Below are positions 1-64,000 of a DNA stretch of 64,000 nt, piece after piece (positions within the stretch are counted from its first letter, which is position 1; every line of letters starts with the position of its first letter). Source of the DNA: a virus (Duplodnaviria; Heunggongvirae; Uroviricota; Caudoviricetes); the IMG/VR virus record IMGVR_UViG_3300047472_000248, positions 52,315 through 116,314 of that record; one strand, given 5' to 3'. The notes under the pieces were generated by a model. That model had not been told where the DNA came from and made no database searches. It saw only the letters and a program-made list of their open reading frames with translations. A program made the translations under genes and the position numbers.

Positions 1-209
1 CCACGGTGCGACTGAACGCGACGGACGTTCGGAATGCCCTTCATGACTACATCGTCAAGATCTTCCCGAGCGTTGAGACGGCTGGAGCGGTAGGCCAAAT
101 CGACGTCTATGGCGATCGTGACCGCGCCACCATGGCGGTCCTTCACCATGTCGAGGCTATCCAAGTGCGCTACGTGGTGCCTGTGAGAACCATCGGTGTT
201 GAACCCTGA
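1..209 (+). CDS. 3' end of an upstream gene (partial), function unknown
   Basis: reading frame open to the window edge; stop at 207-209; overlaps the next start. Confidence 0.25.
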   Translation, partial: TVRLNATDVRNALHDYIVKIFPSVETAGAVGQIDVYGDRDRATMAVLHHVEAIQVRYVVPVRTIGVEP

Positions 210-1287
210 GCTTCAGCGCGCGCTCGACAAGATCGATGTCGAAGCCTACCTTGACCGGGAGGCGATCGACTACCGCATGTCGCATGGCACGCGCGGGCTG
301 CAGCTCAACCTGCAGGAGTGCCCCTTCTGCCACGGCACTGGCCGCAAGACCTACGTCAATGCCGAGTCGGGCCTGGGCAACTGCTTCCACGGCAGCTGCT
401 CGACACCGAAGTTCAACCTGTTCAAGCTGATCCGCGGCGTGAGCGGCCTGGCCGGGCCCGCGCTGGACGAGCACATCTTCTCGGTCGCTGCCGAGCAGGG
501 CTGGCTCCCGAAGAAGGCGAGGGTCGAGATCGTCAAGCGCGACCTGGCACTGCCGAGCAAGACAACGTCGCTGCCGCTGCAGACGCCGGCCGGGCCGCGC
601 AACCTGCGCTACCTGGAAGAGCGGGGCGTGCCGGCCGACGTCGCCGCCTACTTCAACCTCGCCTACTGCAAGGGCGGCTGGTATCGCTACGAGGCCGAGG
701 GCGCGGAGAAGTTCGTCAGCTTCGACCGGCGCGTCATCATCCCGATCACGGACCTGGCCGGCACGCTGGTGTCGTTCCAAGGCCGCGACACGACCGGCAA
801 ACAGCTGCCGAAATACCTGTTCCCTGCGGGTTTCGCGGTCGCGGGCAGCCACCTCTTCAACGCGCAGAACTTCCAGAACGGGGTGACACGCCACGTGATC
901 GTGGGGGAAGGCGCGTTCGACACGATCGCGACGCACATGGCGATCGACGGCCAGGCCGGGTTCGACTCGGTGCTGCCGATCGCCACCTTCGGCATGCACC
1001 TGTCTGGCGGTCCGGATGGCCAGGTTGCTAAGTTCGTCGAGCTCCGCGACCGCGGGCTGGAGCTGGTGACCTTCATGTGGGACGGCTCGAGGGATGCGCT
1101 TGCGGCGTCCGTCAAGTCAGGGCTGACTTTGATGGGGGTGGGGCTGAAGGTGCGCATCGCACGCCTGCCACTGGACAAAGACCCCAACGAGGTGCCTCCG
1201 GCGACCGTTCGGGATGCCTTCTATAAAGCGACTTCCCTCTCGCGGCTCTCTGCCGTGCGGCTGCTCACGGAAATCGCAAGGCTGTAG
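196..1287 (+). CDS. DNA primase (CHC2 zinc-ribbon + TOPRIM-like domains)
   Basis: CPFCHGTG...NCFHGSC zinc-binding motif; acidic TOPRIM-like motifs VIVGEGAFDTIA and MWDGSRD; GTG start overlapping upstream stop (ATG at 268 is an alternative). Confidence 0.65.
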   Translation: MLNPELQRALDKIDVEAYLDREAIDYRMSHGTRGLQLNLQECPFCHGTGRKTYVNAESGLGNCFHGSCSTPKFNLFKLIRGVSGLAGPALDEHIFSVAAEQGWLPKKARVEIVKRDLALPSKTTSLPLQTPAGPRNLRYLEERGVPADVAAYFNLAYCKGGWYRYEAEGAEKFVSFDRRVIIPITDLAGTLVSFQGRDTTGKQLPKYLFPAGFAVAGSHLFNAQNFQNGVTRHVIVGEGAFDTIATHMAIDGQAGFDSVLPIATFGMHLSGGPDGQVAKFVELRDRGLELVTFMWDGSRDALAASVKSGLTLMGVGLKVRIARLPLDKDPNEVPPATVRDAFYKATSLSRLSAVRLLTEIARL

Positions 1288-1291
1288 CGCG

Positions 1292-1318
1292 GTCAGCATT
1301 GACTGACTTTCTATAATG
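1292..1318 (+). promoter_or_regulatory. degenerate palindrome GTCAGCATTGACTGACT + TATAAT
   Basis: followed by a small hairpin and ATTTATGGGGG before ATG 1358. Confidence 0.5.
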
Positions 1319-1357
1319 CTGGTGTAAGTCCCTGCGGGGCACATTTATGGGGGCGCA

Positions 1358-1873
1358 ATGGCCAAGTTCATGATCGACTCGTGCTACCTACTGCACGAAG
1401 GCGGGACGAAGTTCTACCAATGCTTTCGGTTCACGGCAGAGGGCGTTGGCAAGTGGCCATTCCCACCAGGGGCCAGCAAGAGGGCGATCTCCCTCAACCA
1501 TTGGGGCCCGCATACGGGCGCGCCAGGCCCGCGGCGTCCGGTCGAAGGCGGCCAGACGAAGCTACTGGATAACGACCAGTATCTCGGCCAGCGTTCCATC
1601 AAGATGGGCCGTGGTTACGAGCTGCTCCAGCTGTCCCACGAGAACACTGAGTCCTTTACGAGCCCCAATGCGCAGCTGAAGTTCCAGCAGGAGCTGACCA
1701 AGCTGGTCGGCGCCAAGACGCGCGACGAGATCCTGATCAAGCTCGGGATCGGCGTCGAGGCTACGCCCATCGCAGCCGAGGACGCAGCCCTAGCGCCGAC
1801 GCCCAGTGCCCACAGTTCGCCCATCGCAACAGAGCCCGATTCGACGAGCGACCCTCGTTGGGGCTCCTGGTAA
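1358..1873 (+). CDS. hypothetical protein
   Basis: 171-aa ORF downstream of a TATAAT site at 1313; co-oriented in operon. Confidence 0.4.
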   Translation: MAKFMIDSCYLLHEGGTKFYQCFRFTAEGVGKWPFPPGASKRAISLNHWGPHTGAPGPRRPVEGGQTKLLDNDQYLGQRSIKMGRGYELLQLSHENTESFTSPNAQLKFQQELTKLVGAKTRDEILIKLGIGVEATPIAAEDAALAPTPSAHSSPIATEPDSTSDPRWGSW

Positions 1874-1882
1874 GGGGGACCT

Positions 1883-2392
1883 ATGACCGCCGAGATTCTG
1901 AACATCGACGCATCGGCCGACGGCCGGCGCAACGCTTACACGTTCCGCTGCACGCCCATCGGCCAGCAGATGCACTACGCGGCCTGCCTGCAGCGCGTGG
2001 ATGCCACGCAGCGCCCCGACGCACCCTCCGACTGGGCCGGGTGCAGGAAGGCCTGTGAGCAGGGTCTATGCCCTGCCAAGGGCATGCGCGAGGAAGAGCT
2101 GCTCAAGGGCAAGTCGGTCTACTTCCGGGCGCGCCAGGCACTGCAAGAGGCAGCCGAGAAAGCACGCACCTGGGTCGACACCTGGAAGAACTCGAAGCCC
2201 GCGGGCAAGCGCGAGAAGGGCTCGGTGCTGGACGCGATGGCATCGATCGACACCAGCTACGCGAAGGCCATCAGCGGGCTGACGACCGCGCCGGTGCTCG
2301 CACCCATCGAGGTCCGCCCCGAAGAGACGCCGCTGCAGGCGGCCCGTCGAAAGCTCGCCGAGCGCAAGGCAGCGGCCACAACGAATCATTGA
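1883..2392 (+). CDS. hypothetical protein
   Basis: 169-aa ORF; RBS-like GGGGGAC before ATG; tight spacing to neighbours. Confidence 0.4.
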   Translation: MTAEILNIDASADGRRNAYTFRCTPIGQQMHYAACLQRVDATQRPDAPSDWAGCRKACEQGLCPAKGMREEELLKGKSVYFRARQALQEAAEKARTWVDTWKNSKPAGKREKGSVLDAMASIDTSYAKAISGLTTAPVLAPIEVRPEETPLQAARRKLAERKAAATTNH

Positions 2393-2402
2393 AGGAGAAG
2401 AC

Positions 2403-3782
2403 ATGCTGATCGTGCGCGACGCCGCGAGCGTCTACAGGGCCATCGAGAAGATCGCGGCCACCCCGGGGAAGAACGACAAGATTGCCATGGTGAAGGAAGC
2501 CATGGGACAGTCGAAGCTGTTCGTGCGCGCCATCAAGGCCGCGCTCGACCCCTTCATCACCTACGGGATCGCCGCGCTGCCCGCGCGCCCCGATGCAGCC
2601 CCGGGCGCGAACACGCTCGACGAGGAGACCTGGTGGGAGATGCTCGAGCAGCTCGCCACCCGCAAGCTGTCGGGCAACGCAGCCCGCGACGCGGTGGCGC
2701 GCGCCCTCGCGTTTCTCACGCCCGAGAGTGGCGAGCTGCTGCGCCGGATCATCAAGAAGGACCTGCGCGCCGGCTTCAGCGAAGAGACCGTCAATAAGGC
2801 GGTCAAGGGCACGCTCCCGGCCTTCCCCTACATGCGCTGCAGCCTGCCGAAGGACAGCTACATCGAGAAGTGGAACTGGGGCGCTGGCATCGTCGTGCAG
2901 GAGAAGGCAGACGGTGAGTTTGCCAACATCAATCACGAGGTCGGGGGCATTGTGACGATCACGTCGCGCCAGGGCCGACCCATGGATCTCGGCCAGCTGG
3001 GCGCCCTCGTCGATGACATTCTCAACGCCCTGCCTGCCGGCACGCAAACGCATGGCGAGCTCGTCGTCTACCGCGATGGCCAGCCGTTGCCGCGGCAGGA
3101 GTCGAACGGGATCATGAACAGCATCGCGCAAGGCGGCGATCGCCCGCTGGGTCACGAGATTCGCTACCTGGCCTGGGATCAGATTCCCCTGTCAGCCGTG
3201 GTCGCCAAGGGTAAGCATGAAGTGCCGTATCGCGAGCGCCTAAAAGCACTGCTGGTCGGCATCACGGGATACAAGGGCGGCACGTCGACGGTGCGCCTGG
3301 TGCCGACGAAGATCGTTCACTCGAAGGCCGAAGCGCTGGCAATCTACTCGACCTACCTGTCGCAGGGCAAGGAAGGCGCCGTCATCAAGCACCCGCTCGC
3401 CATCTGGAAGGACGGCACCAGCAAGGACCAAGTGAAGTTCAAGCTGGAGGTCGTCGTCGATCTCCGGGTGAAGGGCTTCGTCGAGGGCACGGGCAAATAC
3501 GCCGGCATGCTCGGTGCGTTCGAGATGGAGAGTGAGTGCGGCCTGCTCAAGACGAACGTCAACGGCCGCGGCGACGACATGCGGGCCGCGGTCTGGGCGG
3601 ACAGGGCGGACTGGCTCGACAGCGTGCTTGCGGTGAGGGCCAACTCGATCATGCCGCCCAGGAAGGAGGGCGACCCGCACTCGTTGTTCCTGCCGGTGAT
3701 GGTCGAGCGCCGGACCGACAAGAGCGAAGCGGACACCCTGCAGCGCGTGCGCGAGCAGTTCGAGGCGGCGGTGGCAGCATGA
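2403..3782 (+). CDS. ATP-dependent DNA ligase
   Basis: motif I KADGEFANINHE (KxDG); motif IV-like EGAVIK; OB-fold region; RBS GAAGGAGAAGAC upstream. Confidence 0.8.
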   Translation: MLIVRDAASVYRAIEKIAATPGKNDKIAMVKEAMGQSKLFVRAIKAALDPFITYGIAALPARPDAAPGANTLDEETWWEMLEQLATRKLSGNAARDAVARALAFLTPESGELLRRIIKKDLRAGFSEETVNKAVKGTLPAFPYMRCSLPKDSYIEKWNWGAGIVVQEKADGEFANINHEVGGIVTITSRQGRPMDLGQLGALVDDILNALPAGTQTHGELVVYRDGQPLPRQESNGIMNSIAQGGDRPLGHEIRYLAWDQIPLSAVVAKGKHEVPYRERLKALLVGITGYKGGTSTVRLVPTKIVHSKAEALAIYSTYLSQGKEGAVIKHPLAIWKDGTSKDQVKFKLEVVVDLRVKGFVEGTGKYAGMLGAFEMESECGLLKTNVNGRGDDMRAAVWADRADWLDSVLAVRANSIMPPRKEGDPHSLFLPVMVERRTDKSEADTLQRVREQFEAAVAA

Positions 3783-4024
3783 ACGGCATCGGGATCGCCT
3801 TGGCGTGTGTTGCCATGGTGGGGCTGACTGTCTCCTGCACGGTTTCTATCGCGCGCTACGACGCACGCACGAACGCAGAGGCAGAAGCTTCATGGCAAAC
3901 CTGGGAGACGGCTCGCGCAGCCGAAGGTTGCAAAGTCACGAGCTTCATCTCCACGGGGCGCGGCTACTTGCGTGAGGTCTACACCTGCCCTGATGGCAGA
4001 GTGGTTCTGGGGAGATGGAAATGA
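3779..4024 (+). CDS. small membrane protein
   Basis: ATGA overlap with ligase stop; hydrophobic N-terminus IGIALACVAMVGLTV. Confidence 0.4.
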   Translation: MNGIGIALACVAMVGLTVSCTVSIARYDARTNAEAEASWQTWETARAAEGCKVTSFISTGRGYLREVYTCPDGRVVLGRWK

Positions 4025-4260
4025 CCGACTTCGACGCGATCGATACGGCCATCCTCAACCGCATTTCCAAGGGCGACAAGCCGACCTTCAATTCGATCTG
4101 GACCGCGGTGCGCGAACTGGCCGACGCGCTTGCGCCTGAGCCGAAACCCGGGCGCGGCCGTGGTCGCGAGGGCTGGCGCGTCGTCGATCGCCGTCTGCAG
4201 GCGCTGCGCAAGAAGGGGCGTTTGCACTACAGCCGCCAGACGGGCTGGGAGGTCGCATGA
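4015..4260 (+). CDS. hypothetical protein
   Basis: 81 aa; RBS GGGGAG 6 nt upstream; overlapping start/stop chain. Confidence 0.45.
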   Translation: MEMTDFDAIDTAILNRISKGDKPTFNSIWTAVRELADALAPEPKPGRGRGREGWRVVDRRLQALRKKGRLHYSRQTGWEVA

Positions 4261-4520
4261 GCGAGCGGGTCATCATCCACATCGGTGGTCAGAACCCGCT
4301 GCTTCTGCAGCACGTCAGACGCTCGCGCGGCGTGATCACCCGTGCCGAGGTGGTCAACGGCGGCTGGGTCTACCGGCAGAAGGATGGCAAGTGCGAAGCG
4401 CGCGACCACAGTCGTGCCGTGAGCACCTGGGACCTCGACCCGCGCCTCGAGGAGACGCCGGTGCCGGAGCACCTGGACGGCGACTACGACGAAATCATCA
4501 ATGAGGTCCTGAAAAAATGA
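4257..4520 (+). CDS. hypothetical protein
   Basis: 87 aa; ATGA overlap with the upstream gene. Confidence 0.45.
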   Translation: MSERVIIHIGGQNPLLLQHVRRSRGVITRAEVVNGGWVYRQKDGKCEARDHSRAVSTWDLDPRLEETPVPEHLDGDYDEIINEVLKK

Positions 4521-4765
4521 AACTCGAAGACATCATCGCCACTGGCCGCCGCTGGGGCTTCTTTCCCGAACCGCCCGCCGGCAAGGGTATTCGGACGCTC
4601 TGGTTCCTATCACCCATCAAAAAGCCGGCCAACCGGCGAGTCGTCGCAACGGTGACGGTCGACGAGGAAACACTTGCCGATCGCACCAAGTTCGCCGCCA
4701 TCATGCGCGACGCTCGCGCTGGGATGCGGCGCTACCACCGCATGAACCCCGCGGCGGCAACATGA
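4517..4765 (+). CDS. hypothetical protein
   Basis: 82 aa; ATGA overlap. Confidence 0.45.
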   Translation: MKLEDIIATGRRWGFFPEPPAGKGIRTLWFLSPIKKPANRRVVATVTVDEETLADRTKFAAIMRDARAGMRRYHRMNPAAAT

Positions 4766-5061
4766 GCCTACTCTCCTGGTTCCTGCTACTGATCGTCCAG
4801 AACGCGGCATTCACCTGGGTGAGCCGCGCCCGCAATAGCAGCTCGATCGCTTACCACGCGGTCGCGTCCATTTTCAGCAATGGCATCTTCTTCGTGAGTC
4901 AGTTCATGCTGATCGGCCTCGCGACACATCCGGGCATGGGCGCGCGCGAAGTGCTCACCCTGGGCGTCACCTACATCGCTGGCACCGTAACTGGCTCGCT
5001 GCTGATGCACTGGGTCGCGCTGCGCTATCTCGAACGGGGCAAGCGAAGGGTGGGCGCGTGA
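4762..5061 (+). CDS. small membrane protein
   Basis: 99 aa, two or three hydrophobic helices; ATGA overlap. Confidence 0.45.
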   Translation: MSLLSWFLLLIVQNAAFTWVSRARNSSSIAYHAVASIFSNGIFFVSQFMLIGLATHPGMGAREVLTLGVTYIAGTVTGSLLMHWVALRYLERGKRRVGA

Positions 5062-5234
5062 ACGTCAACGACCTCCGCAAGCACCACCCCTTTCCCTGGC
5101 GCTCGTCCGAAGGCCCGGATGCCGGCCAGATTCGCGTGCTCGATGCGCAGGGTAACGAGATCCCCATCCTAGTCATGACCGACTTCATCGTCGGCATCAC
5201 CACCAAGCTGGCAGAGCACCCGGTCCGGCCATAG
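5058..5234 (+). CDS. hypothetical small protein (58 aa)
   Basis: GTG start overlapping upstream TGA; below the 60-aa cutoff of the supplied ORF track. Confidence 0.25.
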   Translation: MNVNDLRKHHPFPWRSSEGPDAGQIRVLDAQGNEIPILVMTDFIVGITTKLAEHPVRP

Positions 5235-5247
5235 GGGTCAGTCTCTC

Positions 5248-5272
5248 TATAATCGGTAAGTCACCACTGACT
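5248..5272 (+). promoter_or_regulatory. TATAAT + GTAAGTCACCACTGACT
   Basis: CTCTATAATCGGTAAGTCACCACTGACTGACC. Confidence 0.5.
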
Positions 5273-5291
5273 GACCAAACGAGAGACATCC

Positions 5292-5729
5292 ATGAAATTC
5301 TTCGCATTCATCGCCTCCTTCTTTGCCGGCCTCAAGAGCTGGCTTGTCGCCAAGTTCGGGGGCGAGATCCGCCCGAAGGTCCAGGCCATCATCGACGTGC
5401 TGGAAAGCCACCCGAGCACGTTCACGGCACAGCTGCTCGACGTCTACGGCGACACCGTGAAGACCGCGACCGACGGTGCTACAGCCATCGAAAGCGCCCT
5501 GACGGCGGTGAACGACGTGAAGGTGGTAGCAGCCGATGCCGAAAACCTGGGCGAGAGCGTCGCGACCTTCGTGCACTACATCGGCACCGAGATCCATATC
5601 ATCGCCGGCAAGCTGCACATCAGCGACGAGTTCGGCTCGATCGCGCTGAACTGGGGCGAGGCCGCCGCCATGAAGAACGCCCTCGAAGCCTGGGCCAAGA
5701 GCTACTTCACCGCGCCGGCGGCCGAGTAA
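5292..5729 (+). CDS. hypothetical protein with hydrophobic N-terminus
   Basis: 145 aa; follows TATAAT/palindrome element at 5248-5272. Confidence 0.5.
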   Translation: MKFFAFIASFFAGLKSWLVAKFGGEIRPKVQAIIDVLESHPSTFTAQLLDVYGDTVKTATDGATAIESALTAVNDVKVVAADAENLGESVATFVHYIGTEIHIIAGKLHISDEFGSIALNWGEAAAMKNALEAWAKSYFTAPAAE

Positions 5730-5733
5730 GGCC

Positions 5734-6336
5734 ATGGCGGTCATCACCCTCACGGGCCCGACTTGCGCCGGCAAGTCGACGCTCGAAGCCCTGCTGAGGC
5801 GCACTGGCGTGTTCTGCAACGCAATCTCACACACGACGCGCGCACCGCGGCCGGGCGAGGTTGATGGCCAGGCCTACCACTTCGTCACGCCCCGTGCCTT
5901 TCAGGCACTGCTCGACGCCGGCTGGTTCGTCGAGAAGGTGGACTTCGACGGCAATCGCTACGCGATGAGCAAGGGGGCAATCCGCCATGCACTCGACCAG
6001 GCACGTCACGTCGCGATCGTCGTCGACCCGCACGGCGCCGACCAGATTCAGGCCTGGTGCGAAGAGCAGGGCATCCCGTCGGCGGCCGTCTGGCTCGACA
6101 CCGGCACGGAGACGCAGGCGCTGCGCTTCATGGAGCGCGTCGCGACCACCGACAACCTGGCGCCGCTCGTGACGCGCCTGGCCTCGATGCTCTCGGACGA
6201 GGTGCGCTGGCGCTACTTGGCGTCATCGAACCAGATCAGCCTGGAGCGCACCTACAACCTGCAGCTCTTCGGCATCGACCAGAGCAGGTCTGCCGAGGCC
6301 GTCCGCCTGGTCACCGAGCTCGCCGACAGCCTCTAA
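5734..6336 (+). CDS. gmk: guanylate kinase-like nucleoside monophosphate kinase
   Basis: P-loop GPTCAGKSTL; TTRAPRPGEVDGQAYHFV matches the GMP-kinase TTRxxRxGExDGxxYxF signature. Confidence 0.65.
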   Translation: MAVITLTGPTCAGKSTLEALLRRTGVFCNAISHTTRAPRPGEVDGQAYHFVTPRAFQALLDAGWFVEKVDFDGNRYAMSKGAIRHALDQARHVAIVVDPHGADQIQAWCEEQGIPSAAVWLDTGTETQALRFMERVATTDNLAPLVTRLASMLSDEVRWRYLASSNQISLERTYNLQLFGIDQSRSAEAVRLVTELADSL

Positions 6337-6354
6337 AACCCTCGGGTGCGTCCC

Positions 6355-6360
6355 TATAAT
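6355..6360 (+). promoter_or_regulatory. TATAAT -10-like hexamer
   Basis: CCCTATAATGGG 20 nt before ATG 6381. Confidence 0.4.
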
Positions 6361-6380
6361 GGGTCGCACTTGGAGGGCGA

Positions 6381-7040
6381 ATGCAGCTTCTCAACATCGG
6401 CCGGGTGAGGGATCACCTCGGCCAATCTCCGCTTGTGGACGACCCGCTGTGGGCTTGCGAGTCGCACAAGGTCCAGTCGCGTGACCTGACGATGTTCGTC
6501 GCCCGCTGGGCGGCAAGGGAGCAGGGTCCCATCGCGAACACCGCGATCGGTGTGCTGCAGGCAGAGGCGATCAAAGACATCGTGCGCGGCCGTCTCGGCG
6601 GCACGCTGGCCTGGCTCGACTACCGCATCGACCAGCCGCGCTTCATGGCAGATGAACTGGTCGACGGCCTGGCGCGGCTCCCGCTGCCGCGCCGCGGCGC
6701 CTGCCTATTCGCCCTGGAGGCCAAGATGGGCCTGCAAGACGTCGCCGACCTGACCTGGAAGGACGTGCCGCATCGGACCGAGATCCCGCAGACGGGTCTG
6801 TGCCAGGAGGTGCTGCGCGCCCAGCCGCGGCACATCCGCCTCAGCTACGTGTTCTGGGAGGAGGTCGGCCCGCGCGTCGCCGCGCCGCTGCTCGAGCTGG
6901 ACTACAGCGTCAAGATGGCCTTCGCGTGCGCCTGGCACGAGCTGCAGGAGAACTACGACGCGATGCTGATGGTCGACCGCCAGGCCGACGCTGTGAGCCT
7001 GCTCGAGATCGCAGGCGAGATCCGCCGCGGCGAACTCTAG
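6381..7040 (+). CDS. hypothetical protein
   Basis: 219 aa; RBS GGAGGG; follows TATAAT at 6355. Confidence 0.5.
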   Translation: MQLLNIGRVRDHLGQSPLVDDPLWACESHKVQSRDLTMFVARWAAREQGPIANTAIGVLQAEAIKDIVRGRLGGTLAWLDYRIDQPRFMADELVDGLARLPLPRRGACLFALEAKMGLQDVADLTWKDVPHRTEIPQTGLCQEVLRAQPRHIRLSYVFWEEVGPRVAAPLLELDYSVKMAFACAWHELQENYDAMLMVDRQADAVSLLEIAGEIRRGEL

Positions 7041-7366
7041 GCCCGCGCCGGCCTGGCTGATCCTGCCGTGGCGATCAGGCCGCACGCGGCGATGAGACCG
7101 AGCACCCCGAAGACCATCATCAGGGTGCGCCCGTTCTCAGCCCGCCCCACGCGCGCCATCGAGATCACGCCGCGCTTGTCCAGCGTCTCGGTCAGCGGCA
7201 GCTTCAGGTAAGCCTGGCGCAGCTCGATGTCGCGCTCGTGCTCATCCTGGTAGAACATCTCGGTCACGCGCGAGGTCGGGTCGGCTGACGCGAACTGGAT
7301 GTAGCCGTAGCCCAGCCCGAGGAGGGCGACCAGAAGTAGCAGCGACGCGAATAGCCGAACGTTCAA
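7037..7366 (-). CDS. membrane protein
   Basis: 109 aa with terminal TM helices; RBS GGAGTG upstream on the minus strand. Confidence 0.4.
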   Translation of the reverse strand: MNVRLFASLLLLVALLGLGYGYIQFASADPTSRVTEMFYQDEHERDIELRQAYLKLPLTETLDKRGVISMARVGRAENGRTLMMVFGVLGLIAACGLIATAGSARPARA

Positions 7367-7394
7367 TTTTCACTCCGAGTTGACATAAGAAAGA

Positions 7395-7649
7395 TTAGAG
7401 CGCATCGCCCAGATCGGACATTTCGCGTGCGATCGCCGGCACGAATGCCAGCCATGTCGGCCCAGTTCGATCGATGGCTTCTGCCAGCGTGTAGCCCATG
7501 TCGGCAAGCCAGTCCGGCCGGTTCAGCACGAGCGCGACAGCAACCTTCTCGCCGGTCGACTGCGCGCTCCAGGCATCGCGGCCGCCGCGGCGCGCGTCGT
7601 TGGCTTTACCGAACAGGTGCCGAAACTCGGCGCTCTTGGGGTCGTTCAT
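7395..7649 (-). CDS. hypothetical protein
   Basis: 84 aa; co-oriented with the plasmid-like module. Confidence 0.35.
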   Translation of the reverse strand: MNDPKSAEFRHLFGKANDARRGGRDAWSAQSTGEKVAVALVLNRPDWLADMGYTLAEAIDRTGPTWLAFVPAIAREMSDLGDAL

Positions 7650-7684
7650 GCTGGTGGTAGTTCCAAGGGGCAGATCGCACTATA

Positions 7685-7957
7685 GTGGTCCCTGAATTTC
7701 AACCCGAAACGATGACCGACGAAACCTCCAACCTGGTGCTCGAGCACCTGCGCCACATCCGCGGCAAGGTCGACGCGATCGCCGATGACGTGCAGCTGCT
7801 GAAGACTCGCATGACGTCGATCGAGGCGCAGGTCGCGGGCCTGCACACTCAGGTCGCGCTGGTGCACGGTGACATGGCAACGGTGCATGGTCGAATGGAC
7901 AAGATCGACATTCGCCTGACGCTCATCGAGCGCCGTCTCGAACTGGTCGAGCCGTAG
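7685..7957 (+). CDS. coiled-coil protein
   Basis: 90 aa; heptad-like repeats; overlaps a competing minus-strand ORF (7646-8020). Confidence 0.3.
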   Translation: MVPEFQPETMTDETSNLVLEHLRHIRGKVDAIADDVQLLKTRMTSIEAQVAGLHTQVALVHGDMATVHGRMDKIDIRLTLIERRLELVEP

Positions 7958-7970
7958 CGTCACGGTTGGA

Positions 7971-8771
7971 CTATGCCCGCGACACCATAAGCAGGTCGGT
8001 GCGCGGGTCGATCGCGGCACTCGAGAAGAACCCGGTCTCCACCAGGCGGCCGGCCGCCAGCTTCAGCTTGTAGCGGAACTTGCGCAGCTCGGCGATCTCG
8101 CTGCCGCACAGCTCGTGCAGCTTGGCCACGCTGTAGGGATACGGCTCCGCGTGGGTGATGTAGAAGCTGTGCAGCCACTTGGCCAGGGGCGACAGCTTCA
8201 GCCGCATCTTCCAGTCCAGGCGCGAGTAGGTCGCCGGCCCGAACAGGCTGATGATCTCGCGCTCGAGAAGGATCTCCCACTGCCGCAGGGTCGCCCCGCC
8301 GGCATCCTCCTTCCAGCGAAACGACCGGATCAGCGACCCGGTGTAGTTCTGCCGCGCGCCGGCGCCAGGTAGTTCAACGGTGACGGCCACCGCCGACGCC
8401 TTCAGCCGGTCGAGACAGTCGACCAGGCGCCGGTAGCTCGCGCTGTTCTTCGTCCAGCCCAGCTCGGTGAGCATCGAGTAGGCGGTGAACTGCACGTGCG
8501 TGCCCAGCGGGTGCATCCGGGCGATGTGCAGGATCTGCAGGAAGACATCCTCGTCGTCCTGCCGCAGCTCTTCGCCGGTGTAGGTGATCTCGATCCCACG
8601 CAGCGCCGCGATCGGCCGGCGCTTCAGGTTGTCCCGGGCCCCTGCCCTGACGTTGGCGACATTGAAGAGCGCCGAGCGGGCGAAGCAGTTGGGCAGGCCC
8701 CGAAGGTCGGCCGGCCAGATCGGCAGCTGGTCAGGCGAGACCGTCACGGTTGAACTACGTCGGGCGGGCAT
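7971..8771 (-). CDS. TrfA-like plasmid replication initiator
   Basis: 266 aa; LFNVANVR...LRGIEITYTGEEL...DEDVFLQILHIA resembles the RK2 TrfA family; start abuts the iteron array. Confidence 0.55.
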   Translation of the reverse strand: MPARRSSTVTVSPDQLPIWPADLRGLPNCFARSALFNVANVRAGARDNLKRRPIAALRGIEITYTGEELRQDDEDVFLQILHIARMHPLGTHVQFTAYSMLTELGWTKNSASYRRLVDCLDRLKASAVAVTVELPGAGARQNYTGSLIRSFRWKEDAGGATLRQWEILLEREIISLFGPATYSRLDWKMRLKLSPLAKWLHSFYITHAEPYPYSVAKLHELCGSEIAELRKFRYKLKLAAGRLVETGFFSSAAIDPRTDLLMVSRA

Positions 8772-8824
8772 TCGGGCTCCGGCAGCTGGATGCGCGCGAG
8801 TTTGCCGTCGGGCGCCCTGCCCTG

Positions 8825-8951
8825 TCCATAGCGCAACGGTGACGCTGCATAGTGCAAGGGTGGCGTCTCATAGTCGGAGGGTGACACCAGCGTCCTCTCC
8901 ATAGTCGAAGTGTGACGCCCTCCCCGTTCGAGCCATAGTCGAAGCGTGACG
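8825..8951. repeat. five direct iterons CATAGTCGAAGNGTGACGCC (candidate oriV)
   Basis: copies at ~8825, 8846, 8867, 8898, 8932; 21-22 bp period for the first three; immediately upstream of the TrfA-like gene. Confidence 0.7.
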
Positions 8952-8999
8952 CCCGGCCTGGGCGAACCACCCTTCTAAAAGCTGTCTTTTCTCTGGAGT

Positions 9000-9008
9000 T
9001 ATCCACAG
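9000..9008. promoter_or_regulatory. DnaA box TTATCCACA
   Basis: perfect consensus 9-mer between the iterons and an AT-rich patch (CCATTTATCAG). Confidence 0.5.
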
Positions 9009-9168
9009 GGGCGTAGTCCAACGGTGGCAAAGTTGTCCCGGTTATAGAGGGATTACCATTTATCAGCGGGTCACGGTTGCACTAGGCCGCCGTCACCGTT
9101 GCGCCGTCGCTCGCGCGAAACGGTCACCCTTGCGCCGTGCCTGCATTCTGCCGGGCGTCACGCTTGAA

Positions 9169-9507
9169 CTAGCCCCCTGCCCTCACCCGCTCCATCTTCT
9201 CGGCGATCGCCTCGAGGATGAACCGGTGCATCGACATCGACGGCAGCGTGTGCACCAGGGCCATCAGCTCGAAGTGATCCGTCTCGGGCATCTTCAGGTT
9301 CACCTGCTTGAGCACCCGGGGATTGAGGCCATTTGCAGGCGCTGCAGGCTTCTGTCGCTGGGTGGGTGGCGGGGCTGGCACTGGCGGGGGCTGTGGGGCC
9401 GCGGCGGGCTCTTCCTGGGGCTGGTCGGCCGTCAGGTTGGTCTTCGCCTGCTCGACGAACTCTTCTGGCGTGCGCGGCGGTTTGATTCGGCGCAGCGTCC
9501 CCGTCAT
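9169..9507 (-). CDS. ParG-like ribbon-helix-helix partition / centromere-binding protein
   Basis: 112 aa; disordered Pro/Ala-rich N-terminus and C-terminal RHH-like segment; translationally coupled to parA-like gene. Confidence 0.45.
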   Translation of the reverse strand: MTGTLRRIKPPRTPEEFVEQAKTNLTADQPQEEPAAAPQPPPVPAPPPTQRQKPAAPANGLNPRVLKQVNLKMPETDHFELMALVHTLPSMSMHRFILEAIAEKMERVRAGG

Positions 9508-10163
9508 GCGGCCTCCTTCGCGGTCTCGAACATCTCTTTGTAGAGCCGGCGCATCTCGAACATCGCCTTCTCGTCGCCCTTCCCTTGCTCGGTCACCGCC
9601 AGGCCGTCGCGTGCGGCCCGCCTGAAGGCGACGCGATCGCGCAGCACGGCATCGGCCAGCTGCACGTTCGTCAGGTCGCCCACGACCTCGCGCATGTCGT
9701 CCGCATCGGTCATGGTCGCGTGGGTCGGGGCGCAGTTCACGACCACGTAGGCGCGCAACTTCTGGTTGAAGGTCTGGACGTCGCCCACCACCCGATCGAT
9801 CGCGGCCAGGCCGTGGATGTCGAACTGGCTCGGCCGCGCCGGGATGAGCATCACCTGGGCGACGAGCATGGCCTGGCGCAGCTCGATCGAATCACGGCCG
9901 CCGGCGTCGATGACCACGTCGTCGTAGCGTGGCGAGAGCTTGCGCAGCTCCTCGGTGACGCCCTTCCCTTTCAGCTGGATGCAGCTGATCTTCGGCTCGA
10001 CGCCCTCCTCCGTTCGGATCTCCGCCCATGAGGTGGCGCTCTGTTGCGTGTCGGTGTCGACCAGCAGCACGTCGCGCCCCGCAGCCGCCCGGATGGCCGC
10101 CAGGTTCGTCGCGATCGTCGTCTTGCCAGTGCCGCCCTTCTCTCCGCCAACGAGGACTATCAT
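9504..10163 (-). CDS. parA: ParA/ParF-family partition ATPase
   Basis: deviant Walker A GGEKGGTGKTT; DTD motif; 219 aa, small type-Ib ParA. Confidence 0.8.
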   Translation of the reverse strand: MIVLVGGEKGGTGKTTIATNLAAIRAAAGRDVLLVDTDTQQSATSWAEIRTEEGVEPKISCIQLKGKGVTEELRKLSPRYDDVVIDAGGRDSIELRQAMLVAQVMLIPARPSQFDIHGLAAIDRVVGDVQTFNQKLRAYVVVNCAPTHATMTDADDMREVVGDLTNVQLADAVLRDRVAFRRAARDGLAVTEQGKGDEKAMFEMRRLYKEMFETAKEAA

Positions 10164-10169
10164 GCTCTC

Positions 10170-10410
10170 TCCTATGCTAGGGTATCAAAGCAGATGCCAG
10201 TGCCCCATGGGCTAGGCGATCGCAGGCGATGCCAGCATAGGACAGCGTGGTGTAGGAGAGGATAGCACCCCCTTCCCTGCCCTCGGCTAGGGTTTGCGAT
10301 GCTAGGCTATGCCACCAGACCGATGCATAGCATATGAGAGGGGAGGGTAGGCGACCCTATGCGATGAGCCCGCATGCCACCATAGGCTAGGCTATCGCAG
10401 GCTATGCGAG
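10170..10410. repeat. centromere-like array of short CTAGG / TATGC / GCATAG repeats (candidate parC and par promoter)
   Basis: about 12 degenerate hexamer copies in alternating orientation directly upstream of parA. Confidence 0.5.
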
Positions 10411-10414
10411 GGGC

Positions 10415-10447
10415 ATAAAAAAGGCGCCCACGAGGGGCGCCACTGAG
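10415..10447 (-). terminator. intrinsic terminator downstream of the HTH regulator gene
   Basis: GGCGCCCCTCGTGGGCGCC hairpin followed by TTTTTTAT on the minus strand. Confidence 0.55.
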
Positions 10448-10467
10448 GGGAAGGGGTGGCCTGGAGC

Positions 10468-10977
10468 CTAAGCTGCCTTGCGATGCGACGTGCCCAGCGT
10501 GCGCGCCACTGCAGCATGTGCTGCCTTGCGCTGATCGCGGAGCTTTCGCAGAACAGGGATGAGCGCCTCGACAAAGGCAGGCTCCGCGGCCAGGTCGATG
10601 TCCATGTCCTGCAGCTCGTGGTTCACCAGACGCAGCAGGTTCGCATCCTTCTGCGAGACCATCCGGGTCGTCATGATTTCCTCCAAGGTCTTGTAAGTCT
10701 CGGGGGTGTATTCCTTCATGACCAGGCGAAAGAGATAGACGGGATCGCCGTCGATGGCCTTGCACAGCGCGGCAATCTTGTTGATCGGCAGCTTCATCTC
10801 GCCGGTCTCGATCATCGTCATGATGTTGCCGGTGGCATAGCCGAGCGTGGACGCGACTTCCCTGCGCGTCTTACCGCTGGCATCCATCAGTCGCGCGATG
10901 TAGTCGGAGACGGCGCCCTTGTATCCCCGCTCGCGCTCCTTGACTACCTCCGTCGATCCCTTCTTTTGCGTGGCCAT
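10468..10977 (-). CDS. HTH (XRE-family) transcriptional regulator, candidate repressor
   Basis: helix-turn-helix REVASTLGYATGNIMTMIETGEMKLPINKIAAL; divergent from early operon. Confidence 0.6.
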   Translation of the reverse strand: MATQKKGSTEVVKERERGYKGAVSDYIARLMDASGKTRREVASTLGYATGNIMTMIETGEMKLPINKIAALCKAIDGDPVYLFRLVMKEYTPETYKTLEEIMTTRMVSQKDANLLRLVNHELQDMDIDLAAEPAFVEALIPVLRKLRDQRKAAHAAVARTLGTSHRKAA

Positions 10978-10984
10978 GCTGTTC

Positions 10985-11268
10985 TTCCTTCCTTCAATAA
11001 AGAGGATAAATGACCGCTTGGCGGCCCTGCTTCCCTGTGGGTAGCGAGGGCATTATATGAGAGTCAGCGCTGAGTGATCAGCTCTAGACGTGCCAGATAT
11101 CGGGATTTACCTCTAGAAACTAGGGGGTCGCTTCTATCTGATCAGTCTCCCCTGACTGAGGGTGCACGTCAGACGACACCTACATTCTCCCTATAATGCA
11201 GGGGCTTCGAGACACCCCGTAACCATAGACTGCCAAGCAGTCAGCCCTGACTTAGGAGACATCGACAG
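10985..11268. promoter_or_regulatory. divergent switch region
   Basis: two CTCTAGA repeats; degenerate palindrome AGTCTCCCCTGACT at 11144; TATAAT at 11192; perfect palindrome AGTCAGCCCTGACT at 11239 overlapping RBS TAGGAGA. Confidence 0.55.
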
Positions 11269-11451
11269 ATGGCCGGCCAACTAAACGGAAAAGAAGTCAC
11301 GAGTGACGAGTTTGTTCGAGTCATGCAGTCAGCTGAGTCTGTAACACGCCTCGATATGGGGCTCGGCGACATCTACATCCTGAGGTTCAAAGCTGGCGAT
11401 CGTGCCGCGATCGCGATGGACGGGCGCTACGCCCTGGTCGACATCGGCTGA
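11269..11451 (+). CDS. first gene of rightward operon (60 aa)
   Basis: ATG 12 nt after RBS TAGGAGA; promoter-proximal position. Confidence 0.35.
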   Translation: MAGQLNGKEVTSDEFVRVMQSAESVTRLDMGLGDIYILRFKAGDRAAIAMDGRYALVDIG

Positions 11452-11536
11452 CGCATCGGCTGCTGTTGCAGCCCCGCCCCGAATCCGAGGGGCAATTTTT
11501 AGAGTTCGTTCATTGCAGCGAACGAAGGGGAGCGCG

Positions 11537-13762
11537 ATGCGCAAGGACATCATGGTGGTTCGGGAGTCGATCGGAAAGATCGTCACGCTCCTGACGGATC
11601 GCAAGATCAACGTAACACAGCGTGGCACCGACGCATACGTGCGCTACGCTCCGGACGGTCAGGTTCTCCAGCTCAACGTCCCCTACCTGCCCGATGATGC
11701 CGACGATACGCTGATCGCGGCGATCCAGGGCTTTCTGGATCATGAAGTCGGTCACGTTCTGCACACCGACCACAAGGTCGTGGTGTCGGCCGCGAAGCAG
11801 GGCACGCGCATCAAGAAGATGGCCAACCTCGTCGAGGACGTCTACGTCGAGAAGATGATGGCCAAGACATTCCCGGGCAGCGAGTCGAACCTCGAGCGCC
11901 TGCGTGAAGTCTTCCTGAACCGGATGATCAAGCCCGAGCTCGACAAGGCGATCGCCGCGGGCGACACGACCTTCGCGTCTGGCTCGCTGATGATCGTGCA
12001 GTTCCGGGCGTGGGGCGGGCAGCGCGCGTGCGCTGACTTTCTGAAGGCGAAGGCTGCCGTCTACGACCCGCTGCTGGCAGACCTGCGCGACGCCCTGGGC
12101 GCCGACATCGCCGAGCAGCTCGGGCAGACCCGCAGCAGCGCCGACTGCCTGCACCTGGCCAAGCGGGTGATCGCCCGGATCGAACAGTGGGAGGAAGACC
12201 GCAAGAAGAAGGAGATGGAGCGCCGCCGCAAAGAGCGCGAGGCAGCCAAGAAGGAAGAGGAGGAAAAAGAGCCACCGCCGCCGCCCAAGGACGACCCCCG
12301 CGAGGAGTCTGAAGAGCAGCCGCCCAAGGAAGGGGAGGGCGAAGAAGAGCCTCCAGAGGAGGCCGAACCGGGCGAGGGTGGCGAGGGCGAGCCGGCACCC
12401 GAAGAGGGCAGCTCGGAAGAGGAGGGCGAGCCCGCCCCGGGCGACGACGAGGGTGAAGAGCCTGCCCCCAGCGAAGAGCCCACGGAAGAGGGCGCACCGC
12501 CACCCGAACTGAAGCCGTCGGGTGAGGAGTCCGCCGGCGAACCCGAGCCCGGGGAAGAGCCTGAAGAAGATGAGGGTGCCGGCATGGGCGCCAGCGAACC
12601 CGAGCCGACCCCTGAACCCGGGGAGAGCAGTGCGGGCGCTGAGGAGGAGGGTGAGGAGGGTGAGGAGGGCACAGCACCGTCTGAAGAGCCGGCATCGGCG
12701 GCCGCCGAAGAGGGTGGGGAGGAAGAAGAGGAGGAAGACCTCGGTCCCGAGCCGGAACCGTCGTCGCTGCTGCCGGCGCTGGACGAAGCCGAGGGGACCG
12801 ACTTCAGCAAGGATCTGGCCAAGATTCTGGGCGAGGATTCCCGAGAGACTATGGTCAAGTCGGACTACTGCATCTTCTCCACCGAGTGGGACAAGGTCGA
12901 GATCTTCGAGCCGCCCGGCGCGGTGCCCGACCGCCAGGTCACCGACCTGGTGGAGACCACGACGTCGATGGTGGGCGTCATGGCCAAGAACCTCGAGCGC
13001 GCGATCGCCGCGATGACCAAGGTCGCCTGGAACCCCGGGCTGCGCCGCGGCCGCATCAACCCGTCCGCCCTGGCCAAGTCGGGCGTGGGCGACGATCGTC
13101 TCTTCCGCAAGCGCTACGAGCACCGGGCGAAGGACACGGCGGCGACCCTGCTGATCGACTGCTCCGGGTCGATGCAGGGCCCGAAGATGCGCACCGCTGC
13201 GCTGGCGGGCTACGCGCTGTCGATGGTGCTGGAGCGCCTTCGTGTGCCGCACGAGGTGGTGGGGTTCACGACGAGGATCTCCACCGAGATGGAGGCGGCA
13301 CTCGACCGTGAGCGTCGCAGTCACGGACGCTCCGTGAACTATTCGCGGGACGAGTCGCTCTACATGCCGATCTTCAAGGAATTCCACGAGCGGGTGACGG
13401 CAGTCGTCACGCGCCGTATGGCTTACCTGGTCCCTGGCTACCCCGAGGGCGTGATGCGGAACAACGTCGACGGCGAGAGCGTGCAGATCGCTGCGCATCG
13501 CCTGCGCCAGCAGCGTGCCAGTCGGCACGTCCTGATGGTGCTGTCGGATGGGCGGCCGGCCTGCTCGCCAGGCTATGGGCTGAACGAGCACCTGCAGAAG
13601 GTCGTTCGGAACGTCGAAGCGAGCGGCATCGATGTCATCGGCATCGGCATCGGCACCTCGGTCGTCGAGCAGTTCTATCCACGCAACGTCGTGGTCGACG
13701 ACATCAAGGAACTGCCGCAGGTCGTCATCAGCCAACTCGGAAAGTTGCTCTTGGCTGTGTGA
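11537..13762 (+). CDS. CobT-like von Willebrand factor A protein with long acidic E/P/G-rich linker
   Basis: C-terminal MIDAS LLIDCSGSM; ~250-aa low-complexity poly-E/P region; RBS AAGGGGAG; 11402 is the ORF-track start, 11537 is the preferred ATG. Confidence 0.6.
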   Translation: MRKDIMVVRESIGKIVTLLTDRKINVTQRGTDAYVRYAPDGQVLQLNVPYLPDDADDTLIAAIQGFLDHEVGHVLHTDHKVVVSAAKQGTRIKKMANLVEDVYVEKMMAKTFPGSESNLERLREVFLNRMIKPELDKAIAAGDTTFASGSLMIVQFRAWGGQRACADFLKAKAAVYDPLLADLRDALGADIAEQLGQTRSSADCLHLAKRVIARIEQWEEDRKKKEMERRRKEREAAKKEEEEKEPPPPPKDDPREESEEQPPKEGEGEEEPPEEAEPGEGGEGEPAPEEGSSEEEGEPAPGDDEGEEPAPSEEPTEEGAPPPELKPSGEESAGEPEPGEEPEEDEGAGMGASEPEPTPEPGESSAGAEEEGEEGEEGTAPSEEPASAAAEEGGEEEEEEDLGPEPEPSSLLPALDEAEGTDFSKDLAKILGEDSRETMVKSDYCIFSTEWDKVEIFEPPGAVPDRQVTDLVETTTSMVGVMAKNLERAIAAMTKVAWNPGLRRGRINPSALAKSGVGDDRLFRKRYEHRAKDTAATLLIDCSGSMQGPKMRTAALAGYALSMVLERLRVPHEVVGFTTRISTEMEAALDRERRSHGRSVNYSRDESLYMPIFKEFHERVTAVVTRRMAYLVPGYPEGVMRNNVDGESVQIAAHRLRQQRASRHVLMVLSDGRPACSPGYGLNEHLQKVVRNVEASGIDVIGIGIGTSVVEQFYPRNVVVDDIKELPQVVISQLGKLLLAV

Positions 13763-13789
13763 GATTTTTCTCGCTCGCCCGTTGCGATA

Positions 13790-13811
13790 AGTCAGCCCTG
13801 ACTGTATGATT
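13790..13811 (+). promoter_or_regulatory. AGTCAGCCCTGACT + TGTATGAT
   Basis: between the CobT-like and CobS-like genes. Confidence 0.5.
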
Positions 13812-13877
13812 GCCGAGAACCAGAGCGCATAGTTCGTTCTGTCGCATTTAGCTAAACCTTTTTTGGGGAGCACCTTT

Positions 13878-15086
13878 ATGAGCGAAGTCGCCACCGTCGA
13901 AGAACTCGACACCCGGATCAGCTGCGAAATCTGTGGTGCCAAGTGCCACGGCATTCAGACGCACCTGAAGGATGATCACGCCGACTGGACATTGGCACGC
14001 TACGAGAAGGAGTTCCCCGGCAAGCCGCTGCTCTCCGAGCTGGCCAAGATGAAACTCGCCGAGCACCAGGCCGCAAAGAAGGCTGCCGCAAACCCGGCGT
14101 CGTCATCAGTCAGCACTGACTCGAAGCAGCGCGCTGAGACGAAGTTCTTCCATGAAGTCTTCGGGCTGGGCATGGTGCCGGCGGCGCTCAGCACCCCGTC
14201 GAAGGACGGGAAAAAGAAGGCACGGCCGATCCCGATCACGACGCTGATCAACACGCCGGAATCGCAGCCGATGGTGCCGGCGATCGACCCGAACTACGTC
14301 TTCAACCTCGACGTCCTCAAGAGCGTGATGCTTGCCGCCGAGATGGGCGTCGCGGCCTATCTCTGGGGCCACGCCGGCACGGGGAAGACCTCCCTGTTCG
14401 AGCAGCTGTTCGCGCGGACCAACCGCCCGATGATCCGGGTGCAGCACACCGCCAACATGGAAGAGTCGCACATCGTCGGCCAGTGGGTGCTGCGTGAGGG
14501 CGAGACGGTGTTCGAACTCGGCCCGCTGCCGCTGGCCATGATCAATGGGTGGGTCTACCTCGCCGACGAATACGACTTCGGCCGCCCCGAGGTGCTGTCG
14601 GTCTACCAGGCCGTGCTCGAGGGCAAGGCGCTGGTGATCAAGGAAGCTGACGCGAAGAACCGCGTCATCAAGCCGCACCCGAACTTCCGCTTCGTCGCGA
14701 CGGGCAACACCAACGGCACGGGCGACGAGTCGGGCCTGTATTCGGGCACGAACATCCAGAACGCCGCCAACTACGAGCGCTTCGCCATCGTCGAGCGCAT
14801 GCCCTACATGGAGCCCGAGCTGGAGGCACGCCTCGTGTCGCAGCAGGCCGCCATCGCGATTCTCGACGCGCGCAAGCTGGTCGACTACGCCGGGCGCATC
14901 CGCACCGAGTTCGACAACGGCAAGGTGACCTCGCCGATCTCCCCGCGCTCGCTGATCTACGCCGGGAAGATCGGGATGATCCGCGCCAACTACCGCATCG
15001 GCCTCGAGAAGGCCTACATCAACCGCCTGTCCTCGGTCGACCGAGAGACGGCATTGCAATTCGCCCAGCGCGTTTTCGGAGCTTGA
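13878..15086 (+). CDS. AAA+ ATPase, CobS/MoxR-like
   Basis: Walker A GHAGTGKTS, Walker B-like VYLADEYD; N-terminal Cys/His cluster CEICGAKCHGIQTH. Confidence 0.65.
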   Translation: MSEVATVEELDTRISCEICGAKCHGIQTHLKDDHADWTLARYEKEFPGKPLLSELAKMKLAEHQAAKKAAANPASSSVSTDSKQRAETKFFHEVFGLGMVPAALSTPSKDGKKKARPIPITTLINTPESQPMVPAIDPNYVFNLDVLKSVMLAAEMGVAAYLWGHAGTGKTSLFEQLFARTNRPMIRVQHTANMEESHIVGQWVLREGETVFELGPLPLAMINGWVYLADEYDFGRPEVLSVYQAVLEGKALVIKEADAKNRVIKPHPNFRFVATGNTNGTGDESGLYSGTNIQNAANYERFAIVERMPYMEPELEARLVSQQAAIAILDARKLVDYAGRIRTEFDNGKVTSPISPRSLIYAGKIGMIRANYRIGLEKAYINRLSSVDRETALQFAQRVFGA

Positions 15087-15742
15087 GCATGACGGCAGTA
15101 ACCAAAGAGCAGTTCGCCAACGACGGCAGCTATGAGTCGGTCGAGCGCATGTTGCGCCAGCTGGCGGGCAAGTGCTTCAAGCGCGTGTCGGGCATGGGTC
15201 TTTCGATGGACTTCGATGACTGCATGGGCATCATGAACGTCGGCTATGCCGAGTCCCTGCGCACCTGGGACCCCGAGAAGTCCAAGTTCGCGACGTGGTG
15301 CCAGTTCGTCGGGCTGCAGCACTTCAACCGCGCGATCGCGAAGGAAGAGCGCGAACGTGCCGAGATGGGCATGGTGTCCTTCACCGACATCATGGGCTCG
15401 AGCGAGGAGGGCAGCGACGACTTCACCGAGTTCTTCGCGGCCGCCGAGTCCGATGCAGAAGAGGCGCCCGACGAGCGACGGGCCCGGTTCGAGCTGAACA
15501 TGGAGCGTCTGCGCACGCTGTCGCCGGCGGCCAAGCGCCTGGTCAAGGCGCTGATCGAGTCGGAGATGGCCGTCAGCCGCGAGATCGTCACGCTGCACAG
15601 CCTGACCCAAGCCCTGGGCATGGACCCCAAGACCGTCTCCGGCGTCTGCCGTGAGCTGAAGCACGTCTACAGCCTGACGAACCTGCGTGTGGTCGCGCCG
15701 GCCAGGCCGAAGGGCGAAGCGCAGGAGCAGACCGCGGCGTGA
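15083..15742 (+). CDS. sigma-70-family-like RNA polymerase sigma factor
   Basis: region-2-like FATWCQFVGLQHFNRAIAKEER (cf. FxTYAxWWIRQAIxRAI); C-terminal HTH-like region 4. Confidence 0.45.
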   Translation: MSMTAVTKEQFANDGSYESVERMLRQLAGKCFKRVSGMGLSMDFDDCMGIMNVGYAESLRTWDPEKSKFATWCQFVGLQHFNRAIAKEERERAEMGMVSFTDIMGSSEEGSDDFTEFFAAAESDAEEAPDERRARFELNMERLRTLSPAAKRLVKALIESEMAVSREIVTLHSLTQALGMDPKTVSGVCRELKHVYSLTNLRVVAPARPKGEAQEQTAA

Positions 15743-16317
15743 AACCCGTTTGCTATGGCATGGTGAGCATGCACGAGCCGGGCAGCCGCGTCTGCCAGGA
15801 ATGCCCGCATCAGGCCGGCTGCTCCAGCGCGGCCTACCAGCTGCTCGACCGGCTGCCCGACACGCCCGAGGTGCGCACGACGCGCCAGCAGCTCGCAGCG
15901 GTGCGCGCAGCGACCGCAGACTCGCCAGAGGGGCAGGGGAGGGAGGTGCAGCGCAGCAAGCGCGGCGTGCTCAGAATCGCCCTCACGGTGGCCGAGTTGG
16001 CGGCGATCGAGCGGTTGCCCGCGGCGGTCGGTGCGCGCGTCAAGACGCTGGCCGAGCGTGGCTGGTTTGCGTTCGCCCGGGCCGAGCTCCAGGCCGGCCG
16101 CAACCCCGCCCCGAGCGGGACGATGAAGGTGGCGATGGACGCGCTGCTCGCCGGCGGCTGCACCCGCAAGGGACTGATCCAGGCCTTCGTCACGCAGCTC
16201 GGCATCAAGCCCGCGTCTGCTGCCGTGCAGGCTTCGGTGCTGGTCTCCGTGCTGGCCTTCGGGAAGATCGCAGTGGACAACTACGGGAAGCTGGTCCCGA
16301 CGCCGAACAACAACTGA
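15739..16317 (+). CDS. Cys-rich hypothetical protein
   Basis: 192 aa; N-terminal CxxC...CPHQAGC. Confidence 0.45.
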   Translation: MKPVCYGMVSMHEPGSRVCQECPHQAGCSSAAYQLLDRLPDTPEVRTTRQQLAAVRAATADSPEGQGREVQRSKRGVLRIALTVAELAAIERLPAAVGARVKTLAERGWFAFARAELQAGRNPAPSGTMKVAMDALLAGGCTRKGLIQAFVTQLGIKPASAAVQASVLVSVLAFGKIAVDNYGKLVPTPNNN

Positions 16318-16329
16318 GAGACTGCCCCT

Positions 16330-16575
16330 ATGTCAGAAGTCACGATCACCATGCCCAAGGAACTCACGGGCGAAATGCTGCGCGCGGTGCGTGAGCATCC
16401 ACTCACGAAGGTCGAAGACCGCGACGAGATGAACCTGCGCATCGGCTGGCTGATCTGCGCCTGGGACGTGCTCGCGGAGCACCGCCGGCCGCCACCCGTG
16501 CCGTATCGACCGCCACAGCCGACCCCACTGGGGGCGATTCCCAACGATCCGAGAGTGAAGTGGTCCTGGAAATGA
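16330..16575 (+). CDS. hypothetical protein
   Basis: 81 aa; RBS AGAGACTGCCCCT; ATGA overlap with dnaE start. Confidence 0.45.
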   Translation: MSEVTITMPKELTGEMLRAVREHPLTKVEDRDEMNLRIGWLICAWDVLAEHRRPPPVPYRPPQPTPLGAIPNDPRVKWSWK

Positions 16576-19500
16576 ACCCCCTTCAGATCGCCCCATCGAT
16601 TCGCTCCGACTTCTCGATCGGCGAATCCTCTGCGCAGATCCCGAAGCTGGTCGACCGCGCGAAGGAGCTGGGCTACAAGGCGCTCGCGCTCGTGGACACC
16701 ATGAGCGTCTCGTCGATGCCCAAGTTCGCCAGCGCGTGCAAGAAGGCCGAGATCAAGCCCATCGTTGGCTGCACCGTCCGGGTCGTCAACGATCCCGCCG
16801 AGCGGGTGAAGGACCGCGAGAATGGCGGCTACCGCCTGAAGGTCTACGTCAAGACCGAGCGGGGCCTGCAGTCGCTCTACCGGTTGCTGACGACGGCGCT
16901 CCAGCCCGACCACTTCTACTATCACAGCCGCTGCTCGCTCGACGAGGTCCTGCAGCTCGAGGACGTGATCGTCACCACGGGCGACATGCACAACCTCTGG
17001 CACCGGCAGGACGCGGCCGCGATCGACAGCCACCTGATTCACCGCTTTGGGAACGACTACGGGGTGGAGCTGGTCGCGCTGAAGACGCCACTCTTCGACC
17101 GCCTGAACCGCACCGCCTGGGAAGTGGCACAGTCTCAAAGCCGCAACATCATCGTCACCCGGCCGGTCTTCTACCTCACGCCGGAGGATGCCGACAGCAC
17201 CGACGTGCTGCGGGCGATCTCGTCCAACACGTCGGTCGACAGCATCTTCCTCCCGCAGCCCTACGTGCGCGACATGGCGCTGCTCGACCCCAAGGACTAC
17301 CTGAAGCACCTGCAGGCGCTCGACGAGACGCTGGGCGCCAAGGTGGCAAGCCGCGGGCTGCACCACGTCAAGGGCATCGCCGACAACTGCACCTACGAAT
17401 TCAAGAAGCTCCCACCCTCCATGCCCAAGATGGCAGAGGACGAGTTCGTCACTCTCTGCGGCATCGTGCGCGACGGCTGGACCGAACGCTTCTCGAAGAC
17501 CGTCTGGGGCCACGCGCCGGCGCCCGCCGAGCTGCAGGTCTACAAGGACCGCCTCAGCTTCGAGCTGAGCGTCCTGAAGAAGATGGGCTTCAGCGGCTAC
17601 TTCCTGCTGGTGCACGACATCGTCCAGTGGTCGAAGGACAACGGCATCCGCGTGGGCCCCGGGCGGGGCTCCGCCGGCGGCAGTCTGGTCGCCTACCTCA
17701 TGGGGATCACTGACCTCGACCCCGTGCGCTTCGACCTCCTGTTCGAGCGCTTCATCAATCCCGACCGGATCGACTTGCCCGACGCCGACCTCGACTTCAT
17801 GTCCGGGCGCCGGCACGAGGTGATCGAATACATCACCAACAAGTGGGGCAAGGATCACGTCGCGGGCATCGTCAACTTCTCCACCCTGGGCGCTGCGTCT
17901 GCGCTGCGCGACAGCGCGCGCCTGCACGGCCTGAAGCCCTACGAGTATTCGTGCTCGAAGCAGATGGAGAAGGAGCACGGGGTCGCGCTCAGCCTCGAGA
18001 AGTCCGCCGAGCTGGTGCCCGACATCGAGAAATTCAAGCTGGACCGCCCGGTGATATGGAACCACGCGGTGCGCATCGAGGGCGCCAACCGCAACCTCTC
18101 GCAGCACGCCGCGGGCGTGGTCGTCGCCGGCGAGCCGATCGTCAACCGGGCGGTGGTCTCCACCCAGCCGGGGCACGCGGTCATCCAGTGGGACAAGAGC
18201 CAGGTCGAAGAGTTCGGCCTGATCAAGATGGACATCTTGGGCCTGACGACGCTCGACGTGATCGATGCGATCCTCACCTACGTGAAGGAGCGCCATCACA
18301 AGACGATCGACACGCTGCGGCTGCCGCTCGACGACGACAAGACCCTGAAGGCATTCGCCAAGGGCGACACCGTGGGGGTGTTCCAGTTCACGGGGTCGGG
18401 CATGCGCAAGCTGCTCAAAGAGATGGCGATGGGCGGGCCGCTGACGTTCGACGATGCGTGCGCTGCCACCGCGCTGTTCCGGCCGGGCCCGCTCGACGCC
18501 GGCCTGTGTGACCGCTACGTTCAGGTGAAGCAGGGAGCCGCGACGCCCTACTACGAGCACCCCGCGCTCGAGGAGTGCCTCAGCGACACCTTCGGCGTGA
18601 TCGTCTACCAGGAGCAGGTCATGAAGATCTGCCGGGTGCTCTGCGGGTTTACCCCGGGTGAAGCCGACGGTGTGCGCAAGGCCATCGGGAAGAAAGACCC
18701 GGTGAAGATGGCCGAATACGGGGAGCAGTTCGTCGCCGGCGCCGTCAAGGCAGGCATGGACAGCTTCCGCGCCGAGGCGCTTTGGGAGCAGATTCTGGGC
18801 TTCGCGGGCTACGCCTTCAACAAGTCGCACAGCTACGCCTACACGCTGCTCAGCTACACCACCATGTGGCTGAAGGTGAACTACCCGCTGGAGTTCTTCG
18901 CGGGCTCGCTGTCGGTGGTCGACGACTCGGACGCCCAGGCGATCCTGATCGCCGACGCGCAGAGCAGGGGCATCCGTGTGCTGCCGCCCGACGTGAACTA
19001 CAGCAGCGCGCGCATCGAGATCAAGGGCGAGGACGAACTCTACGCGCCGCTGCAGGCCGTCAAGGGCATCAGCAGCAACGTCGCCGCGTCGATCCTGAAG
19101 CTGCGCGAGGCCACCTCGGAGCACGTCCACGTCGGGCCGCCCGTGGTCAGAACGAAATCCCCGCTGACGATGACGGACTTCGATCCGGCGCGCCAGAAGG
19201 AGATTTTGGGGCGGGTCAAGGTCAACGCCGCGCACCGCGCTGCGCTCGATAAGGTGGGCGGGTTCTTCTCGATCACCGGTGGCGTGCCCCCGACGCACCC
19301 TGACCGCTTGCGCGACCGACTGGCACTCATGCCCGGGTTCACCGTCGAGACGGTGAAGGCCGATCGGAAGCTCACCGTCGAGCACCTGGCCAAGATCAAG
19401 ATCACCCGCCTGGTGGAAGAGGCGCGGACCTGCGAGGGCTGCTCGTTCAAGGGCAAGACGCACCCCGTGGTCCGCATGGGCGACGCGCCGAAGTTCATGC

Positions 19501-19961
19501 TGGTCTTCGACACCCCGAGCTACCAGGACGACCGGGCGGGCAAACTGCTCGCAGAGGGGAGCGACGAGCGCCCGGGCAACTACGAGGTCGTGCGCGCCGC
19601 GCTGAAGGGCATTGGGCTTCGGGTCGGCGACGGCTACTACACCGCGCTGGTGAAGGCCGCGAAGAACAAGGGCCAGAAGGAGCTGACGAACGAGCAGATC
19701 AACGGGTGCAGCAAGTTCCTGATGGAGGAGATTGCGATCCTGAAGCCGCCCGTCATCGTCGCCATGGGGAGCAATGCGGTGCGCTTCTTCGCGCCGGGTA
19801 TCAAGGGCTCGCCGGCTGACCTCGCCGGCAAGGCCATCTATCGCAGCGATCTGGACGCAACCGTCATCTTCGGCATCAACCCGGCGTCGCTGTTCTTCGA
19901 CCCGAGCAAAGAGGCGCTGATCGTTGCGGCATTCGACAAACTGGGCGAGCTTTTGAGCTGA
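16572..19961 (+). CDS. dnaE: DNA polymerase III alpha (DnaE-type) with C-terminal family-4-UDG-like domain
   Basis: PHP domain; [17 protein letters not shown]...[26 protein letters not shown]...DLDF polymerase core; C-terminal CEGCSF...FDTPS...[21 protein letters not shown]...GINPAS parallels UDG family 4 with GEAPG replaced. Confidence 0.85.
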   Translation: [1129 protein letters not shown]

Positions 19962-19968
19962 GCCAGTA

Positions 19969-19987
19969 AGTCAGCCCTGACTATAAT
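19969..19987 (+). promoter_or_regulatory. GTAAGTCAGCCCTGACTATAAT
   Basis: canonical unit after dnaE stop. Confidence 0.6.
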
Positions 19988-20008
19988 CGGTTCACTTACG
20001 GGGGATAC

Positions 20009-20470
20009 ATGACAGTCAAGATTCAACTCGATGCCGGGGCACTCGACCGCCTCTTTCCTGAGGGCAGCGAAGCCCGCGCCGACCTGGCGCGCGGTGTCGC
20101 CGTCTCGCTCTGCGAGAAGCTCGCGATCAAGGAAGTCAAGCACCTGTCGGACGGAGCGAAGCAGGCCGTAACCGATGCCATTCGTGGCGTGTGCCGCGAC
20201 GACAAGCTGTTTCTCGGGTATGACGAGCACACCCACCGTGTTCATGACAACCTGATGGCAAAGATCCGCATCGCGGTGCGCAAGCAGGTTGACGAAGCGA
20301 TCGCCGAGGAGCTCCGGGTCGCTGTGCGCGACAGCGTCGAAGCTGCCAAGCTCGACATCGCACCGGTGGTGCAGTCCCGCCTCGAAGCCTGGATGACGCC
20401 GGCGATGGACGAACGTCTGCGCCAGCGCGTCGCTCAAGTCCTGACCAACCTGATCTCACCGAAGGCCTGA
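20009..20470 (+). CDS. hypothetical protein
   Basis: 153 aa; follows palindrome/TATAAT site at 19969-19987. Confidence 0.5.
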   Translation: MTVKIQLDAGALDRLFPEGSEARADLARGVAVSLCEKLAIKEVKHLSDGAKQAVTDAIRGVCRDDKLFLGYDEHTHRVHDNLMAKIRIAVRKQVDEAIAEELRVAVRDSVEAAKLDIAPVVQSRLEAWMTPAMDERLRQRVAQVLTNLISPKA

Positions 20471-20472
20471 AC

Positions 20473-21006
20473 ATGAGCGACGACGCCGTCATCAAGTCAT
20501 TCATCGACCTCGCGCAGATGCGCCAGGACATCGCGATCAACCCGACCGACCTGACGACCGCGCTGCAGCAGCACGCGAGCCTGGCGGTGACCTACGGCCT
20601 GGCCGCGCAAGACGCCCGCCGCCAGCACGAGCGCTGGAAGACGGCACTCGAGCTGCTGGAAGCCAAGCTCGATGCCGAGCACCGGGCGACGCTGAAGGAA
20701 GAGAACCCGAAGACCACCGAGGCACAGGTCCGCTCGGCCGTCGTGAGCGACGCCCGCTGGCGCAGCGCCCAGACCCGCGTGATCGACGCGCAGCACCACT
20801 TCCGGCAGTGCGAGGTCGTCTACTCCAACTTCTCCCAGCGCGGCGACATGCTGCTGCAGATGGCCCGTGACTCCGCCCGGGAAATGGCCGGTGGCAGCGT
20901 CCGTATGCAGGTAGTGGCCGGCGCCATCGCGAACGGTTCGGACGGTCGTCAGCGCATGCTCGACAAGATGCAGGCGAATCGCGAAACTGCCACAGCTTCG
21001 ACTTAG
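20473..21006 (+). CDS. coiled-coil protein
   Basis: 177 aa. Confidence 0.5.
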   Translation: MSDDAVIKSFIDLAQMRQDIAINPTDLTTALQQHASLAVTYGLAAQDARRQHERWKTALELLEAKLDAEHRATLKEENPKTTEAQVRSAVVSDARWRSAQTRVIDAQHHFRQCEVVYSNFSQRGDMLLQMARDSAREMAGGSVRMQVVAGAIANGSDGRQRMLDKMQANRETATAST

Positions 21007-21012
21007 CCAGTA

Positions 21013-21031
21013 AGTCAGGACTGACTATAAT
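21013..21031 (+). promoter_or_regulatory. GTAAGTCAGGACTGACTATAAT
   Basis: canonical unit before the SSB-like gene. Confidence 0.6.
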
Positions 21032-21086
21032 CTAAGCGTGCAGATAGCACACTCAGAAAACTACCCACCACAGGAAATCAGCAACC

Positions 21087-22100
21087 ATGACCTCCTCACT
21101 TCTCCAGGCCATTCGCGACAAGAAGCAGGCGATGTCCGCCGGCCGCAAAGAACGCACCGCCAAGATCCCCGACGGCCGCAGCCGCTGGAAGATCTTCGGC
21201 ACCTGGCGCGCCGAGGGTGACCAGTTCTGGCACGACTTCGGCCAGCACTTCGTCAAGAACGCCGCGGGCGAGATGAAGGCGGTCTACATCTGCACCGACA
21301 AGACCTTCGGGCGTCCGTGCGGGATCTGTGACCAGATCTTCCCGGCGCTCAAGAGCGCGAAGCACAACGGCGACACGGCGCTCGAGAAGATTCTGAAGGG
21401 CGCCCTGGCCAACGGCCGCGTGCTGGTCAACGCCGCGCAGCTCGACGGCAAAGAGCCGAACAAGATCGTCATCCTGGAGCTGGCACCGACCGCGTTCGGG
21501 ATGCTGATGACGGCGATGGAGGAATACATCGACGCCGGCCAGGACGTTCTGAACCCGACGACGGGCAAGGACTTCACCTTCACCAAGGAAGGCACGGGGC
21601 TCGATACGAAATACACCGTCGGCGTCTCGGCGGCGTTCGTGCCCTGGAAGAGCGAGATCAAGCTGAACGACCTGGACGAATACGTCAAGCAGGAATCCAG
21701 CGATGCCAGCCTGCGTGCGCTGAACACCGTGCGCCAGGTCGCGGGCCTGCTGCCGGCGCCGGCCGCCGCGTCTTCCGCCGCCGCAATGTCGACGGTCATC
21801 GACGAAGAAGAATACGCCCCCGCCCGCATGCCGGCCAGCGCTCGCGCAGCTGCCCCGGCTCCGGTCGAAGAGGTGGAAGACGTGACCGCCTCGGTTGGTG
21901 CCAGCGAAGAAGACGAAGAAGCTGCAGCGATCGCCGCAGCCGAAGCGGAACTCGCCGCGAAGAAGGCAGCGATCGCCGCCAAGAAGACCGCAGCGGCCGC
22001 ACCGAAGCCGGCTGCACCCGCGCCGGCACCCGCCGAAGCTGCGGCCGTCGAGAGCACCGGTGACCCGGACGTCGACGACCTGCTGCGCATGCTGGACTAA
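21087..22100 (+). CDS. gp32-like single-stranded DNA-binding protein
   Basis: H...C-x9-C-x2-C zinc site (HDFGQHF...YICTDKTFGRPCGIC) with T4 gp32 spacing; acidic C-terminal tail DPDVDDLLRMLD. Confidence 0.5.
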   Translation: MTSSLLQAIRDKKQAMSAGRKERTAKIPDGRSRWKIFGTWRAEGDQFWHDFGQHFVKNAAGEMKAVYICTDKTFGRPCGICDQIFPALKSAKHNGDTALEKILKGALANGRVLVNAAQLDGKEPNKIVILELAPTAFGMLMTAMEEYIDAGQDVLNPTTGKDFTFTKEGTGLDTKYTVGVSAAFVPWKSEIKLNDLDEYVKQESSDASLRALNTVRQVAGLLPAPAAASSAAAMSTVIDEEEYAPARMPASARAAAPAPVEEVEDVTASVGASEEDEEAAAIAAAEAELAAKKAAIAAKKTAAAAPKPAAPAPAPAEAAAVESTGDPDVDDLLRMLD

Positions 22101-22121
22101 GCACCCCTTTCCCCGTGACCC

Positions 22122-22152
22122 CGCCGAGCCTACGGGCTCGGCATTTTTCTCT
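22122..22152 (+). terminator. intrinsic terminator
   Basis: GCCGAGCCTACGGGCTCGGC hairpin followed by ATTTTTCTC. Confidence 0.6.
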
Positions 22153-22169
22153 CCAGGGAAAGCTGCTGC

Positions 22170-23135
22170 ATGTCTATCACGATCGACATCATCGACGGCA
22201 ACTCGATCGCCCACGCCTGTCACGAGGCACCCCCGCTGACCGTCAATGGGATGCAGGTGCAGGCCATCTACGGCTTTCTGCGCACCCTGCGTTCGATGCT
22301 GCGCGAAGCGCCCTCGAAGCCGATCGTGCTGTGGGACGGCACCGCGCAGTTCCGCTTCGACCTCTACCCCGACTACAAGATCCGCCGGCGCACGCCGGGC
22401 GACGCAGAGCACGAGGCGAGTCGCGCCGCGTTCAAGAAGCAGGGGCCGCTCCTCGAGAAGGCACTCGAGTTCCTGGGCGTCATCCAGATGCGCAGCCCGC
22501 TGCTCGAGGCGGACGACCTCGCCCACCACCTGGTGCAGGCGATGCCCGGCCGGAAGATCCGCATGGTCACGGGCGACCGCGACTGGCTCCGGATGGTGCG
22601 GCCCAACTGCTCGTGGCACGACCCGATCCGCAGCCGTCGGGTGACGACGATCAACTTCCTGGACTTCACGGGCTACCACAGCCCGGATGAATGGGCGCAG
22701 GGCAAGTGCATCACTGGCGACATGGGCGACGACGTGCCCGGCATCAAGGGCATGGGGGAGGGGAGCAAGGAAACGCCCGTCTTCATCGCGAAGTGGAAGA
22801 CCGTGCAGGCCTTCTTCGACGCGGTCGACAACGGCACCTACACGCCCAAGTCCCGGGCGAGCAAGACGGCCAAGACGCTGCACCCCGAACAGTTCCTGGC
22901 CAGCCCCGAGGGCCGCGCGATCTTCGCGCGCAACGTCAAGCTGCTCGACCTGCGGCACGCCCGCAAGCCCCTGCCGGGCGAGGTCGTCACGACCCACGGG
23001 GCACCACAACCCGAACGCTTCAAGGCGCTGTGCGAGCGCCTGGCATTCCTGTCGATCCTCAGAGAGCTGCCGGAGTTCCTGCAGGCCTTTGGGGTTGACC
23101 GGGCGAGCACAAGCCCCGCGCTTGAGGCCGCCTGA
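22170..23135 (+). CDS. 5'-3' exonuclease / flap endonuclease (T4 RNase H / Pol I exo family)
   Basis: PIN-like N-terminus IDIIDGNSIAH, LWDG...DYKIRRR, GDRDWLRMVRPN; H3TH region. Confidence 0.75.
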   Translation: MSITIDIIDGNSIAHACHEAPPLTVNGMQVQAIYGFLRTLRSMLREAPSKPIVLWDGTAQFRFDLYPDYKIRRRTPGDAEHEASRAAFKKQGPLLEKALEFLGVIQMRSPLLEADDLAHHLVQAMPGRKIRMVTGDRDWLRMVRPNCSWHDPIRSRRVTTINFLDFTGYHSPDEWAQGKCITGDMGDDVPGIKGMGEGSKETPVFIAKWKTVQAFFDAVDNGTYTPKSRASKTAKTLHPEQFLASPEGRAIFARNVKLLDLRHARKPLPGEVVTTHGAPQPERFKALCERLAFLSILRELPEFLQAFGVDRASTSPALEAA

Positions 23136-23157
23136 CACCACCATCTGAAAGACAATC

Positions 23158-24201
23158 ATGACTCTCGACGCAGCCGCACTCGCGGCACTCTCCGCAGGTC
23201 TGGAAGACCTGCAAAGCGAAAGCGGAGAAGTTCTCGAGCCGAAGTTCTGGCTCGACCTGGGCTACGCGCCGATCAACAAGATCCTCAGCGGGGACTACAC
23301 CCGCGGGTTCCCCTACGGCCGCATGATCGAGATCGCCGGGCCGTCTGCCACGGGCAAGACCCTGATCGCTACCCTGGCGATGATCGTCGCACAGCGCGCC
23401 GGCGGTATCGCGATCTTCGTGGACTGGGAGCGCAGTTTCAACAAGACGTTCGCCGAGCAGCTGGGCCTCAATACGGCGTTCCCCTACTTCATGTATGACC
23501 GGGCGAAGACCTGGGAGTCCGGCAACACGTTCGCGATGCAGATCGCCGAGCGGGTGCGCGAGAAGAAGCTGATCGCGCCCGAGGCACCGATCGTCGCAGT
23601 GCTCGACTCGATCGCCGCTGCGGTGCCCAAGTCCGTGATGTTCGATGCCAAGGGCAACAAGCGCGGCATCGAAGAGCTGTCCATGAACGACACGACGGCG
23701 CTCGCCCGCATCACCAGCACGACGCTCAAGTCCGTCAACCAGTATGTCGGCGACTTCGACATGACGGCGATCTACCTCAACCAGATCCGCACCAAGCCGG
23801 GCGTGGCCTATGGTGACCCGCGCACCACCCCGGGCGGCGGTTCGATGGAGTTCTATGCCTCGCAGCGCCTCTTCACGGGCCGCAAGAAGATCATGGAAGG
23901 CACGGGCTCGGACAAGGAATTTAAGGGCTCCTTGATCGGCCTGGAGACGGTGAAGAACAAGCTCACCCGTCCATTTCAGGAAACCAACCTGCGCCTGATG
24001 TATGACGGCGAGGAAGGCAAGGGCATCGCCAAGTTCGACTTCACGCAGGGGATGATCGAGCACCTGGTGGAGCAGAGGGCGCTCCCGATGGACGGCAAGA
24101 TGATCGTCTTCGAGGGAAAGAAATACTACGCGGGCGTGCTCGCAAAGAAGATCGACGCCGAAGGCAAATACCCCGCACTCGTGGAGATGCTGCCAGTTTA
24201 A
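23158..24201 (+). CDS. RecA/UvsX-family recombinase
   Basis: GRMIEIAGPSATGKT Walker A in RecA-core context; 347 aa. Confidence 0.7.
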   Translation: MTLDAAALAALSAGLEDLQSESGEVLEPKFWLDLGYAPINKILSGDYTRGFPYGRMIEIAGPSATGKTLIATLAMIVAQRAGGIAIFVDWERSFNKTFAEQLGLNTAFPYFMYDRAKTWESGNTFAMQIAERVREKKLIAPEAPIVAVLDSIAAAVPKSVMFDAKGNKRGIEELSMNDTTALARITSTTLKSVNQYVGDFDMTAIYLNQIRTKPGVAYGDPRTTPGGGSMEFYASQRLFTGRKKIMEGTGSDKEFKGSLIGLETVKNKLTRPFQETNLRLMYDGEEGKGIAKFDFTQGMIEHLVEQRALPMDGKMIVFEGKKYYAGVLAKKIDAEGKYPALVEMLPV

Positions 24202-24234
24202 GTCGACGGGGCTGCTGCTGACTATCATGAATCG

Positions 24235-24579
24235 ATGATGCAGCAGCTTAAGTTCTCCTATCCACGTCGCGGCCTAGTCGGGAGCTTCAACACCTTCAGG
24301 CTCGGGCTCGCGCCCTCCCGCAATCTGAAGCCCGGCGAGCAAGTGGAGCTCGTCGCAGCCCGAACGGGCAAGCACCTGGGCTATGCCACGGTGCAGTCGC
24401 TGCACACCGGGTCGCTCGACACGATGGCATCGGCGCACGCAGCGCTCGCCCACAACTGGAAGGACCACCCAGCCGAGCAACGCGCGGAGCTGTTGAAGGG
24501 GTCCATGAAAAAGCGATACCCGCCTGGCCGCTGTGCTGATGATTCAGCGGTCACGGTCATTTATCTGGAGGCTTCATGA
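24235..24579 (+). CDS. hypothetical protein
   Basis: 114 aa; TATCAT -10-like element upstream. Confidence 0.4.
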   Translation: MMQQLKFSYPRRGLVGSFNTFRLGLAPSRNLKPGEQVELVAARTGKHLGYATVQSLHTGSLDTMASAHAALAHNWKDHPAEQRAELLKGSMKKRYPPGRCADDSAVTVIYLEAS

Positions 24580-24863
24580 ACGTCTACCGCATCACCTACC
24601 CCGAGTCGTTGGTGGCGGCTTCCCCCGACACTTGGAGACCCGTCTTCCGAGCGACGAAAGAGGCAGCGCACGTCACGGCAAAAGAGACGGTGAACGCTGC
24701 CTACTGGACTGACGTCTACATCGACGAGCTGGCGGTGGAAGCTGACAAGGGGGCGCTCATCACGGCATTGAATGGCTGCGGCATGTCGAACCCGAAAGTC
24801 CTCAAGTCCTGGACGCTCACCGAGCGTGGAGGCATGCACGAGTGCGAGAGGGCCGAAGCGTGA
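24576..24863 (+). CDS. hypothetical protein
   Basis: 95 aa; ATGA overlap. Confidence 0.4.
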   Translation: MNVYRITYPESLVAASPDTWRPVFRATKEAAHVTAKETVNAAYWTDVYIDELAVEADKGALITALNGCGMSNPKVLKSWTLTERGGMHECERAEA

Positions 24864-25039
24864 GCGCCCCCGACGACGAATCGATCGGCGAAAAGGACGC
24901 CTGGAATCGGGGCTACATGGCGGCCTCGCACGGCCGCAGCGAGACGAGCAACCCCTACGACGTGAACTCCGACCAGCACCTGTCGTGGAACGACGGCTAC
25001 CAGGCGTGGGTGGACGAGAACGAGGGGACCGACGAATGA
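24860..25039 (+). CDS. hypothetical small protein
   Basis: GTGA overlap start; 59 aa. Confidence 0.3.
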   Translation: MSAPDDESIGEKDAWNRGYMAASHGRSETSNPYDVNSDQHLSWNDGYQAWVDENEGTDE

Positions 25040-25398
25040 AGACGATCATCGCCGGCAGCCGCGAGATCATGGACTACGCGACCGTGCGTGACGTGGTCAA
25101 CGATCTGGTTTGGAATCGTGCCTGGGATATCACCGAAGTCGTCAGTGGTGGTGCCAAGGGCGTCGACCAGATGGGCGAGACGTGGGCCAACCGCAACCAC
25201 GTGCCGATCAAGCAGTTCATTCCCGACTGGAACGGCTACGCGGGCATGCGTGCCGGCCTTGTGCGCAACTCCAAGATGGCCGACTATGCCGACGCATTGA
25301 TCGCGATCTGGAACGGTCACAGCACTGGCACAGAGCATATGATTCGCGTCGCTCGCGAGCGTGGCCTGAAGGTGCACGTCGAGATCGTCAATGGCTGA
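25036..25398 (+). CDS. Rossmann-like (SLOG/DUF2493-like) nucleotide-binding protein
   Basis: IIAGSR...VVSGGAKGVD pattern; ATGA overlap; 120 aa. Confidence 0.4.
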   Translation: MKTIIAGSREIMDYATVRDVVNDLVWNRAWDITEVVSGGAKGVDQMGETWANRNHVPIKQFIPDWNGYAGMRAGLVRNSKMADYADALIAIWNGHSTGTEHMIRVARERGLKVHVEIVNG

Positions 25399-25870
25399 CA
25401 CCAAGATCGGCGAGGCCAAGCCCGACCCCTCGGGGCTGTGGACGTCCCGGGTGGTCCGCCGCGATCGCAAGTTCTACGGCGAGATTCGCAGCTACAAGCG
25501 GGTCAAGCTGGCCGTCTACTGGGCGCACCGCCGCACCGACGAGGAGTTCAGGGAGCTGGAGGCCTGGGCGGTCGATGTCGACACGATCGCCGCCTTGAAG
25601 TCCTACGCGGTGACGCACGTCGGCATCCTGGTCGAAGACGGCCGCCGCTACCTCGCGCCAATCAGTCTCTTCGGCCCCGCGGGCAAGGACGTGGGCGTGC
25701 AGGTGCTCGACTACTCCAAAGCGAAGGGCAGGGCACCCGGGGCGAAGGGTAAGTTCGGCGCGCTGCAGTATTACGTGCCGATCGCGCTGTTCAAGGCGCA
25801 CATCCCACCCATCGAGACGCGCGAAGAGACGCTCTTGGAGCGCATGCGTATTTCTGCTCGAAAGAGGTAG
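25391..25870 (+). CDS. hypothetical protein
   Basis: 159 aa. Confidence 0.45.
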   Translation: MADTKIGEAKPDPSGLWTSRVVRRDRKFYGEIRSYKRVKLAVYWAHRRTDEEFRELEAWAVDVDTIAALKSYAVTHVGILVEDGRRYLAPISLFGPAGKDVGVQVLDYSKAKGRAPGAKGKFGALQYYVPIALFKAHIPPIETREETLLERMRISARKR

Positions 25871-25897
25871 TCAGTCCTGACTTAGTCTACCTATAAT
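25869..25897 (+). promoter_or_regulatory. AGTCAGTCCTGACT + 9 nt + TATAAT
   Basis: GTAGTCAGTCCTGACTTAGTCTACCTATAATG. Confidence 0.55.
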
Positions 25898-25920
25898 GTG
25901 ACCTCATTGATACCAACCAG

Positions 25921-26625
25921 ATGAAAGGTCAAAGCATGAGAGACGAACGGGGTTACGCGATGGGTGGCGTGCTGTCTGACGACCAGGTTCTCGCCATGTG
26001 GGATATGGCGCATCGTCGGATGATCGACAAGGTCCGGGTCGTCGACCCGTCGGGCTTCACCCCGCACGAAGACAACGAGCTGATGCGCATGGCCGAGTTG
26101 CCCCACTGCGGCATCGACATGATGGCCCACTTCCTGCGCAAGACGCCGCTACAGATCTCGTCGCGGCTTGCCTACCTCAAGGGGCGCAAGGCACCCGAGA
26201 AGGTCGTCACGATCAACATCAACGGCGCCTTCGACACGGCAATCGTGGACGTGAAGAAGGCTGCGGAGGCCGCCAAGGCAGAAGCTCACCACCCGGGCGC
26301 CCTCACGAAGGACGGCTGCGTCTCGGCCCCGCCGAAGGCGCGCACGCACGCCGCGGTGATCAAGGCATGGGCGGACGGTGCCGACATTCAGTCGTTCTAT
26401 GCCGGCGCCTGGCGCGAGGACCCGCACCCGGCGTTCAGCCCGAAGGTCTCCTACCGCTTGAAGCCGGCGCCGCTGCCGAGCGCCGATGACCTGGCGAAGG
26501 CACTGCTGTGGCAGTCCATGAACCCTTCCACCTTCCTCAAGACCGATCCGGGCGCCGCGCACTACGACACCGTCATGGCGCAGGTCAAGGCGCACAACAA
26601 GCCGCTCACCTCGCTCGTCGCGTGA
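25921..26625 (+). CDS. hypothetical protein
   Basis: 234 aa; follows palindrome/TATAAT at 25869-25897 (alternative ATG at 25936). Confidence 0.45.
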   Translation: MKGQSMRDERGYAMGGVLSDDQVLAMWDMAHRRMIDKVRVVDPSGFTPHEDNELMRMAELPHCGIDMMAHFLRKTPLQISSRLAYLKGRKAPEKVVTININGAFDTAIVDVKKAAEAAKAEAHHPGALTKDGCVSAPPKARTHAAVIKAWADGADIQSFYAGAWREDPHPAFSPKVSYRLKPAPLPSADDLAKALLWQSMNPSTFLKTDPGAAHYDTVMAQVKAHNKPLTSLVA

Positions 26626-26990
26626 TGGCGCAGCAGCACCACGAAGCCATGATGCCCTCCTGGACCCGCTCGGCATGGGCGCTCATTCTCGTCAGCGACG
26701 GCATGGGTGACACCATCGTCGCCGGCAGTTTCGGCATCTGGTCCGACGTGCAGGAGATTGGCAACAACCCTGCCGAGATCGGCCTCCCCTACGACATCGA
26801 AGCCACCGGCAGCGCGCCGGGCTTCTACCTGTGGGAGGGCACCGTGTCGTTCGATGGCCTGGACGGCATTGACTACGATGGCAATGCGAAGCACCTCACG
26901 TGGGAAGAGGCAAAGCCGTGGTTCGACAAGGGTGCTGAAGCGCCGGAAGCCGACACGTCGACCGACGGCACGGTCACGCTGCTCGCTTGA
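26625..26990 (+). CDS. hypothetical protein
   Basis: ATG overlapping upstream TGA; 121 aa. Confidence 0.4.
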   Translation: MAQQHHEAMMPSWTRSAWALILVSDGMGDTIVAGSFGIWSDVQEIGNNPAEIGLPYDIEATGSAPGFYLWEGTVSFDGLDGIDYDGNAKHLTWEEAKPWFDKGAEAPEADTSTDGTVTLLA

Positions 26991-27394
26991 TCGCCGCCAC
27001 CGCGGCACTCTGCCTCGCGCTCAACGTGTATCACGAGAGTCGCGGGCAACTGATCCCGGGCCAATACGCCGTCGCGCTCGTGACCATGAACCGTGCCAAG
27101 GTGCTGGGGAGGGTCTGCGCGACGGTGTTCGCACCGAAGCAGTTCAGCTGGGCCAACCACGGGGTTCACCGCACCCGTGCCGGCTGGGTCATCCCGACGG
27201 CCCTACAGCCCCGTGACGAGGGTGCCTGGCAGCTCGCGCAGACCATCGCGAACCGCACCCTGGGCGGCCGCATGCCCGACTTCACCTGGGGCGCCACCTT
27301 CTACCACACGACCGCCGTCTCCCCGGCCTGGCGGCATGCAATGGTGGACATCAAGACGATCGGCGACCACCGTTTTTATGCGGTGCCGCAGTAA
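26987..27394 (+). CDS. SleB-like cell-wall hydrolase (Hydrolase_2 family)
   Basis: NVYHESRGQ...AVALVTMNRAK...FAPKQFSW...ANRTLGG pattern; TTG start. Confidence 0.55.
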   Translation: MIAATAALCLALNVYHESRGQLIPGQYAVALVTMNRAKVLGRVCATVFAPKQFSWANHGVHRTRAGWVIPTALQPRDEGAWQLAQTIANRTLGGRMPDFTWGATFYHTTAVSPAWRHAMVDIKTIGDHRFYAVPQ

Positions 27395-27420
27395 GTCAGG
27401 GCTGACTCGCTACCTATAAT
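27394..27420 (+). promoter_or_regulatory. GTAAGTCAGGGCTGACT + 7 nt + TATAAT
   Basis: after the SleB-like gene stop. Confidence 0.55.
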
Positions 27421-27428
27421 CGACACAT

Positions 27429-27454
27429 GCGGGGCGACTGCCCCGCGCTTTTAT
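27429..27454 (+). terminator. promoter-proximal terminator-like hairpin
   Basis: GCGGGGC-GACT-GCCCCGC then GCTTTTAT; 9 nt after TATAAT, 13 nt before ATG 27467. Confidence 0.5.
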
Positions 27455-27466
27455 CGGGGAGGGCTT

Positions 27467-28612
27467 ATGAAGCCAGCATACGGTCTCGCGGCAGACCTCC
27501 ATTTCCATAACTGGTCTGCGTTCTCGACGGTGAACCTCGACGGGTTGAACAGCCGTCTCGCGGGCCAGATCGAAGAGCTCCACCGCCTGTGCGCCGAGAC
27601 GCGTGCCGCCGGTGGCCAGATCGTGGTGCTCGCGGGCGACATCTTCCACGTGCGGGGCTCGGTGGCACCCTCGGTGCTCAACCCTGTGCGTGATGCCATC
27701 TTGCACGAGGTCGGCGCCAACCTGATGCAGTTCTACATCCTGGCCGGCAACCACGACCTGGAAGGCAAAGAGGCGACCCGCATCGGAAGCGCCGTCACCG
27801 CGCTTGAGATGGACGGCGTGGTCGTCATCAACGAGCCTGAATACGTCGAATATATCGGCGGCGGTGCCTACTTGGTGCCCTGGCATGAAAAGATCGACGA
27901 CCTGAAGAAGGCCATCGAGTTCGGGACGCGCAGCTGGGAGCGCGAGGACACCGACCTGATCCTGCACGCCCCGATCGACGGCGTGATCGAAGGCCTTCCG
28001 CCGCACGGGCTGACGCCGGAATACCTGGCCGGCCTGGGCTTCAAGCGCGTGTTCTCGGGCCACTACCACAACCACAAGACGTGGAAGTTTGAGCGCCCGT
28101 GTGTGATCAAGGGCACGCCCGGCTTTGGCACGACCCTGACGCAGGTGACAAGCATCGGCGCCCTGTCGCATCACAGCTGGTCGGACATCGGCAGCAAGGC
28201 GGGCTTCGTGCTCGTGCACCCCGACCGCATCGACTGGCGCAAGTCGCACCTGCCGGCCTTCATCGACCTGGGCGAGCTCGTCGAGGTGGAAGAGGACGAC
28301 CTCTTCCAGGCCGTCGACGGGAACTACGTCCGGGTGAGGGTCGAGGGCAGCAAGGTCGCCGAGATGAAGGCGGTCGTCGAAGACCTGAAGGGTCTGGGCG
28401 CCCGGGGCGTGATCGTTCAACCGACCCCCGCGGCTCCCGTGCGTGAGCGTGCAGATGGGACCGCGCTGAGCGCCAGCGTCGCAGCGGGGGCGTCGATCGA
28501 AGCATCGGTCGGCGACTTCATCAAGACGGCGAAGCTGGTCGCGGCCGAAGCGCTGGTGACGGCCGCGGCGATGAACGTGCTCGAAGCCGCCGCAGAACTG
28601 GAGACCGAATGA
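27467..28612 (+). CDS. sbcD: SbcD/Mre11-like nuclease (T4 gp47-like)
   Basis: phosphoesterase motifs DLHFHNW, LAGDIFH, GNHD. Confidence 0.8.
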   Translation: MKPAYGLAADLHFHNWSAFSTVNLDGLNSRLAGQIEELHRLCAETRAAGGQIVVLAGDIFHVRGSVAPSVLNPVRDAILHEVGANLMQFYILAGNHDLEGKEATRIGSAVTALEMDGVVVINEPEYVEYIGGGAYLVPWHEKIDDLKKAIEFGTRSWEREDTDLILHAPIDGVIEGLPPHGLTPEYLAGLGFKRVFSGHYHNHKTWKFERPCVIKGTPGFGTTLTQVTSIGALSHHSWSDIGSKAGFVLVHPDRIDWRKSHLPAFIDLGELVEVEEDDLFQAVDGNYVRVRVEGSKVAEMKAVVEDLKGLGARGVIVQPTPAAPVRERADGTALSASVAAGASIEASVGDFIKTAKLVAAEALVTAAAMNVLEAAAELETE

Positions 28613-30552
28613 AGATCTACTCGCTATCCATCGACAACTTCCTCACGATCGGGAACGCCTGTCTGCAGCTCGCGAGCAAGGGCTTGAACCTGATCGACGG
28701 CGTCAACGACGAAGACAGCTCGGCCACCAGCAACGGGGCGGGCAAGTCCAGCGTCGTCGATGCGCTCTGCTGGTGCCTGCACGGGGTGACGGCACGCGGC
28801 GCGAAGGGAGACGCGATCGTCAACAACGTGGCCAAGAAGGGCACGTGCGTTCAGATTCAAATGGGCGACGAGGTCGTGATCTATCGGGTCACCCGCTACC
28901 GCAAGCATCCGGAGCACAAGAACCAACTTCGCATCGAAATGCGAGCGGTCGGCACGAGTAACTGGGCGGACCTCAGCAAGGGCACCGAGGCGGAGACGCA
29001 GAAGGTCGTCGACCAGGCGCTCGGGTGCACCTACGAGGTCTTCGTGGCGGCCGTCTACGCAGGCCAGGAGAAGATGCCCGACCTGCCCAACATGACCGAC
29101 GCAGAGCTGAAGCGCACGATCGAAGAAGCAGCCGGCATGCGGCGCCTGGAGCGGGCGTTCGAGATCGCCAAGAGCCGGCGCACCGCCGCTGTCGGGGCGC
29201 ACAGCACCGCCGAAGACAAGCTGACCGTGCTGCAAGCCCGCAAGCTGCGGATCGAAACCGACCTCGTCGATGTCGAAGCCCGGATGACTGCCTGGGCCGA
29301 CGGCCGCAAGACAATGATCGATTCGGCAGGACTGATTGTCGAGGTCACGCACGAAAAGCTGCGCACTGCGCGCGTCGCTGTCGGTGCGTGGGACCCGACC
29401 CGCATCGAGCTCGAGGAGCAGAAGGCCAAGATCGACGTCGAGCTGGCCGAACACAGCAAGAAGGCCGCGGCCGTCAAGGCGGCGAGCGATGCTGCCGCGG
29501 CCGCCGACCGGGCGATCGATCGGGCGAAACTGTCGACTGCCACCAGCGCGGTCGCTTCGCTCCAGAAGGACCTCGACAACGCGCCGGCGGCCATGGCCAA
29601 GCCCTGCGGGGAGTGCGGCAAGGCACACACCGCCGACGAGCTGGAGACGTTCACCGCGCACCTGAAAAAGCGGCTCTCGGACGCGCAGCTGACGCTCGGC
29701 TTCATCAAGATCGCCGTCACCGAGCAGGCCAAGACCGCGGTCGCCGCCAAGAAGGCCGCCGAGAAGGCCGCCAGCGAGCTTCCGGACGTGTCGACCCTGG
29801 CCGCTACCCGCCGCGAGCTGGAGAAGCGCCTGGGGCGCACGGCAGAGCTTGCTGCGGCCGTCGAACGCACGATGAAGGACCATGAGGCCGCCAAGGTCAC
29901 GCTCGCGCACCGCAAGGCCGAGCCGAACCCCGATGCCTCGCTGCACGCGACGCTCACGAAGCAGCTGGCCGAGATCGCATCGGAGCTGGGCGGGGCACAG
30001 GCCAACGTCGACAAGCTGCTCGTCGAGCGCGAGGTTGCCGAAGACGTGGTGAAGGTCTTCGGGCCCGCCGGCGTGCGCGCGCAGATCCTCGACACCGTCA
30101 CGCCCTACCTGAACACCCGCACGGCGCACTACCTCTCGGCGCTAAGCGACGGGAACATGGTCGCCACCTGGACGACGCTCACGAAGAACGCCAAGGGTGA
30201 GCTGCGGGAGAAGTTCTCCATCGAGGTGGAGCTCAAGACCGGCGGCGACTCGTTCACGCTGCTGTCGGGCGGGGAGAAGCGCAAGGCACGCCTCGCGTGT
30301 GCCCTCGCGCTGCAGGACCTGGTGGCATCCCGGGCGGCCAAGCCGATCGAGCTCTGGATCGGTGACGAGATAGACGCAGCGCTCGACCCGGCCGGCCTCG
30401 AGCGCCTGATGGGCCTGCTGGAGCTGAAAGCGCGTGACCACGGCACCGTCATCGTCATCTCGCACAACGACATGAAGGACTGGATCGATCGAACGACGAC
30501 CGTGACGAAGGGGACCGATGGCATCTCGACGGTCGCGGGGGCGATGGTATGA
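28609..30552 (+). CDS. sbcC: SbcC/Rad50-like ATPase (T4 gp46-like)
   Basis: Walker A GAGKSS; zinc hook CGECGK in coiled coil; signature LSGGEKRKARLA; Walker B LWIGDEID. Confidence 0.8.
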   Translation: MKIYSLSIDNFLTIGNACLQLASKGLNLIDGVNDEDSSATSNGAGKSSVVDALCWCLHGVTARGAKGDAIVNNVAKKGTCVQIQMGDEVVIYRVTRYRKHPEHKNQLRIEMRAVGTSNWADLSKGTEAETQKVVDQALGCTYEVFVAAVYAGQEKMPDLPNMTDAELKRTIEEAAGMRRLERAFEIAKSRRTAAVGAHSTAEDKLTVLQARKLRIETDLVDVEARMTAWADGRKTMIDSAGLIVEVTHEKLRTARVAVGAWDPTRIELEEQKAKIDVELAEHSKKAAAVKAASDAAAAADRAIDRAKLSTATSAVASLQKDLDNAPAAMAKPCGECGKAHTADELETFTAHLKKRLSDAQLTLGFIKIAVTEQAKTAVAAKKAAEKAASELPDVSTLAATRRELEKRLGRTAELAAAVERTMKDHEAAKVTLAHRKAEPNPDASLHATLTKQLAEIASELGGAQANVDKLLVEREVAEDVVKVFGPAGVRAQILDTVTPYLNTRTAHYLSALSDGNMVATWTTLTKNAKGELREKFSIEVELKTGGDSFTLLSGGEKRKARLACALALQDLVASRAAKPIELWIGDEIDAALDPAGLERLMGLLELKARDHGTVIVISHNDMKDWIDRTTTVTKGTDGISTVAGAMV

Positions 30553-31070
30553 ACGACACCGAGATCGCCCGGGTGCTCGGGATCGGCGACATCAATCCGG
30601 CCGAATGGCAGTGGATGCAGGAGAAGGTCGCGCGACTCGTCAGTGGCCACATTGCAGAGGGCGACAAGTGCCTCGTGACGGTGAGCGGGCCGCGCAAGCT
30701 GCCCTGCACATTGCGCGCTGGCAAGGCAGCGCATGTCGGCATGCCTGTAGCAGTCCCCTTCATGGGTGGCGAACAACTGCTTGTCCAGTCGGTCTTCCAT
30801 CACATCGCTCGCGACACGGTCTTCGTCAGCCTGTCCGCTGCGTGCGCTCGTCTCGCCCGACAGAACGTCAAATCTGTGGACCTGAACTTCGTCGAGGCTT
30901 GCGCCATCTTGGAGGGCTTCGACGCCTGGGTGGCGAAGATCATCGAGCAAACGCCCGGTGCTGCCGATCGCATAACGGGGCGTGAAGAAATGCGCAGGCT
31001 GGAAGAGGCTGCAGAACAACGCGAGCGCGAGTATGAAGCCACGCGCCCGGCACTTTGGGGGACCTGGTAA
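30549..31070 (+). CDS. hypothetical protein
   Basis: 173 aa; ATGA overlap. Confidence 0.45.
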   Translation: MNDTEIARVLGIGDINPAEWQWMQEKVARLVSGHIAEGDKCLVTVSGPRKLPCTLRAGKAAHVGMPVAVPFMGGEQLLVQSVFHHIARDTVFVSLSAACARLARQNVKSVDLNFVEACAILEGFDAWVAKIIEQTPGAADRITGREEMRRLEEAAEQREREYEATRPALWGTW

Positions 31071-31759
31071 TGGACTGGCTAATGGACGACGACCACCGCA
31101 TGCTCGGGCCGGTCGTCAACTCGATCAACCGCCTCTGCAGAAGCGAGCCGATCCCGGTGCAGTTCTATGCGCCGTCGGTGATCTTGCGGGTTGAAGAAAC
31201 AACGGCAGACGAGAACATCGCCGGGACGTTCACCCACGAGGGCCCGGCCTACCCGGTGCTGGTGGGCGCACAGGACTACCCCAGGCCGATGCTCTTCTTC
31301 CGGAAGTTCACCCCTGCCACGGGCAAGGTGAGTGGCGGCAATCGCTACTACATGCCGATGCGCGAGGCATGCGACCAGGTGGTGGGCCTGAGGGGCGCGC
31401 TGGAGGCCATGCTCGGTGTGCCGATCCCATCGAGCGAACTGCCCCGCACATTCGGGCCGCCGGACCCGCCCAAGCAGCCGCCGGAGCCGCTGTGGGAGAG
31501 GTATCCGTTCACGCCATCTGTATTGGTAGGGGCGTCCTGGGTGCCATTGCCACCACCGCCTGCCGCGCCTGTTCCTCCGCCACCCGCCCCGAACCCCGTG
31601 CCTGAGAACCCCTTCGAACCGGAGCCAGGGCCAGAGACGACAGTGGAAGTGCCGGACCTTCCCATCATCAAGGACCAGCCTGCCGAACTCGACGACGACC
31701 TGCTGCACGAGATCGCCGATGCCGCCGACATCCACCCCGAGGGGTGGGGCGCCTGGTGA
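31070..31759 (+). CDS. hypothetical Pro-rich protein
   Basis: TAATG overlap; PPPAAPVPPPPAPNPVP stretch. Confidence 0.45.
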   Translation: MDWLMDDDHRMLGPVVNSINRLCRSEPIPVQFYAPSVILRVEETTADENIAGTFTHEGPAYPVLVGAQDYPRPMLFFRKFTPATGKVSGGNRYYMPMREACDQVVGLRGALEAMLGVPIPSSELPRTFGPPDPPKQPPEPLWERYPFTPSVLVGASWVPLPPPPAAPVPPPPAPNPVPENPFEPEPGPETTVEVPDLPIIKDQPAELDDDLLHEIADAADIHPEGWGAW

Positions 31760-31772
31760 AACCCAAAATCTG

Positions 31773-31817
31773 GCGCCGAGAAAAGTCCGTGCGCCCAAAT
31801 ATGTAACAAGGAAACCC
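31773..31817 (+). promoter_or_regulatory. conserved 45-nt leader element, copy 1
   Basis: GGCGCCGAGAAAAGTCCG...CCCAAATATGTAACAAGGAAACCC immediately before ATG; near-identical to 37691-37736. Confidence 0.5.
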
Positions 31818-32396
31818 ATGAACCCCACCGTCACCATCGTCGGCATCGACCCGAGCTTTCGCAACACCGGGCTGGCACGCGCCAGCTACGACCTCGTGAC
31901 CGGCGAGTGGCAGGTCACGCACCTGCTGCTGTCCGAGACCGAGAAGGGCAAGGCCAAGCTCGTCCGAAAGTCCAGCGACGACCTCTCGCGCTGCAAGATT
32001 CAGCACGACGCCGTCGTCGCCTTCTGCAAGGACGCGCACTTCGCGGTCGCCGAAGTCCCGAGCGGGGCGCAGAGCGCTGCCGCAGCCTTCAGCAACGGGG
32101 TCTGCTGCGCGGTGCTTGCCGCGGTGCCGTGCCCCCTGATCGAGGTCAACCCCACCGAGGTCAAGCTGGCGAGCGTGGGCGACAAGTGGGCCGCGAAGGA
32201 GCAGATGATCGAATGGGCCGTCGCGCGCTTCCCCAAGGCCGGCTGGCTCACCCGTAAGCTGAAGGGCAACGTCGAGCTGGTCGCCAAGAACGAGCACCTG
32301 GCCGACGCCTGTGCCGCGATCGCCGCCGGCCTCAAGACCCAGCAGTTCCTGCAGTCGACCGCGATGCTGAAGGCCGCCATGAGGATTGCTGCCTAA
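31818..32396 (+). CDS. RuvC-like Holliday junction resolvase
   Basis: N-terminal IVGIDPSFRNTGLA (cf. RuvC ILGIDPGSRVTGYG); acidic catalytic residues spaced as in RNase H-like fold. Confidence 0.55.
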   Translation: MNPTVTIVGIDPSFRNTGLARASYDLVTGEWQVTHLLLSETEKGKAKLVRKSSDDLSRCKIQHDAVVAFCKDAHFAVAEVPSGAQSAAAAFSNGVCCAVLAAVPCPLIEVNPTEVKLASVGDKWAAKEQMIEWAVARFPKAGWLTRKLKGNVELVAKNEHLADACAAIAAGLKTQQFLQSTAMLKAAMRIAA

Positions 32397-32415
32397 AAGT
32401 TCGCCTTACATGGTA

Positions 32416-32429
32416 AGTCAGGCCTGACT
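32416..32429. promoter_or_regulatory. AGTCAGGCCTGACT palindrome
   Basis: family member preceded by GTA; no clear TATAAT. Confidence 0.5.
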
Positions 32430-32479
32430 GACGTAGCATCGCTGCCCCTTTCCGATCGATAACAACAGGAGTTCCCTGA

Positions 32480-34819
32480 ATGCATTCCTCATGGGACACG
32501 CCGGCGCGTGTCTACGCCCCGGGCATCGGTGACGCCGTCGCCGACCGCACCGTCAACCGCAAGCTCGACCCCACCACCCGCCAAGAACTCCCGGCCTGGA
32601 CCGAGAAGGGCGCCGACCCGCGCCCGTTCGCCCGTGAAGTCTGGGCAGACGTCGCCAAGCGCGTCGCCCTGGGAAACACCGGCCTGCGCGACCAGGACGC
32701 CCCGTTCGAGTTCGAACCGCTGCACCACCACCTGCGCCAGGCATCGCTGCTGATGTCGGGCCGCCACCTGCAGCACGGCGACCTGCACCAGTCGACCCGC
32801 AACCAGGAAGTCTTCACGAACTGCAGCACGGCCGCCGCCAGCTTCCTCGAGTTCTACCTGCTGCTCAACGGCTCGGGCGTCGGCCGCAGCTACGACGACG
32901 CGATGATGCTCGTCGACTGGCGCAAGATGCCCAAGGTGCGCGCGTGCCTGCGCCCCGACCATCCGGACGTGGTGAGCGGCGAGATCGCCGACCCGAACGA
33001 CGAAAGCTACGGCGACTACGTGCACATGCACGTGATGCATGTCGAAGACAGCCGCGAGGGCTGGGCGAAGGCGGTCGAGAAGATCGAGTTCATGACCTGG
33101 CTCGGCGTGCACCGCGACGACGTGCTGCTGATCGACTTCTCGGATGTGCGCCCCCGCGGCGCCCCGATCGGTGGCATGCAGAACCGGCCGGCCAGTGGCC
33201 CGGGCCCGCTGATCGAAGCGATCCGCAAAACCGCCAAGCTGCGCGACGCCGGCATGGAGCCCTGGGAGGCCACCATGCACGCCGACCACTACTACGCCGA
33301 GTGCGTGCTGGTGGGCGGGGCGCGCCGGGCTGCCCGCATGGCGACGAAGAGCTGGCGCGACAAGAGCGTGCTGCGCTTCATCGACATCAAGAAGGGCGGG
33401 GTGCTCTGGAGCTCCAACAACTCCATCACGGTCGACGAGGAGTTCTGGGAGGGCGTGCGCAACGTGAAGCGCTTCGTCGATGCGGGTCACACGCGCATTG
33501 TGGCGACCGACCTCGAGTGGCATGCCTTCAAGGTCTTCCAGGCTACCACCAAAGCCTCCTACTTCCACAAGACCGGCGAGCCCGGCTTCATCAACGTCGA
33601 CAAGCTGACGCAGAAGAACGAAGGCGTCGAGATGCTGTTCGACGGCCAGTTCGCGGGCAGCAAGCGCTTCCAGCTCGAACCCGAGACGGAGATGCTGACG
33701 ATGGCGCTGGCATCGGTCTTCGCCAAGCTGCCGTTCTCGATGATCGTGAACCCGTGCGGCGAGATCCCGCTGTCACTGCTGGGCGGCTACTGCGTGATCG
33801 CGGACACCGTGCCCTACCACGCACAGCCGGTTTGGGGTCCTAGTTGGCGCAGCACCGAGCAGTGGCATGCAGCATGGGATCACGAGGCAGAGGCAGCCTT
33901 CCGCACGGGCGCCCGTGCGCTGATCCGCACCAACACGATGGACTGCCTCTACCACAAGGAAGTCCAGCGCACGAACCGCATCGGCGTGGGCTTCACGGGC
34001 ATCTTCGAATACGCCTGGGCCCGCTTCGGCTTCGGGTGGAAGGACCTGGTGGATGAGCAGCGCTCGCTTGCCTTCTGGCAGACGATGTCCCGCTTCAGCA
34101 ACGCCGCCGTCGACGAGGCACGCAGCTACTCGGCCAAGCTGGGCGTGGCGATGCCGCACACCGTCACGACTGTGAAGCCGGCCGGCACGACCAGCAAGCT
34201 CTTCGGACTGACCGAGGGGGCGCACCTGCCGAGCATGCGCAAGTATCTCCGCTGGGTGCAGTTCCGCAACGACGACCCGCTGATCGAGCAATACGCTGCC
34301 AAGGGCTACCCGATCAAGCGTCTGAAGACCTATAGCGGCACGACCGTGGTGGGCTTCCCGACGGTGCCGGAGATCTGCAAGCTGGGCATGGGTGACGCGC
34401 TCGTGACGGCAGGGGAGGCAACGCCTGAAGAGCAATACGAGTGGCTCCGGCTGCTCGAGAAGTATTGGCTTAACGGCTACGAAGACACCGTGCGCGGCGG
34501 AGACATCTGCGTGGGTGGCCACGGCTGTGCCGGCCAGGTCAGCTACACGCTGAAATACAAGCCGGAGCTGGTGAGCTTCGAGGACTTCCAGCGCACGCTG
34601 CTGGAGGGCCAGTCGTCCATCAAGTGCTGCTCGGTGATGCCGCAGACGGACACCTCCGCCTACGAGTATCAGCCCGAAGAGCCGATCAGCGACGAGGACT
34701 TCGACGCCTTGGTCGCACGGATCAACGATCCCGAGATGAAGCAGAGCATCGGTTTCGAGCACGTGGACTGCGCGTCGGGTGCCTGCCCTATCGACTTCTT
34801 GGGCAGCGAAGCCGCGTAA
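32480..34819 (+). CDS. nrdJ: ribonucleotide reductase, class II (adenosylcobalamin-dependent, NrdJ-like)
   Basis: 779 aa single chain; active-site MIVNPCGEIPL motif; C-terminal Cys pair. Confidence 0.75.
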   Translation: MHSSWDTPARVYAPGIGDAVADRTVNRKLDPTTRQELPAWTEKGADPRPFAREVWADVAKRVALGNTGLRDQDAPFEFEPLHHHLRQASLLMSGRHLQHGDLHQSTRNQEVFTNCSTAAASFLEFYLLLNGSGVGRSYDDAMMLVDWRKMPKVRACLRPDHPDVVSGEIADPNDESYGDYVHMHVMHVEDSREGWAKAVEKIEFMTWLGVHRDDVLLIDFSDVRPRGAPIGGMQNRPASGPGPLIEAIRKTAKLRDAGMEPWEATMHADHYYAECVLVGGARRAARMATKSWRDKSVLRFIDIKKGGVLWSSNNSITVDEEFWEGVRNVKRFVDAGHTRIVATDLEWHAFKVFQATTKASYFHKTGEPGFINVDKLTQKNEGVEMLFDGQFAGSKRFQLEPETEMLTMALASVFAKLPFSMIVNPCGEIPLSLLGGYCVIADTVPYHAQPVWGPSWRSTEQWHAAWDHEAEAAFRTGARALIRTNTMDCLYHKEVQRTNRIGVGFTGIFEYAWARFGFGWKDLVDEQRSLAFWQTMSRFSNAAVDEARSYSAKLGVAMPHTVTTVKPAGTTSKLFGLTEGAHLPSMRKYLRWVQFRNDDPLIEQYAAKGYPIKRLKTYSGTTVVGFPTVPEICKLGMGDALVTAGEATPEEQYEWLRLLEKYWLNGYEDTVRGGDICVGGHGCAGQVSYTLKYKPELVSFEDFQRTLLEGQSSIKCCSVMPQTDTSAYEYQPEEPISDEDFDALVARINDPEMKQSIGFEHVDCASGACPIDFLGSEAA

Positions 34820-34849
34820 TAAATCACGCAGCCAGCGGGAGGGGCTCAC

Positions 34850-34874
34850 TATAATGAGTAAGTCAGCCCTGACT
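34850..34874 (+). promoter_or_regulatory. TATAAT followed by AGTCAGCCCTGACT palindrome
   Basis: CACTATAATGAGTAAGTCAGCCCTGACTG. Confidence 0.55.
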
Positions 34875-34976
34875 GTTGATCAAATCGACTGGCCAGAGCC
34901 GGCGCTTCCACCGATCAATCTGTGGAATGCGCCCGCCCTGGTCACAAGGTCACCATCATTTTTGAAGGAGAAACCC

Positions 34977-35429
34977 ATGACCAAGACCAGCTACACCGCC
35001 GACGTGCGCCCCGCGAAGGGCTACGTCGCGCTCGACGGCGTCACCTACGAGACGCAGAAGGCCGCGATCACCGCGAGCCACGACTTCAAGGTCATGGCGG
35101 CCCTGAAGGACTTCGCGGCAGCATGCCCGAGCTTCGACGGCACCGAGCCGAAGGACGGCGCGACGTTCGACGACCGTGACAACCCGGTGCTCTACCAGGA
35201 CGGTCTGGCGACGTTCATCTTCGTGCATCGCAACGCCATCCTCGCCGCTCTGAAGCAGGAAGTCTCGCTGCGCAAGCCTTACGCCCGCAAGCCGAAGACG
35301 CCGGCGGCGCCCGGCCTGCGCGGTGCCGTGCTCACCCAGGGCGACGCCGATGCCGACCTCGCGGGCACCCCGCGGCCGAACAACGCGACCGTCAGCCTGA
35401 AGGGCACCGATCTGCCGATCGCGGCCTGA
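34977..35429 (+). CDS. hypothetical protein
   Basis: 150 aa; RBS GAAGGAGAAACCC. Confidence 0.5.
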   Translation: MTKTSYTADVRPAKGYVALDGVTYETQKAAITASHDFKVMAALKDFAAACPSFDGTEPKDGATFDDRDNPVLYQDGLATFIFVHRNAILAALKQEVSLRKPYARKPKTPAAPGLRGAVLTQGDADADLAGTPRPNNATVSLKGTDLPIAA

Positions 35430-35628
35430 CCGATCAACGGCGCAGTCGCAAGCGAAAACAAGTAGTGATCCCAGGCACTGATAAGGCCTGGGCGAGTGAA
35501 CGGAAGTAGCTGGGCGAGGCTAATCAGACACGCGCGATGCACACGGACCTCTGGTTCAAGTCCGCTCTCTCGCATGTGATCGCCGTCGGATCGTTCCCGA
35601 CCTGCGTCTCCACCCTTCCGGAGGTTCG

Positions 35629-35820
35629 ATGTTCAAGCTCGTCCTGATCGCAGCGCTGGTCTTCGCCTTCGCCTGTTGGTTCATCAACATCGCTCGCAAG
35701 CGCGAGCGGAAGGTGGTTACCACAACGCTGCGCAAGGGCCTCATCCCGCTCGTGATCGGCATCGTCACCCTGTGCGTGCTGATCGCGGTTCTTCTTCTCC
35801 CTTCCATCAAGGTGATCTGA
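35629..35820 (+). CDS. small two-TM membrane protein (possible NfeD-like partner of the SPFH protein)
   Basis: 63 aa, two hydrophobic helices; RBS GGAGG. Confidence 0.45.
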   Translation: MFKLVLIAALVFAFACWFINIARKRERKVVTTTLRKGLIPLVIGIVTLCVLIAVLLLPSIKVI

Positions 35821-35823
35821 CCC

Positions 35824-36663
35824 ATGAAAAGACTCTTCTCCCTGTTCCTGATCGCGTCGTTCGCGCTGCTTGCGGGCTGCACCCGCATCGACAGCGGCAA
35901 CATCGGCATCGACAACACCCTCGGCCAGGTCAAGAGCGAAACGCTCAGCTCCGGCTACTACAGCACGGTCTTCAAGAACGTCCTCGAGATCAGCGGCAAG
36001 CAGACGCACATCGCCTTCGACGGGCTCAAGCCCAAGTCGAAGGACAACATCACGATGGACGACTTCGACGCCGACATCTACTACTCGATCAACTCGTCCG
36101 ACGCCCCCAAGATCCTGACACGCTTCGCCGGTGACATGCAGGCACAGCACGTGCCGGACGGCCAGCACGACGACGGCTCGATGCTGATCGGCAGCAACTT
36201 CGTCAAGCGAATGGCGCGCAGCGCGATCTTCGACGTGGCACAGGGGCACAACGCGGCCGACATGAACGCAGCCCGCAACGACATCGAGAAGGCGATCGCA
36301 ACGCAGCTGCAGGCAATGCTCGACGAGCACGCCGGCAAGGGGTGGTTCAAGGACGTCAACGTCACCGTGCGCAGCATCGTCCCGGACCGCAACCTGCAGG
36401 AACAGATGCGCCTGAACGCCGACCGCACCTTCAAGCTGGCCGCCAAACAGAAGGAGATCGAGCTTGCCAATGCCGAAGCGCAGCGCCTGGCAGCCGAAGC
36501 CCAGGGCGTCGCGAAGGCCAACGAGATCATCAGCGCGTCGCTGACGCCGCAGCTGCTCCGCATGCGTGAGATCGAGACGCAGGCCAAGTTTGCCAGCGCG
36601 GGCACCCACACCGTGATCATGGGCGGCAGTGGCGCAGTCCCGCTCGTCCAGGTCAGCAAGTAA
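35824..36663 (+). CDS. SPFH/band-7 family lipoprotein
   Basis: signal peptide with lipobox LLAGC; SPFH core plus coiled-coil AEAQRLAAEAQGVAKANEII. Confidence 0.6.
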   Translation: MKRLFSLFLIASFALLAGCTRIDSGNIGIDNTLGQVKSETLSSGYYSTVFKNVLEISGKQTHIAFDGLKPKSKDNITMDDFDADIYYSINSSDAPKILTRFAGDMQAQHVPDGQHDDGSMLIGSNFVKRMARSAIFDVAQGHNAADMNAARNDIEKAIATQLQAMLDEHAGKGWFKDVNVTVRSIVPDRNLQEQMRLNADRTFKLAAKQKEIELANAEAQRLAAEAQGVAKANEIISASLTPQLLRMREIETQAKFASAGTHTVIMGGSGAVPLVQVSK

Positions 36664-36750
36664 CCAGCGTCGGGAGACGTCAGAGGCCCGGGAGGGCTTC
36701 CGCATGGGACCCCACAGCCCAAGCGAAAACCTTCCCCAAAGGAGACACAC

Positions 36751-37671
36751 ATGACCACGCAGATCAGCGCCAAGGTCATCGCCGACAGCATCAGCGGCGA
36801 CGACATGCGGCTCACAACCCTCCAGCTCTGCTACCCGCGCTTCATCCACGCAGAAGCGAAGACCCACCGCATTCTGAGCGCGGACTCGGAGCAGGTCGTC
36901 GTGCACACCGGCTCGGCCGGGTTCATGGACGACCCGATGCTGTCGCGCAACGCATCCTCGAGCCGGGCGATCCCAGTCGCGAAGATGATCGAGCAGGTGC
37001 GCAACGACCCGGCGATGCCGGTGCACTGGGGTAAGAACGTCGCCGGCATGCAGGCGCGGGAAGAGCTCACCGGCGACGCGCTCGATGCTGTCAGGTCCTT
37101 GTGGCTTGCAGCTGCGCGTGGTGCGGCAGACCTCGCCGAAAGGATGATGCGACTGGGCGGCCACAAACAGGTCGTCAACCGCATCCTGGAGCCCTTTCAG
37201 TGGATGCACGTCATCGTGACAGCCACCGAGTGGGACAACTTCTTCGAGCTGCGCGACCACGAAGACGCCGAGCCCAACATCCAGGTGCTCGCGCGCTGCA
37301 TGAAAGAGGCGAGGGCGGCATCGACGCCGATCAAGCGCTACGCCAGCGAGGACGGGCGGTGGGAGTCGTCGTGGCACCTGCCCTACGTGGCCGACGCGGA
37401 GCGCGAGCTGTATCGTCTCGACGTGCTGCGCAAGGCATCGGTCGCCCGCTGCGCCCGGGTGTCCTTCCTGAATCACGACGGCACTTACCCGGTGATCGCC
37501 AAAGACGTCGACCTCTACGACCGCCTGGTCGGCGCCCGGCCGCTGCATGCGAGCCCCACCGAGCACGTCGCGATGGCGCTGAAGCACAAAGGCTTCGTCA
37601 AGAACCTTCGCGGCTGGGAGCAGCACCGCGTCGCGGTCGAGAAGATCCACGCACCGAGCGTCTTCGCCTGA
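36751..37671 (+). CDS. flavin-dependent thymidylate synthase ThyX-like protein
   Basis: ThyX-like segments (ATEWDNFFELR cf. NxRxxxHFxxLR); the RHR-x-S signature is degenerate (THRILS). Confidence 0.4.
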   Translation: MTTQISAKVIADSISGDDMRLTTLQLCYPRFIHAEAKTHRILSADSEQVVVHTGSAGFMDDPMLSRNASSSRAIPVAKMIEQVRNDPAMPVHWGKNVAGMQAREELTGDALDAVRSLWLAAARGAADLAERMMRLGGHKQVVNRILEPFQWMHVIVTATEWDNFFELRDHEDAEPNIQVLARCMKEARAASTPIKRYASEDGRWESSWHLPYVADAERELYRLDVLRKASVARCARVSFLNHDGTYPVIAKDVDLYDRLVGARPLHASPTEHVAMALKHKGFVKNLRGWEQHRVAVEKIHAPSVFA

Positions 37672-37690
37672 TTTTCAAAACCGGCATTTC

Positions 37691-37736
37691 GGCGCCGACG
37701 AAAGACCGATTCCCCAAATATGTAACAAGGACACGA
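37691..37736 (+). promoter_or_regulatory. conserved 45-nt leader element, copy 2
   Basis: GGCGCCGACGAAAGACCG...CCCCAAATATGTAACAAGGACACGA immediately before ATG. Confidence 0.5.
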
Positions 37737-38396
37737 ATGGACTTCCAGACCTTCCAACCGCTCGCCTGCGCCACCGAGTCCGTGCCGGCCGAGATTCCCG
37801 ACCACGTCGACTTCTCCGTGGTCCTGGGCGTGCTGAACGGCATCGTGGCGCTCTCCAAGGCCTGCAGCACGCTGCACCGGGCGATCTACTACTCGTCCCC
37901 GGAAAAGACCGTGGCGGTCGATTACGACGCCCTCGAGCGCGCCGGGATCAAGCTGCCCCCTGCGTGCCCCTCGCAGTTCGTGCCCGAGCGGATCGACCTG
38001 CGCGTGCTGCACTGCGTCGTCGGCAAGGCCGCCGAGACGGGCGAACTGGCCGAGCTGGTGCTGCGCGCAGCCTTCGGAGAGGGCTTCGACAAGCACGAGT
38101 TCAAGAAGGAGCTCGGCGACGGCCGCTGGTATGACGCCATCGGCCTGGACGCGGTCGGCTGCAACGACGAGGGCCCGATCCTCGACGCGATCATCGAGAA
38201 GCTGCGCAAGCGCTACGGCGACAAGTTCGACGGGCTTGCGGCCGTCAATCGCGACACCCGCGTCGAGGACATCGCCGCGTGGGCCGCAATGGAGCGGCAG
38301 AACCACACCCTGCAGACTCAGGTGCGGTCGCTGCCGGCGACGGACCGCGAAGTGCGCGAGGTCAGCATCGAAGAGCTGAAGGCGGACCTGGCGTGA
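37737..38396 (+). CDS. hypothetical protein
   Basis: 220 aa; start directly after leader element. Confidence 0.5.
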   Translation: MDFQTFQPLACATESVPAEIPDHVDFSVVLGVLNGIVALSKACSTLHRAIYYSSPEKTVAVDYDALERAGIKLPPACPSQFVPERIDLRVLHCVVGKAAETGELAELVLRAAFGEGFDKHEFKKELGDGRWYDAIGLDAVGCNDEGPILDAIIEKLRKRYGDKFDGLAAVNRDTRVEDIAAWAAMERQNHTLQTQVRSLPATDREVREVSIEELKADLA

Positions 38397-39034
38397 TCAC
38401 GCTCGCGGGTAGCCACAGAACAGGGAAGACGACGCTCGCGCACGCCTTTGCCCAGGCGCAGGGCATCCCCTTCCTGCGCACGTCTGCTGTCGAGGCTTTC
38501 AGAGCGATGGGGAAGGACCCGAAGGTCCAATACCCCATCGAAGAGCGCTTTGCCATCCAGAAGGCGCTGCTGCACGTATTCGTCAAGCAATACGTCTCGG
38601 CGCAGCAGAGCGCCGGCACGAGCGGGCTTTTCATCACCGACCGGTCGCCGCTCGACCTGGCGGCCTACATGCTCGCCGACATGAACCGCGGCACCGCCGA
38701 CAGCGGGATGGGGCAGGCAGTCAAGGACTTCGTCGGCGAGTGCATCGACGCGACGAATCGCTTCTTCTCGCTCGTGATGGTCGTCCAGCCTGGCATCCCG
38801 GTGACGGAAGAGGAGGGTAAGGCGCCCACCTGCCCCGGCTACATGGAGCACCTCAACACGCTCATGCTCGGACTGCTGCTCGACCCTCGGCTTGCGAGCG
38901 CGCACTACTACATCCCGCGGGCCTACGTCGCGCTGGAGACGCGCCTGCAGGCGACCTACAACGTGGTGCGCTCGCTTATGGAAGCGCAGGTCGAGGCAAC
39001 CCGCACATATCGGGGGGCGAAAGCCTTACACTGA
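38393..39034 (+). CDS. P-loop NTPase, predicted nucleotide kinase
   Basis: Walker A GSHRTGKTT near N-terminus; GTGA overlap start. Confidence 0.45.
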   Translation: MITLAGSHRTGKTTLAHAFAQAQGIPFLRTSAVEAFRAMGKDPKVQYPIEERFAIQKALLHVFVKQYVSAQQSAGTSGLFITDRSPLDLAAYMLADMNRGTADSGMGQAVKDFVGECIDATNRFFSLVMVVQPGIPVTEEEGKAPTCPGYMEHLNTLMLGLLLDPRLASAHYYIPRAYVALETRLQATYNVVRSLMEAQVEATRTYRGAKALH

Positions 39035-39036
39035 TC

Positions 39037-39055
39037 AGTCAGCCCTGACTATAAT
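39037..39055 (+). promoter_or_regulatory. AGTCAGCCCTGACTATAAT palindrome/-10 unit
   Basis: GATCAGTCAGCCCTGACTATAATGGG directly after the kinase stop. Confidence 0.6.
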
Positions 39056-39076
39056 GGGCACAGCTAGAACGACACC

Positions 39077-39105
39077 GAGACACCCGAAAAGGTGTCTCCT
39101 TTTTA
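39077..39105 (+). terminator. promoter-proximal intrinsic terminator / attenuator
   Basis: GAGACACC-CGAAAA-GGTGTCTC 8-bp stem then CTTTTTAT; followed by mini-ORF ATG GTC GCT GAC GGT TAG (39105-39122). Confidence 0.6.
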
Positions 39106-39120
39106 TGGTCGCTGACGGTT

Positions 39121-39134
39121 AGTCAGCCCTGACT
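39121..39134. promoter_or_regulatory. AGTCAGCCCTGACT palindrome abutting RBS TAGGAG
   Basis: same 20-mer AGTCAGCCCTGACTTAGGAG as at 11239. Confidence 0.55.
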
Positions 39135-39144
39135 TAGGAGCACG

Positions 39145-39555
39145 ATGGACGCAGTGCCGAGCCCACGTGAAGAACTCGAACGCAAGGCGGTCGAGACACT
39201 CGAGGACATCGAGTGGCGCCGGCAGCAGGGCACCTTGAGCGGCGATGCCGCGGCCGCTGCAGCGCGGGCGATCTACCACGTGACCAGCGGGCTCGTGGAC
39301 TACTCGGTGACCGAGCTGGTGCAGGCGGTCGAAGCCCAGGCAAGCCCGATCATGAAGCGCCACTTCCTCGAACGCGCCACCGGCACCTCGGTCGTCATCG
39401 GCTGGAACCGCACGCGCCAGGTCTTCGGGATTGTGAAGCGCCAGGTCGGGCAAGACCCCAAGGTCAACCGCATCGAGTGCGGCGAAGAACCCCCGCCCGA
39501 GAAGATCGCCAAGGTCGTCAAGGCCCTGACCGCCAAGGGCTACATCGAAATCTGA
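39145..39555 (+). CDS. hypothetical protein
   Basis: 136 aa; RBS TAGGAG. Confidence 0.5.
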   Translation: MDAVPSPREELERKAVETLEDIEWRRQQGTLSGDAAAAAARAIYHVTSGLVDYSVTELVQAVEAQASPIMKRHFLERATGTSVVIGWNRTRQVFGIVKRQVGQDPKVNRIECGEEPPPEKIAKVVKALTAKGYIEI

Positions 39556-39572
39556 ACCCACGAAAGGAATCT

Positions 39573-40061
39573 ATGAGCAACATCCTCTCCCGCATGCGCG
39601 ATCTGGTTGTCTACAACAGCGAGCACCACGCGCTGGCGCTCTCCCTGAAGCTGGAGAAGCTGCCGGTGAACGAGCGTCGCAAGTGGTTCGGCGGCTCGCA
39701 CCCGACCGGCTGGCTCTACCTCTTCCGCGACCCCGAGTTCCCCGACATCGTGCTGGAGACGGTGCAGTCGCAGTTCGGCGGGGACGCGATCACCAGCACC
39801 TACATCGGCAACCACAGCTCACTCGCCAACGTCGGCACGCTGATCAGCGCACGCGAAGACCTGATCCGTGCGATCGCGCAGGAGATCGGGCTCAGCATCC
39901 CCGCGATCGGCATCCCGGACCCGGTGCGCGGCCGCGACCTGTCGCTGAAGGAGCTCTCCACCGGCCAGCTGATCGACCTGCTGGCAGAGCGCAACGGCGT
40001 CGGCCTGATTCAGGTCGTCAGCGACACGCACAACGTCGCCGCGCCGATCGCGACGGTCTGA
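39573..40061 (+). CDS. hypothetical protein
   Basis: 162 aa; RBS GAAAGGAATCT. Confidence 0.5.
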   Translation: MSNILSRMRDLVVYNSEHHALALSLKLEKLPVNERRKWFGGSHPTGWLYLFRDPEFPDIVLETVQSQFGGDAITSTYIGNHSSLANVGTLISAREDLIRAIAQEIGLSIPAIGIPDPVRGRDLSLKELSTGQLIDLLAERNGVGLIQVVSDTHNVAAPIATV

Positions 40062-40087
40062 CGCGCCCACAACCACAAGGAACAGCC

Positions 40088-40357
40088 ATGGACAGCTACC
40101 CCGTCTACAGCCTCACCGACCGCCCGGTGCGCCTCGTGCAGCACTACCTGAAGGCCGACCCGAGCGTCATCACCTACCTCGGCTTCGTCAGCAAGCCCTT
40201 CGTGCTGGAGGCGGCCGAGGGCCCCGCCGTCATCAGCCCCGAGACGGTCGAGGGCTGGGAGGGCGGCTACGTCATCAGCTACCCGCCGGGCGGCGAGAAG
40301 CCGAGCCCGCTGTCGCCGAACACCGTGCGCGCCGACTACGTGATGGTGGTGGGCTGA
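40088..40357 (+). CDS. hypothetical protein
   Basis: 89 aa; RBS AAGGAACAGCC. Confidence 0.45.
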   Translation: MDSYPVYSLTDRPVRLVQHYLKADPSVITYLGFVSKPFVLEAAEGPAVISPETVEGWEGGYVISYPPGGEKPSPLSPNTVRADYVMVVG

Positions 40358-40358
40358 C

Positions 40359-40739
40359 ATGGACGACTTTCAGAAGCGCGTCGACGAGTGGATGCTCGTC
40401 TGCTTCAACGAGACGATCGCGGCCGACGTGGTCGAGCGCAGCCACCGCTTTCTCGAGGAGGCGATCGAGCTCGCCCAGGCATCGGCCTGCACCGCCAACG
40501 AGGCGCACCAGCTGGTGGACTACGTCTTCAGCCGTCCCGTCGGTGAGCGCACGCAGGAGGTGGGCGGGGTAGGGGTCACGCTCGCTGCGCTCTGCACGGC
40601 CTACGGCATCGACATGCAGGCGGCGTTCGGCGCCGAGATCGCCCGGTGCTTCACCAAGGTCGCGCAGATTCGCGCCAAGCAGGCCATGAAGCCCAAGTTC
40701 GGCCCGCTGCCCGGCAGCACGTTCGCGGTTGCTGCATAG
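40359..40739 (+). CDS. MazG-like nucleotide pyrophosphohydrolase
   Basis: all-alpha 126 aa with EEAIEL (EExxEL-type) metal-binding motif. Confidence 0.4.
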   Translation: MDDFQKRVDEWMLVCFNETIAADVVERSHRFLEEAIELAQASACTANEAHQLVDYVFSRPVGERTQEVGGVGVTLAALCTAYGIDMQAAFGAEIARCFTKVAQIRAKQAMKPKFGPLPGSTFAVAA

Positions 40740-40757
40740 CCGACGCGCAGCGCCCAA

Positions 40758-40774
40758 AGTTCAACCATCGCAAC
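40758..40774 (+). promoter_or_regulatory. class-2 motif AGTTCAACCATCGCAAC
   Basis: 17 nt upstream of RBS GGGG and ATG 40792. Confidence 0.5.
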
Positions 40775-40791
40775 ACGTTAGGGGAAATCAC

Positions 40792-41418
40792 ATGGCGAGC
40801 AAGCCCAAGCGCATCGTCGTCACCATCAGCCAGGCGAAAGACATCGCCGAGCGCCTCGCGACGCGGCTGCTGGCTGAAGAGAGGGCGGACGCCCACGATC
40901 AGCTCGAAAGGGCAGGCGCCCGGGCGCTTCAGAGTCTCTGGCCGGTCGATACGCACGTGCTCGACTGGTTGCGCAGCAGTGAATCCGACAAGTTCGTTCA
41001 CAAGAATCGCAGTCGAACCCATGCCTGTGTCAGCGCGTCGTCTTCAGGCCCGCTCAAGGGTCGATGCTCTCTGAAAGCCAGCACTGCGCTGCTCCAGGAC
41101 TACGACCCGCTGCCGGACAACTATTCCGAGGTTTCCGACGCGGAATACCTCGCGCTCGAGGCGGCGCACAAGCGCGTCTATGACGCCGCCCAGGCGTTCC
41201 CCAAGCTGCGCGACGACCTGTTTCAGCAGATCCGCCTCGCCCGCTACCGGGACACGCTGATCGAGGCCTGGCCCGAGGCGACGGACATCATCGACTCGGT
41301 CATCAAGGCGCCGGCTGCGATCCCCGAGCCGGCCGCGATCGAGAAGCCGCTGGTGGCGATCGTCGGCAAATACCTGATGCGCCTGCCGGCGCCCGTGACC
41401 AACGTCTTCATGGCCTGA
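40792..41418 (+). CDS. hypothetical protein
   Basis: 208 aa; follows class-2 motif. Confidence 0.5.
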   Translation: MASKPKRIVVTISQAKDIAERLATRLLAEERADAHDQLERAGARALQSLWPVDTHVLDWLRSSESDKFVHKNRSRTHACVSASSSGPLKGRCSLKASTALLQDYDPLPDNYSEVSDAEYLALEAAHKRVYDAAQAFPKLRDDLFQQIRLARYRDTLIEAWPEATDIIDSVIKAPAAIPEPAAIEKPLVAIVGKYLMRLPAPVTNVFMA

Positions 41419-41477
41419 AAACAGCACCGCCGCGGCGCTGGTAAGACGCGGCATTCACGACGAAGGAGACGCAGACA

Positions 41478-41828
41478 ATGAAAATGAAGTTCCTCATGAC
41501 CGCGGCCGTTGCCGCCTTGATCGGCATGGCCGCACCCGCGGTCGAGGCCTATGCACCGCCCGTGGCAGCGCCGGCGACCGTCGGCTGGCTCACCGACGCG
41601 CAGACCGCGGCGCTGATCTACCTGGCCGACCAGAAGACGGCGGGCAACGACACGCTGATGTCCGACTTCCTGGTCGCGGCGGTTCCCACGCTGCTGTTCG
41701 CCGAGTTCCACGGGCTGATCGCCGGCGGCTACATCCGCTACACCGCGCCGTCGACGACCCCGGGCTATCCCGACCTCGTGACGATCACCGTCGCCGGCGT
41801 CGTCCGCTCGCACCAGACGAACCCCTGA
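41478..41828 (+). CDS. secreted/periplasmic small protein
   Basis: signal peptide MKMKFLMTAAVAALIGMAAPAVEA; RBS AAGGAGACG. Confidence 0.5.
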   Translation: MKMKFLMTAAVAALIGMAAPAVEAYAPPVAAPATVGWLTDAQTAALIYLADQKTAGNDTLMSDFLVAAVPTLLFAEFHGLIAGGYIRYTAPSTTPGYPDLVTITVAGVVRSHQTNP

Positions 41829-41834
41829 TCTGAC

Positions 41835-42032
41835 ATGGCTCGGTCGACCTACATCTACGTCATCGTGCTGGGCGAGGCGATGGCGCCGTTCACGGTGAAG
41901 CACGAGGCCAAAGCCTGGCTCGAGAAGAAGTGCCCACCGTCGTGGGTCGACCAGGCCGTGGTCAAGAAGTTCGCCGACAACGCGGGCGGCCTGCGCAAGG
42001 TCATGCCCGCACGGGAGTTCCTCGAGTCATGA
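41835..42032 (+). CDS. hypothetical protein
   Basis: 65 aa. Confidence 0.4.
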   Translation: MARSTYIYVIVLGEAMAPFTVKHEAKAWLEKKCPPSWVDQAVVKKFADNAGGLRKVMPAREFLES

Positions 42033-42256
42033 ACGACATCGTCGCCTACCACGACATGCACGAGACGGCCGTCGACGGCCTACCAGGCAAGCCGGGCATC
42101 TACAAGACGGCCGGCAGCCCCAGCGGCGTCTCGTTCTTTCGGCGCTTCGACGGGTCCGCCTGGTCGTCGGTATTCTGCTCGCCCGGCGAAGCCGTCGATG
42201 CAGAGTGCACCGTGTGCAACCCGCCCAAATTCTGGAAAGAGATCGAAGCATCATGA
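42029..42256 (+). CDS. hypothetical protein (paralog A)
   Basis: 75 aa; shares PG(I/V)YKT(A/S)G...FWRR(F/Y) with the next ORF. Confidence 0.4.
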   Translation: MNDIVAYHDMHETAVDGLPGKPGIYKTAGSPSGVSFFRRFDGSAWSSVFCSPGEAVDAECTVCNPPKFWKEIEAS

Positions 42257-42483
42257 GCCAAGAAACGACCCCCTGGTTCAACACCGTCCGTGACGGCCAA
42301 CCGCTCGAGCACCGTCCGGGCGTCTACAAAACGTCGGGGCGCAAGAACGCACGGAAGACCTTCTGGCGGCGCTACGAAGCGGGCTGGTGGTCGGTGCCGT
42401 GCGCGACGTTCGAATACGCCCAGACGGCGCCGATCTCCATCCACTACCTGCCGCCGCTGTGGTGGCAAGGGACGACGGGATGA
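42253..42483 (+). CDS. hypothetical protein (paralog B)
   Basis: 76 aa; tandem paralog of 42029-42256. Confidence 0.4.
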   Translation: MSQETTPWFNTVRDGQPLEHRPGVYKTSGRKNARKTFWRRYEAGWWSVPCATFEYAQTAPISIHYLPPLWWQGTTG

Positions 42484-43061
42484 CGATCATCGGCGGCGTC
42501 GACATCGAGACGACCGGCATCGACTGGGACAAGGGTCACCGGATCATCGAGTTCGCCATCTCCCTCTACGAGTTGGAGACCAAGCGCAAGCTCGGCAGCT
42601 TCGAGACGCGCGTAAACCCCGAGCGTCCGATTGACCCCAAGGCCCAGGCGGTGCACGGCATCAGCTTCGAGGACCTGGCCGACAAGCCACTGTGGCCCGA
42701 GGTCGCGCCCAAGGTCTCCAAGCTGCTGTCGAAGTGCAACTACCTCGTGATGCACAACGGCGAGGGCTTCGACGCGCCCTTCATCTTCCACGAGCTGTTC
42801 AGGGCGGGCGTGCCCATTCCCCCGATGTTCGTGGTGGACACGATGCTGCGCGGCCGCTGGGCGACGCCCGACGGCGCGGTGCCCAACCTGCAGGCGCTGA
42901 GCTTCGCCTGCGGCGTGCCCTACGACAAGGAAAAGGCCCACGGCGCCCTATACGACGTGGACGTGATGATGGACTGCTTCTTCAGCCAGTTCGACGCGGG
43001 CTTCTTCCCGCTGCCGACGGCCGAGCTGGCGGTTCGAGCAACCAGGAGTGCAACAGCATGA
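42480..43061 (+). CDS. DnaQ-like 3'-5' exonuclease (DEDDh)
   Basis: Exo I VDIETTG, Exo II HNGEGFDAPFI, Exo III HGALYDVDVM. Confidence 0.7.
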   Translation: MTIIGGVDIETTGIDWDKGHRIIEFAISLYELETKRKLGSFETRVNPERPIDPKAQAVHGISFEDLADKPLWPEVAPKVSKLLSKCNYLVMHNGEGFDAPFIFHELFRAGVPIPPMFVVDTMLRGRWATPDGAVPNLQALSFACGVPYDKEKAHGALYDVDVMMDCFFSQFDAGFFPLPTAELAVRATRSATA

Positions 43062-43447
43062 GCGAAGCATTGAACGTCGCGCTGAGCGCGAATGAGGTCA
43101 CCGGTCTGGTTCACAAGGCGATCACTGCCGCCGTCGTTGAGCGGATCGGCAGGGGTAGCGGCCTCTACAGCATTTCCAGGCAGATCGATCTTGCGATCGA
43201 GCACGGCATGAACGAGCGCCGGGGGCATATCGCCAGCGCCTTTGCTGCGGCGATCGACAAGTGCGTCACGTCGCCCGAGTTCGAGCAGGCGGTGCGCGAC
43301 GCGCTGCTGAAGCGGATCTCTGACAAGTTCGCCGGCGCGTTCGACGGGGTCATCGTCTCCGCTGCGCGCAAGGCGGCCGGCGACGCAGCGACGCATGCGC
43401 GTCTCGGCGGCCTGCTGTTCAAGCCCGACCTGGTGGTCAAGGCATGA
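43058..43447 (+). CDS. hypothetical protein
   Basis: 129 aa; ATGA overlap. Confidence 0.45.
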   Translation: MSEALNVALSANEVTGLVHKAITAAVVERIGRGSGLYSISRQIDLAIEHGMNERRGHIASAFAAAIDKCVTSPEFEQAVRDALLKRISDKFAGAFDGVIVSAARKAAGDAATHARLGGLLFKPDLVVKA

Positions 43448-43692
43448 CAGCCCAACCCATCCTGCCCGAGGGCTGGCGCTTCCGCACCGAGATTCAGCGC
43501 ACCGGCCTGTTCTCGGGCCATCGGACCATGCTCGTGCTCCAGCGCGAGGTGTCCGTGATGAGCGCCCTGGGTCCGTGGCCCAGTAGCGAGACTTATTGGG
43601 TCGATGCCAAGACTCCCGACATGCACGACTTCTTCGCCGCACTCGCAGCCGAGAAGTTCGCCCCAAAGCCGAGCGTCGAAACTCAAAGTTAA
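43444..43692 (+). CDS. hypothetical protein
   Basis: 82 aa. Confidence 0.4.
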   Translation: MTAQPILPEGWRFRTEIQRTGLFSGHRTMLVLQREVSVMSALGPWPSSETYWVDAKTPDMHDFFAALAAEKFAPKPSVETQS

Positions 43693-43725
43693 CCCATCGC
43701 GAGCGGTTCGCGATTGGGGACAAAG

Positions 43726-44061
43726 ATGAACATCGAACGCCTGAAATTCGCTGTCGCCCGGGGTGCCCGGGTGCAGATCAGAACGGGGGCCGAACCGGAG
43801 TGGCGTGACCACCCGTCGGGCTACCTGGGCTACCGGCACGCCGACTATCGCGTGCACCCGGACGACGCAGCGCTCGAATACGGGCCGCTATCTGCAGCGC
43901 TGAAACATCGGATCGTGTGGTCCGAGTGGACTGAAGGCGCCGCTGCCGCTTTGATATTCGCGCGGCACCTTGGATTCGAACAGGTGCACTACGCGAGCGA
44001 CGCCGAGCATCTTCACTACTGGGACTTCGTCGCCGAATACCTGGCGGACCAAGGACTATGA
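43726..44061 (+). CDS. hypothetical protein
   Basis: 111 aa (alternative start 43714). Confidence 0.4.
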   Translation: MNIERLKFAVARGARVQIRTGAEPEWRDHPSGYLGYRHADYRVHPDDAALEYGPLSAALKHRIVWSEWTEGAAAALIFARHLGFEQVHYASDAEHLHYWDFVAEYLADQGL

Positions 44062-44627
44062 GCACACCGATCTACTACTTCCCGAGCTTCCTGGCCACCG
44101 ACGCGACCTACGTGTTCGATCGGCTGTGGGCTGATCTGGACTGGGTCCGCGCCGAGGGCTCGAACCGTCGCGAATACTACGTTGCACGCGCGGGCATCGG
44201 TGCCTACACCTACGGGCGCGGCGCCGGCCGCCGCACCTACGAACCGCAGTTCGCGCACATCCTGATCAGGTCGGTCTGGAACATGGTCGAGACCATGACC
44301 GGCGTCAAGTTCGACGTGTGTTTCCTGAACGGCTACGAGAACGAGCGTGACGCCCTCGGCTGGCATGCCGACGACTCGCCCGAGATGGACGACGCGCGCC
44401 CGATCGCGATCGTCAGTCTGGGCGCCGAGCGGGAGATCATGTTCCGTCCGAAGGGCACCGACCAGGCGCGCCAGAACCTGCTGCGCGAGACGTTGATGCT
44501 GCAGAACGGCAGCCTGTGCCTGATGGCTTCCGGCATGCAGGACACGCACGAGCACAAGATTCCCAAGGCGGGCAGGGCGGTGGGCCCGCGCATCTCGTTC
44601 ACCTTTCGAGGCTACGTGAAGCAATGA
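44058..44627 (+). CDS. alkB: AlkB-like 2OG-Fe(II) dioxygenase (nucleic-acid demethylase)
   Basis: HxD as GWHADD, second His in HEHKIP, RISFTFR (RxSxTxR) 2OG-binding. Confidence 0.65.
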   Translation: MSTPIYYFPSFLATDATYVFDRLWADLDWVRAEGSNRREYYVARAGIGAYTYGRGAGRRTYEPQFAHILIRSVWNMVETMTGVKFDVCFLNGYENERDALGWHADDSPEMDDARPIAIVSLGAEREIMFRPKGTDQARQNLLRETLMLQNGSLCLMASGMQDTHEHKIPKAGRAVGPRISFTFRGYVKQ

Positions 44628-44821
44628 AGCGCTACGCACTCTTCGCAGGCGACCACTACTACCCGAGCGGAGGTTGGCACGACTTCGCAGGGTTCTTCGA
44701 CTCGCCCGGGCAAGCGAAGGCCCGTGCCTCCAAGCTGCCCCGAGAGCCATGGGAACGTGCGGACGACAAATGGTGGCACATCGTCGATCTTCAAACGGGC
44801 GAAATCATCGAGAAGGACTGA
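44624..44821 (+). CDS. hypothetical small protein
   Basis: 65 aa. Confidence 0.35.
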   Translation: MKRYALFAGDHYYPSGGWHDFAGFFDSPGQAKARASKLPREPWERADDKWWHIVDLQTGEIIEKD

Positions 44822-44822
44822 T

Positions 44823-46073
44823 ATGCAAGTGATCAAGGAAGAAGGCTCGCGCCCGATCAAGGCGTGGGTGGGCACGAAGAACAGCGGCAGCTTCAATTGG
44901 GAAGAGCCGTCGCTGGTGCCCGACATCGAAGACTCGGCGATGCAGCAGCTGAAGAAGCTGGCCAAGATGCCCTTCATCGCGCCCAACGGCGTCGCGGTGA
45001 TGCCCGACGTCCACGCCGGCATCGGCTCGACCGTGGGCAGCGTCATCGCGACCGACAAGGCCATCATCCCCGCGGCGGTTGGGGTCGACATCGGGTGCGG
45101 GATGAACGCGGTGCGCCTGTCGCTGAAGGCGAGCGACCTGCCCGACTCGCTGCTGGCCGTCCGCCACCAGATCGAGCGCGACGTGCCGATGGGCAATAGC
45201 TCACACACCCGCGCTGAGGATGTGGACGCGAACCGCCGGCGCCTGCCGATCGCCGACGACGTCAGGGGGCGTATGGCTGTCAGCTCTGCGGTCGGCGGCT
45301 GGTATCAGGCTGAGAGCAAGGCGGCGTCGCAGCTCGGCACGCTCGGCAGCGGCAACCACTTCATCGAGCTGTGCCTCGACGAGAATCAGAACGTCTGGAT
45401 CATGCTGCACTCGGGCTCGCGCGGCATCGGCAACATGATCGGCCGGCACTACATCGCCAAGGCCAAGCGGTCGATGGAGCAATTCTTCATCAAACTGCCC
45501 GACGGCGACCTGGCCTACTTCCCCGAGGACACCGACGACTTCGAGGACTACACCCGGGCCGTCCAGTGGGCGCAGGACTACGCGCTCGAGAACCGGAAGG
45601 TGATGATGACCGCGGTGATCGCGGCGCTGCGCCTGCACATCCCCGTGCCGTTCGAGGTCACGACCGAAGCGATCAACTGCCACCACAACTACGTCGAGAA
45701 AGAGAACCACTTCGGCCGCAACCTGTGGGTGACCCGCAAGGGTGCCATTCGGGCGCGTGAGGGCGACCTGGGCATCATCCCTGGCTCGATGGGACAGCAG
45801 AGCTACATCGTGCGTGGCAAGGGCAATCCCGAGTCCTACTGCAGCTGCTCGCACGGCGCCGGCCGCGTCATGTCGCGCACCGAGGCCAAGCGCCGCTTCA
45901 GCCTGCAGGACCTGGTGGCGCAGACCGAGGGCGTCGAATGCCGGAAGGACGCCGATGTGATCGACGAGATCCCGGGCGCTTACAAGCGGCTCGACGTCGT
46001 CATGGAGAACCAGAAGGACCTGGTCGAAGTCGTCCACACGCTCCGCGCGGTCCTTTGCTGCAAGGGCTCGTGA
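44823..46073 (+). CDS. rtcB: RtcB RNA 3'-phosphate/5'-OH ligase
   Basis: MPDVHAGIGSTVG, GVDIGCGM, GSGNHFIELC signature motifs. Confidence 0.8.
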   Translation: MQVIKEEGSRPIKAWVGTKNSGSFNWEEPSLVPDIEDSAMQQLKKLAKMPFIAPNGVAVMPDVHAGIGSTVGSVIATDKAIIPAAVGVDIGCGMNAVRLSLKASDLPDSLLAVRHQIERDVPMGNSSHTRAEDVDANRRRLPIADDVRGRMAVSSAVGGWYQAESKAASQLGTLGSGNHFIELCLDENQNVWIMLHSGSRGIGNMIGRHYIAKAKRSMEQFFIKLPDGDLAYFPEDTDDFEDYTRAVQWAQDYALENRKVMMTAVIAALRLHIPVPFEVTTEAINCHHNYVEKENHFGRNLWVTRKGAIRAREGDLGIIPGSMGQQSYIVRGKGNPESYCSCSHGAGRVMSRTEAKRRFSLQDLVAQTEGVECRKDADVIDEIPGAYKRLDVVMENQKDLVEVVHTLRAVLCCKGS

Positions 46074-46333
46074 TGAAGCCGATCTACGAACACTGGGGGA
46101 CGCCCGAGGGGCGCGAGGGCATTCAGCGCACCCTCGTAGAGGAAGATCCCGACGACGCGCTGTTCGCTGCTGTGGGTATCCGAGAGGTCGACGAGCGCGG
46201 CAACGTGCGCACGCTGACCGTCGAGGAGCTGAACGCCCGCGGCGTGCGTCGTAGCGTCGCGGCAAAGAACATCACCACGGGCGAGATGAAGCCAAGTCGC
46301 TCCGGGCCATTCTTCATCGTCAAGGGGTCGTGA
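46070..46333 (+). CDS. hypothetical protein
   Basis: 87 aa; overlapping stop/start. Confidence 0.4.
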   Translation: MMKPIYEHWGTPEGREGIQRTLVEEDPDDALFAAVGIREVDERGNVRTLTVEELNARGVRRSVAAKNITTGEMKPSRSGPFFIVKGS

Positions 46334-46644
46334 TGAAGTTCTCCGAGATTGTTCGGCGCTTCTGCGCGTTCAGAGAGTGGATGGAGCCGACGGATGACGG
46401 CACGGTCTACTGCCTACCGGAGGCTTCGCTCGAAGACCTGGACGACCAGATCGAAGTGTGCACGCTGTGGCAAGACGCCGCGCGCTACCGCCACCTGCGT
46501 GAGCACGGCCGCTGCGACTCGAAGCATGGCCACGGCCTGGTGCTTGGCGGTCGGGACAAGGCGAGCATGGCATTCCGCTACTGGGGCACGCCCGAAGAGC
46601 TGGACCGCTCGGTCGACGCCGACATGGCCGTCAGGAGCCAATAG
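46330..46644 (+). CDS. hypothetical protein
   Basis: 104 aa. Confidence 0.4.
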   Translation: MMKFSEIVRRFCAFREWMEPTDDGTVYCLPEASLEDLDDQIEVCTLWQDAARYRHLREHGRCDSKHGHGLVLGGRDKASMAFRYWGTPEELDRSVDADMAVRSQ

Positions 46645-47015
46645 TGAAAGATCCGATCATCTACCGCTCTTGGCCGCGTGACACGATCTCCGAAGCGATC
46701 AGTGAGTTCAACCACCACATGCACGATGGTGCCGGGATCGAGGAGATCGAGGCGGGCCTGCACGGGCTGGACTTTTTAACCCGCGCGTCAGAGCTTGGCA
46801 GCGACCTGGAGGCCCGTCTCGACGGAGCCGTCACAGAGGGGCGCATGCGGATCACGCTGATGCTTGAGCAACTGGACCAGCAGGAGAAGGTGCAGCGCGC
46901 GATCACGGCGCTGAAGCACCTACAGGTGACCATTCGGGGTATTCAGCGCCGCATCGAGTGTCCGCCCGATGCAGAGGAGTATCTCGCGCAGCGACGGATG
47001 GGAGCCGTCCTATGA
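46644..47015 (+). CDS. hypothetical protein
   Basis: 123 aa; GTG start. Confidence 0.4.
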   Translation: MKDPIIYRSWPRDTISEAISEFNHHMHDGAGIEEIEAGLHGLDFLTRASELGSDLEARLDGAVTEGRMRITLMLEQLDQQEKVQRAITALKHLQVTIRGIQRRIECPPDAEEYLAQRRMGAVL

Positions 47016-47170
47016 CGAGCCACAAAGAGATGCTGGCCTGGCACCGCGCCACCATTCGCAAGACGCTGAAGGAGCTGGCCAAGCTCTGCCCGGGCGCGTT
47101 CGATGCGGAGGGTAACCCGAAGCCCGCGACAGCCTACCCACGTCCAAAGCGCACAGTCAATACTGACTGA
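47012..47170 (+). CDS. hypothetical small protein
   Basis: 52 aa; ATGA overlap. Confidence 0.3.
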   Translation: MTSHKEMLAWHRATIRKTLKELAKLCPGAFDAEGNPKPATAYPRPKRTVNTD

Positions 47171-47200
47171 CATCGAAATCAGCCCAACGCAAACACCACC

Positions 47201-47557
47201 ATGGATGCAGTCAAAATCACCCCCGAAGTAGCCGCTGACTGGCGCTCCTGGGTCGCCGTCGCAAAGGCGGCGCGGGAAACGCCGGCAATGCAGCTGCACG
47301 TGTCGGTCCAGACGATCTCGGTCGTCAACGCGATCCTCTCGCAGCAGGACAAAATGCTGCACAACATGCAGGCGATCTGCCAGGTGGCCACCAAGCGCCA
47401 CAACGAGATTGCCGCGCAGTTCCAGGCACTTGCCGATGCCGTGCGTCGCATGCACGACGTAGAGGACACCTACGGGTGCGGCTTCTCCGAAGCTGCCGCT
47501 TGGAACGATGCCAACAACGAAGCCCGCCGCCTGGCCGGCATGAAGGGCCGCACATGA
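47201..47557 (+). CDS. hypothetical protein
   Basis: 118 aa. Confidence 0.45.
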   Translation: MDAVKITPEVAADWRSWVAVAKAARETPAMQLHVSVQTISVVNAILSQQDKMLHNMQAICQVATKRHNEIAAQFQALADAVRRMHDVEDTYGCGFSEAAAWNDANNEARRLAGMKGRT

Positions 47558-48204
47558 GCCAGCCCTTCTTCACCTCCGACCTGCACGCCTGGCACCGCAG
47601 CCGGGCGGAGTTCCGCGGCTTCTCGACCATGGAAGCGATGAACGAGGCGATCATCGCCGACTGGAACCGCGTCGTGCGGCCGGTCGACGAGGTCTACCTG
47701 CTCGGTGACGTGTGCTTTGCCGGCACGACCAAGACGCTCGACTTCCTGGACCAGCTGAACGGTCGCATCCACCTGGTGCGCGGCAACCACGACAAGGGCA
47801 TGAGCGGCCAGGTCCTGCAGCGCTTCGAGTCGGTGGACAAGATGATGTCCATCAAGGTGCCTGTGGCGCGTGGCGATGGCATCAACACCGTCTACCGCAT
47901 CGAGCTGTGCCACTTCCCGATGCTGTCGTGGGACCTGGCGCACTACGGTGCCTGGCACCTGCACGGGCACTCGCACGGCAACTGCAAATACCCGCACGAG
48001 AACGCCCGGATGATGGACGTCGGGATCGACACGCAGACGCCCTATGTGCCGCTGCGTGGGGAAGCGCCGAACTGGCAGGGGCGCTTTCGCCCCTACTCAT
48101 TCCAAGAGGTGCGCGACATCATGCTCGCTCGTGAAAACTGGTCGCCCGATCATCGGGTGCGCAGTGAAGACGAATCGCGAGAGTTTCTCAGGGAGGCTGT
48201 ATGA
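47554..48204 (+). CDS. calcineurin-like metallophosphoesterase
   Basis: SDLHAW, LLGDV, GNHD, HGHSH motifs. Confidence 0.65.
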   Translation: MSQPFFTSDLHAWHRSRAEFRGFSTMEAMNEAIIADWNRVVRPVDEVYLLGDVCFAGTTKTLDFLDQLNGRIHLVRGNHDKGMSGQVLQRFESVDKMMSIKVPVARGDGINTVYRIELCHFPMLSWDLAHYGAWHLHGHSHGNCKYPHENARMMDVGIDTQTPYVPLRGEAPNWQGRFRPYSFQEVRDIMLARENWSPDHRVRSEDESREFLREAV

Positions 48205-48338
48205 CACCGCAAGAAAAACGCCTTACGGCGTTCATGAACCGCATCTCGATGGTGACGCTGGCCGACGTGCTGCGCATCTTCGGCGCGGGGCTCGCGTTCG
48301 GGATCGCGCTCGGCTTGAAGTTTGGGGCGCACGCTTGA
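48201..48338 (+). CDS. tiny membrane protein (45 aa)
   Basis: RBS GGGAGG 8 nt upstream; ATGA overlap; hydrophobic C-terminus; below ORF-track cutoff. Confidence 0.3.
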   Translation: MTPQEKRLTAFMNRISMVTLADVLRIFGAGLAFGIALGLKFGAHA

Positions 48339-48730
48339 CGGACCGTCCGAAATACATCATCAACCCGCTGCTGGCACCCCGCACCTGGAATGCCGAGTTC
48401 TGGCAGCTGACCGTAGCGCGCAACCCGAGCTGGATCAACAGCTGCTGGCTTGGCACGGGGTGGCAGGTCGTCGACTTCCCATCCCGAATCCTGCGCGAGA
48501 TCGTCGCGCCGGCGATGACGGGGAACCTGCGCCTGACCGCCAAGACGCTGGTCTGGACACCCATCAGCATGCTGGCGTTTCTCTTCGCGGGCATCACCGG
48601 CCGTCTGGTCGCGCTACCGCTGCCTGCCCGTGTGATCGAGCAGGCGGTCGTGCTCGACACCGCCACAGCCCGGATCGCAGCGAAGCGCCCGAAAGCGCAG
48701 TTCGTCACCGTTCGCCCCGAGGCCGACTGA
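48335..48730 (+). CDS. membrane protein (TTG start)
   Basis: 131 aa with TM segments; TTGA overlap. Confidence 0.25.
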   Translation: MTDRPKYIINPLLAPRTWNAEFWQLTVARNPSWINSCWLGTGWQVVDFPSRILREIVAPAMTGNLRLTAKTLVWTPISMLAFLFAGITGRLVALPLPARVIEQAVVLDTATARIAAKRPKAQFVTVRPEAD

Positions 48731-48915
48731 TGGGGCGTCGTCTGATGGGCTACGCGCTCGCCGCGGTCGTGAACCTGTGTCTGCTCGCAGTGGGCGCGTG
48801 GCTCACCTGCACGCACCTTGCATCGCAGTCCCGATCGTTCGGGGTGGCACTGATCTTCATCAACCTCGCATCGCTACTGGCGGTGCTGGGCCTCTTCGGA
48901 AGGGAAGCAACATGA
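48730..48915 (+). CDS. tiny two-TM membrane protein (61 aa)
   Basis: ATGA overlap; hydrophobic. Confidence 0.3.
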   Translation: MGRRLMGYALAAVVNLCLLAVGAWLTCTHLASQSRSFGVALIFINLASLLAVLGLFGREAT

Positions 48916-49313
48916 CGGAAGCGGAAATCACCGCGCTGATCGCCGAAGAGGTCGACCTCGGCGACGAGCCGCCGCACATGGTCACCACCAGCGAGGCGAC
49001 CCTGCGACGCATCGTTCGGCGAGCAAGCGGTGGCTGGCGGCCGATGGAGACGGCTCCGAGGGACGGCACGGCCGTGCTGTTGTTTATCGAAGACGCTGAA
49101 CATCCATTCGAGGACGAGTCGACGACGGTCTCTATCGGCTCGTATGGGGTTGAAGGTGGCCCAGAACAAGACCCGACGTGGAGCTTCGCGGGTTGGTGCT
49201 GGCAGCAAGACTGCTACTGCCGGGGCGCGGGTCGACCGATAGGTTGGATGCCACGTCCAGCCGCGCCCGGCTGGGCACTCCCAAACAGCCTATTGTCAGC
49301 GCCCACTGCCTAG
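48912..49313 (+). CDS. hypothetical protein
   Basis: 133 aa; ATGA overlap. Confidence 0.4.
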   Translation: MTEAEITALIAEEVDLGDEPPHMVTTSEATLRRIVRRASGGWRPMETAPRDGTAVLLFIEDAEHPFEDESTTVSIGSYGVEGGPEQDPTWSFAGWCWQQDCYCRGAGRPIGWMPRPAAPGWALPNSLLSAPTA

Positions 49314-49324
49314 CCCCGGGCGCG

Positions 49325-49343
49325 ACAGTTCACCTGTCGCAAC
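49325..49343 (+). promoter_or_regulatory. class-2 motif ACAGTTCACCTGTCGCAAC
   Basis: preceded by GC hairpin; 15 nt before ATG 49359. Confidence 0.5.
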
Positions 49344-49358
49344 AAACAGGGGTCCCCA

Positions 49359-49736
49359 ATGCAGGGTGCACACTGTCTCATCCGGGTCAAGAAGACCTAC
49401 CGTCCAACCTCACGTGAGATCGTGGGCATGCGCCTTCAAGCGTGCGTGCCCAACGAAGCGCAGCGCAAGATGTTCGGGCGCGACGACGGGTCCTTCGTCA
49501 TCACGAAGAAGATGGTCCCGTCCTTCAAGGGCCCCTACCTGATCGCCGAGGGCAGTGACCTGGGCGAAGTCACGCCCGCCGACATCGAGCGCTTCAAAGA
49601 GCGCCTGCGCTTCTCGGGCTACACCGAGTTCCACATGATCGAAGCGTCCGAGCCCAAGCAGCCGAAGGTCAGCCCTGCGGTGCAGGCCAAGGTCGACGCG
49701 ATGCTTGCCCGCCTTCGCGAGCAAGGCTTCTGCTGA
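49359..49736 (+). CDS. hypothetical protein
   Basis: 125 aa. Confidence 0.45.
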   Translation: MQGAHCLIRVKKTYRPTSREIVGMRLQACVPNEAQRKMFGRDDGSFVITKKMVPSFKGPYLIAEGSDLGEVTPADIERFKERLRFSGYTEFHMIEASEPKQPKVSPAVQAKVDAMLARLREQGFC

Positions 49737-49779
49737 TTCGCAGCCGACGACCTGAGCCCGCTGCCGGGCCGCGGTCGTC

Positions 49780-49799
49780 ACAGTTCACCCTGTCGCAAC
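49780..49799 (+). promoter_or_regulatory. class-2 motif ACAGTTCACCCTGTCGCAAC
   Basis: preceded by GACGACC...GGTCGTC hairpin. Confidence 0.5.
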
Positions 49800-49843
49800 G
49801 AAACGCGACGTTTATGTCAGACCACCCTTTATCAGGAGGCCCC

Positions 49844-50671
49844 ATGGGCAAGAAACAAACCGCTCCCGCCACCACCGAAGTCACCAGCATCGAGGTCATC
49901 GAAGGCGCGATCGACGCGCTCGATTCGAACCCGGCGCTCGACGAGCTGATGGCAGCGCTCGAATCGGTCCCGGCCGACGAAGTGCAGGTCGAGACGCACG
50001 ACGACCACGACGCCGAAGCGATCGACGCTGCGGTGAGCGGTGCCGAAGCGATCGAAGCGTCCATCAAGGCCGCGACCGTCGACGAGCACGACGATGGCAG
50101 CGCCCCGACCGAACCGACGGGCGAAGACGCGGCGATCGCCGCCGATGCGACCGAAGCTCCCAAGGGCAAGAAGAAGGGCACGGGTGCCAAGCGCGTGCAC
50201 TACAGCGACAAGACGCAGCGGATCATCGACCGCCTGGGCGACAAGGCGAGCGAGTTCACCGTGCTGACCCTGGCCGACGCCGAGCTCGACGAGGACGCGA
50301 TCAAGCTGGTGATGGCCGAGACGTTCGACACCATCCGCAAGATGAACAAGAAGCAGCAGGCACGCGCCGGGCTGCTGATGGACTTCGTCTCGGGCAAGTC
50401 GACGCGGCTGAACGAAGTCGCGACGCGCACCCTGAAACTGCTGCACAGCTCCGGCGCGGTCAGCATGGGCAAAGACGGCAACCTGCTGAAGGACCTGCTC
50501 GCCAAGCCCTACAGCCCGGGCGCTGCGCGTGCCATGGGCGGGAATACGGTCGGCATGTTCGAAGACCTCAAGCTGGTCGTGAAGGACGGGGTGAACTACC
50601 GCGTCAACCCGGAGTCGCTGCTGCTCGCGAAGACGAACTCGCTGCTCGGTCTGAAGGCCGCAGCGGTCTGA
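49844..50671 (+). CDS. acidic hypothetical protein
   Basis: 275 aa; RBS CAGGAGG; D/E-rich N-terminal half. Confidence 0.5.
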   Translation: MGKKQTAPATTEVTSIEVIEGAIDALDSNPALDELMAALESVPADEVQVETHDDHDAEAIDAAVSGAEAIEASIKAATVDEHDDGSAPTEPTGEDAAIAADATEAPKGKKKGTGAKRVHYSDKTQRIIDRLGDKASEFTVLTLADAELDEDAIKLVMAETFDTIRKMNKKQQARAGLLMDFVSGKSTRLNEVATRTLKLLHSSGAVSMGKDGNLLKDLLAKPYSPGAARAMGGNTVGMFEDLKLVVKDGVNYRVNPESLLLAKTNSLLGLKAAAV

Positions 50672-50738
50672 TCGGCACGCCCCGGGTGCTAGCATAGGCT
50701 ATGCCCCGGGGCGGTCACACCACCCACAGGAGAGGGCG

Positions 50739-51053
50739 ATGCGTCACGACATCATGAACAAGATCGAGGCAGTCCTGGGGACGCTCGATGAGCTGGAACT
50801 GCACGAGGTCAATCGGCGCTGCGTCGACAAGATACGTCAGATCCATCAGGCGAAGGCATTTGCCAAGCTGTCCGCGTTCCGGGTGGGCGACCTGGTGGCG
50901 TTCAACGATCGCTACGGCCGCCCGACCACGATCCTGGTCGACCGCATCAACCAGCGCTCGGTGAGCGGCTTCACGAACGACGCGATGCGCAAGAAGTGGC
51001 GCGTCGATGCCTCGCTGTGCCGCCTGGTGGGCGCGGATAAACTCGCAGCATGA
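50739..51053 (+). CDS. hypothetical protein
   Basis: 104 aa; RBS AGGAGAGGG. Confidence 0.45.
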   Translation: MRHDIMNKIEAVLGTLDELELHEVNRRCVDKIRQIHQAKAFAKLSAFRVGDLVAFNDRYGRPTTILVDRINQRSVSGFTNDAMRKKWRVDASLCRLVGADKLAA

Positions 51054-51208
51054 GCGAGAAAATCTACCGCGTCACGGTGACGCTCGACGTCTACGGACAA
51101 ACGAGCAAGGCAGCTGCTGCCGAGTTTCTCGAGGAAGCGCTGCACGTCGATGGCATGATCGTCGTCTCGGAGACGAAGCCCGAGATCGTCAAGCAGGACC
51201 CAGCCTAA
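51050..51208 (+). CDS. hypothetical small protein (52 aa)
   Basis: ATGA overlap; below ORF-track cutoff. Confidence 0.3.
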   Translation: MSEKIYRVTVTLDVYGQTSKAAAAEFLEEALHVDGMIVVSETKPEIVKQDPA

Positions 51209-51261
51209 CGCCCGCAAGGGCCTTCCTGCCTAGGCCCGCCCACAGCCTCCCGCTAGGCTGC

Positions 51262-51282
51262 CCCGAGCCCCTCGGGGCTACC
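51262..51282 (+). other. perfect GC hairpin CCCCGAG-CCC-CTCGGGG in a 330-bp non-coding region
   Basis: 7-bp stem; no U-tract. Confidence 0.4.
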
Positions 51283-51408
51283 TACCCCTTGCCCTGATCG
51301 TTCCGACGCAAGGCGGGCCCATCTGGTGGGTCCCAGGGCTAGGCGCAAGCCCGCTCAAACCCCCGATTTGCGTGAAGTAATGCCCGTCAGGCTGCGACGA
51401 TCGCTTCC

Positions 51409-51434
51409 TATAATGCGCGCAGTCAGTCCTGACT
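51409..51434 (+). promoter_or_regulatory. TATAAT followed by AGTCAGTCCTGACT palindrome
   Basis: CCTATAATGCGCGCAGTCAGTCCTGACTTG. Confidence 0.5.
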
Positions 51435-51516
51435 TGCAGGGCTAACCTTCGTTTCGTTGACCTAGCGGTCGCGCGAGCAGCACTGCTCCAGGGTGATCGG
51501 TGCGCCTGTGTAACAA

Positions 51517-51529
51517 AGTCAGGACTGAC
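51517..51529. promoter_or_regulatory. AGTCAGGACTGAC palindrome near start of 51540 gene
   Basis: preceded by TGTAACAA; 10 nt before ATG. Confidence 0.4.
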
Positions 51530-51539
51530 GGAACCATTT

Positions 51540-52229
51540 ATGAAGATCATTCGAAGGTTTTTGTGGATGAAGGACGAAGACTTCGGGACCGACGGGTGGA
51601 TGTCCGCATGGATCGGCCGCTCTCGCGGGTTCAACGTGAACACCCAGGGCTTCGGCCTGGTGCACGACATGCTGGAGCACGCGCTGACCGACACCGGAAC
51701 GTTCCATGAGGAGCTGATGGCATTCGGCCGCATGGAGGTGCTTCGGGCCGACAGCGGGGTGCTCGCCTACAACAGCCCCTACATGGGGAACTGGCAGACG
51801 GCGCTCGGCCGGGAGCTGCATGGCATTTGGATGACCGCCTACTGTCCGGAGCTCGAGCAGGCACCGCCGATCGACCTCGAGGACGGCTGGGAGCACGCGA
51901 GCGGCATCGTCAGGGCATTCCGCGGCCTTTGTGAAGACCTGGGTGACGAAAAGCCAGACGAGGACTTTTACCGAAGCCTGGGCGCCTGGGTGCAGATCGG
52001 TCACCGCGATGCGCTTCGTCGCTACGGCGGCAGCAGCGAGTGCTACGAGTTGGGCTGGATCGGCCACAGCCTGAGCGAGGCACTGGACGAGCGAAAGACC
52101 CACGGCCACGACGAGGGCGACGTGCTGCGTCTCGCGATCGACACCGACGCCCGGAGTTTCCAAATCGATGTGCGCGAGCACTACCTACCGAGCAGCCAGC
52201 GGCTGCTGAACAACTGGATGAGGAGCTAA
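51540..52229 (+). CDS. hypothetical protein
   Basis: 229 aa. Confidence 0.5.
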   Translation: MKIIRRFLWMKDEDFGTDGWMSAWIGRSRGFNVNTQGFGLVHDMLEHALTDTGTFHEELMAFGRMEVLRADSGVLAYNSPYMGNWQTALGRELHGIWMTAYCPELEQAPPIDLEDGWEHASGIVRAFRGLCEDLGDEKPDEDFYRSLGAWVQIGHRDALRRYGGSSECYELGWIGHSLSEALDERKTHGHDEGDVLRLAIDTDARSFQIDVREHYLPSSQRLLNNWMRS

Positions 52230-52231
52230 AC

Positions 52232-52495
52232 ATGAGCTTCAAGGCACAACTTTCGGCGCTGCTTGTCGCTGCGTCGCTGATCGAACTCGACGACATGGAC
52301 GCCGGCCTGATGGAGGCCGAAACCGAAACGGTCAGCGTCATCATCCGCGAGCACGAGCGCGAGGTGTTCTTCCTCGACCAGGAAGTGGAGGTCGATGAAG
52401 GTGGTGTCGCGCTCGTTGCCGACGTCGACGGGATCGAGCATCGGCTCTTCCTGGCCAAGGTGCGCGAGATCCGGGCATCGGACATCAGCGCATAG
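52232..52495 (+). CDS. hypothetical acidic protein
   Basis: 87 aa. Confidence 0.4.
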   Translation: MSFKAQLSALLVAASLIELDDMDAGLMEAETETVSVIIREHEREVFFLDQEVEVDEGGVALVADVDGIEHRLFLAKVREIRASDISA

Positions 52496-52531
52496 CCGAG
52501 CAGCGCACCCCACTGCCGAGCGCTGACCTCG

Positions 52532-52550
52532 ACAGTTCAACCATCGCAAC
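52532..52550 (+). promoter_or_regulatory. class-2 motif ACAGTTCAACCATCGCAAC
   Basis: 16 nt before ATG 52567. Confidence 0.5.
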
Positions 52551-52566
52551 AACAAGGGGAGCACCG

Positions 52567-52857
52567 ATGTTCGGGCTTACCACGAAAGCCAAGCTGCGCG
52601 AGGCGCAGGGCGCTCTGCGTCTGGAGCGCAGTAACCACATCGACACGATCAGCGCCGCCGGCGAGCAGCTCGGAACTGTTCTCAACGCGGTAAACGCACT
52701 GGGGCGTGCGGCCTACATCCTCGAACAGAAGATCGAGGACCCGCACGACGACGGCACTGGCAACGGCGCTCGGCCGCCAACGGGCGGCGACTACAACACG
52801 CTGATGGAGCTGGTGCGTCTTTGCATTGCCAAGACGCAAGAGGCGGTGCAGCTGTGA
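52567..52857 (+). CDS. hypothetical protein
   Basis: 96 aa. Confidence 0.45.
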   Translation: MFGLTTKAKLREAQGALRLERSNHIDTISAAGEQLGTVLNAVNALGRAAYILEQKIEDPHDDGTGNGARPPTGGDYNTLMELVRLCIAKTQEAVQL

Positions 52858-53156
52858 GCGACAAGCCCCAAGATTCCTACATCGACCACCACCGCGGTGG
52901 CACGATGCTGGTCGGTCCGGATGCGATGAAGCTGTTCAAGGCTGCGACCCTCAAGTCGAGCCTCACGCTCTACGACAAGACGAAGCTGATCCCCACGCGC
53001 GGCGTCACCATCACCGTGATGCTCCGCATGGCCACCGAGTTCACGAACAAGACCTACAAGCGCACGCAGGTCCTGCAGGCGGCCGCCGACCTGCAGGTCT
53101 GGATCGATACCATGCGGGCGGCGATTCCACACCTCGAGGACGGGAAGCAGGTATGA
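52854..53156 (+). CDS. hypothetical protein
   Basis: GTGA overlap; ~100 aa. Confidence 0.35.
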   Translation: MSDKPQDSYIDHHRGGTMLVGPDAMKLFKAATLKSSLTLYDKTKLIPTRGVTITVMLRMATEFTNKTYKRTQVLQAAADLQVWIDTMRAAIPHLEDGKQV

Positions 53157-53557
53157 CCAAGGACCAGGCAATGGAAGCGCTGAGCACGAAGCTCGGCGTC
53201 TGGCTGCCGCTCGGGCAGCAGCAATTCCTCGCGAGCGCATTGCGCGGCGAGGAGGCACAGAACTTCATCGACAAGATCGAGGAGCTGGTCACGACCATCG
53301 ACGCGATGCCGGTCACCTACGAGCAAGAGTCGCTCGGCGACCAGGCAATCGTCCACCTGCACTACTTCCGCGGCGGTGCCGACTGGTGGATCACCGAGAA
53401 GGACAAGCAGGGTGGGGTGCTGCAAGCCTTCGGCTGGGTGCAGCTGCACGGCGGCGACCCCGAGCCGGGCTACATCGACATCACGGAGGTCATCGCCCTC
53501 GGTGTGGAGATGGATTTCTACTGGACTGCCAAGACCGTGAAGGACGCGATCAAGTAG
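53153..53557 (+). CDS. hypothetical protein
   Basis: 134 aa; ATGA overlap. Confidence 0.45.
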   Translation: MTKDQAMEALSTKLGVWLPLGQQQFLASALRGEEAQNFIDKIEELVTTIDAMPVTYEQESLGDQAIVHLHYFRGGADWWITEKDKQGGVLQAFGWVQLHGGDPEPGYIDITEVIALGVEMDFYWTAKTVKDAIK

Positions 53558-53585
53558 CACGCCCAACGCCTGACCCCGGGCGTCA

Positions 53586-53603
53586 AGATTCAACCATCGC
53601 AAC
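53586..53603 (+). promoter_or_regulatory. class-2 motif AGATTCAACCATCGCAAC
   Basis: preceded by ACGCC...GGCGT hairpin; 17 nt before ATG 53621. Confidence 0.5.
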
Positions 53604-53620
53604 AACGCAGGGCCCATGCC

Positions 53621-53983
53621 ATGCTGAAGGTCTATCACCTGACCCACCGCACCCCGCGCGCATTCGTCGAGTGCCGCATCGTCGATAACGCGGTGCGCTA
53701 CTGGACGGGCATGCACCCGGATATCCACTACGTCCATGTCGCCGACGTCAACGTGGAGGGTGCGGTCGCACCTGAAGACGCCTTCCACCTGACCAACAAC
53801 ATCGACCAGCCCTGGGTCCGCAACGCGGGCGTCACGGTGATGCTCGAGGACTGGCAGCGCGGCATTCGCTCCACGTCGGTGGGCGACGTGGTTGTCGATG
53901 CCGCCGGCGTCGTGTGGTTTTGCGCACCGTTCGGCTGGGAGGAGATGGCCGGCGTGCCGCTCATCCCTTTCGCACCCGCCTGA
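53621..53983 (+). CDS. hypothetical protein
   Basis: 120 aa. Confidence 0.45.
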   Translation: MLKVYHLTHRTPRAFVECRIVDNAVRYWTGMHPDIHYVHVADVNVEGAVAPEDAFHLTNNIDQPWVRNAGVTVMLEDWQRGIRSTSVGDVVVDAAGVVWFCAPFGWEEMAGVPLIPFAPA

Positions 53984-53986
53984 GTA

Positions 53987-54005
53987 AGTCAGCTCTGACT
54001 ATCAT
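53987..54005 (+). promoter_or_regulatory. GTAAGTCAGCTCTGACTATCAT palindrome/-10-like unit
   Basis: TATCAT variant of TATAAT. Confidence 0.5.
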
Positions 54006-54018
54006 GAAAGAGTCCATC

Positions 54019-54354
54019 ATGAAGTTCCACACCCACAACGACGCCGCAACCACCGGGCCGATCGTCGTCACCTTCACGGCCCTGCAGGGGTTCATCCAGG
54101 GGACGATCGAGCAGATCTGGGCGGCCTTCGGACCGCCCAAGCTGCACCCGAACGGCGAGCGCATGACGCACGAGTGGCACGTCCAGTTCGGAGACGGCAC
54201 CGTCGCCACGATCTACAACTGGCTGCAGCAGGTGGAGCCCAAATGGGTGATCGACTGGCGCATCGGTGGCCACAACAGCCGATCCAACACCCTGGTGCAC
54301 GAGGCCTTCCGGGCTGCACTGCACCGTGATCAAGACGAACGGAGAGCCGCATGA
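54019..54354 (+). CDS. hypothetical protein
   Basis: ~112 aa; RBS AAAGAG. Confidence 0.45.
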   Translation: MKFHTHNDAATTGPIVVTFTALQGFIQGTIEQIWAAFGPPKLHPNGERMTHEWHVQFGDGTVATIYNWLQQVEPKWVIDWRIGGHNSRSNTLVHEAFRAALHRDQDERRAA

Positions 54355-54719
54355 GCATGGTCGCCGAAACCTTGCGCCTCGTCGCGGCGCACTTGCCGCG
54401 AGTGCGTGCGGACGAAGGGAACAGTGCCGACGGCTACGGCCGCGCCAAATCCCCTTACATCTGCGACACGCTCGGCGTTGCCAGAGGTGCCTGGATCGAT
54501 AACGAATACGCGCCGGACTGGAACCAGGCGGATATCGGGCCGACATGGCAGCACGAGGCACATAGCTTCCTGGTCGACCTCGGCATGGGCACGGGCAAGA
54601 CCGTCTTCAGCCGACATGATCCCCGCGCGCTGACCGACGCCGAATACGCCGACGCCCAAGAGCGGCGCGTTGCCTGGCTGATCTTCGCTGCCGACCTGGC
54701 GAAGGAGTGGGACGTATGA
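54351..54719 (+). CDS. hypothetical protein (paralog 1)
   Basis: 122 aa; shares SPYICD, LGMG(T/S)G, WL(I/L)FAADLA(K/E)EW with the next gene. Confidence 0.45.
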   Translation: MSMVAETLRLVAAHLPRVRADEGNSADGYGRAKSPYICDTLGVARGAWIDNEYAPDWNQADIGPTWQHEAHSFLVDLGMGTGKTVFSRHDPRALTDAEYADAQERRVAWLIFAADLAKEWDV

Positions 54720-55045
54720 ACAAGATTGCCGAGGCGCTGCGCTACGTCGCCGAGATCATCCCGCGCACCAAGCGCGAGGCTGTCGACAGGTCGCCTTACA
54801 TCTGCGACCTGGTGGACGATATCCGGTCTTCCTTCCATCCCGGGGACGCTGAGCATGCGCAGTGCATTCGGCGTGCGCACGACTTCCTGCACTTTCTCGG
54901 CATGGGCTCGGGGCTGTGCGAGTTCGTCGACAACGGCAGGGCCATGAGCGGCCTCAGTCCGCTCCCCTATGCCAAGGCGCAGAACCTGCGCATCACGTGG
55001 CTGCTGTTCGCGGCCGACCTCGCAGAGGAGTGGAAGGTCCGATGA
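54716..55045 (+). CDS. hypothetical protein (paralog 2)
   Basis: 109 aa; tandem duplicate of 54351-54719. Confidence 0.45.
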   Translation: MNKIAEALRYVAEIIPRTKREAVDRSPYICDLVDDIRSSFHPGDAEHAQCIRRAHDFLHFLGMGSGLCEFVDNGRAMSGLSPLPYAKAQNLRITWLLFAADLAEEWKVR

Positions 55046-55323
55046 GCACGATCACCCCTGTCTGTCCCGCGTGCGGCTCCCGCGAGTTCCGCAGTAACGA
55101 CCACGTGCTGTGCTCGACGGACATCGCCGAGATGACCCTGCAGCCCGACGGCACGTTTTCGATCGAATACTCCACGTGCGGCTCGGAGACCTACGACGAC
55201 ACGACCGAGCCGGTCAACCCCGAGAAGCCCTACGAGTGCGCCGAGTGCCAGCACCCGATGAGCGAGGTGGACCTGATCGCGTGCCATGCGGCCGAGGTCG
55301 AAGAAGAGGAAGAAGGCGAATGA
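55042..55323 (+). CDS. zinc-ribbon protein
   Basis: 93 aa; CPACGS...CSTD...CGSE...CAECQH; acidic tail. Confidence 0.45.
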   Translation: MSTITPVCPACGSREFRSNDHVLCSTDIAEMTLQPDGTFSIEYSTCGSETYDDTTEPVNPEKPYECAECQHPMSEVDLIACHAAEVEEEEEGE

Positions 55324-55496
55324 GCACCAATGCAATCACCCTACTCGATGATGGGCGCGACATGCCGCTTACAGACGCGCAGGCCCGGCGCTTGATGGAA
55401 ATGGGTCTGATCACTCCCTACGAAGATGATGACAGCTTCTTTCACCTTTACGGTATGGAGACGACCTGGGCCGATGTCGACGCGGCGCTCGCATGA
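55320..55496 (+). CDS. hypothetical small protein
   Basis: 58 aa. Confidence 0.3.
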   Translation: MSTNAITLLDDGRDMPLTDAQARRLMEMGLITPYEDDDSFFHLYGMETTWADVDAALA

Positions 55497-55596
55497 GCGA
55501 CCGCTACTGCCTCTTCTGCGGTCACGGCGGGCATCGCTCCCACGCATGCACTGGGCGCCCAATCACGCAGCCTGACTTCGCACGCCCGCTGCCGTC

Positions 55597-55615
55597 AGTC
55601 AGCACTGACTATACG
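55597..55615 (+). promoter_or_regulatory. AGTCAGCACTGACTATACG palindrome/-10-like unit
   Basis: TATACG variant. Confidence 0.45.
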
Positions 55616-55634
55616 TCATCGCAAACGACAGGGG

Positions 55635-55862
55635 ATGACGATGACGCTGATGCAGATGGTGACCGCGGTCTTTGCCTCACCGGCACCGAAGGACCATGAC
55701 GTGATCATGACCGAAGACGGCTGCTTCCGCGGCGTGGTCTACACCGGCACGCGCCGCGAGTGCGAGCGCTACCTGGCCACGCACGACTCGACCTCCTCGC
55801 GGCAGCTGGCCCTGTCGCAACGCAGCCTGGTCGACGAGCCCATGTCCTGCGACGCGCTGTAA
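55635..55862 (+). CDS. hypothetical protein
   Basis: 75 aa; RBS AGGGGATGACG. Confidence 0.4.
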   Translation: MTMTLMQMVTAVFASPAPKDHDVIMTEDGCFRGVVYTGTRRECERYLATHDSTSSRQLALSQRSLVDEPMSCDAL

Positions 55863-55880
55863 CGATTCACCTGTCCCAAC
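55863..55880 (+). promoter_or_regulatory. class-2 motif variant CGATTCACCTGTCCCAAC
   Basis: 15 nt before an ATG at ~55897. Confidence 0.4.
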
Positions 55881-56011
55881 CACCGAGCACCCGACATGAC
55901 AACGCTCGCTCTTCAACAGCTGCACATCCGCGTCAAGGTCTTGGGCGCGATCACCGAGTGTCTGCTCGCGCAGCGTCGCATGTGCTGGTTGCGCAACCAC
56001 CAGGAAGTCCA

Positions 56012-56299
56012 ATGAGCTACAGCCCCTACAACCGCCTCCCATCCGAGCACGAGATCGCCGAGCAGCGTCGTCGCACCAGCCGCATCGCCCGGGCGAAGTC
56101 CAAGCGGCAGATCAACGACGCGCGCCGCATGCCGTGCAAGGTCTTCAAGCCGCTCGCTGAAGACGGGGGCCTGGTCTGCACCGAAATGTGGGCGCAGACC
56201 CGCGAGGACCTGGAAGCGGCAATGGGCGCCGACACCAACCCGACGGTCGGCTATGCCGAAGCCGTCGAAGAAGCACAGCAGCAACTGGAGGCCGTATGA
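56012..56299 (+). CDS. hypothetical basic protein
   Basis: 95 aa. Confidence 0.45.
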   Translation: MSYSPYNRLPSEHEIAEQRRRTSRIARAKSKRQINDARRMPCKVFKPLAEDGGLVCTEMWAQTREDLEAAMGADTNPTVGYAEAVEEAQQQLEAV

Positions 56300-56658
56300 C
56301 CCCCAGACAGAAACTTCTCCTCGAAGCACTGTGCCTGCTGCAAGCAGGGCGCATGCTGATCGATCGACGTGCCAACTGGGGCACGGGTGATTACGCCACA
56401 GACGCCGATGGTGAAGTCTGCTCCACCCGTTCCCCCAGTGCGACCTGCTTCTGTTCTGTTGGCGCGATGAGCGCTGTGGTTTCACCCCATCGGCTCTATG
56501 GCTGGCTTGTTGCGCGCTCTCGCCTGGATAACAGGTTCAGGGCCCGCGGCTTCAAGGACACGATCGACGGCAACGATCGGTCCACCCATCGTGAAGTCAA
56601 GAAGGTCTGGGATGAAACCATCGAGGCGCTTGCTCTCGAACTGGAGTTTGCCAAGTGA
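56296..56658 (+). CDS. hypothetical protein
   Basis: 120 aa; ATGA overlap. Confidence 0.45.
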   Translation: MTPRQKLLLEALCLLQAGRMLIDRRANWGTGDYATDADGEVCSTRSPSATCFCSVGAMSAVVSPHRLYGWLVARSRLDNRFRARGFKDTIDGNDRSTHREVKKVWDETIEALALELEFAK

Positions 56659-56900
56659 CCTACTCGTGCTCCGACTTCGCCGACAGCATTCTCGAATCGC
56701 TGGACCACCACAAGCTGGTCAACCTCGACGACATGACCGAGGAAGATCGAGACGAGTTCAACGACTCGCCATCGGACCAGGCCGACGTGTGCCTCGAAGC
56801 GATCGATCGGCTCGTGCGCGAGCGCGACCTGCTCCGGGACGCACTGAAGGCGGCCGCCGCACCAGCGCTCGCACTCATCGACCAGGAGCTGGCCAAGTGA
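56655..56900 (+). CDS. hypothetical acidic protein
   Basis: 81 aa. Confidence 0.45.
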   Translation: MTYSCSDFADSILESLDHHKLVNLDDMTEEDRDEFNDSPSDQADVCLEAIDRLVRERDLLRDALKAAAAPALALIDQELAK

Positions 56901-56985
56901 CCCACATCCTCAACACCTGCCTCCTGGCCCTGGTCGCCACCATCGTGGTGGTCGCGCAGGCTCTCCTCTTCAACGACACGACACC

Positions 56986-57552
56986 ATGACGAACACCCAA
57001 GAGCTGATCGGCAAGCTGGTCGCCGAAGAAGCGCAGCGCGACGCAATCCACATCGCCGTGCTGCCCGTGATCGCGAACGAATACCTGACGCCCGGCACGC
57101 GCGTGGGCATCATGCAGGGCACCGTCAATCGCGTGTCGGCCGACGCCACGAAGATCGCCGAGGGTCGCACCATCGGCATCGTCGACCCCTTCTTGCGCAC
57201 CGCGCCGATTGACGGTGAGCGTGTGTGGCTGTTCCTCGACCCGAACACCATCACGTCGTTGCGGCACAACTGGACGCACCCGCTGATCGGCGAAGAAGTG
57301 CCGGCCGGCGCCGACATCTCGAAGGCGTATGCCGAGAAGGTGTTGCGCGGTTTCGCGGCGACCTCTGACGCCCGATACAGCGACGAGCCGTTCGACAAGC
57401 TGCTATCGATGCTAGGCGACATGAGCAAGAAGGGCTATGTCTACGGCAACGATGCATCCGGCGAGATCCCCGCCAACGTGTGGGATGCCTACGAAGCCTA
57501 CACGGGCGAAAGGGCGGGCGAGCGGCCCGAGTATTTCTCCTGCAGCTGCTGA
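56986..57552 (+). CDS. hypothetical protein
   Basis: 188 aa. Confidence 0.5.
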   Translation: MTNTQELIGKLVAEEAQRDAIHIAVLPVIANEYLTPGTRVGIMQGTVNRVSADATKIAEGRTIGIVDPFLRTAPIDGERVWLFLDPNTITSLRHNWTHPLIGEEVPAGADISKAYAEKVLRGFAATSDARYSDEPFDKLLSMLGDMSKKGYVYGNDASGEIPANVWDAYEAYTGERAGERPEYFSCSC

Positions 57553-57561
57553 TCGAGCGCT

Positions 57562-57804
57562 ATGACCCTGCCTGTCCCCACCATCGAGCCGCTCGGCAGA
57601 CTCGACAGACCCGGCAAGCTCCGCTGCTGGTCGACGCGCCCGGCTGCGTGGGGTGGTGTCCATGTGGTTGAGGGCACGGGCTACACCGAGGACGATGCCT
57701 ACGAGAAGTGGCTCAACGCGCTGTGTCGTGCAGAGGGCCTCAAGCGTTCCGACTACCACGGGCTGAAATACGTTCATCGCAACCCGACACCGACACCACG
57801 ATGA
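57562..57804 (+). CDS. hypothetical protein
   Basis: 80 aa. Confidence 0.4.
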   Translation: MTLPVPTIEPLGRLDRPGKLRCWSTRPAAWGGVHVVEGTGYTEDDAYEKWLNALCRAEGLKRSDYHGLKYVHRNPTPTPR

Positions 57805-58097
57805 AACGCCTCACGCCTCAGCAAGAGAGCGCCGCACACCGGGCGCTGTTTGCCCTCCACCGCATGCATTGGAAAGAGGGTGGTGAGAAGGCTCGCCCGC
57901 GCGTCGTGCGCAAGCTGAAGGCCCAGATCCTGACGCTGGTGGGTGCCGATGGGCCGTGCTACATGCTCGACCCCGACCTGTGGTCGCTCTACAGCGACTG
58001 CCACAAAGACCGCTACGGGTTCCGCCCGCGGGGCAGCTTGTCGGTCACATGGTGCGAACAGGAGCTGAAGGACTGGGCCGATCGGGGTGCGCTATGA
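57801..58097 (+). CDS. hypothetical protein
   Basis: 98 aa; ATGA overlap. Confidence 0.45.
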   Translation: MKRLTPQQESAAHRALFALHRMHWKEGGEKARPRVVRKLKAQILTLVGADGPCYMLDPDLWSLYSDCHKDRYGFRPRGSLSVTWCEQELKDWADRGAL

Positions 58098-58300
58098 AAC
58101 GTCCAACCTACTACGTGGTGCGCACCGGCCCGGACAGCTTCGACCTTCGGCAAGAGCGATTTCGCTCGGAGCTTGAGCAGGGCAAGGAACACCCGCACGA
58201 CCTGATGGCAACGAGCTTCACCGCTGCAGGCATGCGCGAGATCCTGGACAAGTGGTTCTCGGACACCGACGATTCGGCACTGCCTCCGGAGACACCATGA
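58094..58300 (+). CDS. hypothetical protein
   Basis: 68 aa. Confidence 0.4.
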   Translation: MKRPTYYVVRTGPDSFDLRQERFRSELEQGKEHPHDLMATSFTAAGMREILDKWFSDTDDSALPPETP

Positions 58301-58572
58301 GCAGGCTCACCTGGCCGGACAAGAGCCCGCGACATGGCTTCGCCTACGACCGCGTCCCAACGAAACGCGGCTCGGTCTATGGTGGCAGCCTCGACGCGCA
58401 CGACCACGTCGAATACGGCTCGATCCTTGACAGCGTGTTCGAGATGGCGAGCGATATCGAGGCAGCGAACAACGCCCCGGCGAGCGCCGCGATCGACCAG
58501 GTGCTGAAGGACGAGCGTTGGCGCATCCTTCCTCGGCACCGCAAACTGATCGTCGAAAGGCTCGCAGCATGA
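58297..58572 (+). CDS. hypothetical protein
   Basis: 91 aa. Confidence 0.4.
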   Translation: MSRLTWPDKSPRHGFAYDRVPTKRGSVYGGSLDAHDHVEYGSILDSVFEMASDIEAANNAPASAAIDQVLKDERWRILPRHRKLIVERLAA

Positions 58573-58877
58573 ACCACCAGGCAATGATCGAGCACGACAG
58601 TATGCGGCTCTATCGCAACCGCGACTACGTGCAGCACTTCCTGGACCTCCGCGTCTTCGACCTGCTCAATGACGCCACGGACGGGCTCCACCTGATGACC
58701 ACCGGGTGCCTCGACGCGCTCGAACACATGCCTACTGGGTCGATGTGCTCGAGCTCCTACGGGCCGTTCATCATGGACGTCGGGCGCGGCAGCACCCCCG
58801 AGCTTCGCAAGTGGCAGCAGGAGATGTCCAAGAAGCTGATCGCGCAGCTGCGGGCTGAAGAGGGCAGCAGGGCCTGA
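58569..58877 (+). CDS. hypothetical protein
   Basis: 102 aa. Confidence 0.4.
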   Translation: MNHQAMIEHDSMRLYRNRDYVQHFLDLRVFDLLNDATDGLHLMTTGCLDALEHMPTGSMCSSSYGPFIMDVGRGSTPELRKWQQEMSKKLIAQLRAEEGSRA

Positions 58878-59035
58878 TGATGCTCACGAAGGCTGATGTC
58901 AACGCACTGCGCTCCGAGATGAACGCGCAGTTTGGCGCGCACCTGCGTGCCATCCGGTCGCTCAGAAGGTGGATCGTCGGGACGACGATCGCGCTCGGCA
59001 TCGTGGGGTTCATGGTGTTCCTGCATGCACAATGA
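58877..59035 (+). CDS. small C-terminally membrane-anchored protein (52 aa)
   Basis: hydrophobic C-terminus IALGIVGFMVFL; below ORF-track cutoff. Confidence 0.3.
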   Translation: MMLTKADVNALRSEMNAQFGAHLRAIRSLRRWIVGTTIALGIVGFMVFLHAQ

Positions 59036-59038
59036 GCC

Positions 59039-59416
59039 ATGAGTGATGCCAACCGCCGCACCCGCCTTCTGGAGCTCTTCAACGGCCCTCGGTTCAACGG
59101 TGACCGATCGGCGCTGATCGCCGAGACCGGGCTCACCAAAGGCAGGGTCGCGCAGTTCTTCAATCCGGCACAGCCGTTCGGCGAGCGCGCAGCTGCCAAC
59201 CTGGCAGAGAGGCTGGGCCTGCCCGCGAGCTACTTCGATGCAGAGTCTGGCCCGTATCAGCGTGCGATCGAATGGATCGCCTCCAGCGACGTGCGGGTCG
59301 CGGTGCCGCTTGTTGCGCATGCGTTTCAGGTGCCTCACACGAAGGTCCTGCGAGACGTTCGTGAAGCCCGTGCGAGCCTGACGAAGCTCGCTGCTGCCGC
59401 ACCCGGGGCGCGATAG
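59039..59416 (+). CDS. Cro/CI-type HTH DNA-binding protein
   Basis: LLELFNG...ALIAETGLTKGRVAQFFN...LAERLGLPASYFD helix-turn-helix. Confidence 0.55.
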   Translation: MSDANRRTRLLELFNGPRFNGDRSALIAETGLTKGRVAQFFNPAQPFGERAAANLAERLGLPASYFDAESGPYQRAIEWIASSDVRVAVPLVAHAFQVPHTKVLRDVREARASLTKLAAAAPGAR

Positions 59417-59431
59417 TTCACTCATCGCAAC
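59413..59431 (+). promoter_or_regulatory. class-2 motif ATAGTTCACTCATCGCAAC
   Basis: 20 nt before ATG 59452. Confidence 0.45.
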
Positions 59432-59451
59432 CGACCACCAGAAAGCACAGC

Positions 59452-60000
59452 ATGCAGACCTTCTCCGACTTCGTCACTGCCTACAAGAAGCACGTCCACG
59501 GGTGGGATGACGCGATGTGCGATTGGGCCAATGTCCCGAGTGCCGAGAACAAGAGCGTCCACCTGACGAACTTCCAGCTCAACGCGATCGAGACGACCAT
59601 CCGTCAGCACGACCTTTGCGACTTCGGTGAGGGGCACCTTTCCGAGGTCTACCCGATCGTCCAGTCCGCCTTCGCAGCCCACCCGGGCGCTTCGCTCGAC
59701 TTCGACCTTGAGTCCAGCTATTCGCTAGCCTCACCGTGGTGCTATGAGTGCCACAGCGCCGACGAATACATGGTGCGCATCGCGCGCTGCCTGGTTGAAA
59801 CGGAAGACGGGTGCGTGGGCGATGCCGACTACAACGACGAGCAGCTCCAGCGCACGCGCACGATTCTCGGCGCCCTGGTCGCTGTCGGGGTGCCGATCAA
59901 CTACGTGAACAGTCAGGTTCCTGCGATCGCCCATTGCGAGGATGGGGACAACCCTGTGCAGCAAGCCTTCTTGCGCAAGCTGTTGGGCCTGACGCCCTGA
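59452..60000 (+). CDS. hypothetical protein
   Basis: 182 aa; last gene before a strong terminator. Confidence 0.5.
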   Translation: MQTFSDFVTAYKKHVHGWDDAMCDWANVPSAENKSVHLTNFQLNAIETTIRQHDLCDFGEGHLSEVYPIVQSAFAAHPGASLDFDLESSYSLASPWCYECHSADEYMVRIARCLVETEDGCVGDADYNDEQLQRTRTILGALVAVGVPINYVNSQVPAIAHCEDGDNPVQQAFLRKLLGLTP

Positions 60001-60004
60001 ATTC

Positions 60005-60052
60005 CGAAGGGCGGGAAGGGCGAATTCGGCCCTCCCGCTTTGCTTTTAGCGC
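60005..60052 (+). terminator. intrinsic terminator ending the long rightward operon
   Basis: GGGCGGGAAGGGCGAATTCGGCCCTCCCGC stem-loop followed by TTTGCTTTT, then AT-rich spacer. Confidence 0.65.
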
Positions 60053-60213
60053 CCATTCGCCTAGGCCCTTGTAAGTCCTTGATTTATAAGGCTTTTTAGA
60101 CACATTGGCTCGCACAATTGCAGTCACAGGCGCAATCTACCCGAGAAGCACCGAATTCACGCACGACCAGGCGCAGAAATCTGCACCAGCCGATCGGAAT
60201 CCGCACGCAAAGC

Positions 60214-60705
60214 CTACGACAAGGCTGCCCCGATCAACGCAAAGCACCTACCCCTACGACCGAAACCTCCGAGGGGCAGGCTGCCCGATTCAAAGCCCCG
60301 ACCCACCAGGCCCAAAACGTAGAAGAACAACCAGAAGACGAACACCAGCAGCAAGCGCGCCGAACCGTAGAAGAAGACCAGCAGCGCACCACGGCAAAGG
60401 CGAACCACCAGCACCGAAACACCCCGGGTCGGCAGAGCGCCAAACACGTAGACGAACAACCACCCGGCAGTCACCACCGACAACGCCGACACCCACACGG
60501 GCACAGACCAAGGCTCACCCTCCTCTGGGATAGAAGGAGAGGGTAGACACAGGTAGGTAGAGAAGGACCAGGACAGGGGGCGCAGCCCAGGCTCACACCA
60601 GGCGAACGCAGTGAGCCGTTGGCGTGCTTCCTTGTCGTCGTCCCAGTCCTCCAAGTCCTTACCGCTGGCGTCCACCTGGCAGGAGCCTCGGCTGCACTGG
60701 GCCAA
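60214..60705 (-). CDS. possible multi-TM membrane protein (TTG start), reverse-oriented
   Basis: + strand A/C-rich and G-poor, consistent with a minus-strand L/V/F/G-rich gene; four hydrophobic segments; weak start. Confidence 0.25.
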   Translation of the reverse strand: MAQCSRGSCQVDASGKDLEDWDDDKEARQRLTAFAWCEPGLRPLSWSFSTYLCLPSPSIPEEGEPWSVPVWVSALSVVTAGWLFVYVFGALPTRGVSVLVVRLCRGALLVFFYGSARLLLVFVFWLFFYVLGLVGRGFESGSLPLGGFGRRGRCFALIGAALS

Positions 60706-60961
60706 ACACCCTCATTGCCATAGGTAAAACACCCACGCGCAGGCTCAGGCAGCGTGGTCCTAGGCCCCTCGGAAACCGTGCCAAATTGCCCGATGGGACC
60801 CGTATCAGGGCCTTCGGCGTAGCTGTCGTTCCTTACAGCAAAACTACAATGTGACTTATACGTAAAGCGAATTCCCTGTAAGGGTAGTCCGTTCGGCTTA
60901 CACGTAGGCACCCTCGGCGAGTTCCCACGGGGGTCAGAAACGTCTTATAGAAGGCATTCTC

Positions 60962-61369
60962 TTGAAGAAACCGATCCCCCACTTCCGCCCGAAGCTCGCC
61001 TGGTCGAACACCTCCGCTGCGGCACTGCCTGAAGCCAACAGTGCCCCCACCCAGGACGACCAGGCTGAGGACCGCCGACACGGCGAGCGCCGGCAGCTGA
61101 CGACCCATCCGATCGCTGCACACCGGGAAGAAGCGCTCGCCCCCGTCGGCGTCCCCGCAGTGCACAGAGAGCGCAGCCGATTCAAGGTGCAGATTCGCAC
61201 CTGGGACGGCGAGCTCCAGACGATCATGGTCTCGTCTTCTCGGCAGTTCAGCCACCCGGACCGACTGCGCGCAGCCTTCAAGGCAGCGTTTGACATCCTC
61301 GAGCCGGGGTTCACGCTGGTGACCCTTGAGATGTTCGCGTCGCAGACCATCGAGGTCGACGTCGCCTAA
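60962..61369 (+). CDS. hypothetical protein (TTG start)
   Basis: 135 aa; non-repetitive C-terminal half. Confidence 0.3.
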   Translation: MKKPIPHFRPKLAWSNTSAAALPEANSAPTQDDQAEDRRHGERRQLTTHPIAAHREEALAPVGVPAVHRERSRFKVQIRTWDGELQTIMVSSSRQFSHPDRLRAAFKAAFDILEPGFTLVTLEMFASQTIEVDVA

Positions 61370-61401
61370 CCCCCGATAGTCCTGAAGGAGCAGCACACCC
61401 C

Positions 61402-61671
61402 ATGCCACACCGACTTGAGGCCATTCCCTCCCTGCTTGAAGGCACCGAGGTTCGGATCATCTACACCGACGCCGTGGGGCAGCCCCATGAAGGCATCTTC
61501 TCAACCACGCAGGTCTTCCCCGACCGTGGGCTGGACCTGGCCATGAAGATGCGCAGCGTGCTCGAGGACCTGATGCAGGACACCGGTGCCACCTTGTTGT
61601 CGGTGGGGCTGGTGTCGTCCGAGTTCTCGAGCGTGCCGGTCGAGTCGCACTTCGTGGGCCTCAACGGCTAG
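61402..61671 (+). CDS. hypothetical protein
   Basis: 89 aa; good RBS GAAGGAG. Confidence 0.4.
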   Translation: MPHRLEAIPSLLEGTEVRIIYTDAVGQPHEGIFSTTQVFPDRGLDLAMKMRSVLEDLMQDTGATLLSVGLVSSEFSSVPVESHFVGLNG

Positions 61672-61820
61672 GCACCAGGCTTCGAAGCTCCCGGCACGGC
61701 ATACGGCTCGGGGCCTCGATAGGCCCTTCAGGCTCAGGCCCACCCACCCCGGCTTGGCTCATCCCGACACATAGCCTAGGCTAGGGTAGTCCGGGCTGCC
61801 CGCTGCCTTCCCCTGGTTGC

Positions 61821-61840
61821 GACAGTCCCACCTGTCGAAC
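61821..61840 (+). promoter_or_regulatory. class-2 motif variant GACAGTCCCACCTGTCGAAC
   Basis: palindromic CGACAG...CTGTCG arms; 29 nt before ATG 61868. Confidence 0.4.
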
Positions 61841-61867
61841 ACAACCACCCACCAGGGGAAGACAACC

Positions 61868-62026
61868 ATGCCGTCCCGATCGCTCATCCAGCTGCTCAAG
61901 CGTGCCATCAACCTGAAGAAGTCGCTCGGGGTGCGCTGCGCCGCGGGCTACCTCCGAAACCGGGAGGTGCAGTTCGATGTCGCCTACTTCGCGATGTTCG
62001 GCCGTCTGCCGCGCGAGCTCGCATGA
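61868..62026 (+). CDS. hypothetical small protein (52 aa)
   Basis: RBS GGGGAAGACAACC. Confidence 0.35.
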   Translation: MPSRSLIQLLKRAINLKKSLGVRCAAGYLRNREVQFDVAYFAMFGRLPRELA

Positions 62027-62247
62027 CGCCGATCTACTGGGAGCCTTGGGAGCACTCCTACGCCATTGAGGAGCGCAACCTCATGCTCGGCATCGACCAC
62101 AACGGGATGCCGCTCTACGCCGACGGCCTGACGATCGCCGAGCTGATGCACGAGGCCGAGTCCCAGCGCAGCGCCCGGAAGAAGGTCGAGACGGCCCAGA
62201 AGCGCCGCTGCAGGGCTGGCCAAGAGAAGGGCACGCGACGCGCGTAG
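62023..62247 (+). CDS. hypothetical protein
   Basis: 74 aa; ATGA overlap. Confidence 0.4.
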   Translation: MTPIYWEPWEHSYAIEERNLMLGIDHNGMPLYADGLTIAELMHEAESQRSARKKVETAQKRRCRAGQEKGTRRA

Positions 62248-62551
62248 ACGCCTGCAGCAACGCCCACACAGCGCCCGGGGTTCGGCATCGCCGCCCTGGG
62301 CGTTTTCATGTTCGGCTGACTGCCTGTAAGCAGGGCCTAGGACGCGGCGCTGTCCTGGTGCCTTGATATTCGGCGAGGGTCCTTTAAGGCGGCGTTTGGA
62401 CCAGGCGGCCCGCCCTGGGCTCCGCCCCCGCGCTGCCAAATGCGAACGGGCCTCAACAACCGCGGTCCTTCTCACGCCCCGCGTGCCAAGTCAAGCGAAT
62501 TCGAATACCCGACCGCCTTATTCAAGATACGGGTTTGCCCTAGGTGCGATC

Positions 62552-62578
62552 AGTCAGAACTGACTTACATTATCTATA
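62552..62578 (+). promoter_or_regulatory. AGTCAGAACTGACT palindrome + AT-rich -10-like TACATTATCTATAC
   Basis: in a 380-bp non-coding spacer before the low-GC3 gene. Confidence 0.5.
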
Positions 62579-62631
62579 CCGCATCAATTGATGACGGTGT
62601 TTATGAAACCTAACCCAAAGGGGATTTTGAA

Positions 62632-63255
62632 ATGAACGCTTCGACCACCACCTACGCCCGCGGTATCGCCCTCTTGAACGCGCATCCCGCCCGTGCAAGC
62701 GCTGATATTAGCGCGGTTCTGAACCCGCGCAGTGCATTCGGTTTCGTCGAGAAGACTGCGCAAGCATTCGACCGTTTCGGTATCGATGCAGACATCGTCT
62801 TTTCTCTCCCGCAGAAGCAAGTCAAGCGCGCGGTTCAGATGGTCAATGCAGTCGTGTCGGGCACGTATGACAAAATCGACGCGACTACCGCGTGCGGGCT
62901 GTATGCCCTGCGTCTCTCCCCCGATAACGCCCTCGAATACGATGCGCTTCACCTGCTCATCTCTGGGGTTGTGCGCAAAGAAGATTCGCTGATCGATCAG
63001 AAGGGGGTTTCGCGCTCGATTCTGCGTCGATTGTTCGCCCGGGTAGGGGCTAACACCGTCTCGACGCAGAAGTCGCGCAGCTTCGGGAATAACGGGTTCT
63101 GTGACGCCCTGGGCATGACGGGTGCAACGCACGGTAAGGTGAACCGCATGGTCGACCTGAACCCCGCGCACCCCCTTACTGTCGCATTCTTCGAAATGGT
63201 CGACAAAGCAAATCCCGCGCAAATCGACGCGATCGGTGGGGGCAAGGGAGAGTAA
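62632..63255 (+). CDS. hypothetical protein, atypical codon usage
   Basis: 207 aa; many T/A-ending codons unlike the rest of the window; RBS AAAGGGGAT. Confidence 0.5.
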   Translation: MNASTTTYARGIALLNAHPARASADISAVLNPRSAFGFVEKTAQAFDRFGIDADIVFSLPQKQVKRAVQMVNAVVSGTYDKIDATTACGLYALRLSPDNALEYDALHLLISGVVRKEDSLIDQKGVSRSILRRLFARVGANTVSTQKSRSFGNNGFCDALGMTGATHGKVNRMVDLNPAHPLTVAFFEMVDKANPAQIDAIGGGKGE

Positions 63256-63260
63256 GGGCA

Positions 63261-63278
63261 GAGGGGCGTTAACGCGCC
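63261..63278 (+). other. GC hairpin GGGGCG-TTAACG-CGCCCC after the gene
   Basis: contains palindrome GCGTTAACGC; weak U-tract. Confidence 0.3.
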
Positions 63279-63288
63279 CCTTCTGCTA

Positions 63289-63302
63289 AGTCACCCCTGA
63301 CT
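63289..63302. promoter_or_regulatory. AGTCACCCCTGACT palindrome
   Basis: CTAAGTCACCCCTGACTTAC before 63321 gene. Confidence 0.45.
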
Positions 63303-63320
63303 TACTACACCGAGACCACC

Positions 63321-63512
63321 ATGACGACACTACAGCAAGCCCCACGCACGAAGCCCCGTCTGCGCAAGCCCGATGCACGCATGTGGGCACGCATCGACGG
63401 TGACGAAGACGATGCACAGCAGCAGATCGAGCGCGCACGCATGGGGTATGACGACGAGCGCGACCCATGCGATACCCTCGACTTCATGCTTTCGCTAGGG
63501 CTTCCCCTGTGA
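63321..63512 (+). CDS. hypothetical acidic protein
   Basis: 63 aa. Confidence 0.35.
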   Translation: MTTLQQAPRTKPRLRKPDARMWARIDGDEDDAQQQIERARMGYDDERDPCDTLDFMLSLGLPL

Positions 63513-63730
63513 AGCGCGCTCTGATCTATCGCTTCGAGTGCGAGACGCACGGGGACACTGTCACCATGCACAACACCGTGCAGCGCGACGGGTGCGACGG
63601 TGCCCCGTTCATCGTCACGCATGCGTCGCTTGAGGGTGAGGTCTCTTACCGTGCGACGCTCGATGACTACGATGCAGCAAAGGGCGCGTTCATCTCGCGC
63701 GTCATGCACGAGATGTCAAGCGCGGGGTAA
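63467..63730 (+). CDS. hypothetical protein (start probably GTG ~63509)
   Basis: CETHGD...CDG Cys/His pattern. Confidence 0.35.
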   Translation: MRYPRLHAFARASPVKRALIYRFECETHGDTVTMHNTVQRDGCDGAPFIVTHASLEGEVSYRATLDDYDAAKGAFISRVMHEMSSAG

Positions 63731-64000
63731 CCCTCTAGACCTTGACCCCCTCACGGGGGTTTCAAGCTCGTGAATCCATTGCCGCCTAATTTTTCGCCAC
63801 AGGACCCACCCCGCCTTATACCTAGCCGTCCTGCCGACACGCCACAGGTCCGCCCAGCCCCGCGAGAGCACCCGGAGCGCAAGGCAACGGGCCCACGTGC
63901 ACCGCTGGAATCCTGGCGGCCGCGCACCAGACCCTCTGCCTTATACAGACCCCTAGTTTCGTGCCTCGCCTACCGGCGCGGGGGGGGGGGGGGGGGCCCC

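Follow-up and report, generated by a model that had tools for sequence, protein, structure and literature searches.

A dispersed palindrome as a candidate operator of an XRE-family repressor in an SSU5/pHCM2-type phage-plasmid

The 64,000-nucleotide stretch of DNA analysed here (the window) belongs to the SSU5/pHCM2-type phage-plasmids (TrfA, ParA, CobT/CobS, DnaE) as a new and distant member, and the palindrome AGTCAG-NN-CTGACT is strongly over-represented in it. Judging from the sequence, the palindrome is probably a double-stranded DNA operator for the element's own XRE repressor, which would silence phage promoters during plasmid carriage. The same site-repressor pair most likely recurs across a large, medically relevant phage-plasmid family.

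Abundance and form of the palindrome

A scan against shuffled sequence, a check proposed in the initial annotation, put the palindrome count far above chance. The whole window contains 16 exact copies of AGTCAGNNCTGACT versus 0.00 expected from 100 dinucleotide-preserving shuffles, and 24 copies when up to two mismatches are allowed versus 2.31 expected (shuffle maximum, 7). When all 6+6 palindromes were counted without bias, AGTCAG/CTGACT alone proved over-represented, with 16 occurrences versus no more than 2 for any other. The annotation's figure of about 20 perfect copies comes down to these 16, as the sites that it listed near 1292, 5259, 51517, 63289 and 11144 carry one or two mismatches; its list lacked the exact copies at 1115 and 14108 and the near-copies at 11062, 47155 and 5171. 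Some 20 of the 24 fall between genes, although only about 15% of the DNA in the window is intergenic (binomial P ~4e-13). The placement is not always intergenic, as had been claimed, since two exact copies lie within ORFs, and the ORF stretches around both align with homologues. The copies are as follows (strand given where assigned).

1115-1128: exact copy AGTCAGGGCTGACT, in the primase-like ORF 277-1287, which was aligned to its Cupriavidus homologue over residues 2-335
1291-1304: two-mismatch copy GGTCAGCATTGACT, 4 nt past the primase stop; TATAAT at 1312-1317, offset +21
5171-5184: weak two-mismatch match AGTCATGACCGACT, 88 bp upstream of 5259
5259-5272: one-mismatch copy, 5 nt after TATAAT 5248-5253, spanning about -1 to +13; ATG at 5292
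11062-11075: one-mismatch copy, 4 nt upstream of the XRE promoter -10 (about -30 to -17); predicted autoregulatory operator
11144-11157: two-mismatch copy, about 48 bp upstream of TATAAT 11192
11239-11252: exact copy, abutting the RBS TAGGAG of ORF 11269-11451
13790-13803: exact copy, CobT-CobS intergenic, filling the 17-bp spacer from TTGCGA (13782-13787) to TATGAT (13805-13810)
14108-14121: exact copy, within the CobS/MoxR-like ORF 13878-15086
19969-19987, plus strand: exact copy fused to TATAAT (CTGAC-TATAAT), past the DnaE stop
21013-21031, plus strand: exact copy fused to TATAAT
25869-25897, plus strand: exact copy, 9 nt, then TATAAT (offset +23)
27394-27420, plus strand: exact copy, 7 nt, then TATAAT (offset +21); its first base is the last of the upstream ORF's stop codon
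32416-32429: exact copy between genes, with only a weak -10-like TAGCAT 4 nt downstream
34850-34874, plus strand: TATAAT, 5 nt, then an exact copy at 34861 (about -1 to +13)
39037-39055, plus strand: exact copy fused to TATAAT
39121-39134: exact copy, abutting the RBS TAGGAG of ORF 39145-39555, 84 bp from 39037
47155-47168: one-mismatch copy upstream of ATG 47201, with no nearby -10
51409-51434, plus strand: TATAAT, 6 nt, then an exact copy at 51421
51517-51530: one-mismatch copy, 9 nt upstream of ATG 51540 and 96 bp from 51421
53987-54005, plus strand: exact copy fused to TATCAT
55597-55610: exact copy, intergenic, with no clear -10
62552-62571, plus strand: exact copy, then TACATT (CTGACT-TACATT)
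63289-63302: one-mismatch copy, intergenic, following a GC-rich hairpin

The match at 5171 is possibly a chance occurrence, 2.3 such matches being expected anyway. Over its full length of 20 bp the motif reads GTM-AGTCAG-NN-CTGACT-KAC; it is statistically symmetric, and the spacing of its half-sites does not vary. The GTA prefix noted earlier is real and forms one side of a symmetric flank, the bases of which mirror each other (T at -2 in 15/24 copies, A at +15 in 12/24). Because the full form is about 20 bp with two 9-bp half-sites, the half-site centres lie about 11 bp apart, one helical turn, and the operator would be bound by a dimer or higher oligomer of the XRE repressor (10468-10977, minus strand). 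The annotation could match the motif to no described regulon, and the searchable literature likewise yielded no description of it.

The XRE gene and related elements

The features of the XRE control region are these.

10468-10977, minus strand: XRE-family HTH gene, 169 aa, the candidate repressor (Pfam HTH_31; PHROG transcriptional regulator)
11052-11057, minus strand: TATAAT, predicted -10 of the XRE gene promoter
11192-11197, plus strand: TATAAT of the predicted promoter that reads rightward from the control region, lying between two copies with 95 bp from one to the other

From the start it had been suggested that the palindrome could be the operator of a dimeric HTH repressor encoded by the phage, and two genes were named as candidates. 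The case for the XRE gene is strengthened by its HTH_31 match, divergent control region, orthology and co-occurrence with the palindrome, whereas the second candidate, 59039-59416, found no match in Pfam or PHROG. The divergent control region in which the XRE gene sits has three palindrome copies, one of which (11062) is at or next to the gene's own predicted -10 and would give negative autoregulation. By position, the gene is orthologous to CYRAN_45, a "putative repressor" in the E. coli phage-plasmid Cyrano; CYRAN_45 carries the annotation of a putative master repressor, and the lysogen expresses it (PMC9928086). XRE homologues were found in 917 plasmids. In all four lineages examined (the window, Salmonella, E. 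coli and Acinetobacter) a copy either adjoins the predicted -10 of the XRE gene's promoter or lies shortly downstream of it, and in the Salmonella and E. coli phage-plasmids this copy has the form GGTAAG-NN-CTTACC.

In a search of related genomes, also proposed in the annotation, this palindrome was the dominant one in relatives from Cupriavidus and Acinetobacter and in about 45 metagenomic contigs; in the enterobacterial elements GGTAAG/AGTAAG takes the place of AGTCAG. Every site of the Cupriavidus relative is in one register, AGTCA-N4-TGACT (32 versus 1.7 expected, 28 intergenic). In the CobT-CobS intergenic region of nine relatives (41-65% GC) the palindrome, at the position orthologous to 13790, is the only invariant block.

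The palindrome co-occurs with XRE homologues in 42 of 45 independently retrieved loci, and these XRE-retrieved loci hold 113 exact AGTCA-N4-TGACT sites in 769 kb versus an estimated ~0.7 by chance. As the IMG/VR search pattern for the 45 loci fixed the recognition helix, this result tests co-occurrence, not covariation. Recognition helices of the form [T/S/A]-M-[I/F/L]-K pair with AGTCA sites, and the enterobacterial LSLIK and L121 LSTIL helices pair with AGTAA/GGTAA-type palindromes (the L121 site is TAAGTA-N6-TACTTA), a correlation of helix with half-site that is confounded with phylogeny because it is based on two or three independent lineages. The lytic phage SSU5 keeps about 20 sites and has no XRE homologue, which recent repressor loss would explain, as would a different binder. 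The actual binder of the window's sites could be encoded beyond the 64-kb window.

Predicted promoters and alternative readings

All promoters and transcription starts in the element are sequence predictions. The window has 12 TATAAT hexamers, 11 on the plus strand, and 10 of the 12 are within 25 bp of a palindrome copy; of the remaining two, that at 11192 stands between two copies and that at 6355 is the only one with no copy nearby. A predicted -10 lies within about 40 bp of 15/24 copies, and 9/24 have no -10-like element nearby. That the palindrome is usually fused to TATAAT proved an overstatement which holds literally for three copies (19969, 21013 and 39037); weaker -10-like hexamers are fused at 53987 and 62552 and one base away at 13790. 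In the fused class the palindrome occupies the spacer and shares one T with the -10. The registers relative to predicted promoters (-25 to -12, -30 to -17, -33 to -20, -35 to -22 and about -1 to +14) all fall within the RNA polymerase footprint, and most copies are upstream of the adjacent promoter's predicted transcription start.

We propose that the copies built into or adjoining strong, -35-poor promoter cores (TnnC-TATAAT) of the phage replication and lytic operons would, because of this overlap, keep RNA polymerase off or block it just after the start in the plasmid state. Promoter-less copies, whether in genes or RBS-adjacent at 82-96 bp from a promoter copy, may serve as roadblocks or DNA-loop anchors. 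The palindrome seems dispensable for the promoter, because TATAAT 6355 has the same TnnC context without it and because the plasmid-maintenance genes TrfA and ParA have no copy upstream, the repeats there being other sequences.

It is unlikely that the palindrome is instead a positive promoter element, at which a phage activator or polymerase-associated factor substitutes for the missing -35 contact and which marks a temporal promoter class rather than repressed promoters. P1 Lpa at late promoters and class II activators at -41.5 work in this mode. The associated predicted promoters do combine a perfect -10 with poor -35 hexamers (≤4/6 matches), and two geometries predominate across the family, with 21 distinct sites joined directly to the -10 and 23 directly adjoining the -35, many relatives having the palindrome centred at about -41.5, the classical activator position. 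Sites also lie in replication modules and, in the Cupriavidus relative, in structural-gene modules. However, no single protein can work as an activator at sites as different as -18.5, -41.5, +6 and the neighbourhood of an RBS, occupancy at -25 to -12 would clash with sigma, and TATAAT 6355 has the matching upstream context without the palindrome. Two exact copies are inside genes, the repressor gene's own promoter carries a -10-adjacent copy in four lineages, and the annotated relatives showed no gene resembling sigma or Lpa.

An RNA stem-loop was the alternative first offered, and we consider it more improbable still; it would act as a processing site, as a 5'-end stabiliser or, where copies touch the Shine-Dalgarno sequence, as the RNA target of a protein regulating translation. 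The palindrome begins about at the predicted start at 5259, 34861 and 51421, which would give a 5'-terminal hairpin; the copies at 11239 and 39121 abut the RBS, as annotated; both mismatches of copy 1291 are G-T; and the relatives L117, L120 and L132 extend the stem, partly by G-T pairs. Nevertheless, the fold is marginal (-3.2 to -4.3 kcal/mol), the 6-bp stem with a 2-nt loop being foldable only as 5 bp with a 4-nt loop, and is not the minimum-energy structure in either RBS context. Among imperfect copies 9 of 11 broken pairs are neither wobble-compatible nor compensated, and the stem sequence itself, not mere pairing, is kept across genomes of 39% to 65% GC. The two-sided flank symmetry is that expected of double-stranded DNA recognition, Rfam gave no match for the palindrome, and the fused and +21/+23 classes put it upstream of the accompanying promoter's start.

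It is very improbable that the copies serve a ParB/KorB-type partition protein as centromere-like or silencing sites, in the manner of RK2, with its twelve OB sites, or of the phage-plasmid N15, whose SopB sites are dispersed: the element does have a small ParA as well as its TrfA replicon, the RK2 KorB operators are likewise palindromes (13 bp) scattered over promoters, some just upstream of the -35, and the Cupriavidus relative encodes ParB-family proteins, but the copies cluster at the XRE gene rather than the par locus, the ParA-upstream repeats (10170-10410) and the TrfA iterons (8743-9176) are two further distinct families with no palindrome in either, no ParB gene was found in the window, and the 112-aa protein downstream of ParA matches no ParB, Pfam or PHROG entry.

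Comparison with known systems

Dispersed operators of a lysogeny repressor, the reading that we favour, have several counterparts. In the TrfA plasmid RK2, KorA and KorB act at 12-13 bp palindromes at many promoters in a global repression circuit. The window shares the TrfA replicon and palindromes repeated over many promoters; unlike RK2, it gave no KorA, KorB or ParB homologue, and its par and iteron repeats are separate sequences. The Streptomyces phage phiC31 has repressor-bound conserved inverted repeats (CIRs) and cluster O mycobacteriophages have 17-bp palindromes, and there too many palindrome copies lie beside phage promoters across a temperate genome, although the sequences and proteins differ, the hosts are Gram-positive and of high GC, and there is no plasmid replicon.

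The stoperators of cluster A mycobacteriophages are 13-14 bp sites, 20-30 per genome, bound by the immunity repressor (L5 gp71); they mostly occupy short gaps between genes, often with no promoter there, and they silence the whole prophage. Copy number, site size, intergenic placement and the promoter-less copies are alike here. However, stoperators are asymmetric and function in a single orientation relative to transcription, whereas the site here is a palindrome and 15/24 copies have a predicted -10 within ~40 bp.

Among solved structures, the one nearest in sequence to the XRE HTH domain is Rco of plasmid pLS20 (PDB 8bny; E = 6.8e-5, profile residues 16-83), a weak similarity confined to the HTH domain. 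Rco is the Bacillus plasmid's master repressor of divergent promoters, its own included, and forms DNA loops between operators spaced at about 75 bp (PMC9986798). The copies here are 82-96 bp apart, and the Rco sites are direct repeats of CAGTGAAA whereas the window's site is a palindrome.

Phage P1 is a plasmid-prophage of about 100 kb with one immunity repressor, C1, and many operators scattered over the genome; these overlap lytic and replication promoters, and the C1 gene is autoregulated through one. The P1 operators are asymmetric 17-mers bound by monomeric C1, which is unrelated to XRE, whereas a symmetric 14-20-mer and a small XRE HTH candidate are found here, and P1 late promoters are not directly C1-controlled whereas the Cupriavidus relative has the palindrome between structural genes. 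The likeness lies in the plan proposed for the window: a single repressor, scattered promoter-overlapping operators and autoregulation.

The element and its palindrome

The window is 65% GC, with nearly all genes on the + strand and a - strand block at ~7.0-11.0 kb. Pfam assigned a DnaG-like primase, an ATP-dependent ligase, TrfA, a small ParA, an XRE/HTH_31 protein, a CobT-like VWA protein, a CobS/MoxR ATPase and a DnaE with a C-terminal UDG domain. The DnaE shares 53% identity with its counterpart in a 107-kb Cupriavidus metallidurans plasmid, 47% with those in Acinetobacter plasmids (~110 kb) and 36-42% with the enzymes of Rhizobium phages, phage SSU5 and the phage-plasmid Cyrano, and the gene order agrees with the Cupriavidus plasmid and SSU5. 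The syntenic core of SSU5/pHCM2-type elements (primase, ligase, XRE, CobT, CobS, DnaE-UDG) is present together with a plasmid replicon and ParA; structural genes are located outside the window. Given the Pfam content, DnaE identities and gene order, we assign the window to a new, distant phage-plasmid of the SSU5/pHCM2 type, of which it forms part. No phage record is nearly identical to the window, DnaE had no exact protein match, and scans of GTDB species genomes with CobT and with a 20-base motif gave no matches. The DnaE-type gene occupies 16560-19961, with the UDG domain at residues 986-1124 (Pfam); some annotated Acinetobacter plasmids instead encode the UDG part separately, and there a NUMOD4-domain gene interrupts the region.

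The palindrome AGTCAG-NN-CTGACT is real, departs strongly from random expectation and is conserved in evolution. The exact form (AGTCAGNNCTGACT) was found 16 times in the window and never in dinucleotide-preserving shuffles, and with two or fewer mismatches there are 24 copies versus 2.3 expected, figures that bear out the recurrence reported in the initial annotation. When all 6+6 palindromes with gaps of 0-8 were counted without bias, this was the sole over-represented one in the window (16 copies versus at most two for any other). About 20 of the 24 copies are intergenic versus ~15% of the window (P ~4e-13). Some details of the annotation did not survive. It had called the listed copies perfect, yet those starting at 1291, 5259, 11144, 51517 and 63289 are imperfect (11144 had itself been called degenerate). 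Its list lacked exact copies 1115 and 14108 and near-copies 11062, 47155 and 5171, the last of which is probably a chance match. The claim that copies always lie in intergenic gaps is wrong, because 1115 falls inside the primase-like ORF and 14108 inside the CobS-like ORF, in stretches that align with homologues.

Across the 24 copies the core positions are almost invariant and the two central bases are free. Base preferences in the flanks are symmetric: T at -2 (15/24) is mirrored by A at +15 (12/24), A/C at -1 by T/G at +14, and G at -3 by C at +16. Therefore, the full element is a 20-bp dyad, GTM-AGTCAG-NN-CTGACT-KAC, having 9-bp arms with centres ~11 bp apart, and the GTA prefix noted previously is real and forms the dyad's left arm. 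A symmetric site with half-sites at a constant distance would suit a dimeric DNA-binding protein. Stoperator-type asymmetry, with one active orientation relative to transcription, was not seen, the site being a palindrome with symmetric flanks.

A search of related genomes recovered AGTCAG-type sites in the Cupriavidus plasmid, Acinetobacter and IMG/VR contigs, as the annotation had proposed looking for; the Acinetobacter baumannii phage-plasmids (~39% GC) have the same AGTCAG half-site as the window. In an alignment of the CobT-CobS intergenic region from nine members of 41-65% GC (the window, five IMG/VR contigs, Cupriavidus, SSU5 and Cyrano), the palindrome was present in all nine and was the only invariant block. 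The window copy in this region (13790) occupies the 17-bp spacer that separates TTGCGA from TATGAT; in four related loci (L117, L119, L120 and L057) the copy abuts a TTGnnn -35, which is followed by a 17-bp spacer to TATCAT, TAGAAT or TATAGT. In three others (L132, L130 and L129) a longer imperfect dyad (CAGGATAAGTCA-N4-TGACTTgcaTATCCTG) encloses the palindrome together with the -35 and could be either a larger operator or an RNA stem. The enterobacterial elements SSU5, Cyrano and Salmonella pSAN1-1735 have GGTAAG/AGTAAG-NN-CTTACC/CTTACT in place of the AGTCAG type. Enterobacterial relatives (SSU5, which comprises L123 and L124, plus L125 and L126) also carry another family of palindromes, AAACAA-N-TTGTTT (11 copies in SSU5), placed between the -10 and the ribosome-binding site (RBS) of early genes, ParA and CobT among them. 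No counterpart of it was found in the intergenic DNA of the window, where AGTCAG copies 11239 and 39121 take the RBS-adjacent slot.

Palindrome positions and predicted promoters

The window contains 12 TATAAT hexamers, 11 on the + strand (the gene strand) and one on the - strand before the XRE gene. Ten have a palindrome copy no more than 25 bp away, the promoters being predicted from sequence. The hexamer at 11192 sits between copies 11144 and 11239, and that at 6355 is the only one of the 12 with no copy nearby. A TnnC-TATAAT context (T at -16, C at -13) is common to 11 of the 12, and at fused sites the TGAC of the palindrome 3' end itself provides it. The -35 hexamers of these predicted promoters are poor (four or fewer of six matches). 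The palindrome positions are as follows.

Palindrome copies relative to predicted promoters, counted with the -10 hexamer set as -12 to -7
-25 to -12: copies 19969, 21013 and 39037; also 53987 and 62552, which have weaker -10s; 13790 lies one base further upstream
-30 to -17: copy 11062, XRE promoter, - strand
-33 to -20: copies 1291 and 27394
-35 to -22: copy 25869
about -1 to +14: copies 5259, 34861 and 51421

The sites thus overlap or flank predicted core promoters, all within -35 to +14. An identical 20-mer abutting the Shine-Dalgarno sequence is common to exact copies 11239 and 39121, each of which is 84-95 bp from a promoter-proximal copy, and the abutment to the RBS seen in the initial annotation is upheld. 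Over 142 distinct sites from the window and its relatives two offset classes dominate, one fused to the -10 (21 distinct sites) and the other abutting the -35 with its centre near -41.5 (23 distinct sites). There are also minor classes, one at +21 and others downstream of the -10, whereas an apparent -3 class was simply the fused +13 class read on the reverse strand.

The poor -35 hexamers of the window and the -41.5 class of the relatives favor the reading of the palindrome as an activator site or the mark of a special promoter class. However, the spacer, +1, RBS-adjacent and intragenic positions argue against a purely positive role, as does the palindrome-free 6355 promoter. Moreover, there is no single fixed distance to the -10 such as the Lpa-box/activator class has: the offsets in the window are +13, +18, +21, +23, -11 and -12, and relatives add +36 and -16. 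All of these positions fall inside an RNA polymerase footprint, with no one geometry required. As the site occupies many registers within that footprint and a promoter can dispense with it, as seen at 6355 and upstream of the TrfA and ParA maintenance genes, it behaves as an operator rather than as a positive promoter element, and we consider the activator reading unlikely.

The TATAAT at 6355-6360 precedes a 219-aa gene (6381-7040, no Pfam hit) and has the same TnnC context; this gene is a candidate for expression in the plasmid (lysogenic) state. The C-TATAAT form is reminiscent of CTATAT, the -10 consensus reported for rhizobial sigma-70 promoters. This context and weak nucleotide matches to Rhizobium phages point, only as a hint, to an alphaproteobacterial host.

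The palindrome had also been proposed to work as an RNA hairpin, that is, as a processing or stability element. Apparent half-site distances of 2, 6 or 10 nt in the Cupriavidus plasmid and SSU5 raised the case of a hairpin with a variable loop, which variable spacing would favor. Upon a register-by-register scan, all of the Cupriavidus sites fit AGTCA-N4-TGACT with no more than one mismatch (32 versus 1.7 expected, 28 of them intergenic), the other spacings arising from 4-nt periodic flanks (AGTC-AGTC-AG). Hence, the spacing is fixed and the variable-loop hairpin was dropped. In both the window and the Cupriavidus plasmid the site is many-copy, above chance and mostly non-coding, as in a dispersed operator regulon. 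Neither a stable fold nor compensated pairing was found. A 2-nt loop leaves a stem of only 5 bp with a 4-nt loop (-3.2 to -4.3 kcal/mol), in the RBS contexts the hairpin is not the minimum-energy fold, and of the 11 broken pairs in imperfect copies two are G-T and nine are not wobble-compatible. The stem sequence itself is kept over a wide GC range and no Rfam hit reached the gathering threshold. An RNA function therefore seems very unlikely.

That the copies are ParB/KorB-type centromere-operator sites also seems very unlikely. The par-proximal repeats and the TrfA iterons are other sequences, and no ParB-family gene lies within the window. The TrfA and ParA maintenance genes have no palindrome upstream. 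Between the TrfA gene and the ParA operon (8743-9176) there are ~16-bp copies of TAGTNCAACGGTGACG in both orientations, probably the TrfA iterons (oriV) and unrelated to the palindrome. The region upstream of ParA (10170-10410) has direct repeats of 25-31 bp (CTAGGCGATCGCAGGCGATGC-like), a family that is probably the partition site or par operator.

Intrinsic termination was rejected: the stem is 5-6 bp and no copy is followed by a T-run. The true terminator-like hairpins of the window are other sequences, and as the terminator scan was noisy only clean cases of a GC stem plus a T-run were counted. Such hairpins intervene between palindrome-bearing promoters and the genes presumably served.

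Terminator-like hairpins of the window
27429-27456: begins ~8 nt beyond the start site predicted for the 27415 promoter
39076-39107: between copies 39037 and 39121
11476-11503: after the 60-aa ORF 11269-11451, just before CobT

Their location between promoter and gene suggests that early operons are under antitermination or attenuation control.

The XRE protein as candidate binder

The best candidate binder of the palindrome, as judged by comparative evidence, is the product of the XRE gene at 10468-10977 (- strand, 169 aa). This gene is divergent from the CobT operon, and the 290-bp region between them holds three copies, one of them (11062) 4 nt upstream of the -10 predicted for the XRE gene itself. 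The window thus has a candidate repressor gene with a site at its own promoter, and in Salmonella, E. coli Cyrano and Acinetobacter the XRE promoter likewise bears that lineage's version of the palindrome. Positionally equivalent homologues exist in Cupriavidus, Acinetobacter, Salmonella, Cyrano and numerous IMG/VR contigs, and homologues are found in 917 PLSDB plasmids of Klebsiella, Escherichia, Acinetobacter, Enterobacter, Yersinia and Salmonella. The Cyrano orthologue, CYRAN_45, is annotated as a putative repressor and is one of a small number of genes listed as active in the lysogen (PMC9928086). In the lytic phage SSU5 no XRE homologue was found even at E = 10, and ~20 sites are kept; this pattern would look like that expected of a virulent derivative that had lost its repressor.

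Site and protein also co-occur. In 45 IMG/VR loci fetched by XRE homology rather than by DNA motif, we found 113 exact AGTCA-N4-TGACT sites in 769 kb versus ~0.7 by chance on our estimate, with at least one in 42 of the 45 loci. Recognition helices of the form [T/S/A]-M-[I/F/L]-K go with AGTCA sites, and the enterobacterial LSLIK and the LSTIL helix of the related locus L121 go with AGTAA/GGTAA-type palindromes (TAAGTA-N6-TACTTA in L121). This correlation of helix with half-site is suggestive only, as the independent lineages behind it are very few and the helix was fixed by the pattern used to search IMG/VR.

Among solved structures, the nearest relative of the XRE HTH domain is Rco of plasmid pLS20 (E = 6.8e-5). 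Rco is a master repressor that acts as a tetramer and forms DNA loops between operators ~75 bp apart (PMC9986798). Window copies also occur in groups 82-96 bp apart, or ~8-9 helical turns (11062/11144/11239, 39037/39121, 51421/51517 and 5171/5259), a spacing that would be compatible with DNA looping by an oligomeric repressor. The 11192 promoter lies between copies 11144 and 11239, as the gal operon promoter lies between two operator copies.

Two HTH genes had been put forward as binders. The case for 10468-10977 was strengthened by its position, the copy at its own promoter, its homologues and the co-occurrence. That for 59039-59416 was not, since the gene matches nothing in Pfam or PHROG and a DNA-binding nature is unsupported. 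Other candidates were rejected: the Cro-position ORF 11269-11451 is without a recognizable domain, as are its positional counterparts, which barely align; the 112-aa ORF downstream of ParA had no match; and SSU5_121, annotated as a transcriptional repressor, is unrelated to the XRE family.

Interpretation and known systems

Taken on this comparative evidence, the palindrome copies are probably the operators of a lysogeny repressor, the XRE protein of the element. A broader scheme, which we regard as a long shot, is that the palindrome does more than passively receive a repressor and that one regulator, wired in three fixed registers, activates from ~-41.5, represses from the spacer and from +1, loops copies 82-96 bp apart and, together with the leader terminators, times the whole SSU5-type lytic programme. 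The palindrome can double as -10 context (TGAC-TATAAT), as the first -35 base or as the 5' end of the transcript, and the ~-41.5 sites, such as the CobS-type promoters of the relatives, would then resemble lambda CI activating PRM.

In the searchable literature we found no description of the motif or of the operator of an SSU5-type repressor, in keeping with the initial annotation, which could match the palindrome to no described regulon. Nor did we find there an account of how SSU5/pHCM2-type elements stay silent as plasmids, the nearest being the putative repressor annotation in Cyrano (PMC9928086). These phage-plasmids are widespread, as the 917 plasmids with XRE homologues attest, and phage-plasmids in general are reported carriers of antibiotic-resistance genes (PMC9600943). 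If the operator assignment is true, the whole repressed regulon could be read from the sequence of any member, and immunity groups (AGTCAG-type versus GGTAAG/AGTAAG-type) could be predicted across a large and clinically relevant family. The switch would be easily testable in culturable hosts (E. coli LF82/Cyrano, Acinetobacter baumannii and Cupriavidus metallidurans), and the palindrome promoters are predicted to be a ready set of strong, compact, repressible promoters.

In function the palindrome would resemble the dispersed C1 operators of the plasmid-prophage P1 and the stoperators of cluster A mycobacteriophages, neither of which is palindromic, and also the conserved inverted repeats of phiC31 and the KorA/KorB operators of RK2, both of which differ in sequence. 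Given a palindromic site (versus P1 and the stoperators), a small XRE protein as candidate binder and a sequence that matches none of them, the palindrome belongs to none of these four. Hence, the site-repressor system is new, but of a well-known type.

Follow-up and report, generated by a model that had tools for sequence, protein, structure and literature searches.

Gene content of the locus

Positions 7037 to 10467 of the window, by which we mean the whole 64-kb stretch of DNA that was analysed, hold a cassette of about 3.4 kb with plasmid-type replication and partition genes, and a regulatory gene and a control region lie beside it. The features are as follows.

7037..7366, minus strand: 109-aa ORF with hydrophobic ends, GC3 0.89; first gene of the variable slot on its left side
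7395..7649, minus strand: 84-aa plasmid-associated conserved hypothetical gene, from DNA similarity search
7685..7957, plus strand: 90-aa coiled-coil ORF with weak matches to coiled-coil families, GC3 0.81
7956..7975, minus strand: inverted iteron over the trfA stop codon, 30 bits
7971..8771, minus strand: trfA, TrfA-family replication initiator of 266 aa (Pfam TrfA), with GGAG about 6 nt before the ATG
8368..8387, plus strand: iteron within the trfA coding sequence, 25.5 bits
8740..8759, minus strand: inverted iteron at trfA codons 5-11, 27.5 bits, from inverted-repeat pairing
8827..8953, plus strand: five direct 20-bp iterons CATAGTnnAAnnGTGACGCC, starting at 8827, 8848, 8869, 8900 and 8934
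8965..9066, no strand: origin core with an AT-rich segment, the DnaA box, an iteron at 9012-9031 (plus strand) and a second AT-rich segment at 9030-9066
9067..9173, minus strand: inverted iteron set at 9067-9086, 9089-9108 (weak) and 9154-9173, from the matrix scan
9169..9507, minus strand: putative centromere-binding protein of 112 aa, from the predicted fold
9504..10163, minus strand: parA, small Walker-type partition ATPase of 219 aa (Pfam AAA_31, CbiA, MipZ)
10162..10415, no strand: centromere-/operator-like lattice of about 50 head-to-tail degenerate pentamers with a 5-bp period
10423..10441, minus strand: intrinsic terminator of the HTH gene, GGCGCCC-loop-GGGCGCC followed by TTTTTT
10468..10977, minus strand: XRE/HTH_31 regulator of 169 aa (Pfam), adjoining the CobT-like gene
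10978..11268, no strand: divergent promoter/operator region, conserved in Cupriavidus and in viral contigs L019 and L083

All of the cassette ORFs are intact and have a high GC3, and the host is probably a high-GC betaproteobacterium. Phage genes matched to PHROGs families flank trfA and parA on both sides (primase, ATP-dependent ligase, CobT-like, MoxR, DnaE, SSB, exonuclease, UvsX-like recombinase, SbcCD, ribonucleotide reductase and thymidylate synthase); genes for replication and partition of the plasmid type thus share one molecule with phage genes, as in a phage-plasmid. The annotation of the flanks bears out an earlier reading of the letters without database searches (the sequence-only reading), which had placed the block between phage-type replication and recombination genes. 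That reading had also noted that the window has no integrase, and domain and profile searches of those window ORFs that were tested gave no integrase domain.

The three small ORFs on the left of the cassette (7037-7957) are absent or different in the Cupriavidus plasmids described below. No Pfam or NCBIfam match was found for the 109-aa ORF, which is missing from the integrase-type relatives. At the DNA level the 84-aa gene is about 74% identical to genes for hypothetical proteins that occur on many Comamonadaceae/Burkholderiales plasmids, and in Acidovorax pYSCONJ its homologue lies two genes downstream of a rep gene.

The initiator and its origin

The product of 7971-8771 matched the Pfam TrfA profile (PF07042) with an E value of 5.8e-39 and 134.3 bits against a cutoff of 22, and the match runs from profile position 39 to 274 of 282; it is a member of the TrfA family over nearly the whole profile, as had been suspected from the letters. 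Its identity to annotated plasmid TrfA proteins is 46-55%, with 55% for that of the Polaromonas plasmid pH6NP1. Homologues were present in 681 plasmid records, while none was found in the 50,697 phage records searched. No sigma-70 promoter was recognised for either trfA or parA.

The five direct iterons, spaced by 21, 21, 31 and 34 nucleotides, were confirmed by their positions and by a scan with the consensus, which gave four matches with at most three mismatches where 0.02 were expected. When a matrix was run over the 64 kb, 11 strong and one or two weak iterons were detected, all of them inside 7956-9173; the strong copies scored 21-30 bits, and the best site outside that interval reached 12 bits. 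Forward copies beyond the five are those at 8368, in trfA, and at 9012, and the inverted copy at 9154-9173 overlaps the stop codon of the 9169-9507 gene. A second repeat family, GTCACGGTTGNACTA, had been described as bracketing the Rep gene, but this was rejected: read on the opposite strand, the sequence is the iteron core TAGTnnAAnnGTGAC, and inverted copies of this one iteron lie at 7956, 8740, 9067, 9154 and, weakly, 9089. Given that the copies at 8740 and 8827 bracket the trfA ribosome-binding and promoter region, the 8740 iteron is likely to be a site of trfA autoregulation.

The DnaA box TTATCCACA, reported near 9000, was located at 8999-9007 and is the sole perfect copy in the window, with 0.08 expected; GTTATCCACAGG or ATTTCCACAGG is kept at the same place of the origin in relatives. 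An AT-rich patch is indeed present, but it is modest, and weak for an unwinding element: GC is 52-57% over 100 nt against a mean of 64%, and the minimum, at 8973-9002, is 33% GC, among the lowest 0.8% of the 30-nt windows. Iterons, a DnaA box and an AT-rich region, the components of a TrfA-type origin, are found together here, and the same layout with other iteron sequences occurs in the Cupriavidus plasmid, a Comamonadaceae plasmid, the metagenome relatives L015 and L016, and the viral contigs L019 and L083.

With RK2/RP4 (IncP-1) the window shares a Pfam TrfA initiator, which is about the size of RK2 TrfA-33, iterons about 21-22 bp apart, one or more DnaA boxes and an AT-rich region. In RK2, trfA and the origin lie at separate places, whereas here trfA directly adjoins the origin. 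The window also differs from RK2 in having two inverted sets of iterons around the DnaA box, in lacking a KorA/KorB-type regulon, and in belonging to a phage and not to a conjugative plasmid. By analogy with RK2, TrfA would bind the roughly 12 iterons flanking the host DnaA box and the AT-rich stretch, and together with DnaA would melt the AT-rich DNA and recruit the host helicase for theta replication; the inverted iterons at the start of trfA, inside it and at its stop could serve autoregulation and copy-number control by handcuffing.

The partition genes and the pentamer lattice

The ATPase gene proposed for this block was recovered by Pfam and NCBIfam matches at 9504-10163 on the minus strand. 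Its product has a deviant Walker A motif, GGEKGGTGKT, at residues 6-15 and no N-terminal DNA-binding (HTH) domain, and is thus a small Walker-type ParA such as characterizes type Ib systems. The match to NCBIfam ParA_partition (E 1.5e-44) reached 152 bits and not the equivalog cutoff of 180; judged by these scores, the protein is a ParA-superfamily member outside the curated equivalog. It is 30-35% identical to ParA of the phage-plasmids KS14 and D6.

The ATG of the 9169-9507 gene overlaps the parA stop codon (ATGA), an arrangement of translational coupling. In the 112-aa product, a conserved M-S-x-x-F-R-R/K motif at the N terminus and a proline-rich linker precede a C-terminal domain predicted to adopt the ribbon-helix-helix (RHH) fold expected of a type Ib partner. 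It had been called a ParG-like RHH protein, and of this the RHH part stands, on the predicted fold, while membership of the ParG sequence family was rejected since the Pfam search gave no ParG match. No sequence match was found in Pfam (even at E up to 10), NCBIfam or PDB, and searches of PDB by sequence and by profile turned up no RHH protein; an hhalign comparison with a ParG sequence was in register and non-significant (p = 0.008). The family is rare, with 28 representatives among 1.84 billion proteins.

Upstream of parA, where an array of about 12 hexamers had been described, a repeat array does exist, yet it consists not of hexamers but of a continuous lattice of about 50 pentamers of the pattern (C/A/G)(T/G/C)A(G/T)(G/C), for example CTAGG, CTATG and CGATG. 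Within it CTA[GT]GC was found seven times against 0.1 expected, all nine direct motif starts fell in a single 5-bp phase, and self-similarity was elevated at every multiple of 5 (z 3.7-7.1), the strongest period-5 signal in the 64 kb. Such a lattice occurs at no other place in the window. One lies upstream of parA in four relatives, including the Cupriavidus plasmid and contigs L045 and L054; it is absent from L019 and L083, the two closest TrfA-bearing relatives.

The arrangement resembles the type Ib systems ParF-ParG-parH of TP228, par2 of pB171 and delta/omega of pSM19035, in which the gene for a small ParA that lacks a DNA-binding domain at its N terminus precedes that for a small partner, disordered in its N-terminal tail and ending in an RHH domain (predicted in the window), and a repeat array upstream of the operon is a potential centromere and operator. 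The parH site is described as about 100 bp of degenerate tetramer boxes with AT-rich spacers between them (PMC3130281), unlike the 250-bp lattice of strict 5-bp period in the window. By analogy with ParF/ParG, the RHH protein may coat the lattice, which would double as centromere and operator; its flexible N-terminal tail would stimulate the ATPase of the small ParA, and ParA would move plasmid copies apart over the nucleoid.

The regulator and the divergent control region

The terminator seen earlier was found again, with its T-run, at 10423-10441 on the minus strand, and it probably insulates parA from read-through. The HTH regulator (10468-10977, minus strand) is, as had been noted, divergent from the plus-strand early operon. 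The gene is kept beside the CobT-like gene in relatives regardless of what the slot contains. It is part of the conserved phage switch and lies outside the plasmid cassette; its product is probably the prophage repressor. The divergent region holds three AGTCAG-N3-CTGACT-like palindromes (11062-11075, 11143-11157 and 11238-11252), a conserved CTATAAT at 11192-11198 that faces right and, facing left, a minus-strand TATAAT at about 11046-11051. We propose that the repressor silences the divergent early operon (CobT, MoxR, a sigma-like protein and DnaE), and that the phage's own replisome would therefore be reserved for lytic growth.

Relatives and the variable slot

The closest relatives by DnaE identity are circular 107-kb Cupriavidus plasmids (53%), followed by the Acinetobacter AB group (47%), RHEph10 (42%) and SSU5 (36.5%). 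The Cupriavidus metallidurans circular plasmids NZ_CP083720.1 (107 kb) and NZ_CP090528.1 (106 kb), in which trfA is annotated, have the same gene order as the window: ligase, then minus-strand trfA, an iteron origin with a DnaA-like box, a small RHH-type ORF, parA, a 5-bp lattice and the HTH gene, and then the divergent CobT-like, MoxR and DnaE genes. Proteins are only 34-53% identical to those of the window (TrfA 48%, ParA 38%, DnaE 53%). The Cupriavidus iteron TCGTGCTTCTASCGATG, of which 12 copies are direct and 4-5 inverted, and the lattice pentamers (CATAT, GATTT) are unrelated in sequence to their counterparts in the window. The circular 107-kb plasmid, part of a complete genome, encodes terminase, portal, capsid, tape-measure and tail proteins, and its annotation lists no integrase.

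The AB, RHEph10 and SSU5 groups are related phage-plasmid lineages (Pfeifer et al. 2021, PMC7969092). These siphovirus-type phage-plasmids of about 100-115 kb (SSU5/pHCM2 supercommunity, AB group, RHEph10/pLM21S1) have the same CobT-like, MoxR, DnaE, ligase and recombinase genes as the window, and their phage genes are conserved whereas their plasmid genes vary; they differ from it in that DnaE identity is only 36-47% and TrfA is not among their genes in the phage records. Judged from identities of single proteins, the window corresponds to the DNA-metabolism half of a genome of about 110 kb, that of a phage related to these groups and belonging to the broad lineage that comprises all three.

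Among 57 related viral contigs, the slot occupied here by the cassette holds TrfA, Rep_3, RepA_C, an HTH_36/DnaD_N winged-helix protein (a candidate initiator, read from position and domain only), a tyrosine integrase, or nothing. An integrase replaces the replicon in nine viral contigs, a Massilia contig and a Paraburkholderia prophage, the last inserted beside tRNA-Cys and uvrC. In nine relatives the slot is a gap of less than 1.2 kb without an initiator. In every case compared, the Cupriavidus plasmid included, TrfA is accompanied by a ParA partition system.

How the phage persists

We consider it very probable that 7037-10467 is a self-contained plasmid-maintenance module in a large temperate phage of about 110 kb, which as a whole is the best explanation of the data. 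Because the 3.4-kb replication and partition cassette fills a fixed slot in which related phages carry an integrase, a low-copy plasmid is most likely the state in which the phage persists in its host. The phage-plasmid interpretation made from the letters is supported by the comparison with relatives, in which all lines agree; the lifestyle itself is already known, and the present element is a further case.

Three other explanations were weighed. The element could now be a plasmid only, either a defective phage-plasmid or a plasmid with phage DNA-metabolism genes that makes no virions, given that the 64-kb window contains no structural or lysis gene and that P1-like phage-plasmids frequently turn into plain plasmids (Pfeifer and Rocha 2024, PMC10879196). 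However, the window matches just the DNA-metabolism half of its relatives, and in Cupriavidus the other half is a complete virion module; a protein identical to the 9169-9507 product is recorded on a 116-kb contig, close to the size of complete relatives (104-113 kb); and the window showed neither IS elements nor pseudogenes. We regard this explanation as unlikely.

It is more improbable still that TrfA and the iterons form the lytic replication origin of the phage and not the origin by which a prophage-plasmid is maintained. The cassette does sit among replication genes, and N15 uses one and the same initiator in both states. Relatives that share the primase, ligase, DnaE, SSB and recombinase set nevertheless lack an initiator in the slot, which is either one of the nine short gaps or occupied by an integrase, and lytic replication of the backbone is therefore independent of TrfA. 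The constant company of a ParA partition system makes sense only for a low-copy plasmid state, and the lack of TrfA homologues in the phage records argues in the same direction. We give hardly any weight to the view that the phage integrates by means of an integrase gene located beyond the window and carries the cassette as inert cargo or a remnant: about 45% of the presumed genome lies outside the window and integrase-bearing relatives exist, but all of these have the integrase in this very slot, with the replicon absent, whereas the slot here holds an intact replicon in which trfA, the partner gene and parA are full length relative to homologues and the repeats are all preserved.

Beyond plasmid maintenance, the comparison suggests a linked pair of ideas that we advance tentatively, rating the pair as somewhat more likely wrong than right: that the 5-bp arrays are an undescribed centromere architecture read by a new, rare RHH family, and that the lineage has a dedicated lysogeny-mode slot. 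In the window, the Cupriavidus plasmid, L045 and L054, parA is preceded by 250-400 bp of repeats with a strict period of 5 bp, and these arrays may represent an undescribed candidate type of centromere. In the lineage of about 110 kb, the slot beside the repressor may repeatedly have swapped TrfA, Rep_3, RepA_C, a probable HTH_36/DnaD_N initiator or a tyrosine integrase.

Genes pass from phages to plasmids and back by way of phage-plasmids, which automated annotation often labels as plain plasmids. The element extends the AB/RHEph10/SSU5-related lineage to high-GC betaproteobacteria, with a TrfA-type replicon, and the lattice upstream of parA offers an unusually regular candidate centromere that is directly testable. 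With a single slot beside the repressor that holds either an integrase or any of several unrelated replicon types, changes in the mode of lysogeny can be pictured concretely and in a testable form; if the slot is indeed swappable, the lineage would be a natural system for switches between episomal and integrative lysogeny.

The replication initiator gene

The window has a GC content of 64.4% and carries nearly all of its genes on the plus strand, the exception being a minus-strand block at 7037-10977. The replicon, partition and regulator features of this block are as follows.

7971-8771, minus strand: trfA, 266 aa, Pfam TrfA E 5.8e-39
9169-9507, minus strand: ORF for a 112-aa protein, the putative ParA partner
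9504-10163, minus strand: parA, 219-aa ParA-superfamily ATPase
10162-10415, upstream of parA: pentamer lattice, about 50 head-to-tail degenerate units
10423-10441, minus strand: clean intrinsic terminator that parts the HTH gene from parA
10468-10977, minus strand: gene for an HTH_31/XRE regulator, 169 aa

A TrfA-like Rep gene at 7971-8771 had been proposed in the sequence-only reading, and the profile search confirmed it: Pfam TrfA matched the product at 134 bits (cutoff 22) over profile positions 39-274 of 282, which establishes homology with TrfA. A GGAG precedes the trfA ATG by about 6 nt, and a sigma-70 scan gave no credible promoter for trfA or parA. TrfA matches numbered 681 in plasmids, and no homologue was detected among 50,697 phage records. 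Pairwise identity to the window TrfA was 63% for L083 and 57% for L019 (both TrfA-bearing IMG/VR contigs), 59% for L016 and 49% for L015 (metagenome contigs), 56% for a Polaromonas plasmid and 49% for Cupriavidus; the TrfA of a Comamonadaceae plasmid was 53-54% identical. Based on the pairwise identities, the phage-borne TrfAs fall within the TrfA diversity of Burkholderiales plasmids.

Nucleotide searches with the 4.2-kb region returned only short pieces, 66-80% identical and all from plasmids save one 117-nt phage match, and no close nucleotide relative was found in phage or plasmid collections. An 84-aa ORF at 7395-7649 (minus strand) has hypothetical genes about 74% identical in DNA sequence on many Comamonadaceae, Variovorax, Polaromonas and Acidovorax plasmids, and one human-gut phage contig also has a homologue; the Acidovorax pYSCONJ homologue sits two genes downstream of a rep gene. 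The plasmid homologues of this ORF point to Burkholderiales as the candidate host group.

Iterons, DnaA box and AT-rich DNA

The repeats at trfA are arranged as follows.

7956: inverted iteron, on the trfA stop codon
8368: forward iteron, within trfA
8740: inverted iteron, across trfA codons 5-11
8827-8953: five direct iterons, with an AT-rich stretch next along the plus strand
8999-9007: DnaA box TTATCCACA, the sole perfect copy in 64 kb
9012: forward iteron, then a second AT-rich stretch
9067-9173: three to four inverted iterons, of which the final one overlaps the 112-aa gene's stop codon

The five 20-bp iterons and the perfect DnaA box described earlier are therefore both present. The direct iterons start at 8827, 8848, 8869, 8900 and 8934, and their consensus, allowing up to 3 mismatches, gave 4 matches where 0.02 were expected. 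The motif GTCACGGTTGNACTA (8 matches versus 0.28 expected) had been read as a second repeat family; it is not separate but simply the iteron core TAGTnnAAnnGTGAC read from the opposite strand. Once turned the same way, the copies all fit cATAGTnnAAsnGTGACGcc. Scanning the full window with a position-weight matrix gave 11 strong (21-30 bits) and one or two weak copies, all within 7956-9173, and nothing above 12 bits elsewhere; because the matrix was derived from the same copies that it scored, the informative part of the scan is the lack of matches elsewhere. The AT-rich patch claimed for the origin exists, but it is only modest, with a GC content of 52-57% over 100 nt; the 30-nt minimum, 33% at 8973-9002, falls in the lowest 0.8% of the window's 30-nt windows.

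ParA, its putative partner protein and a pentamer lattice

The ParA protein has a deviant Walker A motif, GGEKGGTGKT, and is without an N-terminal DNA-binding domain. It matched NCBIfam ParA_partition with an E value of 1.5e-44, which establishes homology with ParA, although the 152 bits lie below the 180-bit equivalog cutoff. At 9504-9507, the ATG of the 112-aa ORF and the stop codon of parA share the sequence ATGA.

The 112-aa protein had no match in Pfam, NCBIfam, PHROGs or PDB sequence and profile searches, and none by tblastn against plasmids. Three homologues were found among 5.8 billion clustered proteins and 28 family representatives among 1.84 billion proteins; judged by these counts, the family is small. 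An identical protein is on record on a JGI contig of 116,314 bp. Its alignment shows a conserved N-terminal M-S-x-x-F-R-R/K, a variable proline/alanine-rich linker in the middle, and a conserved C-terminal block, LNPRVMKQVNxxMPExxHxxLKxLVxxMPxMSMRKFILEAIxEK. AlphaFold gave an unusably weak model from 4 sequences (pLDDT 60.7) and a usable one from a 31-sequence alignment, in which residues 70-110 (pLDDT about 97) form an extended segment followed by two helices. Alignment by hhalign with ribbon-helix-helix sequences gave a weak match in register, which we took as a lead only. We conclude from the model that the protein has a predicted ribbon-helix-helix fold and would work in a ParG-like manner, but its sequence places it outside the ParG family. 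The earlier designation of a ParG-like ribbon-helix-helix gene thus stands as to the predicted fold, but not as to sequence resemblance.

Upstream of parA, an array of about 12 hexamers had been noted. A non-random array is indeed present at 10162-10415, where CTA[GT]GC-type motifs occur 7 times in direct orientation (0.1 expected) and twice inverted, but its unit is a pentamer. A single 5-bp phase holds all nine direct motif starts, and self-similarity is high at each multiple of 5 up to 60 (z = 3.7-7.1) and negative at nearly all other lags, a pattern seen neither in a coding-sequence control nor in the origin. Written in phase, the pentamer reads (C/A/G)(T/G/C)A(G/T)(G/C). The period-5 score was 0.12-0.19 in the 150-nt windows of the array and averaged -0.004 (sd 0.018) elsewhere in the window; the hexamer array is therefore a pentamer lattice. 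Tandem Repeats Finder did not detect it.

Lattices of 50-80 degenerate tandem pentamers also lie upstream of parA in a Cupriavidus plasmid (L001, 16124-16520) and in two other relatives (L054, 8313-8660; L045, 5214-5480), with a different pentamer sequence in every element. No lattice was found in L019 and L083, the closest TrfA-bearing relatives, or in 17 further ParA-bearing relatives. No centromere with a 5-bp period was found in the literature searched; parH of TP228 consists of tetramer boxes with spacers (PMC3130281).

A syntenic Cupriavidus plasmid and other cassette carriers

The Cupriavidus plasmid NZ_CP083720.1, a circular replicon of 107,329 bp from a complete genome, has the same order as the window: ligase, trfA (minus), a 670-bp origin, a 147-aa ORF (minus) encoding a homologue of the 112-aa protein, parA (minus), a 440-bp gap and the HTH gene (minus), followed, again as in the window, by divergent CobT-like, MoxR and DnaE genes. 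Its iteron, TCGTGCTTCTASCGATG, is unrelated to that of the window, and its 12 direct and four to five inverted copies flank an AT-rich stretch with ATTTCCACAGG. The gap upstream of parA likewise holds a strict 5-bp lattice (z = 6.9-9.0 at all multiples of 5), here with about 80 units of the CATAT/GATTT type. Elsewhere this plasmid has genes for terminase, portal, major capsid, tape-measure and tail proteins, and its annotation contains no integrase; this relative is thus a plasmid that carries virion genes.

The cassette arrangement recurs in three short metagenome contigs (L015-L017), where it adjoins guanylate kinase or the HTH and CobT-like genes. In these contigs and in L019 and L083, iterons face two ways around one or two DnaA boxes, together with an AT-rich stretch containing TAATC repeats; L083 shares the iteron core of the window. 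The Comamonadaceae plasmid, an ordinary one, has five direct and five inverted iterons as well as GTTATCCACAGG upstream of trfA. The architecture of the cassette is therefore kept despite turnover of its sequence. In L015 (690-800) and L016 (715-830), the origin core (DnaA box plus CTAATC...TCTCTAA) is flipped relative to trfA and the ribbon-helix-helix gene when compared with window 8955-9066 and L001 14780-14872, and may have been inverted between the oppositely oriented iteron sets.

The surrounding phage genes

PHROG and Pfam matches assigned the neighboring genes.

196-1287: DNA primase
2403-3782: ATP-dependent DNA ligase
5734-6336: guanylate kinase
11537-13762: CobT-like VWA protein
13863-15086: MoxR/CobS-like ATPase
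15083-15742, plus strand: sigma-70 region-2 protein, 219 aa, encoded between MoxR and DnaE in the early operon, E 3e-5
16560-19961: DnaE-type polymerase
21087-22100: SSB
22170-23135: exonuclease
23158-24201: UvsX/RecA-like recombinase
27467-30552: SbcCD
32480-34819: ribonucleotide reductase
36751-37671: thymidylate synthase
44724-46073: RtcB

The protein encoded at 15083-15742 is a possible phage sigma factor. The window yielded no virion gene, tRNA or integrase domain, in agreement with the earlier statement that it lacks an integrase, and Rfam detected no RNA family there. The CobT-like protein (741 aa, plus strand) matches PHROG 1576 end to end and has an extremely Glu/Pro/Gly-rich linker of about 190 aa (residues ~235-425); a comparable acidic linker occurs in the Cupriavidus homologue. 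Over 100 nt, the GC content of the window is lowest (41-46% versus 64%) at 62500-62650, 25826-25950 and 20976-21125, all of them intergenic within plus-strand operons. The window closes with a run of about 17 G (63982-63996) followed by CCCC, and independent Logan contigs for this element break off exactly at this point; the run may be an assembly-breaking homopolymer or the genome end.

In tblastn searches, the closest relatives of DnaE were on two circular Cupriavidus metallidurans plasmids of 106-107 kb (53%), followed by ~111-kb Acinetobacter baumannii plasmids (47%), Rhizobium phage RHEph10 (42%), Pseudomonas phage nickie and Stenotrophomonas phages (40%), and SSU5 (36.5%). Pfeifer et al. 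2021 (PMC7969092) defined the Acinetobacter AB group, related it to the SSU5 supercommunity and RHEph10 to the known phage-plasmid pLM21S1, and described conserved phage genes and variable plasmid genes in all of these.

One slot for a replicon or an integrase

Relatives were gathered from genomes and from IMG/VR (80 loci) with the CobT-like protein as anchor, and the window proteins were mapped onto them. Primase, ligase, guanylate kinase and a 219-aa protein are conserved on the left, and the HTH gene (minus), CobT-like, MoxR and DnaE genes on the right; the content of the slot between them varies.

Content of the slot in 57 IMG/VR loci in which it is covered (counts are a rough guide only, since some of the contigs nearly duplicate one another)
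TrfA and ParA: 2 (L019, 110 kb, and L083)
ParA with another or an unrecognised initiator: 20
Integrase: 6 (3 more at contig edges are not among the 57)
Nothing (gap <1.2 kb): 9
Unclassified: 20

A Pfam scan of ten ORFs between the left anchor and ParA found six winged-helix HTH_36/DnaD_N proteins, two Rep_3, one RepA_C and one without a match; from position and domain, we infer that the winged-helix proteins are initiators. In a Paraburkholderia genome bin (L010, 5717-7616) the order is uvrC, tRNA-Gly, tRNA-Gly, tRNA-Cys, tyrosine integrase, HTH and CobT-like, and from this gene order the element is an integrated prophage. Its integrase faces the tRNAs downstream of uvrC, and tRNA-Cys is the likely attB. 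In a 113-kb Massilia contig, the 219-aa gene and the HTH gene enclose an integrase. The slot is thus conserved in the lineage, as are the alternatives that fill it.

None of the integrase-bearing relatives examined has a replicon in the slot, and the window would therefore represent the episomal alternative of a module that others replace with an integrase. One could envisage instead that the cassette is a remnant; however, it is intact and placed where the lineage keeps its lysogeny module, which argues against decay. Nor does a role as the lytic origin fit well, since the slot contains no initiator in relatives that share the phage replication genes. An episomal alternative to the integrase is the reading that these observations favor.

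The HTH gene and a probable switch region

The terminator and the HTH regulator divergent from the early operon were both found as the sequence-only reading had placed them. The HTH gene is kept beside the CobT-like gene whatever the slot contains; as it adjoins that gene also in integrase-type and empty-slot relatives, we rejected it as part of the plasmid cassette. The 290-bp stretch that separates the HTH gene from the early operon (10978-11268) contains three AGTCAG-N3-CTGACT-like palindromes, which look like repressor operators, and a CTATAAT; the Cupriavidus plasmid, L019 and L083 share all of these. Based on its conservation regardless of the slot, its own terminator and the conserved palindromes, we assign the HTH gene to the phage immunity switch; its product is probably a repressor of the early, lytic replication operon.

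Proposed mechanism and significance

By analogy with RK2 and type Ib partition systems (general knowledge), iteron-bound TrfA and host DnaA would open the AT-rich DNA for theta replication, and the inverted iterons placed at both ends of trfA and within it would serve autoregulation and handcuffing. The ribbon-helix-helix protein would coat the lattice, which would act as both centromere and operator, and its arginine-containing N-terminal tail would activate ParA.

There is ample precedent for phage-plasmids, for TrfA replicons and for ParA/ribbon-helix-helix partition systems; P1-like elements are documented to convert between phage-plasmid, integrative prophage and plasmid (PMC10879196), and a syntenic relative of the window is already in public plasmid databases. 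Of the papers that combine "phage-plasmid" with "TrfA", none names either in its title or abstract. What is new is more modest: a TrfA replicon in this phage lineage, a 5-bp lattice with a rare partner protein, and a clean view of one slot that takes several unrelated replicon types or an integrase.

Follow-up and report, generated by a model that had tools for sequence, protein, structure and literature searches.

A CobT/CobS-like VWA adaptor and AAA+ ATPase at the head of the early operon of SSU5-like phages: a candidate replication-linked remodelling pair

The window analysed here, a 64-kb stretch of viral DNA, contains an early gene block running from a CobT-like gene through a CobS-like gene and a sigma-factor gene to a DNA polymerase gene (Table 1). 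The genes are genuine, and the block is standard across a large SSU5-like family of phages and phage-plasmids of ~110 kb. As the initial annotation had it, the pair heads a rightward early operon directly downstream of a switch region, which comprises a minus-strand HTH repressor gene and 3-4 copies of the palindrome AGTCAG-N3-CTGACT, and the gene boundaries given there hold; overall, its observations were confirmed, while its interpretation is only partly supported. Of 80 related loci, 54 have a homologue of the repressor candidate at the equivalent position, as does a Ralstonia prophage; the palindromes of the divergent control region are operator-like, with a putative regulatory function. 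The small ORF in the Cro position has no sequence homologue among the 80 related loci; the Ralstonia prophage carries a 70-aa ORF in this place, and in the window a hairpin with a T-run (11476-11493) lies 3' of the ORF.

Table 1 Features of the control region and early operon (positions in the window).
Feature	Position	Strand	Evidence and remarks
HTH (Xre-like) repressor candidate	10468-10977	-	Pfam HTH_31 1.3e-6; PHROG transcriptional regulator; divergent from CobT operon
Operator-like palindromes (11062, 11143, 11238, 11326)	11062-11341	.	Repeat search (families D1, D2, I1, I2)
Small 60-aa ORF, Cro position	11269-11451	+	Between repressor and CobT
CobT-like VWA/MIDAS protein gene	11537-13762	+	ATG 11537 to stop 13762; 741 aa
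CobT-like N-domain, aa 1-215	11537-12181	+	Helix a1, 3-stranded sheet, helical bundle; HEVGH (nt 11741-11755), NLVEDVYVE (aa 97-105)
Disordered acidic Glu/Pro/Gly linker, 226 aa	12182-12859	+	Composition scan; preceded by mixed-charge K/E/R stretch
Shaft segment, aa ~495-532	13019-13132	+	KVAWNPGLRRGRINPSALAKSGVGDDRLFRKRYEHRAK; aligned to Brucella Q373-R413
VWA domain with MIDAS	13133-13762	+	DCSGS (nt 13157-13171), N643, D671; Pfam CobT_C 1.8e-38, VWA
CobS-like AAA+ ATPase gene	13878-15086	+	402 aa
Ros/MucR-type zinc finger, ATPase N-terminus	13923-13979	+	C16, C19, H29, H34; C-x2-C-x9-H-x4-H
CobS-like MoxR-class AAA+ module	14268-15086	+	Walker A GHAGTGKT (nt 14367-14390); Walker B D230/E231
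Divergent sigma-70-family factor	15083-15742	+	Start overlaps CobS stop (TTGA)
Conserved 192-aa protein, N-terminal Cys4 motif (phrog_3616)	15739-16317	+	Start overlaps sigma stop (GTGA)
DnaE (Pol III alpha) fused to UDG-like domain	16560-19961	+	Pfam

Homologues of the CobT-like protein likewise begin with MKKDI, and the upstream GTG at 11402 was therefore rejected as its start. A TTG at 13863 is an alternative start for the CobS-like ORF, and a public collection contains exactly the 402-aa product. The stop and start codons of the CobS-like, sigma and Cys4 genes overlap, which suggests translational coupling, and the DnaE gene is next in line. The assignment of the gene following the ATPase as sigma-like is upheld, as its product reaches the cut-off for Sigma70_r2, 12 of 13 homologues also match this profile, and SigA structures are found by the family profile at 2.5e-12. 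The Cys4 protein is present in 59 of the 80 loci, always directly upstream of DnaE, and the DnaE-UDG fusion in 72.

The AAA+ fold proposed for the CobS-like protein is supported both by profile (AAA_5 at 1.5e-17, plus CbbQ_C) and by an AF2 model (pLDDT 88.6) whose superposition on NorQ and CbbQ gives a TM of ~0.87 (Foldseek E 1e-18). By sequence, its best solved relative is Brucella CobS (5e-38). Walker A and B, sensor 1 (N277), the arginine finger (R301) and sensor 2 (R357) are all intact, and the arginine that contacts the shaft is conserved. The residues thus support a subunit that would carry everything catalytic in an active AAA+ hexamer.

The N-terminal Cys/His cluster of the ATPase (CEICGAKCHGIQTHLKDDH), seen already in the initial annotation, is kept as C-x2-C-x9-H-x4-H in 108 of the 120 closest homologues and in 72 of 80 loci. 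That it belongs to the Ros/MucR type had been overlooked there. Pfam ROS_MUCR matches 18 of 20 homologous ATPase N-termini (best 2.6e-6), and the family profile aligns with the Ros87 NMR structure 2jsp at 3.5e-4 with the zinc ligands in register; the window's own segment alone falls below every Pfam threshold. The finger is modelled at a pLDDT of ~95. Judged from these profile matches, the head is a Ros/MucR-type zinc finger, sharing with Ros87 both the ligand spacing and the flanking pattern I.C..CG....S...HL...H...T.EEY..K.P. Unlike Ros/MucR, it caps an AAA+ ATPase as a head of 50 aa and lacks the MucR oligomerisation domain, and its core is not basic but approximately charge-neutral (mean -0.2), so that DNA binding is not evident from the sequence. 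The N-terminus of the CobS of cyanophage Syn19 gives sub-threshold HTH matches, hinting at a nucleic-acid-binding head that is independent of this one.

The CobT-like protein matches Pfam CobT (3.9e-7) in addition to CobT_C, and finds the CobT structure 9uka_G at 1.6e-22. The topology of its N-domain agrees with that of Brucella CobT_N. The N-domain also contains an intact HExxH zincin motif, a feature absent from the earlier description, and a PHROG 'peptidase' match covers this stretch. HExxH and NxxED...E are invariant in 19 diverse N-domains; 115 of 120 close homologues have them, and HExxH is retained in four phage lineages (SSU5-like, CRP-810, ICP2 and Syn19), whereas Brucella CobT reads GDSMALRQARH at this position. 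It is gone in ~20% of relatives, including nickie (DSEISK) and BUCTxx99 (DREVST), which retain all other features; catalysis by HExxH therefore cannot be a universal function of the family. In the literature searched, we found neither the Ros/MucR-type finger on CobS nor the difference in HExxH from cellular CobT described.

The poly-Glu/Pro/Gly region is real, although the length of ~250 aa first given was somewhat generous: 226 aa lie between the two folded domains (D+E 39%, P 15%, G 12%), of which ~180 aa (nt ~12221-12760) are extremely acidic. Its low complexity is compositional, with DNA repeats of only 9 nt in 2-3 copies, and all relatives have such a linker, unalignable and 75-269 aa long, which rules out an assembly artefact. 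The linker is an enlarged form of the canonical disordered CobT linker (~90 aa), a relationship that had gone unremarked. Beyond it, the shaft, whose Brucella CobT counterpart enters the pore of the CobS ring (bioRxiv 10.64898/2026.07.21.739949), has G501, R503, G505, L512 and D519 invariant across five phages and also aligns in the Syn19 homologue. The VWA domain has the reported LLIDCSGSM motif, and its five MIDAS residues (D541, S543, S545, N643 and D671) align with D422, S424, S426, N518 and D546 of Brucella CobT; a MIDAS is found in 74 of 75 loci. Together, these alignments support a CobT-like adaptor that would retain a pore-inserting shaft, a complete MIDAS and an N-domain able to dock on the lid of the ATPase.

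The order repressor, CobT, CobS, (sigma), Cys4 protein and DnaE-UDG polymerase is maintained throughout the 80 related viral contigs from IMG/VR (80/80), and is identical in RHEph10, SSU5, nickie, BUCTxx99 and the Ralstonia prophage. CobS/CobT-like pairs do occur in phages, as had been stated, and in the SSU5-like lineage the pair is core; 882 representative clusters score at E <= 1e-30. The window pair is directly orthologous to the genes of the SSU5 group, with 35-46% identity and identical synteny, and the best metagenomic relative of its CobS is 64-65% identical. At nucleotide level the window itself matches nothing in the phage collection, and its hosts are probably Burkholderiales-like, as its relative in the Ralstonia prophage suggests. 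Every one of the 31 isolate phages with DnaE-UDG carries the pair, and the same 31 carry a zinc-finger CobS; as this strict co-inheritance is seen in a single lineage, it is indistinguishable from common descent. Outside this lineage, the pair of the V. cholerae phage ICP2 is followed by a few small genes and then by primase, helicase and polymerase, and in Syn19 a 'peptidase' gene and cobS lie between gp46/47 and gp45/44/62, the 'peptidase' being a CobT homologue (hhalign 96.6% for the N-domain, 75.7% for the shaft/MIDAS part). The traits first called unusual are thus not so: T precedes S throughout the SSU5-like lineage and in ICP2 and Syn19, and the zinc-finger head and sigma linkage are invariant or common across the SSU5-like lineage.

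Several known systems share parts of this architecture. Brucella melitensis CobNST (PDB 9ujv, 9uka; bioRxiv 10.64898/2026.07.21.739949) combines an AAA+ hexamer-type ATPase having all catalytic residues with an adaptor built, like ours, of N-domain, disordered linker, pore-inserting shaft and VWA with the same five MIDAS residues, and no solved structure is closer to the window pair in sequence than its CobS and CobT. The window differs in lacking a CobN partner, in the order T then S, in ~130 extra N-terminal residues on the ATPase that include the Ros-type finger, in its HExxH where Brucella has GDSMALR, in a linker of ~226 rather than ~90 aa, and in a context of DNA replication rather than cob genes. 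The best structural matches for the ATPase, NorQ/NorD and CbbQ/CbbO, are MoxR-VWA chaperones with the same client-remodelling logic and one VWA/MIDAS adaptor per AAA+ ring; their clients are NO reductase and Rubisco, and they lack the HExxH N-domain and the zinc finger. Midasin/Rea1 resembles the pair in its AAA_5-type modules (2e-25), in a long linker rich in Asp and Glu, and in a MIDAS head by which a client is pulled from a complex. It is, however, one giant eukaryotic protein that acts on pre-ribosomes, its six AAA modules fused in a single chain, and the resemblance is one of analogy and distant homology only. With the ATPase, shaft and MIDAS residues intact, the window pair should work mechanically like CobST, NorQD and CbbQO. 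On balance, we favour a MoxR-class motor-adaptor, encoded by core early genes of these siphophages and phage-plasmids, that remodels a replication-linked client and does not serve B12 synthesis; of the roles considered in the initial annotation, that of a chaperone or remodeller is the best supported.

Liu et al. proposed in 2021 that viral cobST acts as an auxiliary chelatase (PMC8651126), joining host CobN in place of host CobST or ChlID and so raising the supply of cobalamin for the phage's B12-dependent class II ribonucleotide reductase NrdJ. The Brucella relationship and the conserved shaft, MIDAS and ATPase residues fit this proposal, and an NrdJ gene does lie elsewhere in the window (32480-34819). 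The linkage drawn between the two is not conserved, as NrdJ and CobST are not co-inherited: the phages with the closest NrdJ homologues have no CobT, and the CobST phages of the RHEph10 group lack such an NrdJ. The pair is also core in phages or phage-plasmids of E. coli, Klebsiella, Salmonella, Y. pestis, Acinetobacter and V. cholerae, and the hosts other than E. coli are not known to have the aerobic CobN route. In E. coli, foreign cobN, cobS and cobT had to be supplied for the chelation step (PMC6249242). The proteins score 4-6 fold below the equivalog cut-offs (TIGR01650, 135 against 558 bits; TIGR01651, 122 against 759), the N-domain fails to align to TIGR01651, and the zinc finger and the HExxH, which bona fide CobT lacks, are further departures. 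The pair is always within replication modules and never beside cob genes, and the 64-kb window contains neither a CobN-sized ORF nor a cobalamin riboswitch. Cobalt chelation by the pair is unlikely.

The conservation of HExxH, its loss from canonical, non-proteolytic CobT and the 'peptidase' match could instead mark the N-domain as the catalytic effector of an ATP-driven, MIDAS-targeted metalloprotease for host takeover, in which the VWA domain would capture a host or phage protein (e.g. a nucleoid protein, repressor or replication inhibitor) and the AAA+ ring present it for cleavage. We regard this as doubtful, given the relatives that have lost the histidines and kept the rest, and the weak fold evidence; moreover, in solved CobST the adaptor's own shaft fills the pore, making substrate threading unlikely. 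A role in defence or counter-defence, by superinfection exclusion or anti-restriction, in which the pair would be the first to be expressed once the switch has acted and the acidic linker would serve as a DNA mimic, would agree with the pair's place at the head of the operon and its very long polyanionic segment, and MoxR-VWA pairs are known in bacterial conflict systems. This role, also raised initially, is highly improbable: PADLOC matched none of the four proteins, the pair belongs to a strict, syntenic core and not to a variable island, it occurs in the replication modules of lytic phages too (ICP2, Syn19), and neither the length nor the sequence of the linker is conserved.

For the replication-linked remodeller, we propose that the pair would be expressed from the early rightward operon once the adjacent repressor switch releases, and that the assembly would transmit force as in Brucella CobST, NorQD and CbbQO. 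The ring would grip the shaft, and ATP turnover would move the VWA/MIDAS head together with an acidic client residue held there, the long polyanionic linker perhaps lending the head a long reach. Through a zinc finger on each ATPase subunit, the ring may be anchored on DNA or on a partner, and the retained HExxH may be a metal site, perhaps one that cleaves or metallates the client once it is captured. That client is probably other than CobN and the job other than cobalt insertion, as the Ros-type finger, the retained HExxH and the HTH hint in Syn19 CobS, differences from bona fide CobST, point to. We suggest a phage or host protein acting at lytic onset, in or beside the DNA replication/recombination apparatus; this assignment rests on guilt by association, with the recurring replication-module context in unrelated phages (ICP2, Syn19) favouring a replication role. 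Viral cobST clusters have already been described in SSU5 (gp49/50), in Y. pestis pMT1 as 'porphyrin biosynthesis proteins', in cyanophages as 'peptidase' and cobS, in ICP2 (gp41/42), in CRP-810 and in haloarchaeal viruses (Liu et al. 2021, PMC8651126). The window pair is the same two-gene cluster and adds a new, divergent member to this set, from which it does not differ in kind.

The initial annotation proposed that a VWA protein and an AAA+ ATPase are the first large genes of the long rightward operon in the window (~65% GC), and this pairing is upheld by Pfam profiles, by matches to Brucella CobT and CobS, and by an ATPase model that superposes on NorQ and CbbQ. An AAA_5 and CbbQ_C-type ATPase gene adjoins a VWA gene with an intact MIDAS, the five-residue metal site of the VWA fold, which is the arrangement of a MoxR-class motor and its adaptor. 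The pair falls into PHROGs families phrog_1576 (5e-184, "unknown") and phrog_249 (4e-90, "porphyrin biosynthesis"). Around the block lie genes for a primase, an ATP-dependent ligase, a guanylate kinase, a TrfA-like initiator, ParA and an HTH repressor, and downstream of it are a DnaE fused to a uracil-DNA-glycosylase (UDG) domain, a gp32-like SSB, a 5'-3' exonuclease, RecA-like and Mre11/Rad50-like proteins, NrdJ, ThyX and RtcB. The window contains no tRNA genes.

Features of the CobT/CobS-like locus and other genes of the window
Feature	Position	Strand	Description
Guanylate kinase	5734-6336		
TrfA-like initiator and ParA	7971-10163		
Divergent control region	11062-11341		
GC-rich hairpin and T-run	11476-11493		
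CobT-like protein	11537-13762	+	741 aa; Pfam CobT_C 1.8e-38, CobT 3.9e-7, VWA
CobS-like ATPase	13878-15086	+	402 aa; AAA_5 1.5e-17, CbbQ_C
Sigma-like protein	15083-15742	+	219 aa; Sigma70_r2 at cut-off
Cys4 protein	15739-16317	+	192 aa; N-terminal CYG...CQEC...C; phrog_3616
DnaE (Pol III alpha) with C-terminal UDG-superfamily domain	16560-19961		
NrdJ (class II RNR)	32480-34819		
SPFH/Band 7 protein	35824-36663		
ThyX	36751-37671		
RtcB RNA ligase	44724-46073		7.7e-127

A nucleotide search of the isolate-phage collection with the window returned zero matches. At the protein level, the closest isolates (35-46% identity) are SSU5-like siphophages of ~105-120 kb and phage-plasmids, including Rhizobium RHEph10 and its relatives, Stenotrophomonas BUCTxx99 and ANB28, Pseudomonas nickie-like phages, and SSU5-group elements of Klebsiella, E. 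coli and Salmonella. Identical proteins are carried by a 116,314-bp metagenome contig, and many relatives at 55-65% identity sit on contigs of 106-118 kb. RHEph10, SSU5, nickie and BUCTxx99 share the order ligase, CobT, CobS, small genes, DnaE, with primase and helicase farther upstream, and a Ralstonia pickettii prophage (GCA_002849525.1) reproduces the order of the window: integrase, HTH repressor (minus strand), 70-aa ORF, CobT, CobS, sigma, a hypothetical gene, DnaE-UDG, a second hypothetical gene, gp32, exonuclease and RecA. A mixed C-domain alignment proved too divergent for a locus scan of IMG/VR, and the CobS alignment was substituted. Among the best 80 of 378 relatives, which were kept as loci, the order [repressor], CobT, CobS, [sigma], Cys4 protein, DnaE, gp32, exonuclease, RecA is invariant, with CobT present in 79/80, the zinc-finger segment of CobS in 80/80 and DnaE in 72/80. 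A full-length DnaE-UDG polymerase occurs in 31 records of the isolate-phage collection, exactly those that have the zinc-finger type of CobS; more than 1200 other phage DnaE matches span only ~74% of the fusion, without the UDG part. The plasmid collection contributes hundreds of further ~110-kb elements, from Klebsiella, E. coli, Salmonella, Yersinia pestis (pMT1), Enterobacter, Acinetobacter baumannii and Cupriavidus, which correspond to the SSU5 supercommunity and AB group of Pfeifer et al. The window thus shows the synteny primase/ligase...CobT-CobS-(sigma)-Cys4-DnaE(UDG)-gp32-exo-RecA that marks SSU5-like elements of ~105-120 kb. Since this synteny is shared by isolates, the Ralstonia prophage and IMG/VR loci, the placement of T before S, the zinc-finger head and the linkage to a sigma gene, all of which had been considered unusual, are ordinary for the lineage. 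The TrfA-like initiator and ParA fit a plasmid-prophage lifestyle. The Ralstonia relative (locus positions 6255-9343) is chromosomal and has an integrase in their place, so that one phage backbone appears to have exchanged its maintenance module.

The solved relatives closest to the ATPase by sequence are Brucella CobS (5e-38), followed by midasin AAA modules, CbbQ and NorQ, and its AlphaFold model (pLDDT 88.6) superposes on NorQ and CbbQ (E 1e-18, TM ~0.87). Alignment to Brucella CobS places the Walker A motif at G164-T171, Walker B at D230/E231, sensor 1 at N277, the arginine finger at R301, sensor 2 at R357 and the shaft-contacting arginine at R236, and alignment and model together show a clade-6-like fold with H2 and PS1 inserts, as in CobS. 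A clamp-loader role is rejected, as the fold is of the MoxR class and not the clamp-loader class. The CobS equivalog model TIGR01650 covers only aa 132-401 and scores 135.1 bits (E 2.9e-39), below its cut-off of 558.55. As canonical CobS aligns only from residue 131, the phage ATPase carries an extra head. A C-x2-C-x9-H-x4-H spacing occurs there in the window protein and in 108/120 close homologues; Pfam ROS_MUCR (PF05443) matches 18/20 homologous N-termini (best 2.6e-6), with the window's own segment alone below threshold, and a profile of these N-termini matches the Ros87 NMR structure (2jsp) at 3.5e-4, its zinc-binding residues aligned. Based on the ligand spacing and these two profile matches, we assign the head as a Ros/MucR-type prokaryotic zinc finger. 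Its core has a computed net charge of ~0, and its presence suggests that the ring could be targeted to DNA or to a DNA-bound partner. Other phages carry other heads on the same ATPase. In the cyanophage Syn19 CobS (locus positions 4854-5933), seven HTH families fall on one 25-aa stretch within aa 26-54 at sub-threshold scores (E 0.005-0.08), and these matches, at the position of the SSU5-like zinc finger, suggest targeting of the same kind; the N-terminal extension may be a head that binds DNA, in parallel to that finger. The CobS of roseophage CRP-810 (locus positions 1827-3680) has a third type, an N-terminal extension of ~350 aa without a Pfam match.

The adaptor has the architecture of CobT, with an N-domain, a disordered linker, a shaft and a VWA/MIDAS domain recognized by the Pfam CobT and CobT_C families. 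Its C-terminal 300 aa align to Brucella CobT (1.6e-22), including all five MIDAS residues and the shaft, which in Brucella CobT enters the CobS pore in cryo-EM structures (bioRxiv 10.64898/2026.07.21.739949). The CobT equivalog model TIGR01651 gives 122.4 bits against a cut-off of 759.05, and the match is limited to profile positions 212-596, leaving the N-domain unmatched. The extreme low-complexity region reported in the VWA gene is borne out: 226 residues separate the folded parts, with 39% Asp+Glu, 15% Pro and 12% Gly, and a stretch of ~180 residues is nearly devoid of basic residues. An assembly artefact is ruled out by the trivial nature of the DNA repeats in this region and by the linkers of the relatives, each of which has one (75-269 aa, median 166, unalignable). 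Because canonical CobT also has a disordered linker of ~90 aa (bioRxiv 10.64898/2026.07.21.739949), the acidic region is a real, enlarged form of a known feature, near the top of the family length range.

The gene that follows the ATPase was first described as sigma-like, and it holds up as such. Sigma70_r2 scores 24.1 bits against a cut-off of 24.0 for the window protein and matches 12/13 of its homologues (best 1.4e-8), and the family profile matches SigA (8h3v) at 2.5e-12, reaching the start of region 4; judged from these profiles, the sigma-70 assignment is solid at the family level. The idea that the ATPase activates the neighbouring sigma factor in the manner of a bEBP is rejected, since SSU5 and nickie have no sigma gene. 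Stop and start codons overlap at both junctions, from CobS to sigma (TTGA) and from sigma to the Cys4 protein (GTGA), which suggests that the three genes are translationally coupled. The Cys4 protein matches neither Pfam nor PDB entries. Its homologues immediately precede DnaE in nickie (1e-8), in RHEph10 (6e-5) and in 59/80 IMG/VR loci (best 80 of 378), and it is a candidate polymerase accessory factor. The upstream region is consistent with the switch originally proposed there: between the HTH repressor and a 60-aa ORF, the palindrome AGTCAG-N3-CTGACT recurs three to four times in a divergent control region, each copy a likely operator, and the hairpin and T-run shortly before the CobT start may act as a terminator or attenuator, in a window whose terminator count is not above shuffled expectation.

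The N-domain of the adaptor agrees in topology with Brucella CobT_N as described in the preprint (bioRxiv 10.64898/2026.07.21.739949). Searches of PDB sequences with phmmer and an N-domain profile did not reach Brucella CobT_N, a Foldseek search of the PDB with the N-domain model gave zero significant matches, and a word-indexed homologue search with the N-domain alone returned 3 proteins only. The window protein contains HEVGH followed by NLVEDVYVE; the HExxH motif is kept in 115/120 close homologues and 59/75 IMG/VR loci, and D68, H69, E70, H73, N97, E100, D101 and E105 are invariant across 19 diverse N-domains. HExxH occurs at the same place in three further phage lineages, roseophage CRP-810, Vibrio phage ICP2 and cyanophage Syn19, where the "peptidase" is a CobT homologue by hhalign (N-domain 96.6%, shaft/MIDAS part 75.7%), whereas the experimentally validated Brucella CobT has GDSMALRQARH at this position, as reached indirectly through a Burkholderia CobT-like query, and so lacks the motif. 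A catalytic or metal-handling role for the site is possible. The site is not universally required, since the nickie and BUCTxx99 adaptors have lost its histidines, and we consider a proteolytic reading of the pair unlikely.

That the pair works with a host CobN in cobalamin synthesis is a published idea (Liu et al. 2021, PMC8651126), and one that the locus makes quite unlikely. No CobN-sized or CobN-like ORF is found in the 64 kb, where all ORFs of at least 380 aa are assigned elsewhere; no cob genes occur in the 80 related IMG/VR loci (best 80 of 378); and an Rfam scan of the window gave zero matches, and thus no cobalamin riboswitch. With neither CobN nor a cobalamin-pathway context, the window itself does not offer the setting of a functional CobNST complex, and the scores of the pair fall 4-6 fold under the NCBI equivalog cut-offs. 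The initial annotation also drew attention to the B12-dependent NrdJ, which turns out not to be co-inherited with the pair: its closest phage homologues (~54%) are in Rhizobium phages P11VFA, RHph_I4 and L338C, all without CobT, and RHEph10-group phages have CobST without the window-type NrdJ. The location of the nearest homologues in CobT-less phages suggests that NrdJ was acquired separately. Moreover, E. coli, a host of relatives, needed foreign cobN, cobS and cobT for the chelation step (PMC6249242). Cobalt insertion by the pair is therefore unlikely, given the missing CobN, the low equivalog scores, the N-domain unmatched by the CobT model, the uncoupled NrdJ and the fact that the pair is core in E. 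coli elements. A cellular pair on a Burkholderia multivorans chromid (NZ_CP143551.1, locus positions 3917-6789) has S before T, a short linker, and neither zinc finger nor HExxH; its N-domain is common to only 8 plasmid or chromid records. It is ruled out as a canonical CobST, as its neighbours are a molybdopterin oxidoreductase and an IclR regulator with no cob genes, and it may be another non-cobalamin use of the machine. Escherichia phage Cyrano is annotated with "dimethylbenzimidazole phosphoribosyltransferase" and "cobalamin synthetase" for the pair, and the CRP-810 paper gives the functions that CobS and CobT have in the Salmonella nomenclature; in either case the enzymes meant are unrelated ones of the same name, a confusion of nomenclature that has spread.

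We lean, with modest confidence, towards a CobN-independent remodelling or maturation machine that would serve early replication functions, because the mechanical parts are present, cobalt insertion is unlikely, the context is one of replication and recombination, and the ATPase bears a zinc finger. As all parts for a CobST/NorQD/CbbQO mechanism are in place, we infer that the ATPase ring would grip the adaptor shaft and the VWA/MIDAS head would act on a bound client. Three unrelated phage groups have the pair within or next to replication and recombination genes: the SSU5-like phages; ICP2, where primase, helicase and polymerase follow it after a few small genes; and Syn19, where it sits between gp46/47 and gp45/44/62. 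DnaE as a universal client is weakened by the other polymerases of ICP2 and Syn19. A role in defence or anti-defence is very unlikely, as PADLOC defence-system models gave zero matches among the four proteins tested. We offer more tentatively, and hold to be somewhat improbable, the proposal that viral "CobST" is an ancestral-type MoxR motor with a VWA/MIDAS head and a zincin, used at replication and recombination centres. Here the ring would be held on DNA by the Ros-type finger (an HTH in cyanophages), the MIDAS head would seize a DNA-bound client, and a still-functional HExxH site would cleave or metallate it; the CobT of cellular cobaltochelatase would then be a derived pseudo-peptidase offshoot, and the viral genes not a borrowed B12 pair.

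Viral cobST clusters have already been described, with their function acknowledged as uncertain (PMC8651126), and in members of the SSU5-like lineage the annotations read CobS/CobT or "porphyrin biosynthesis protein". The window adds one more, divergent member, and its pair is typical of a family that had been sequenced and annotated before. The literature searched gave no account of a Ros-type finger on viral CobS, or of HExxH-retaining viral versus HExxH-less cellular CobT, and we regard both as leads, not established findings. Among the matches listed from the plasmid collection, many plasmids of 136-290 kb from Enterobacteria, Vibrio and Aeromonas, possibly of IncC type, have a gene for a "VWA domain-containing protein" that shares ~24.5% identity with the CobT C-domain across 90% of its length. 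Few auxiliary metabolic genes of phages from the sea and the gut are cited as widely as cobS and cobT, which many metagenome studies score as viral vitamin B12 metabolism, to our knowledge with no function demonstrated. In the SSU5-like lineage, if not more widely, this reading is probably mistaken, because the pair is core in replication modules in hosts that are probably unable to use it for chelation, has a zinc finger and keeps the zincin motif missing from the true chelatase subunit. SSU5 and the phage-plasmids of E. coli or Klebsiella, the latter clinically relevant carriers of resistance genes, are tractable systems for the pair.
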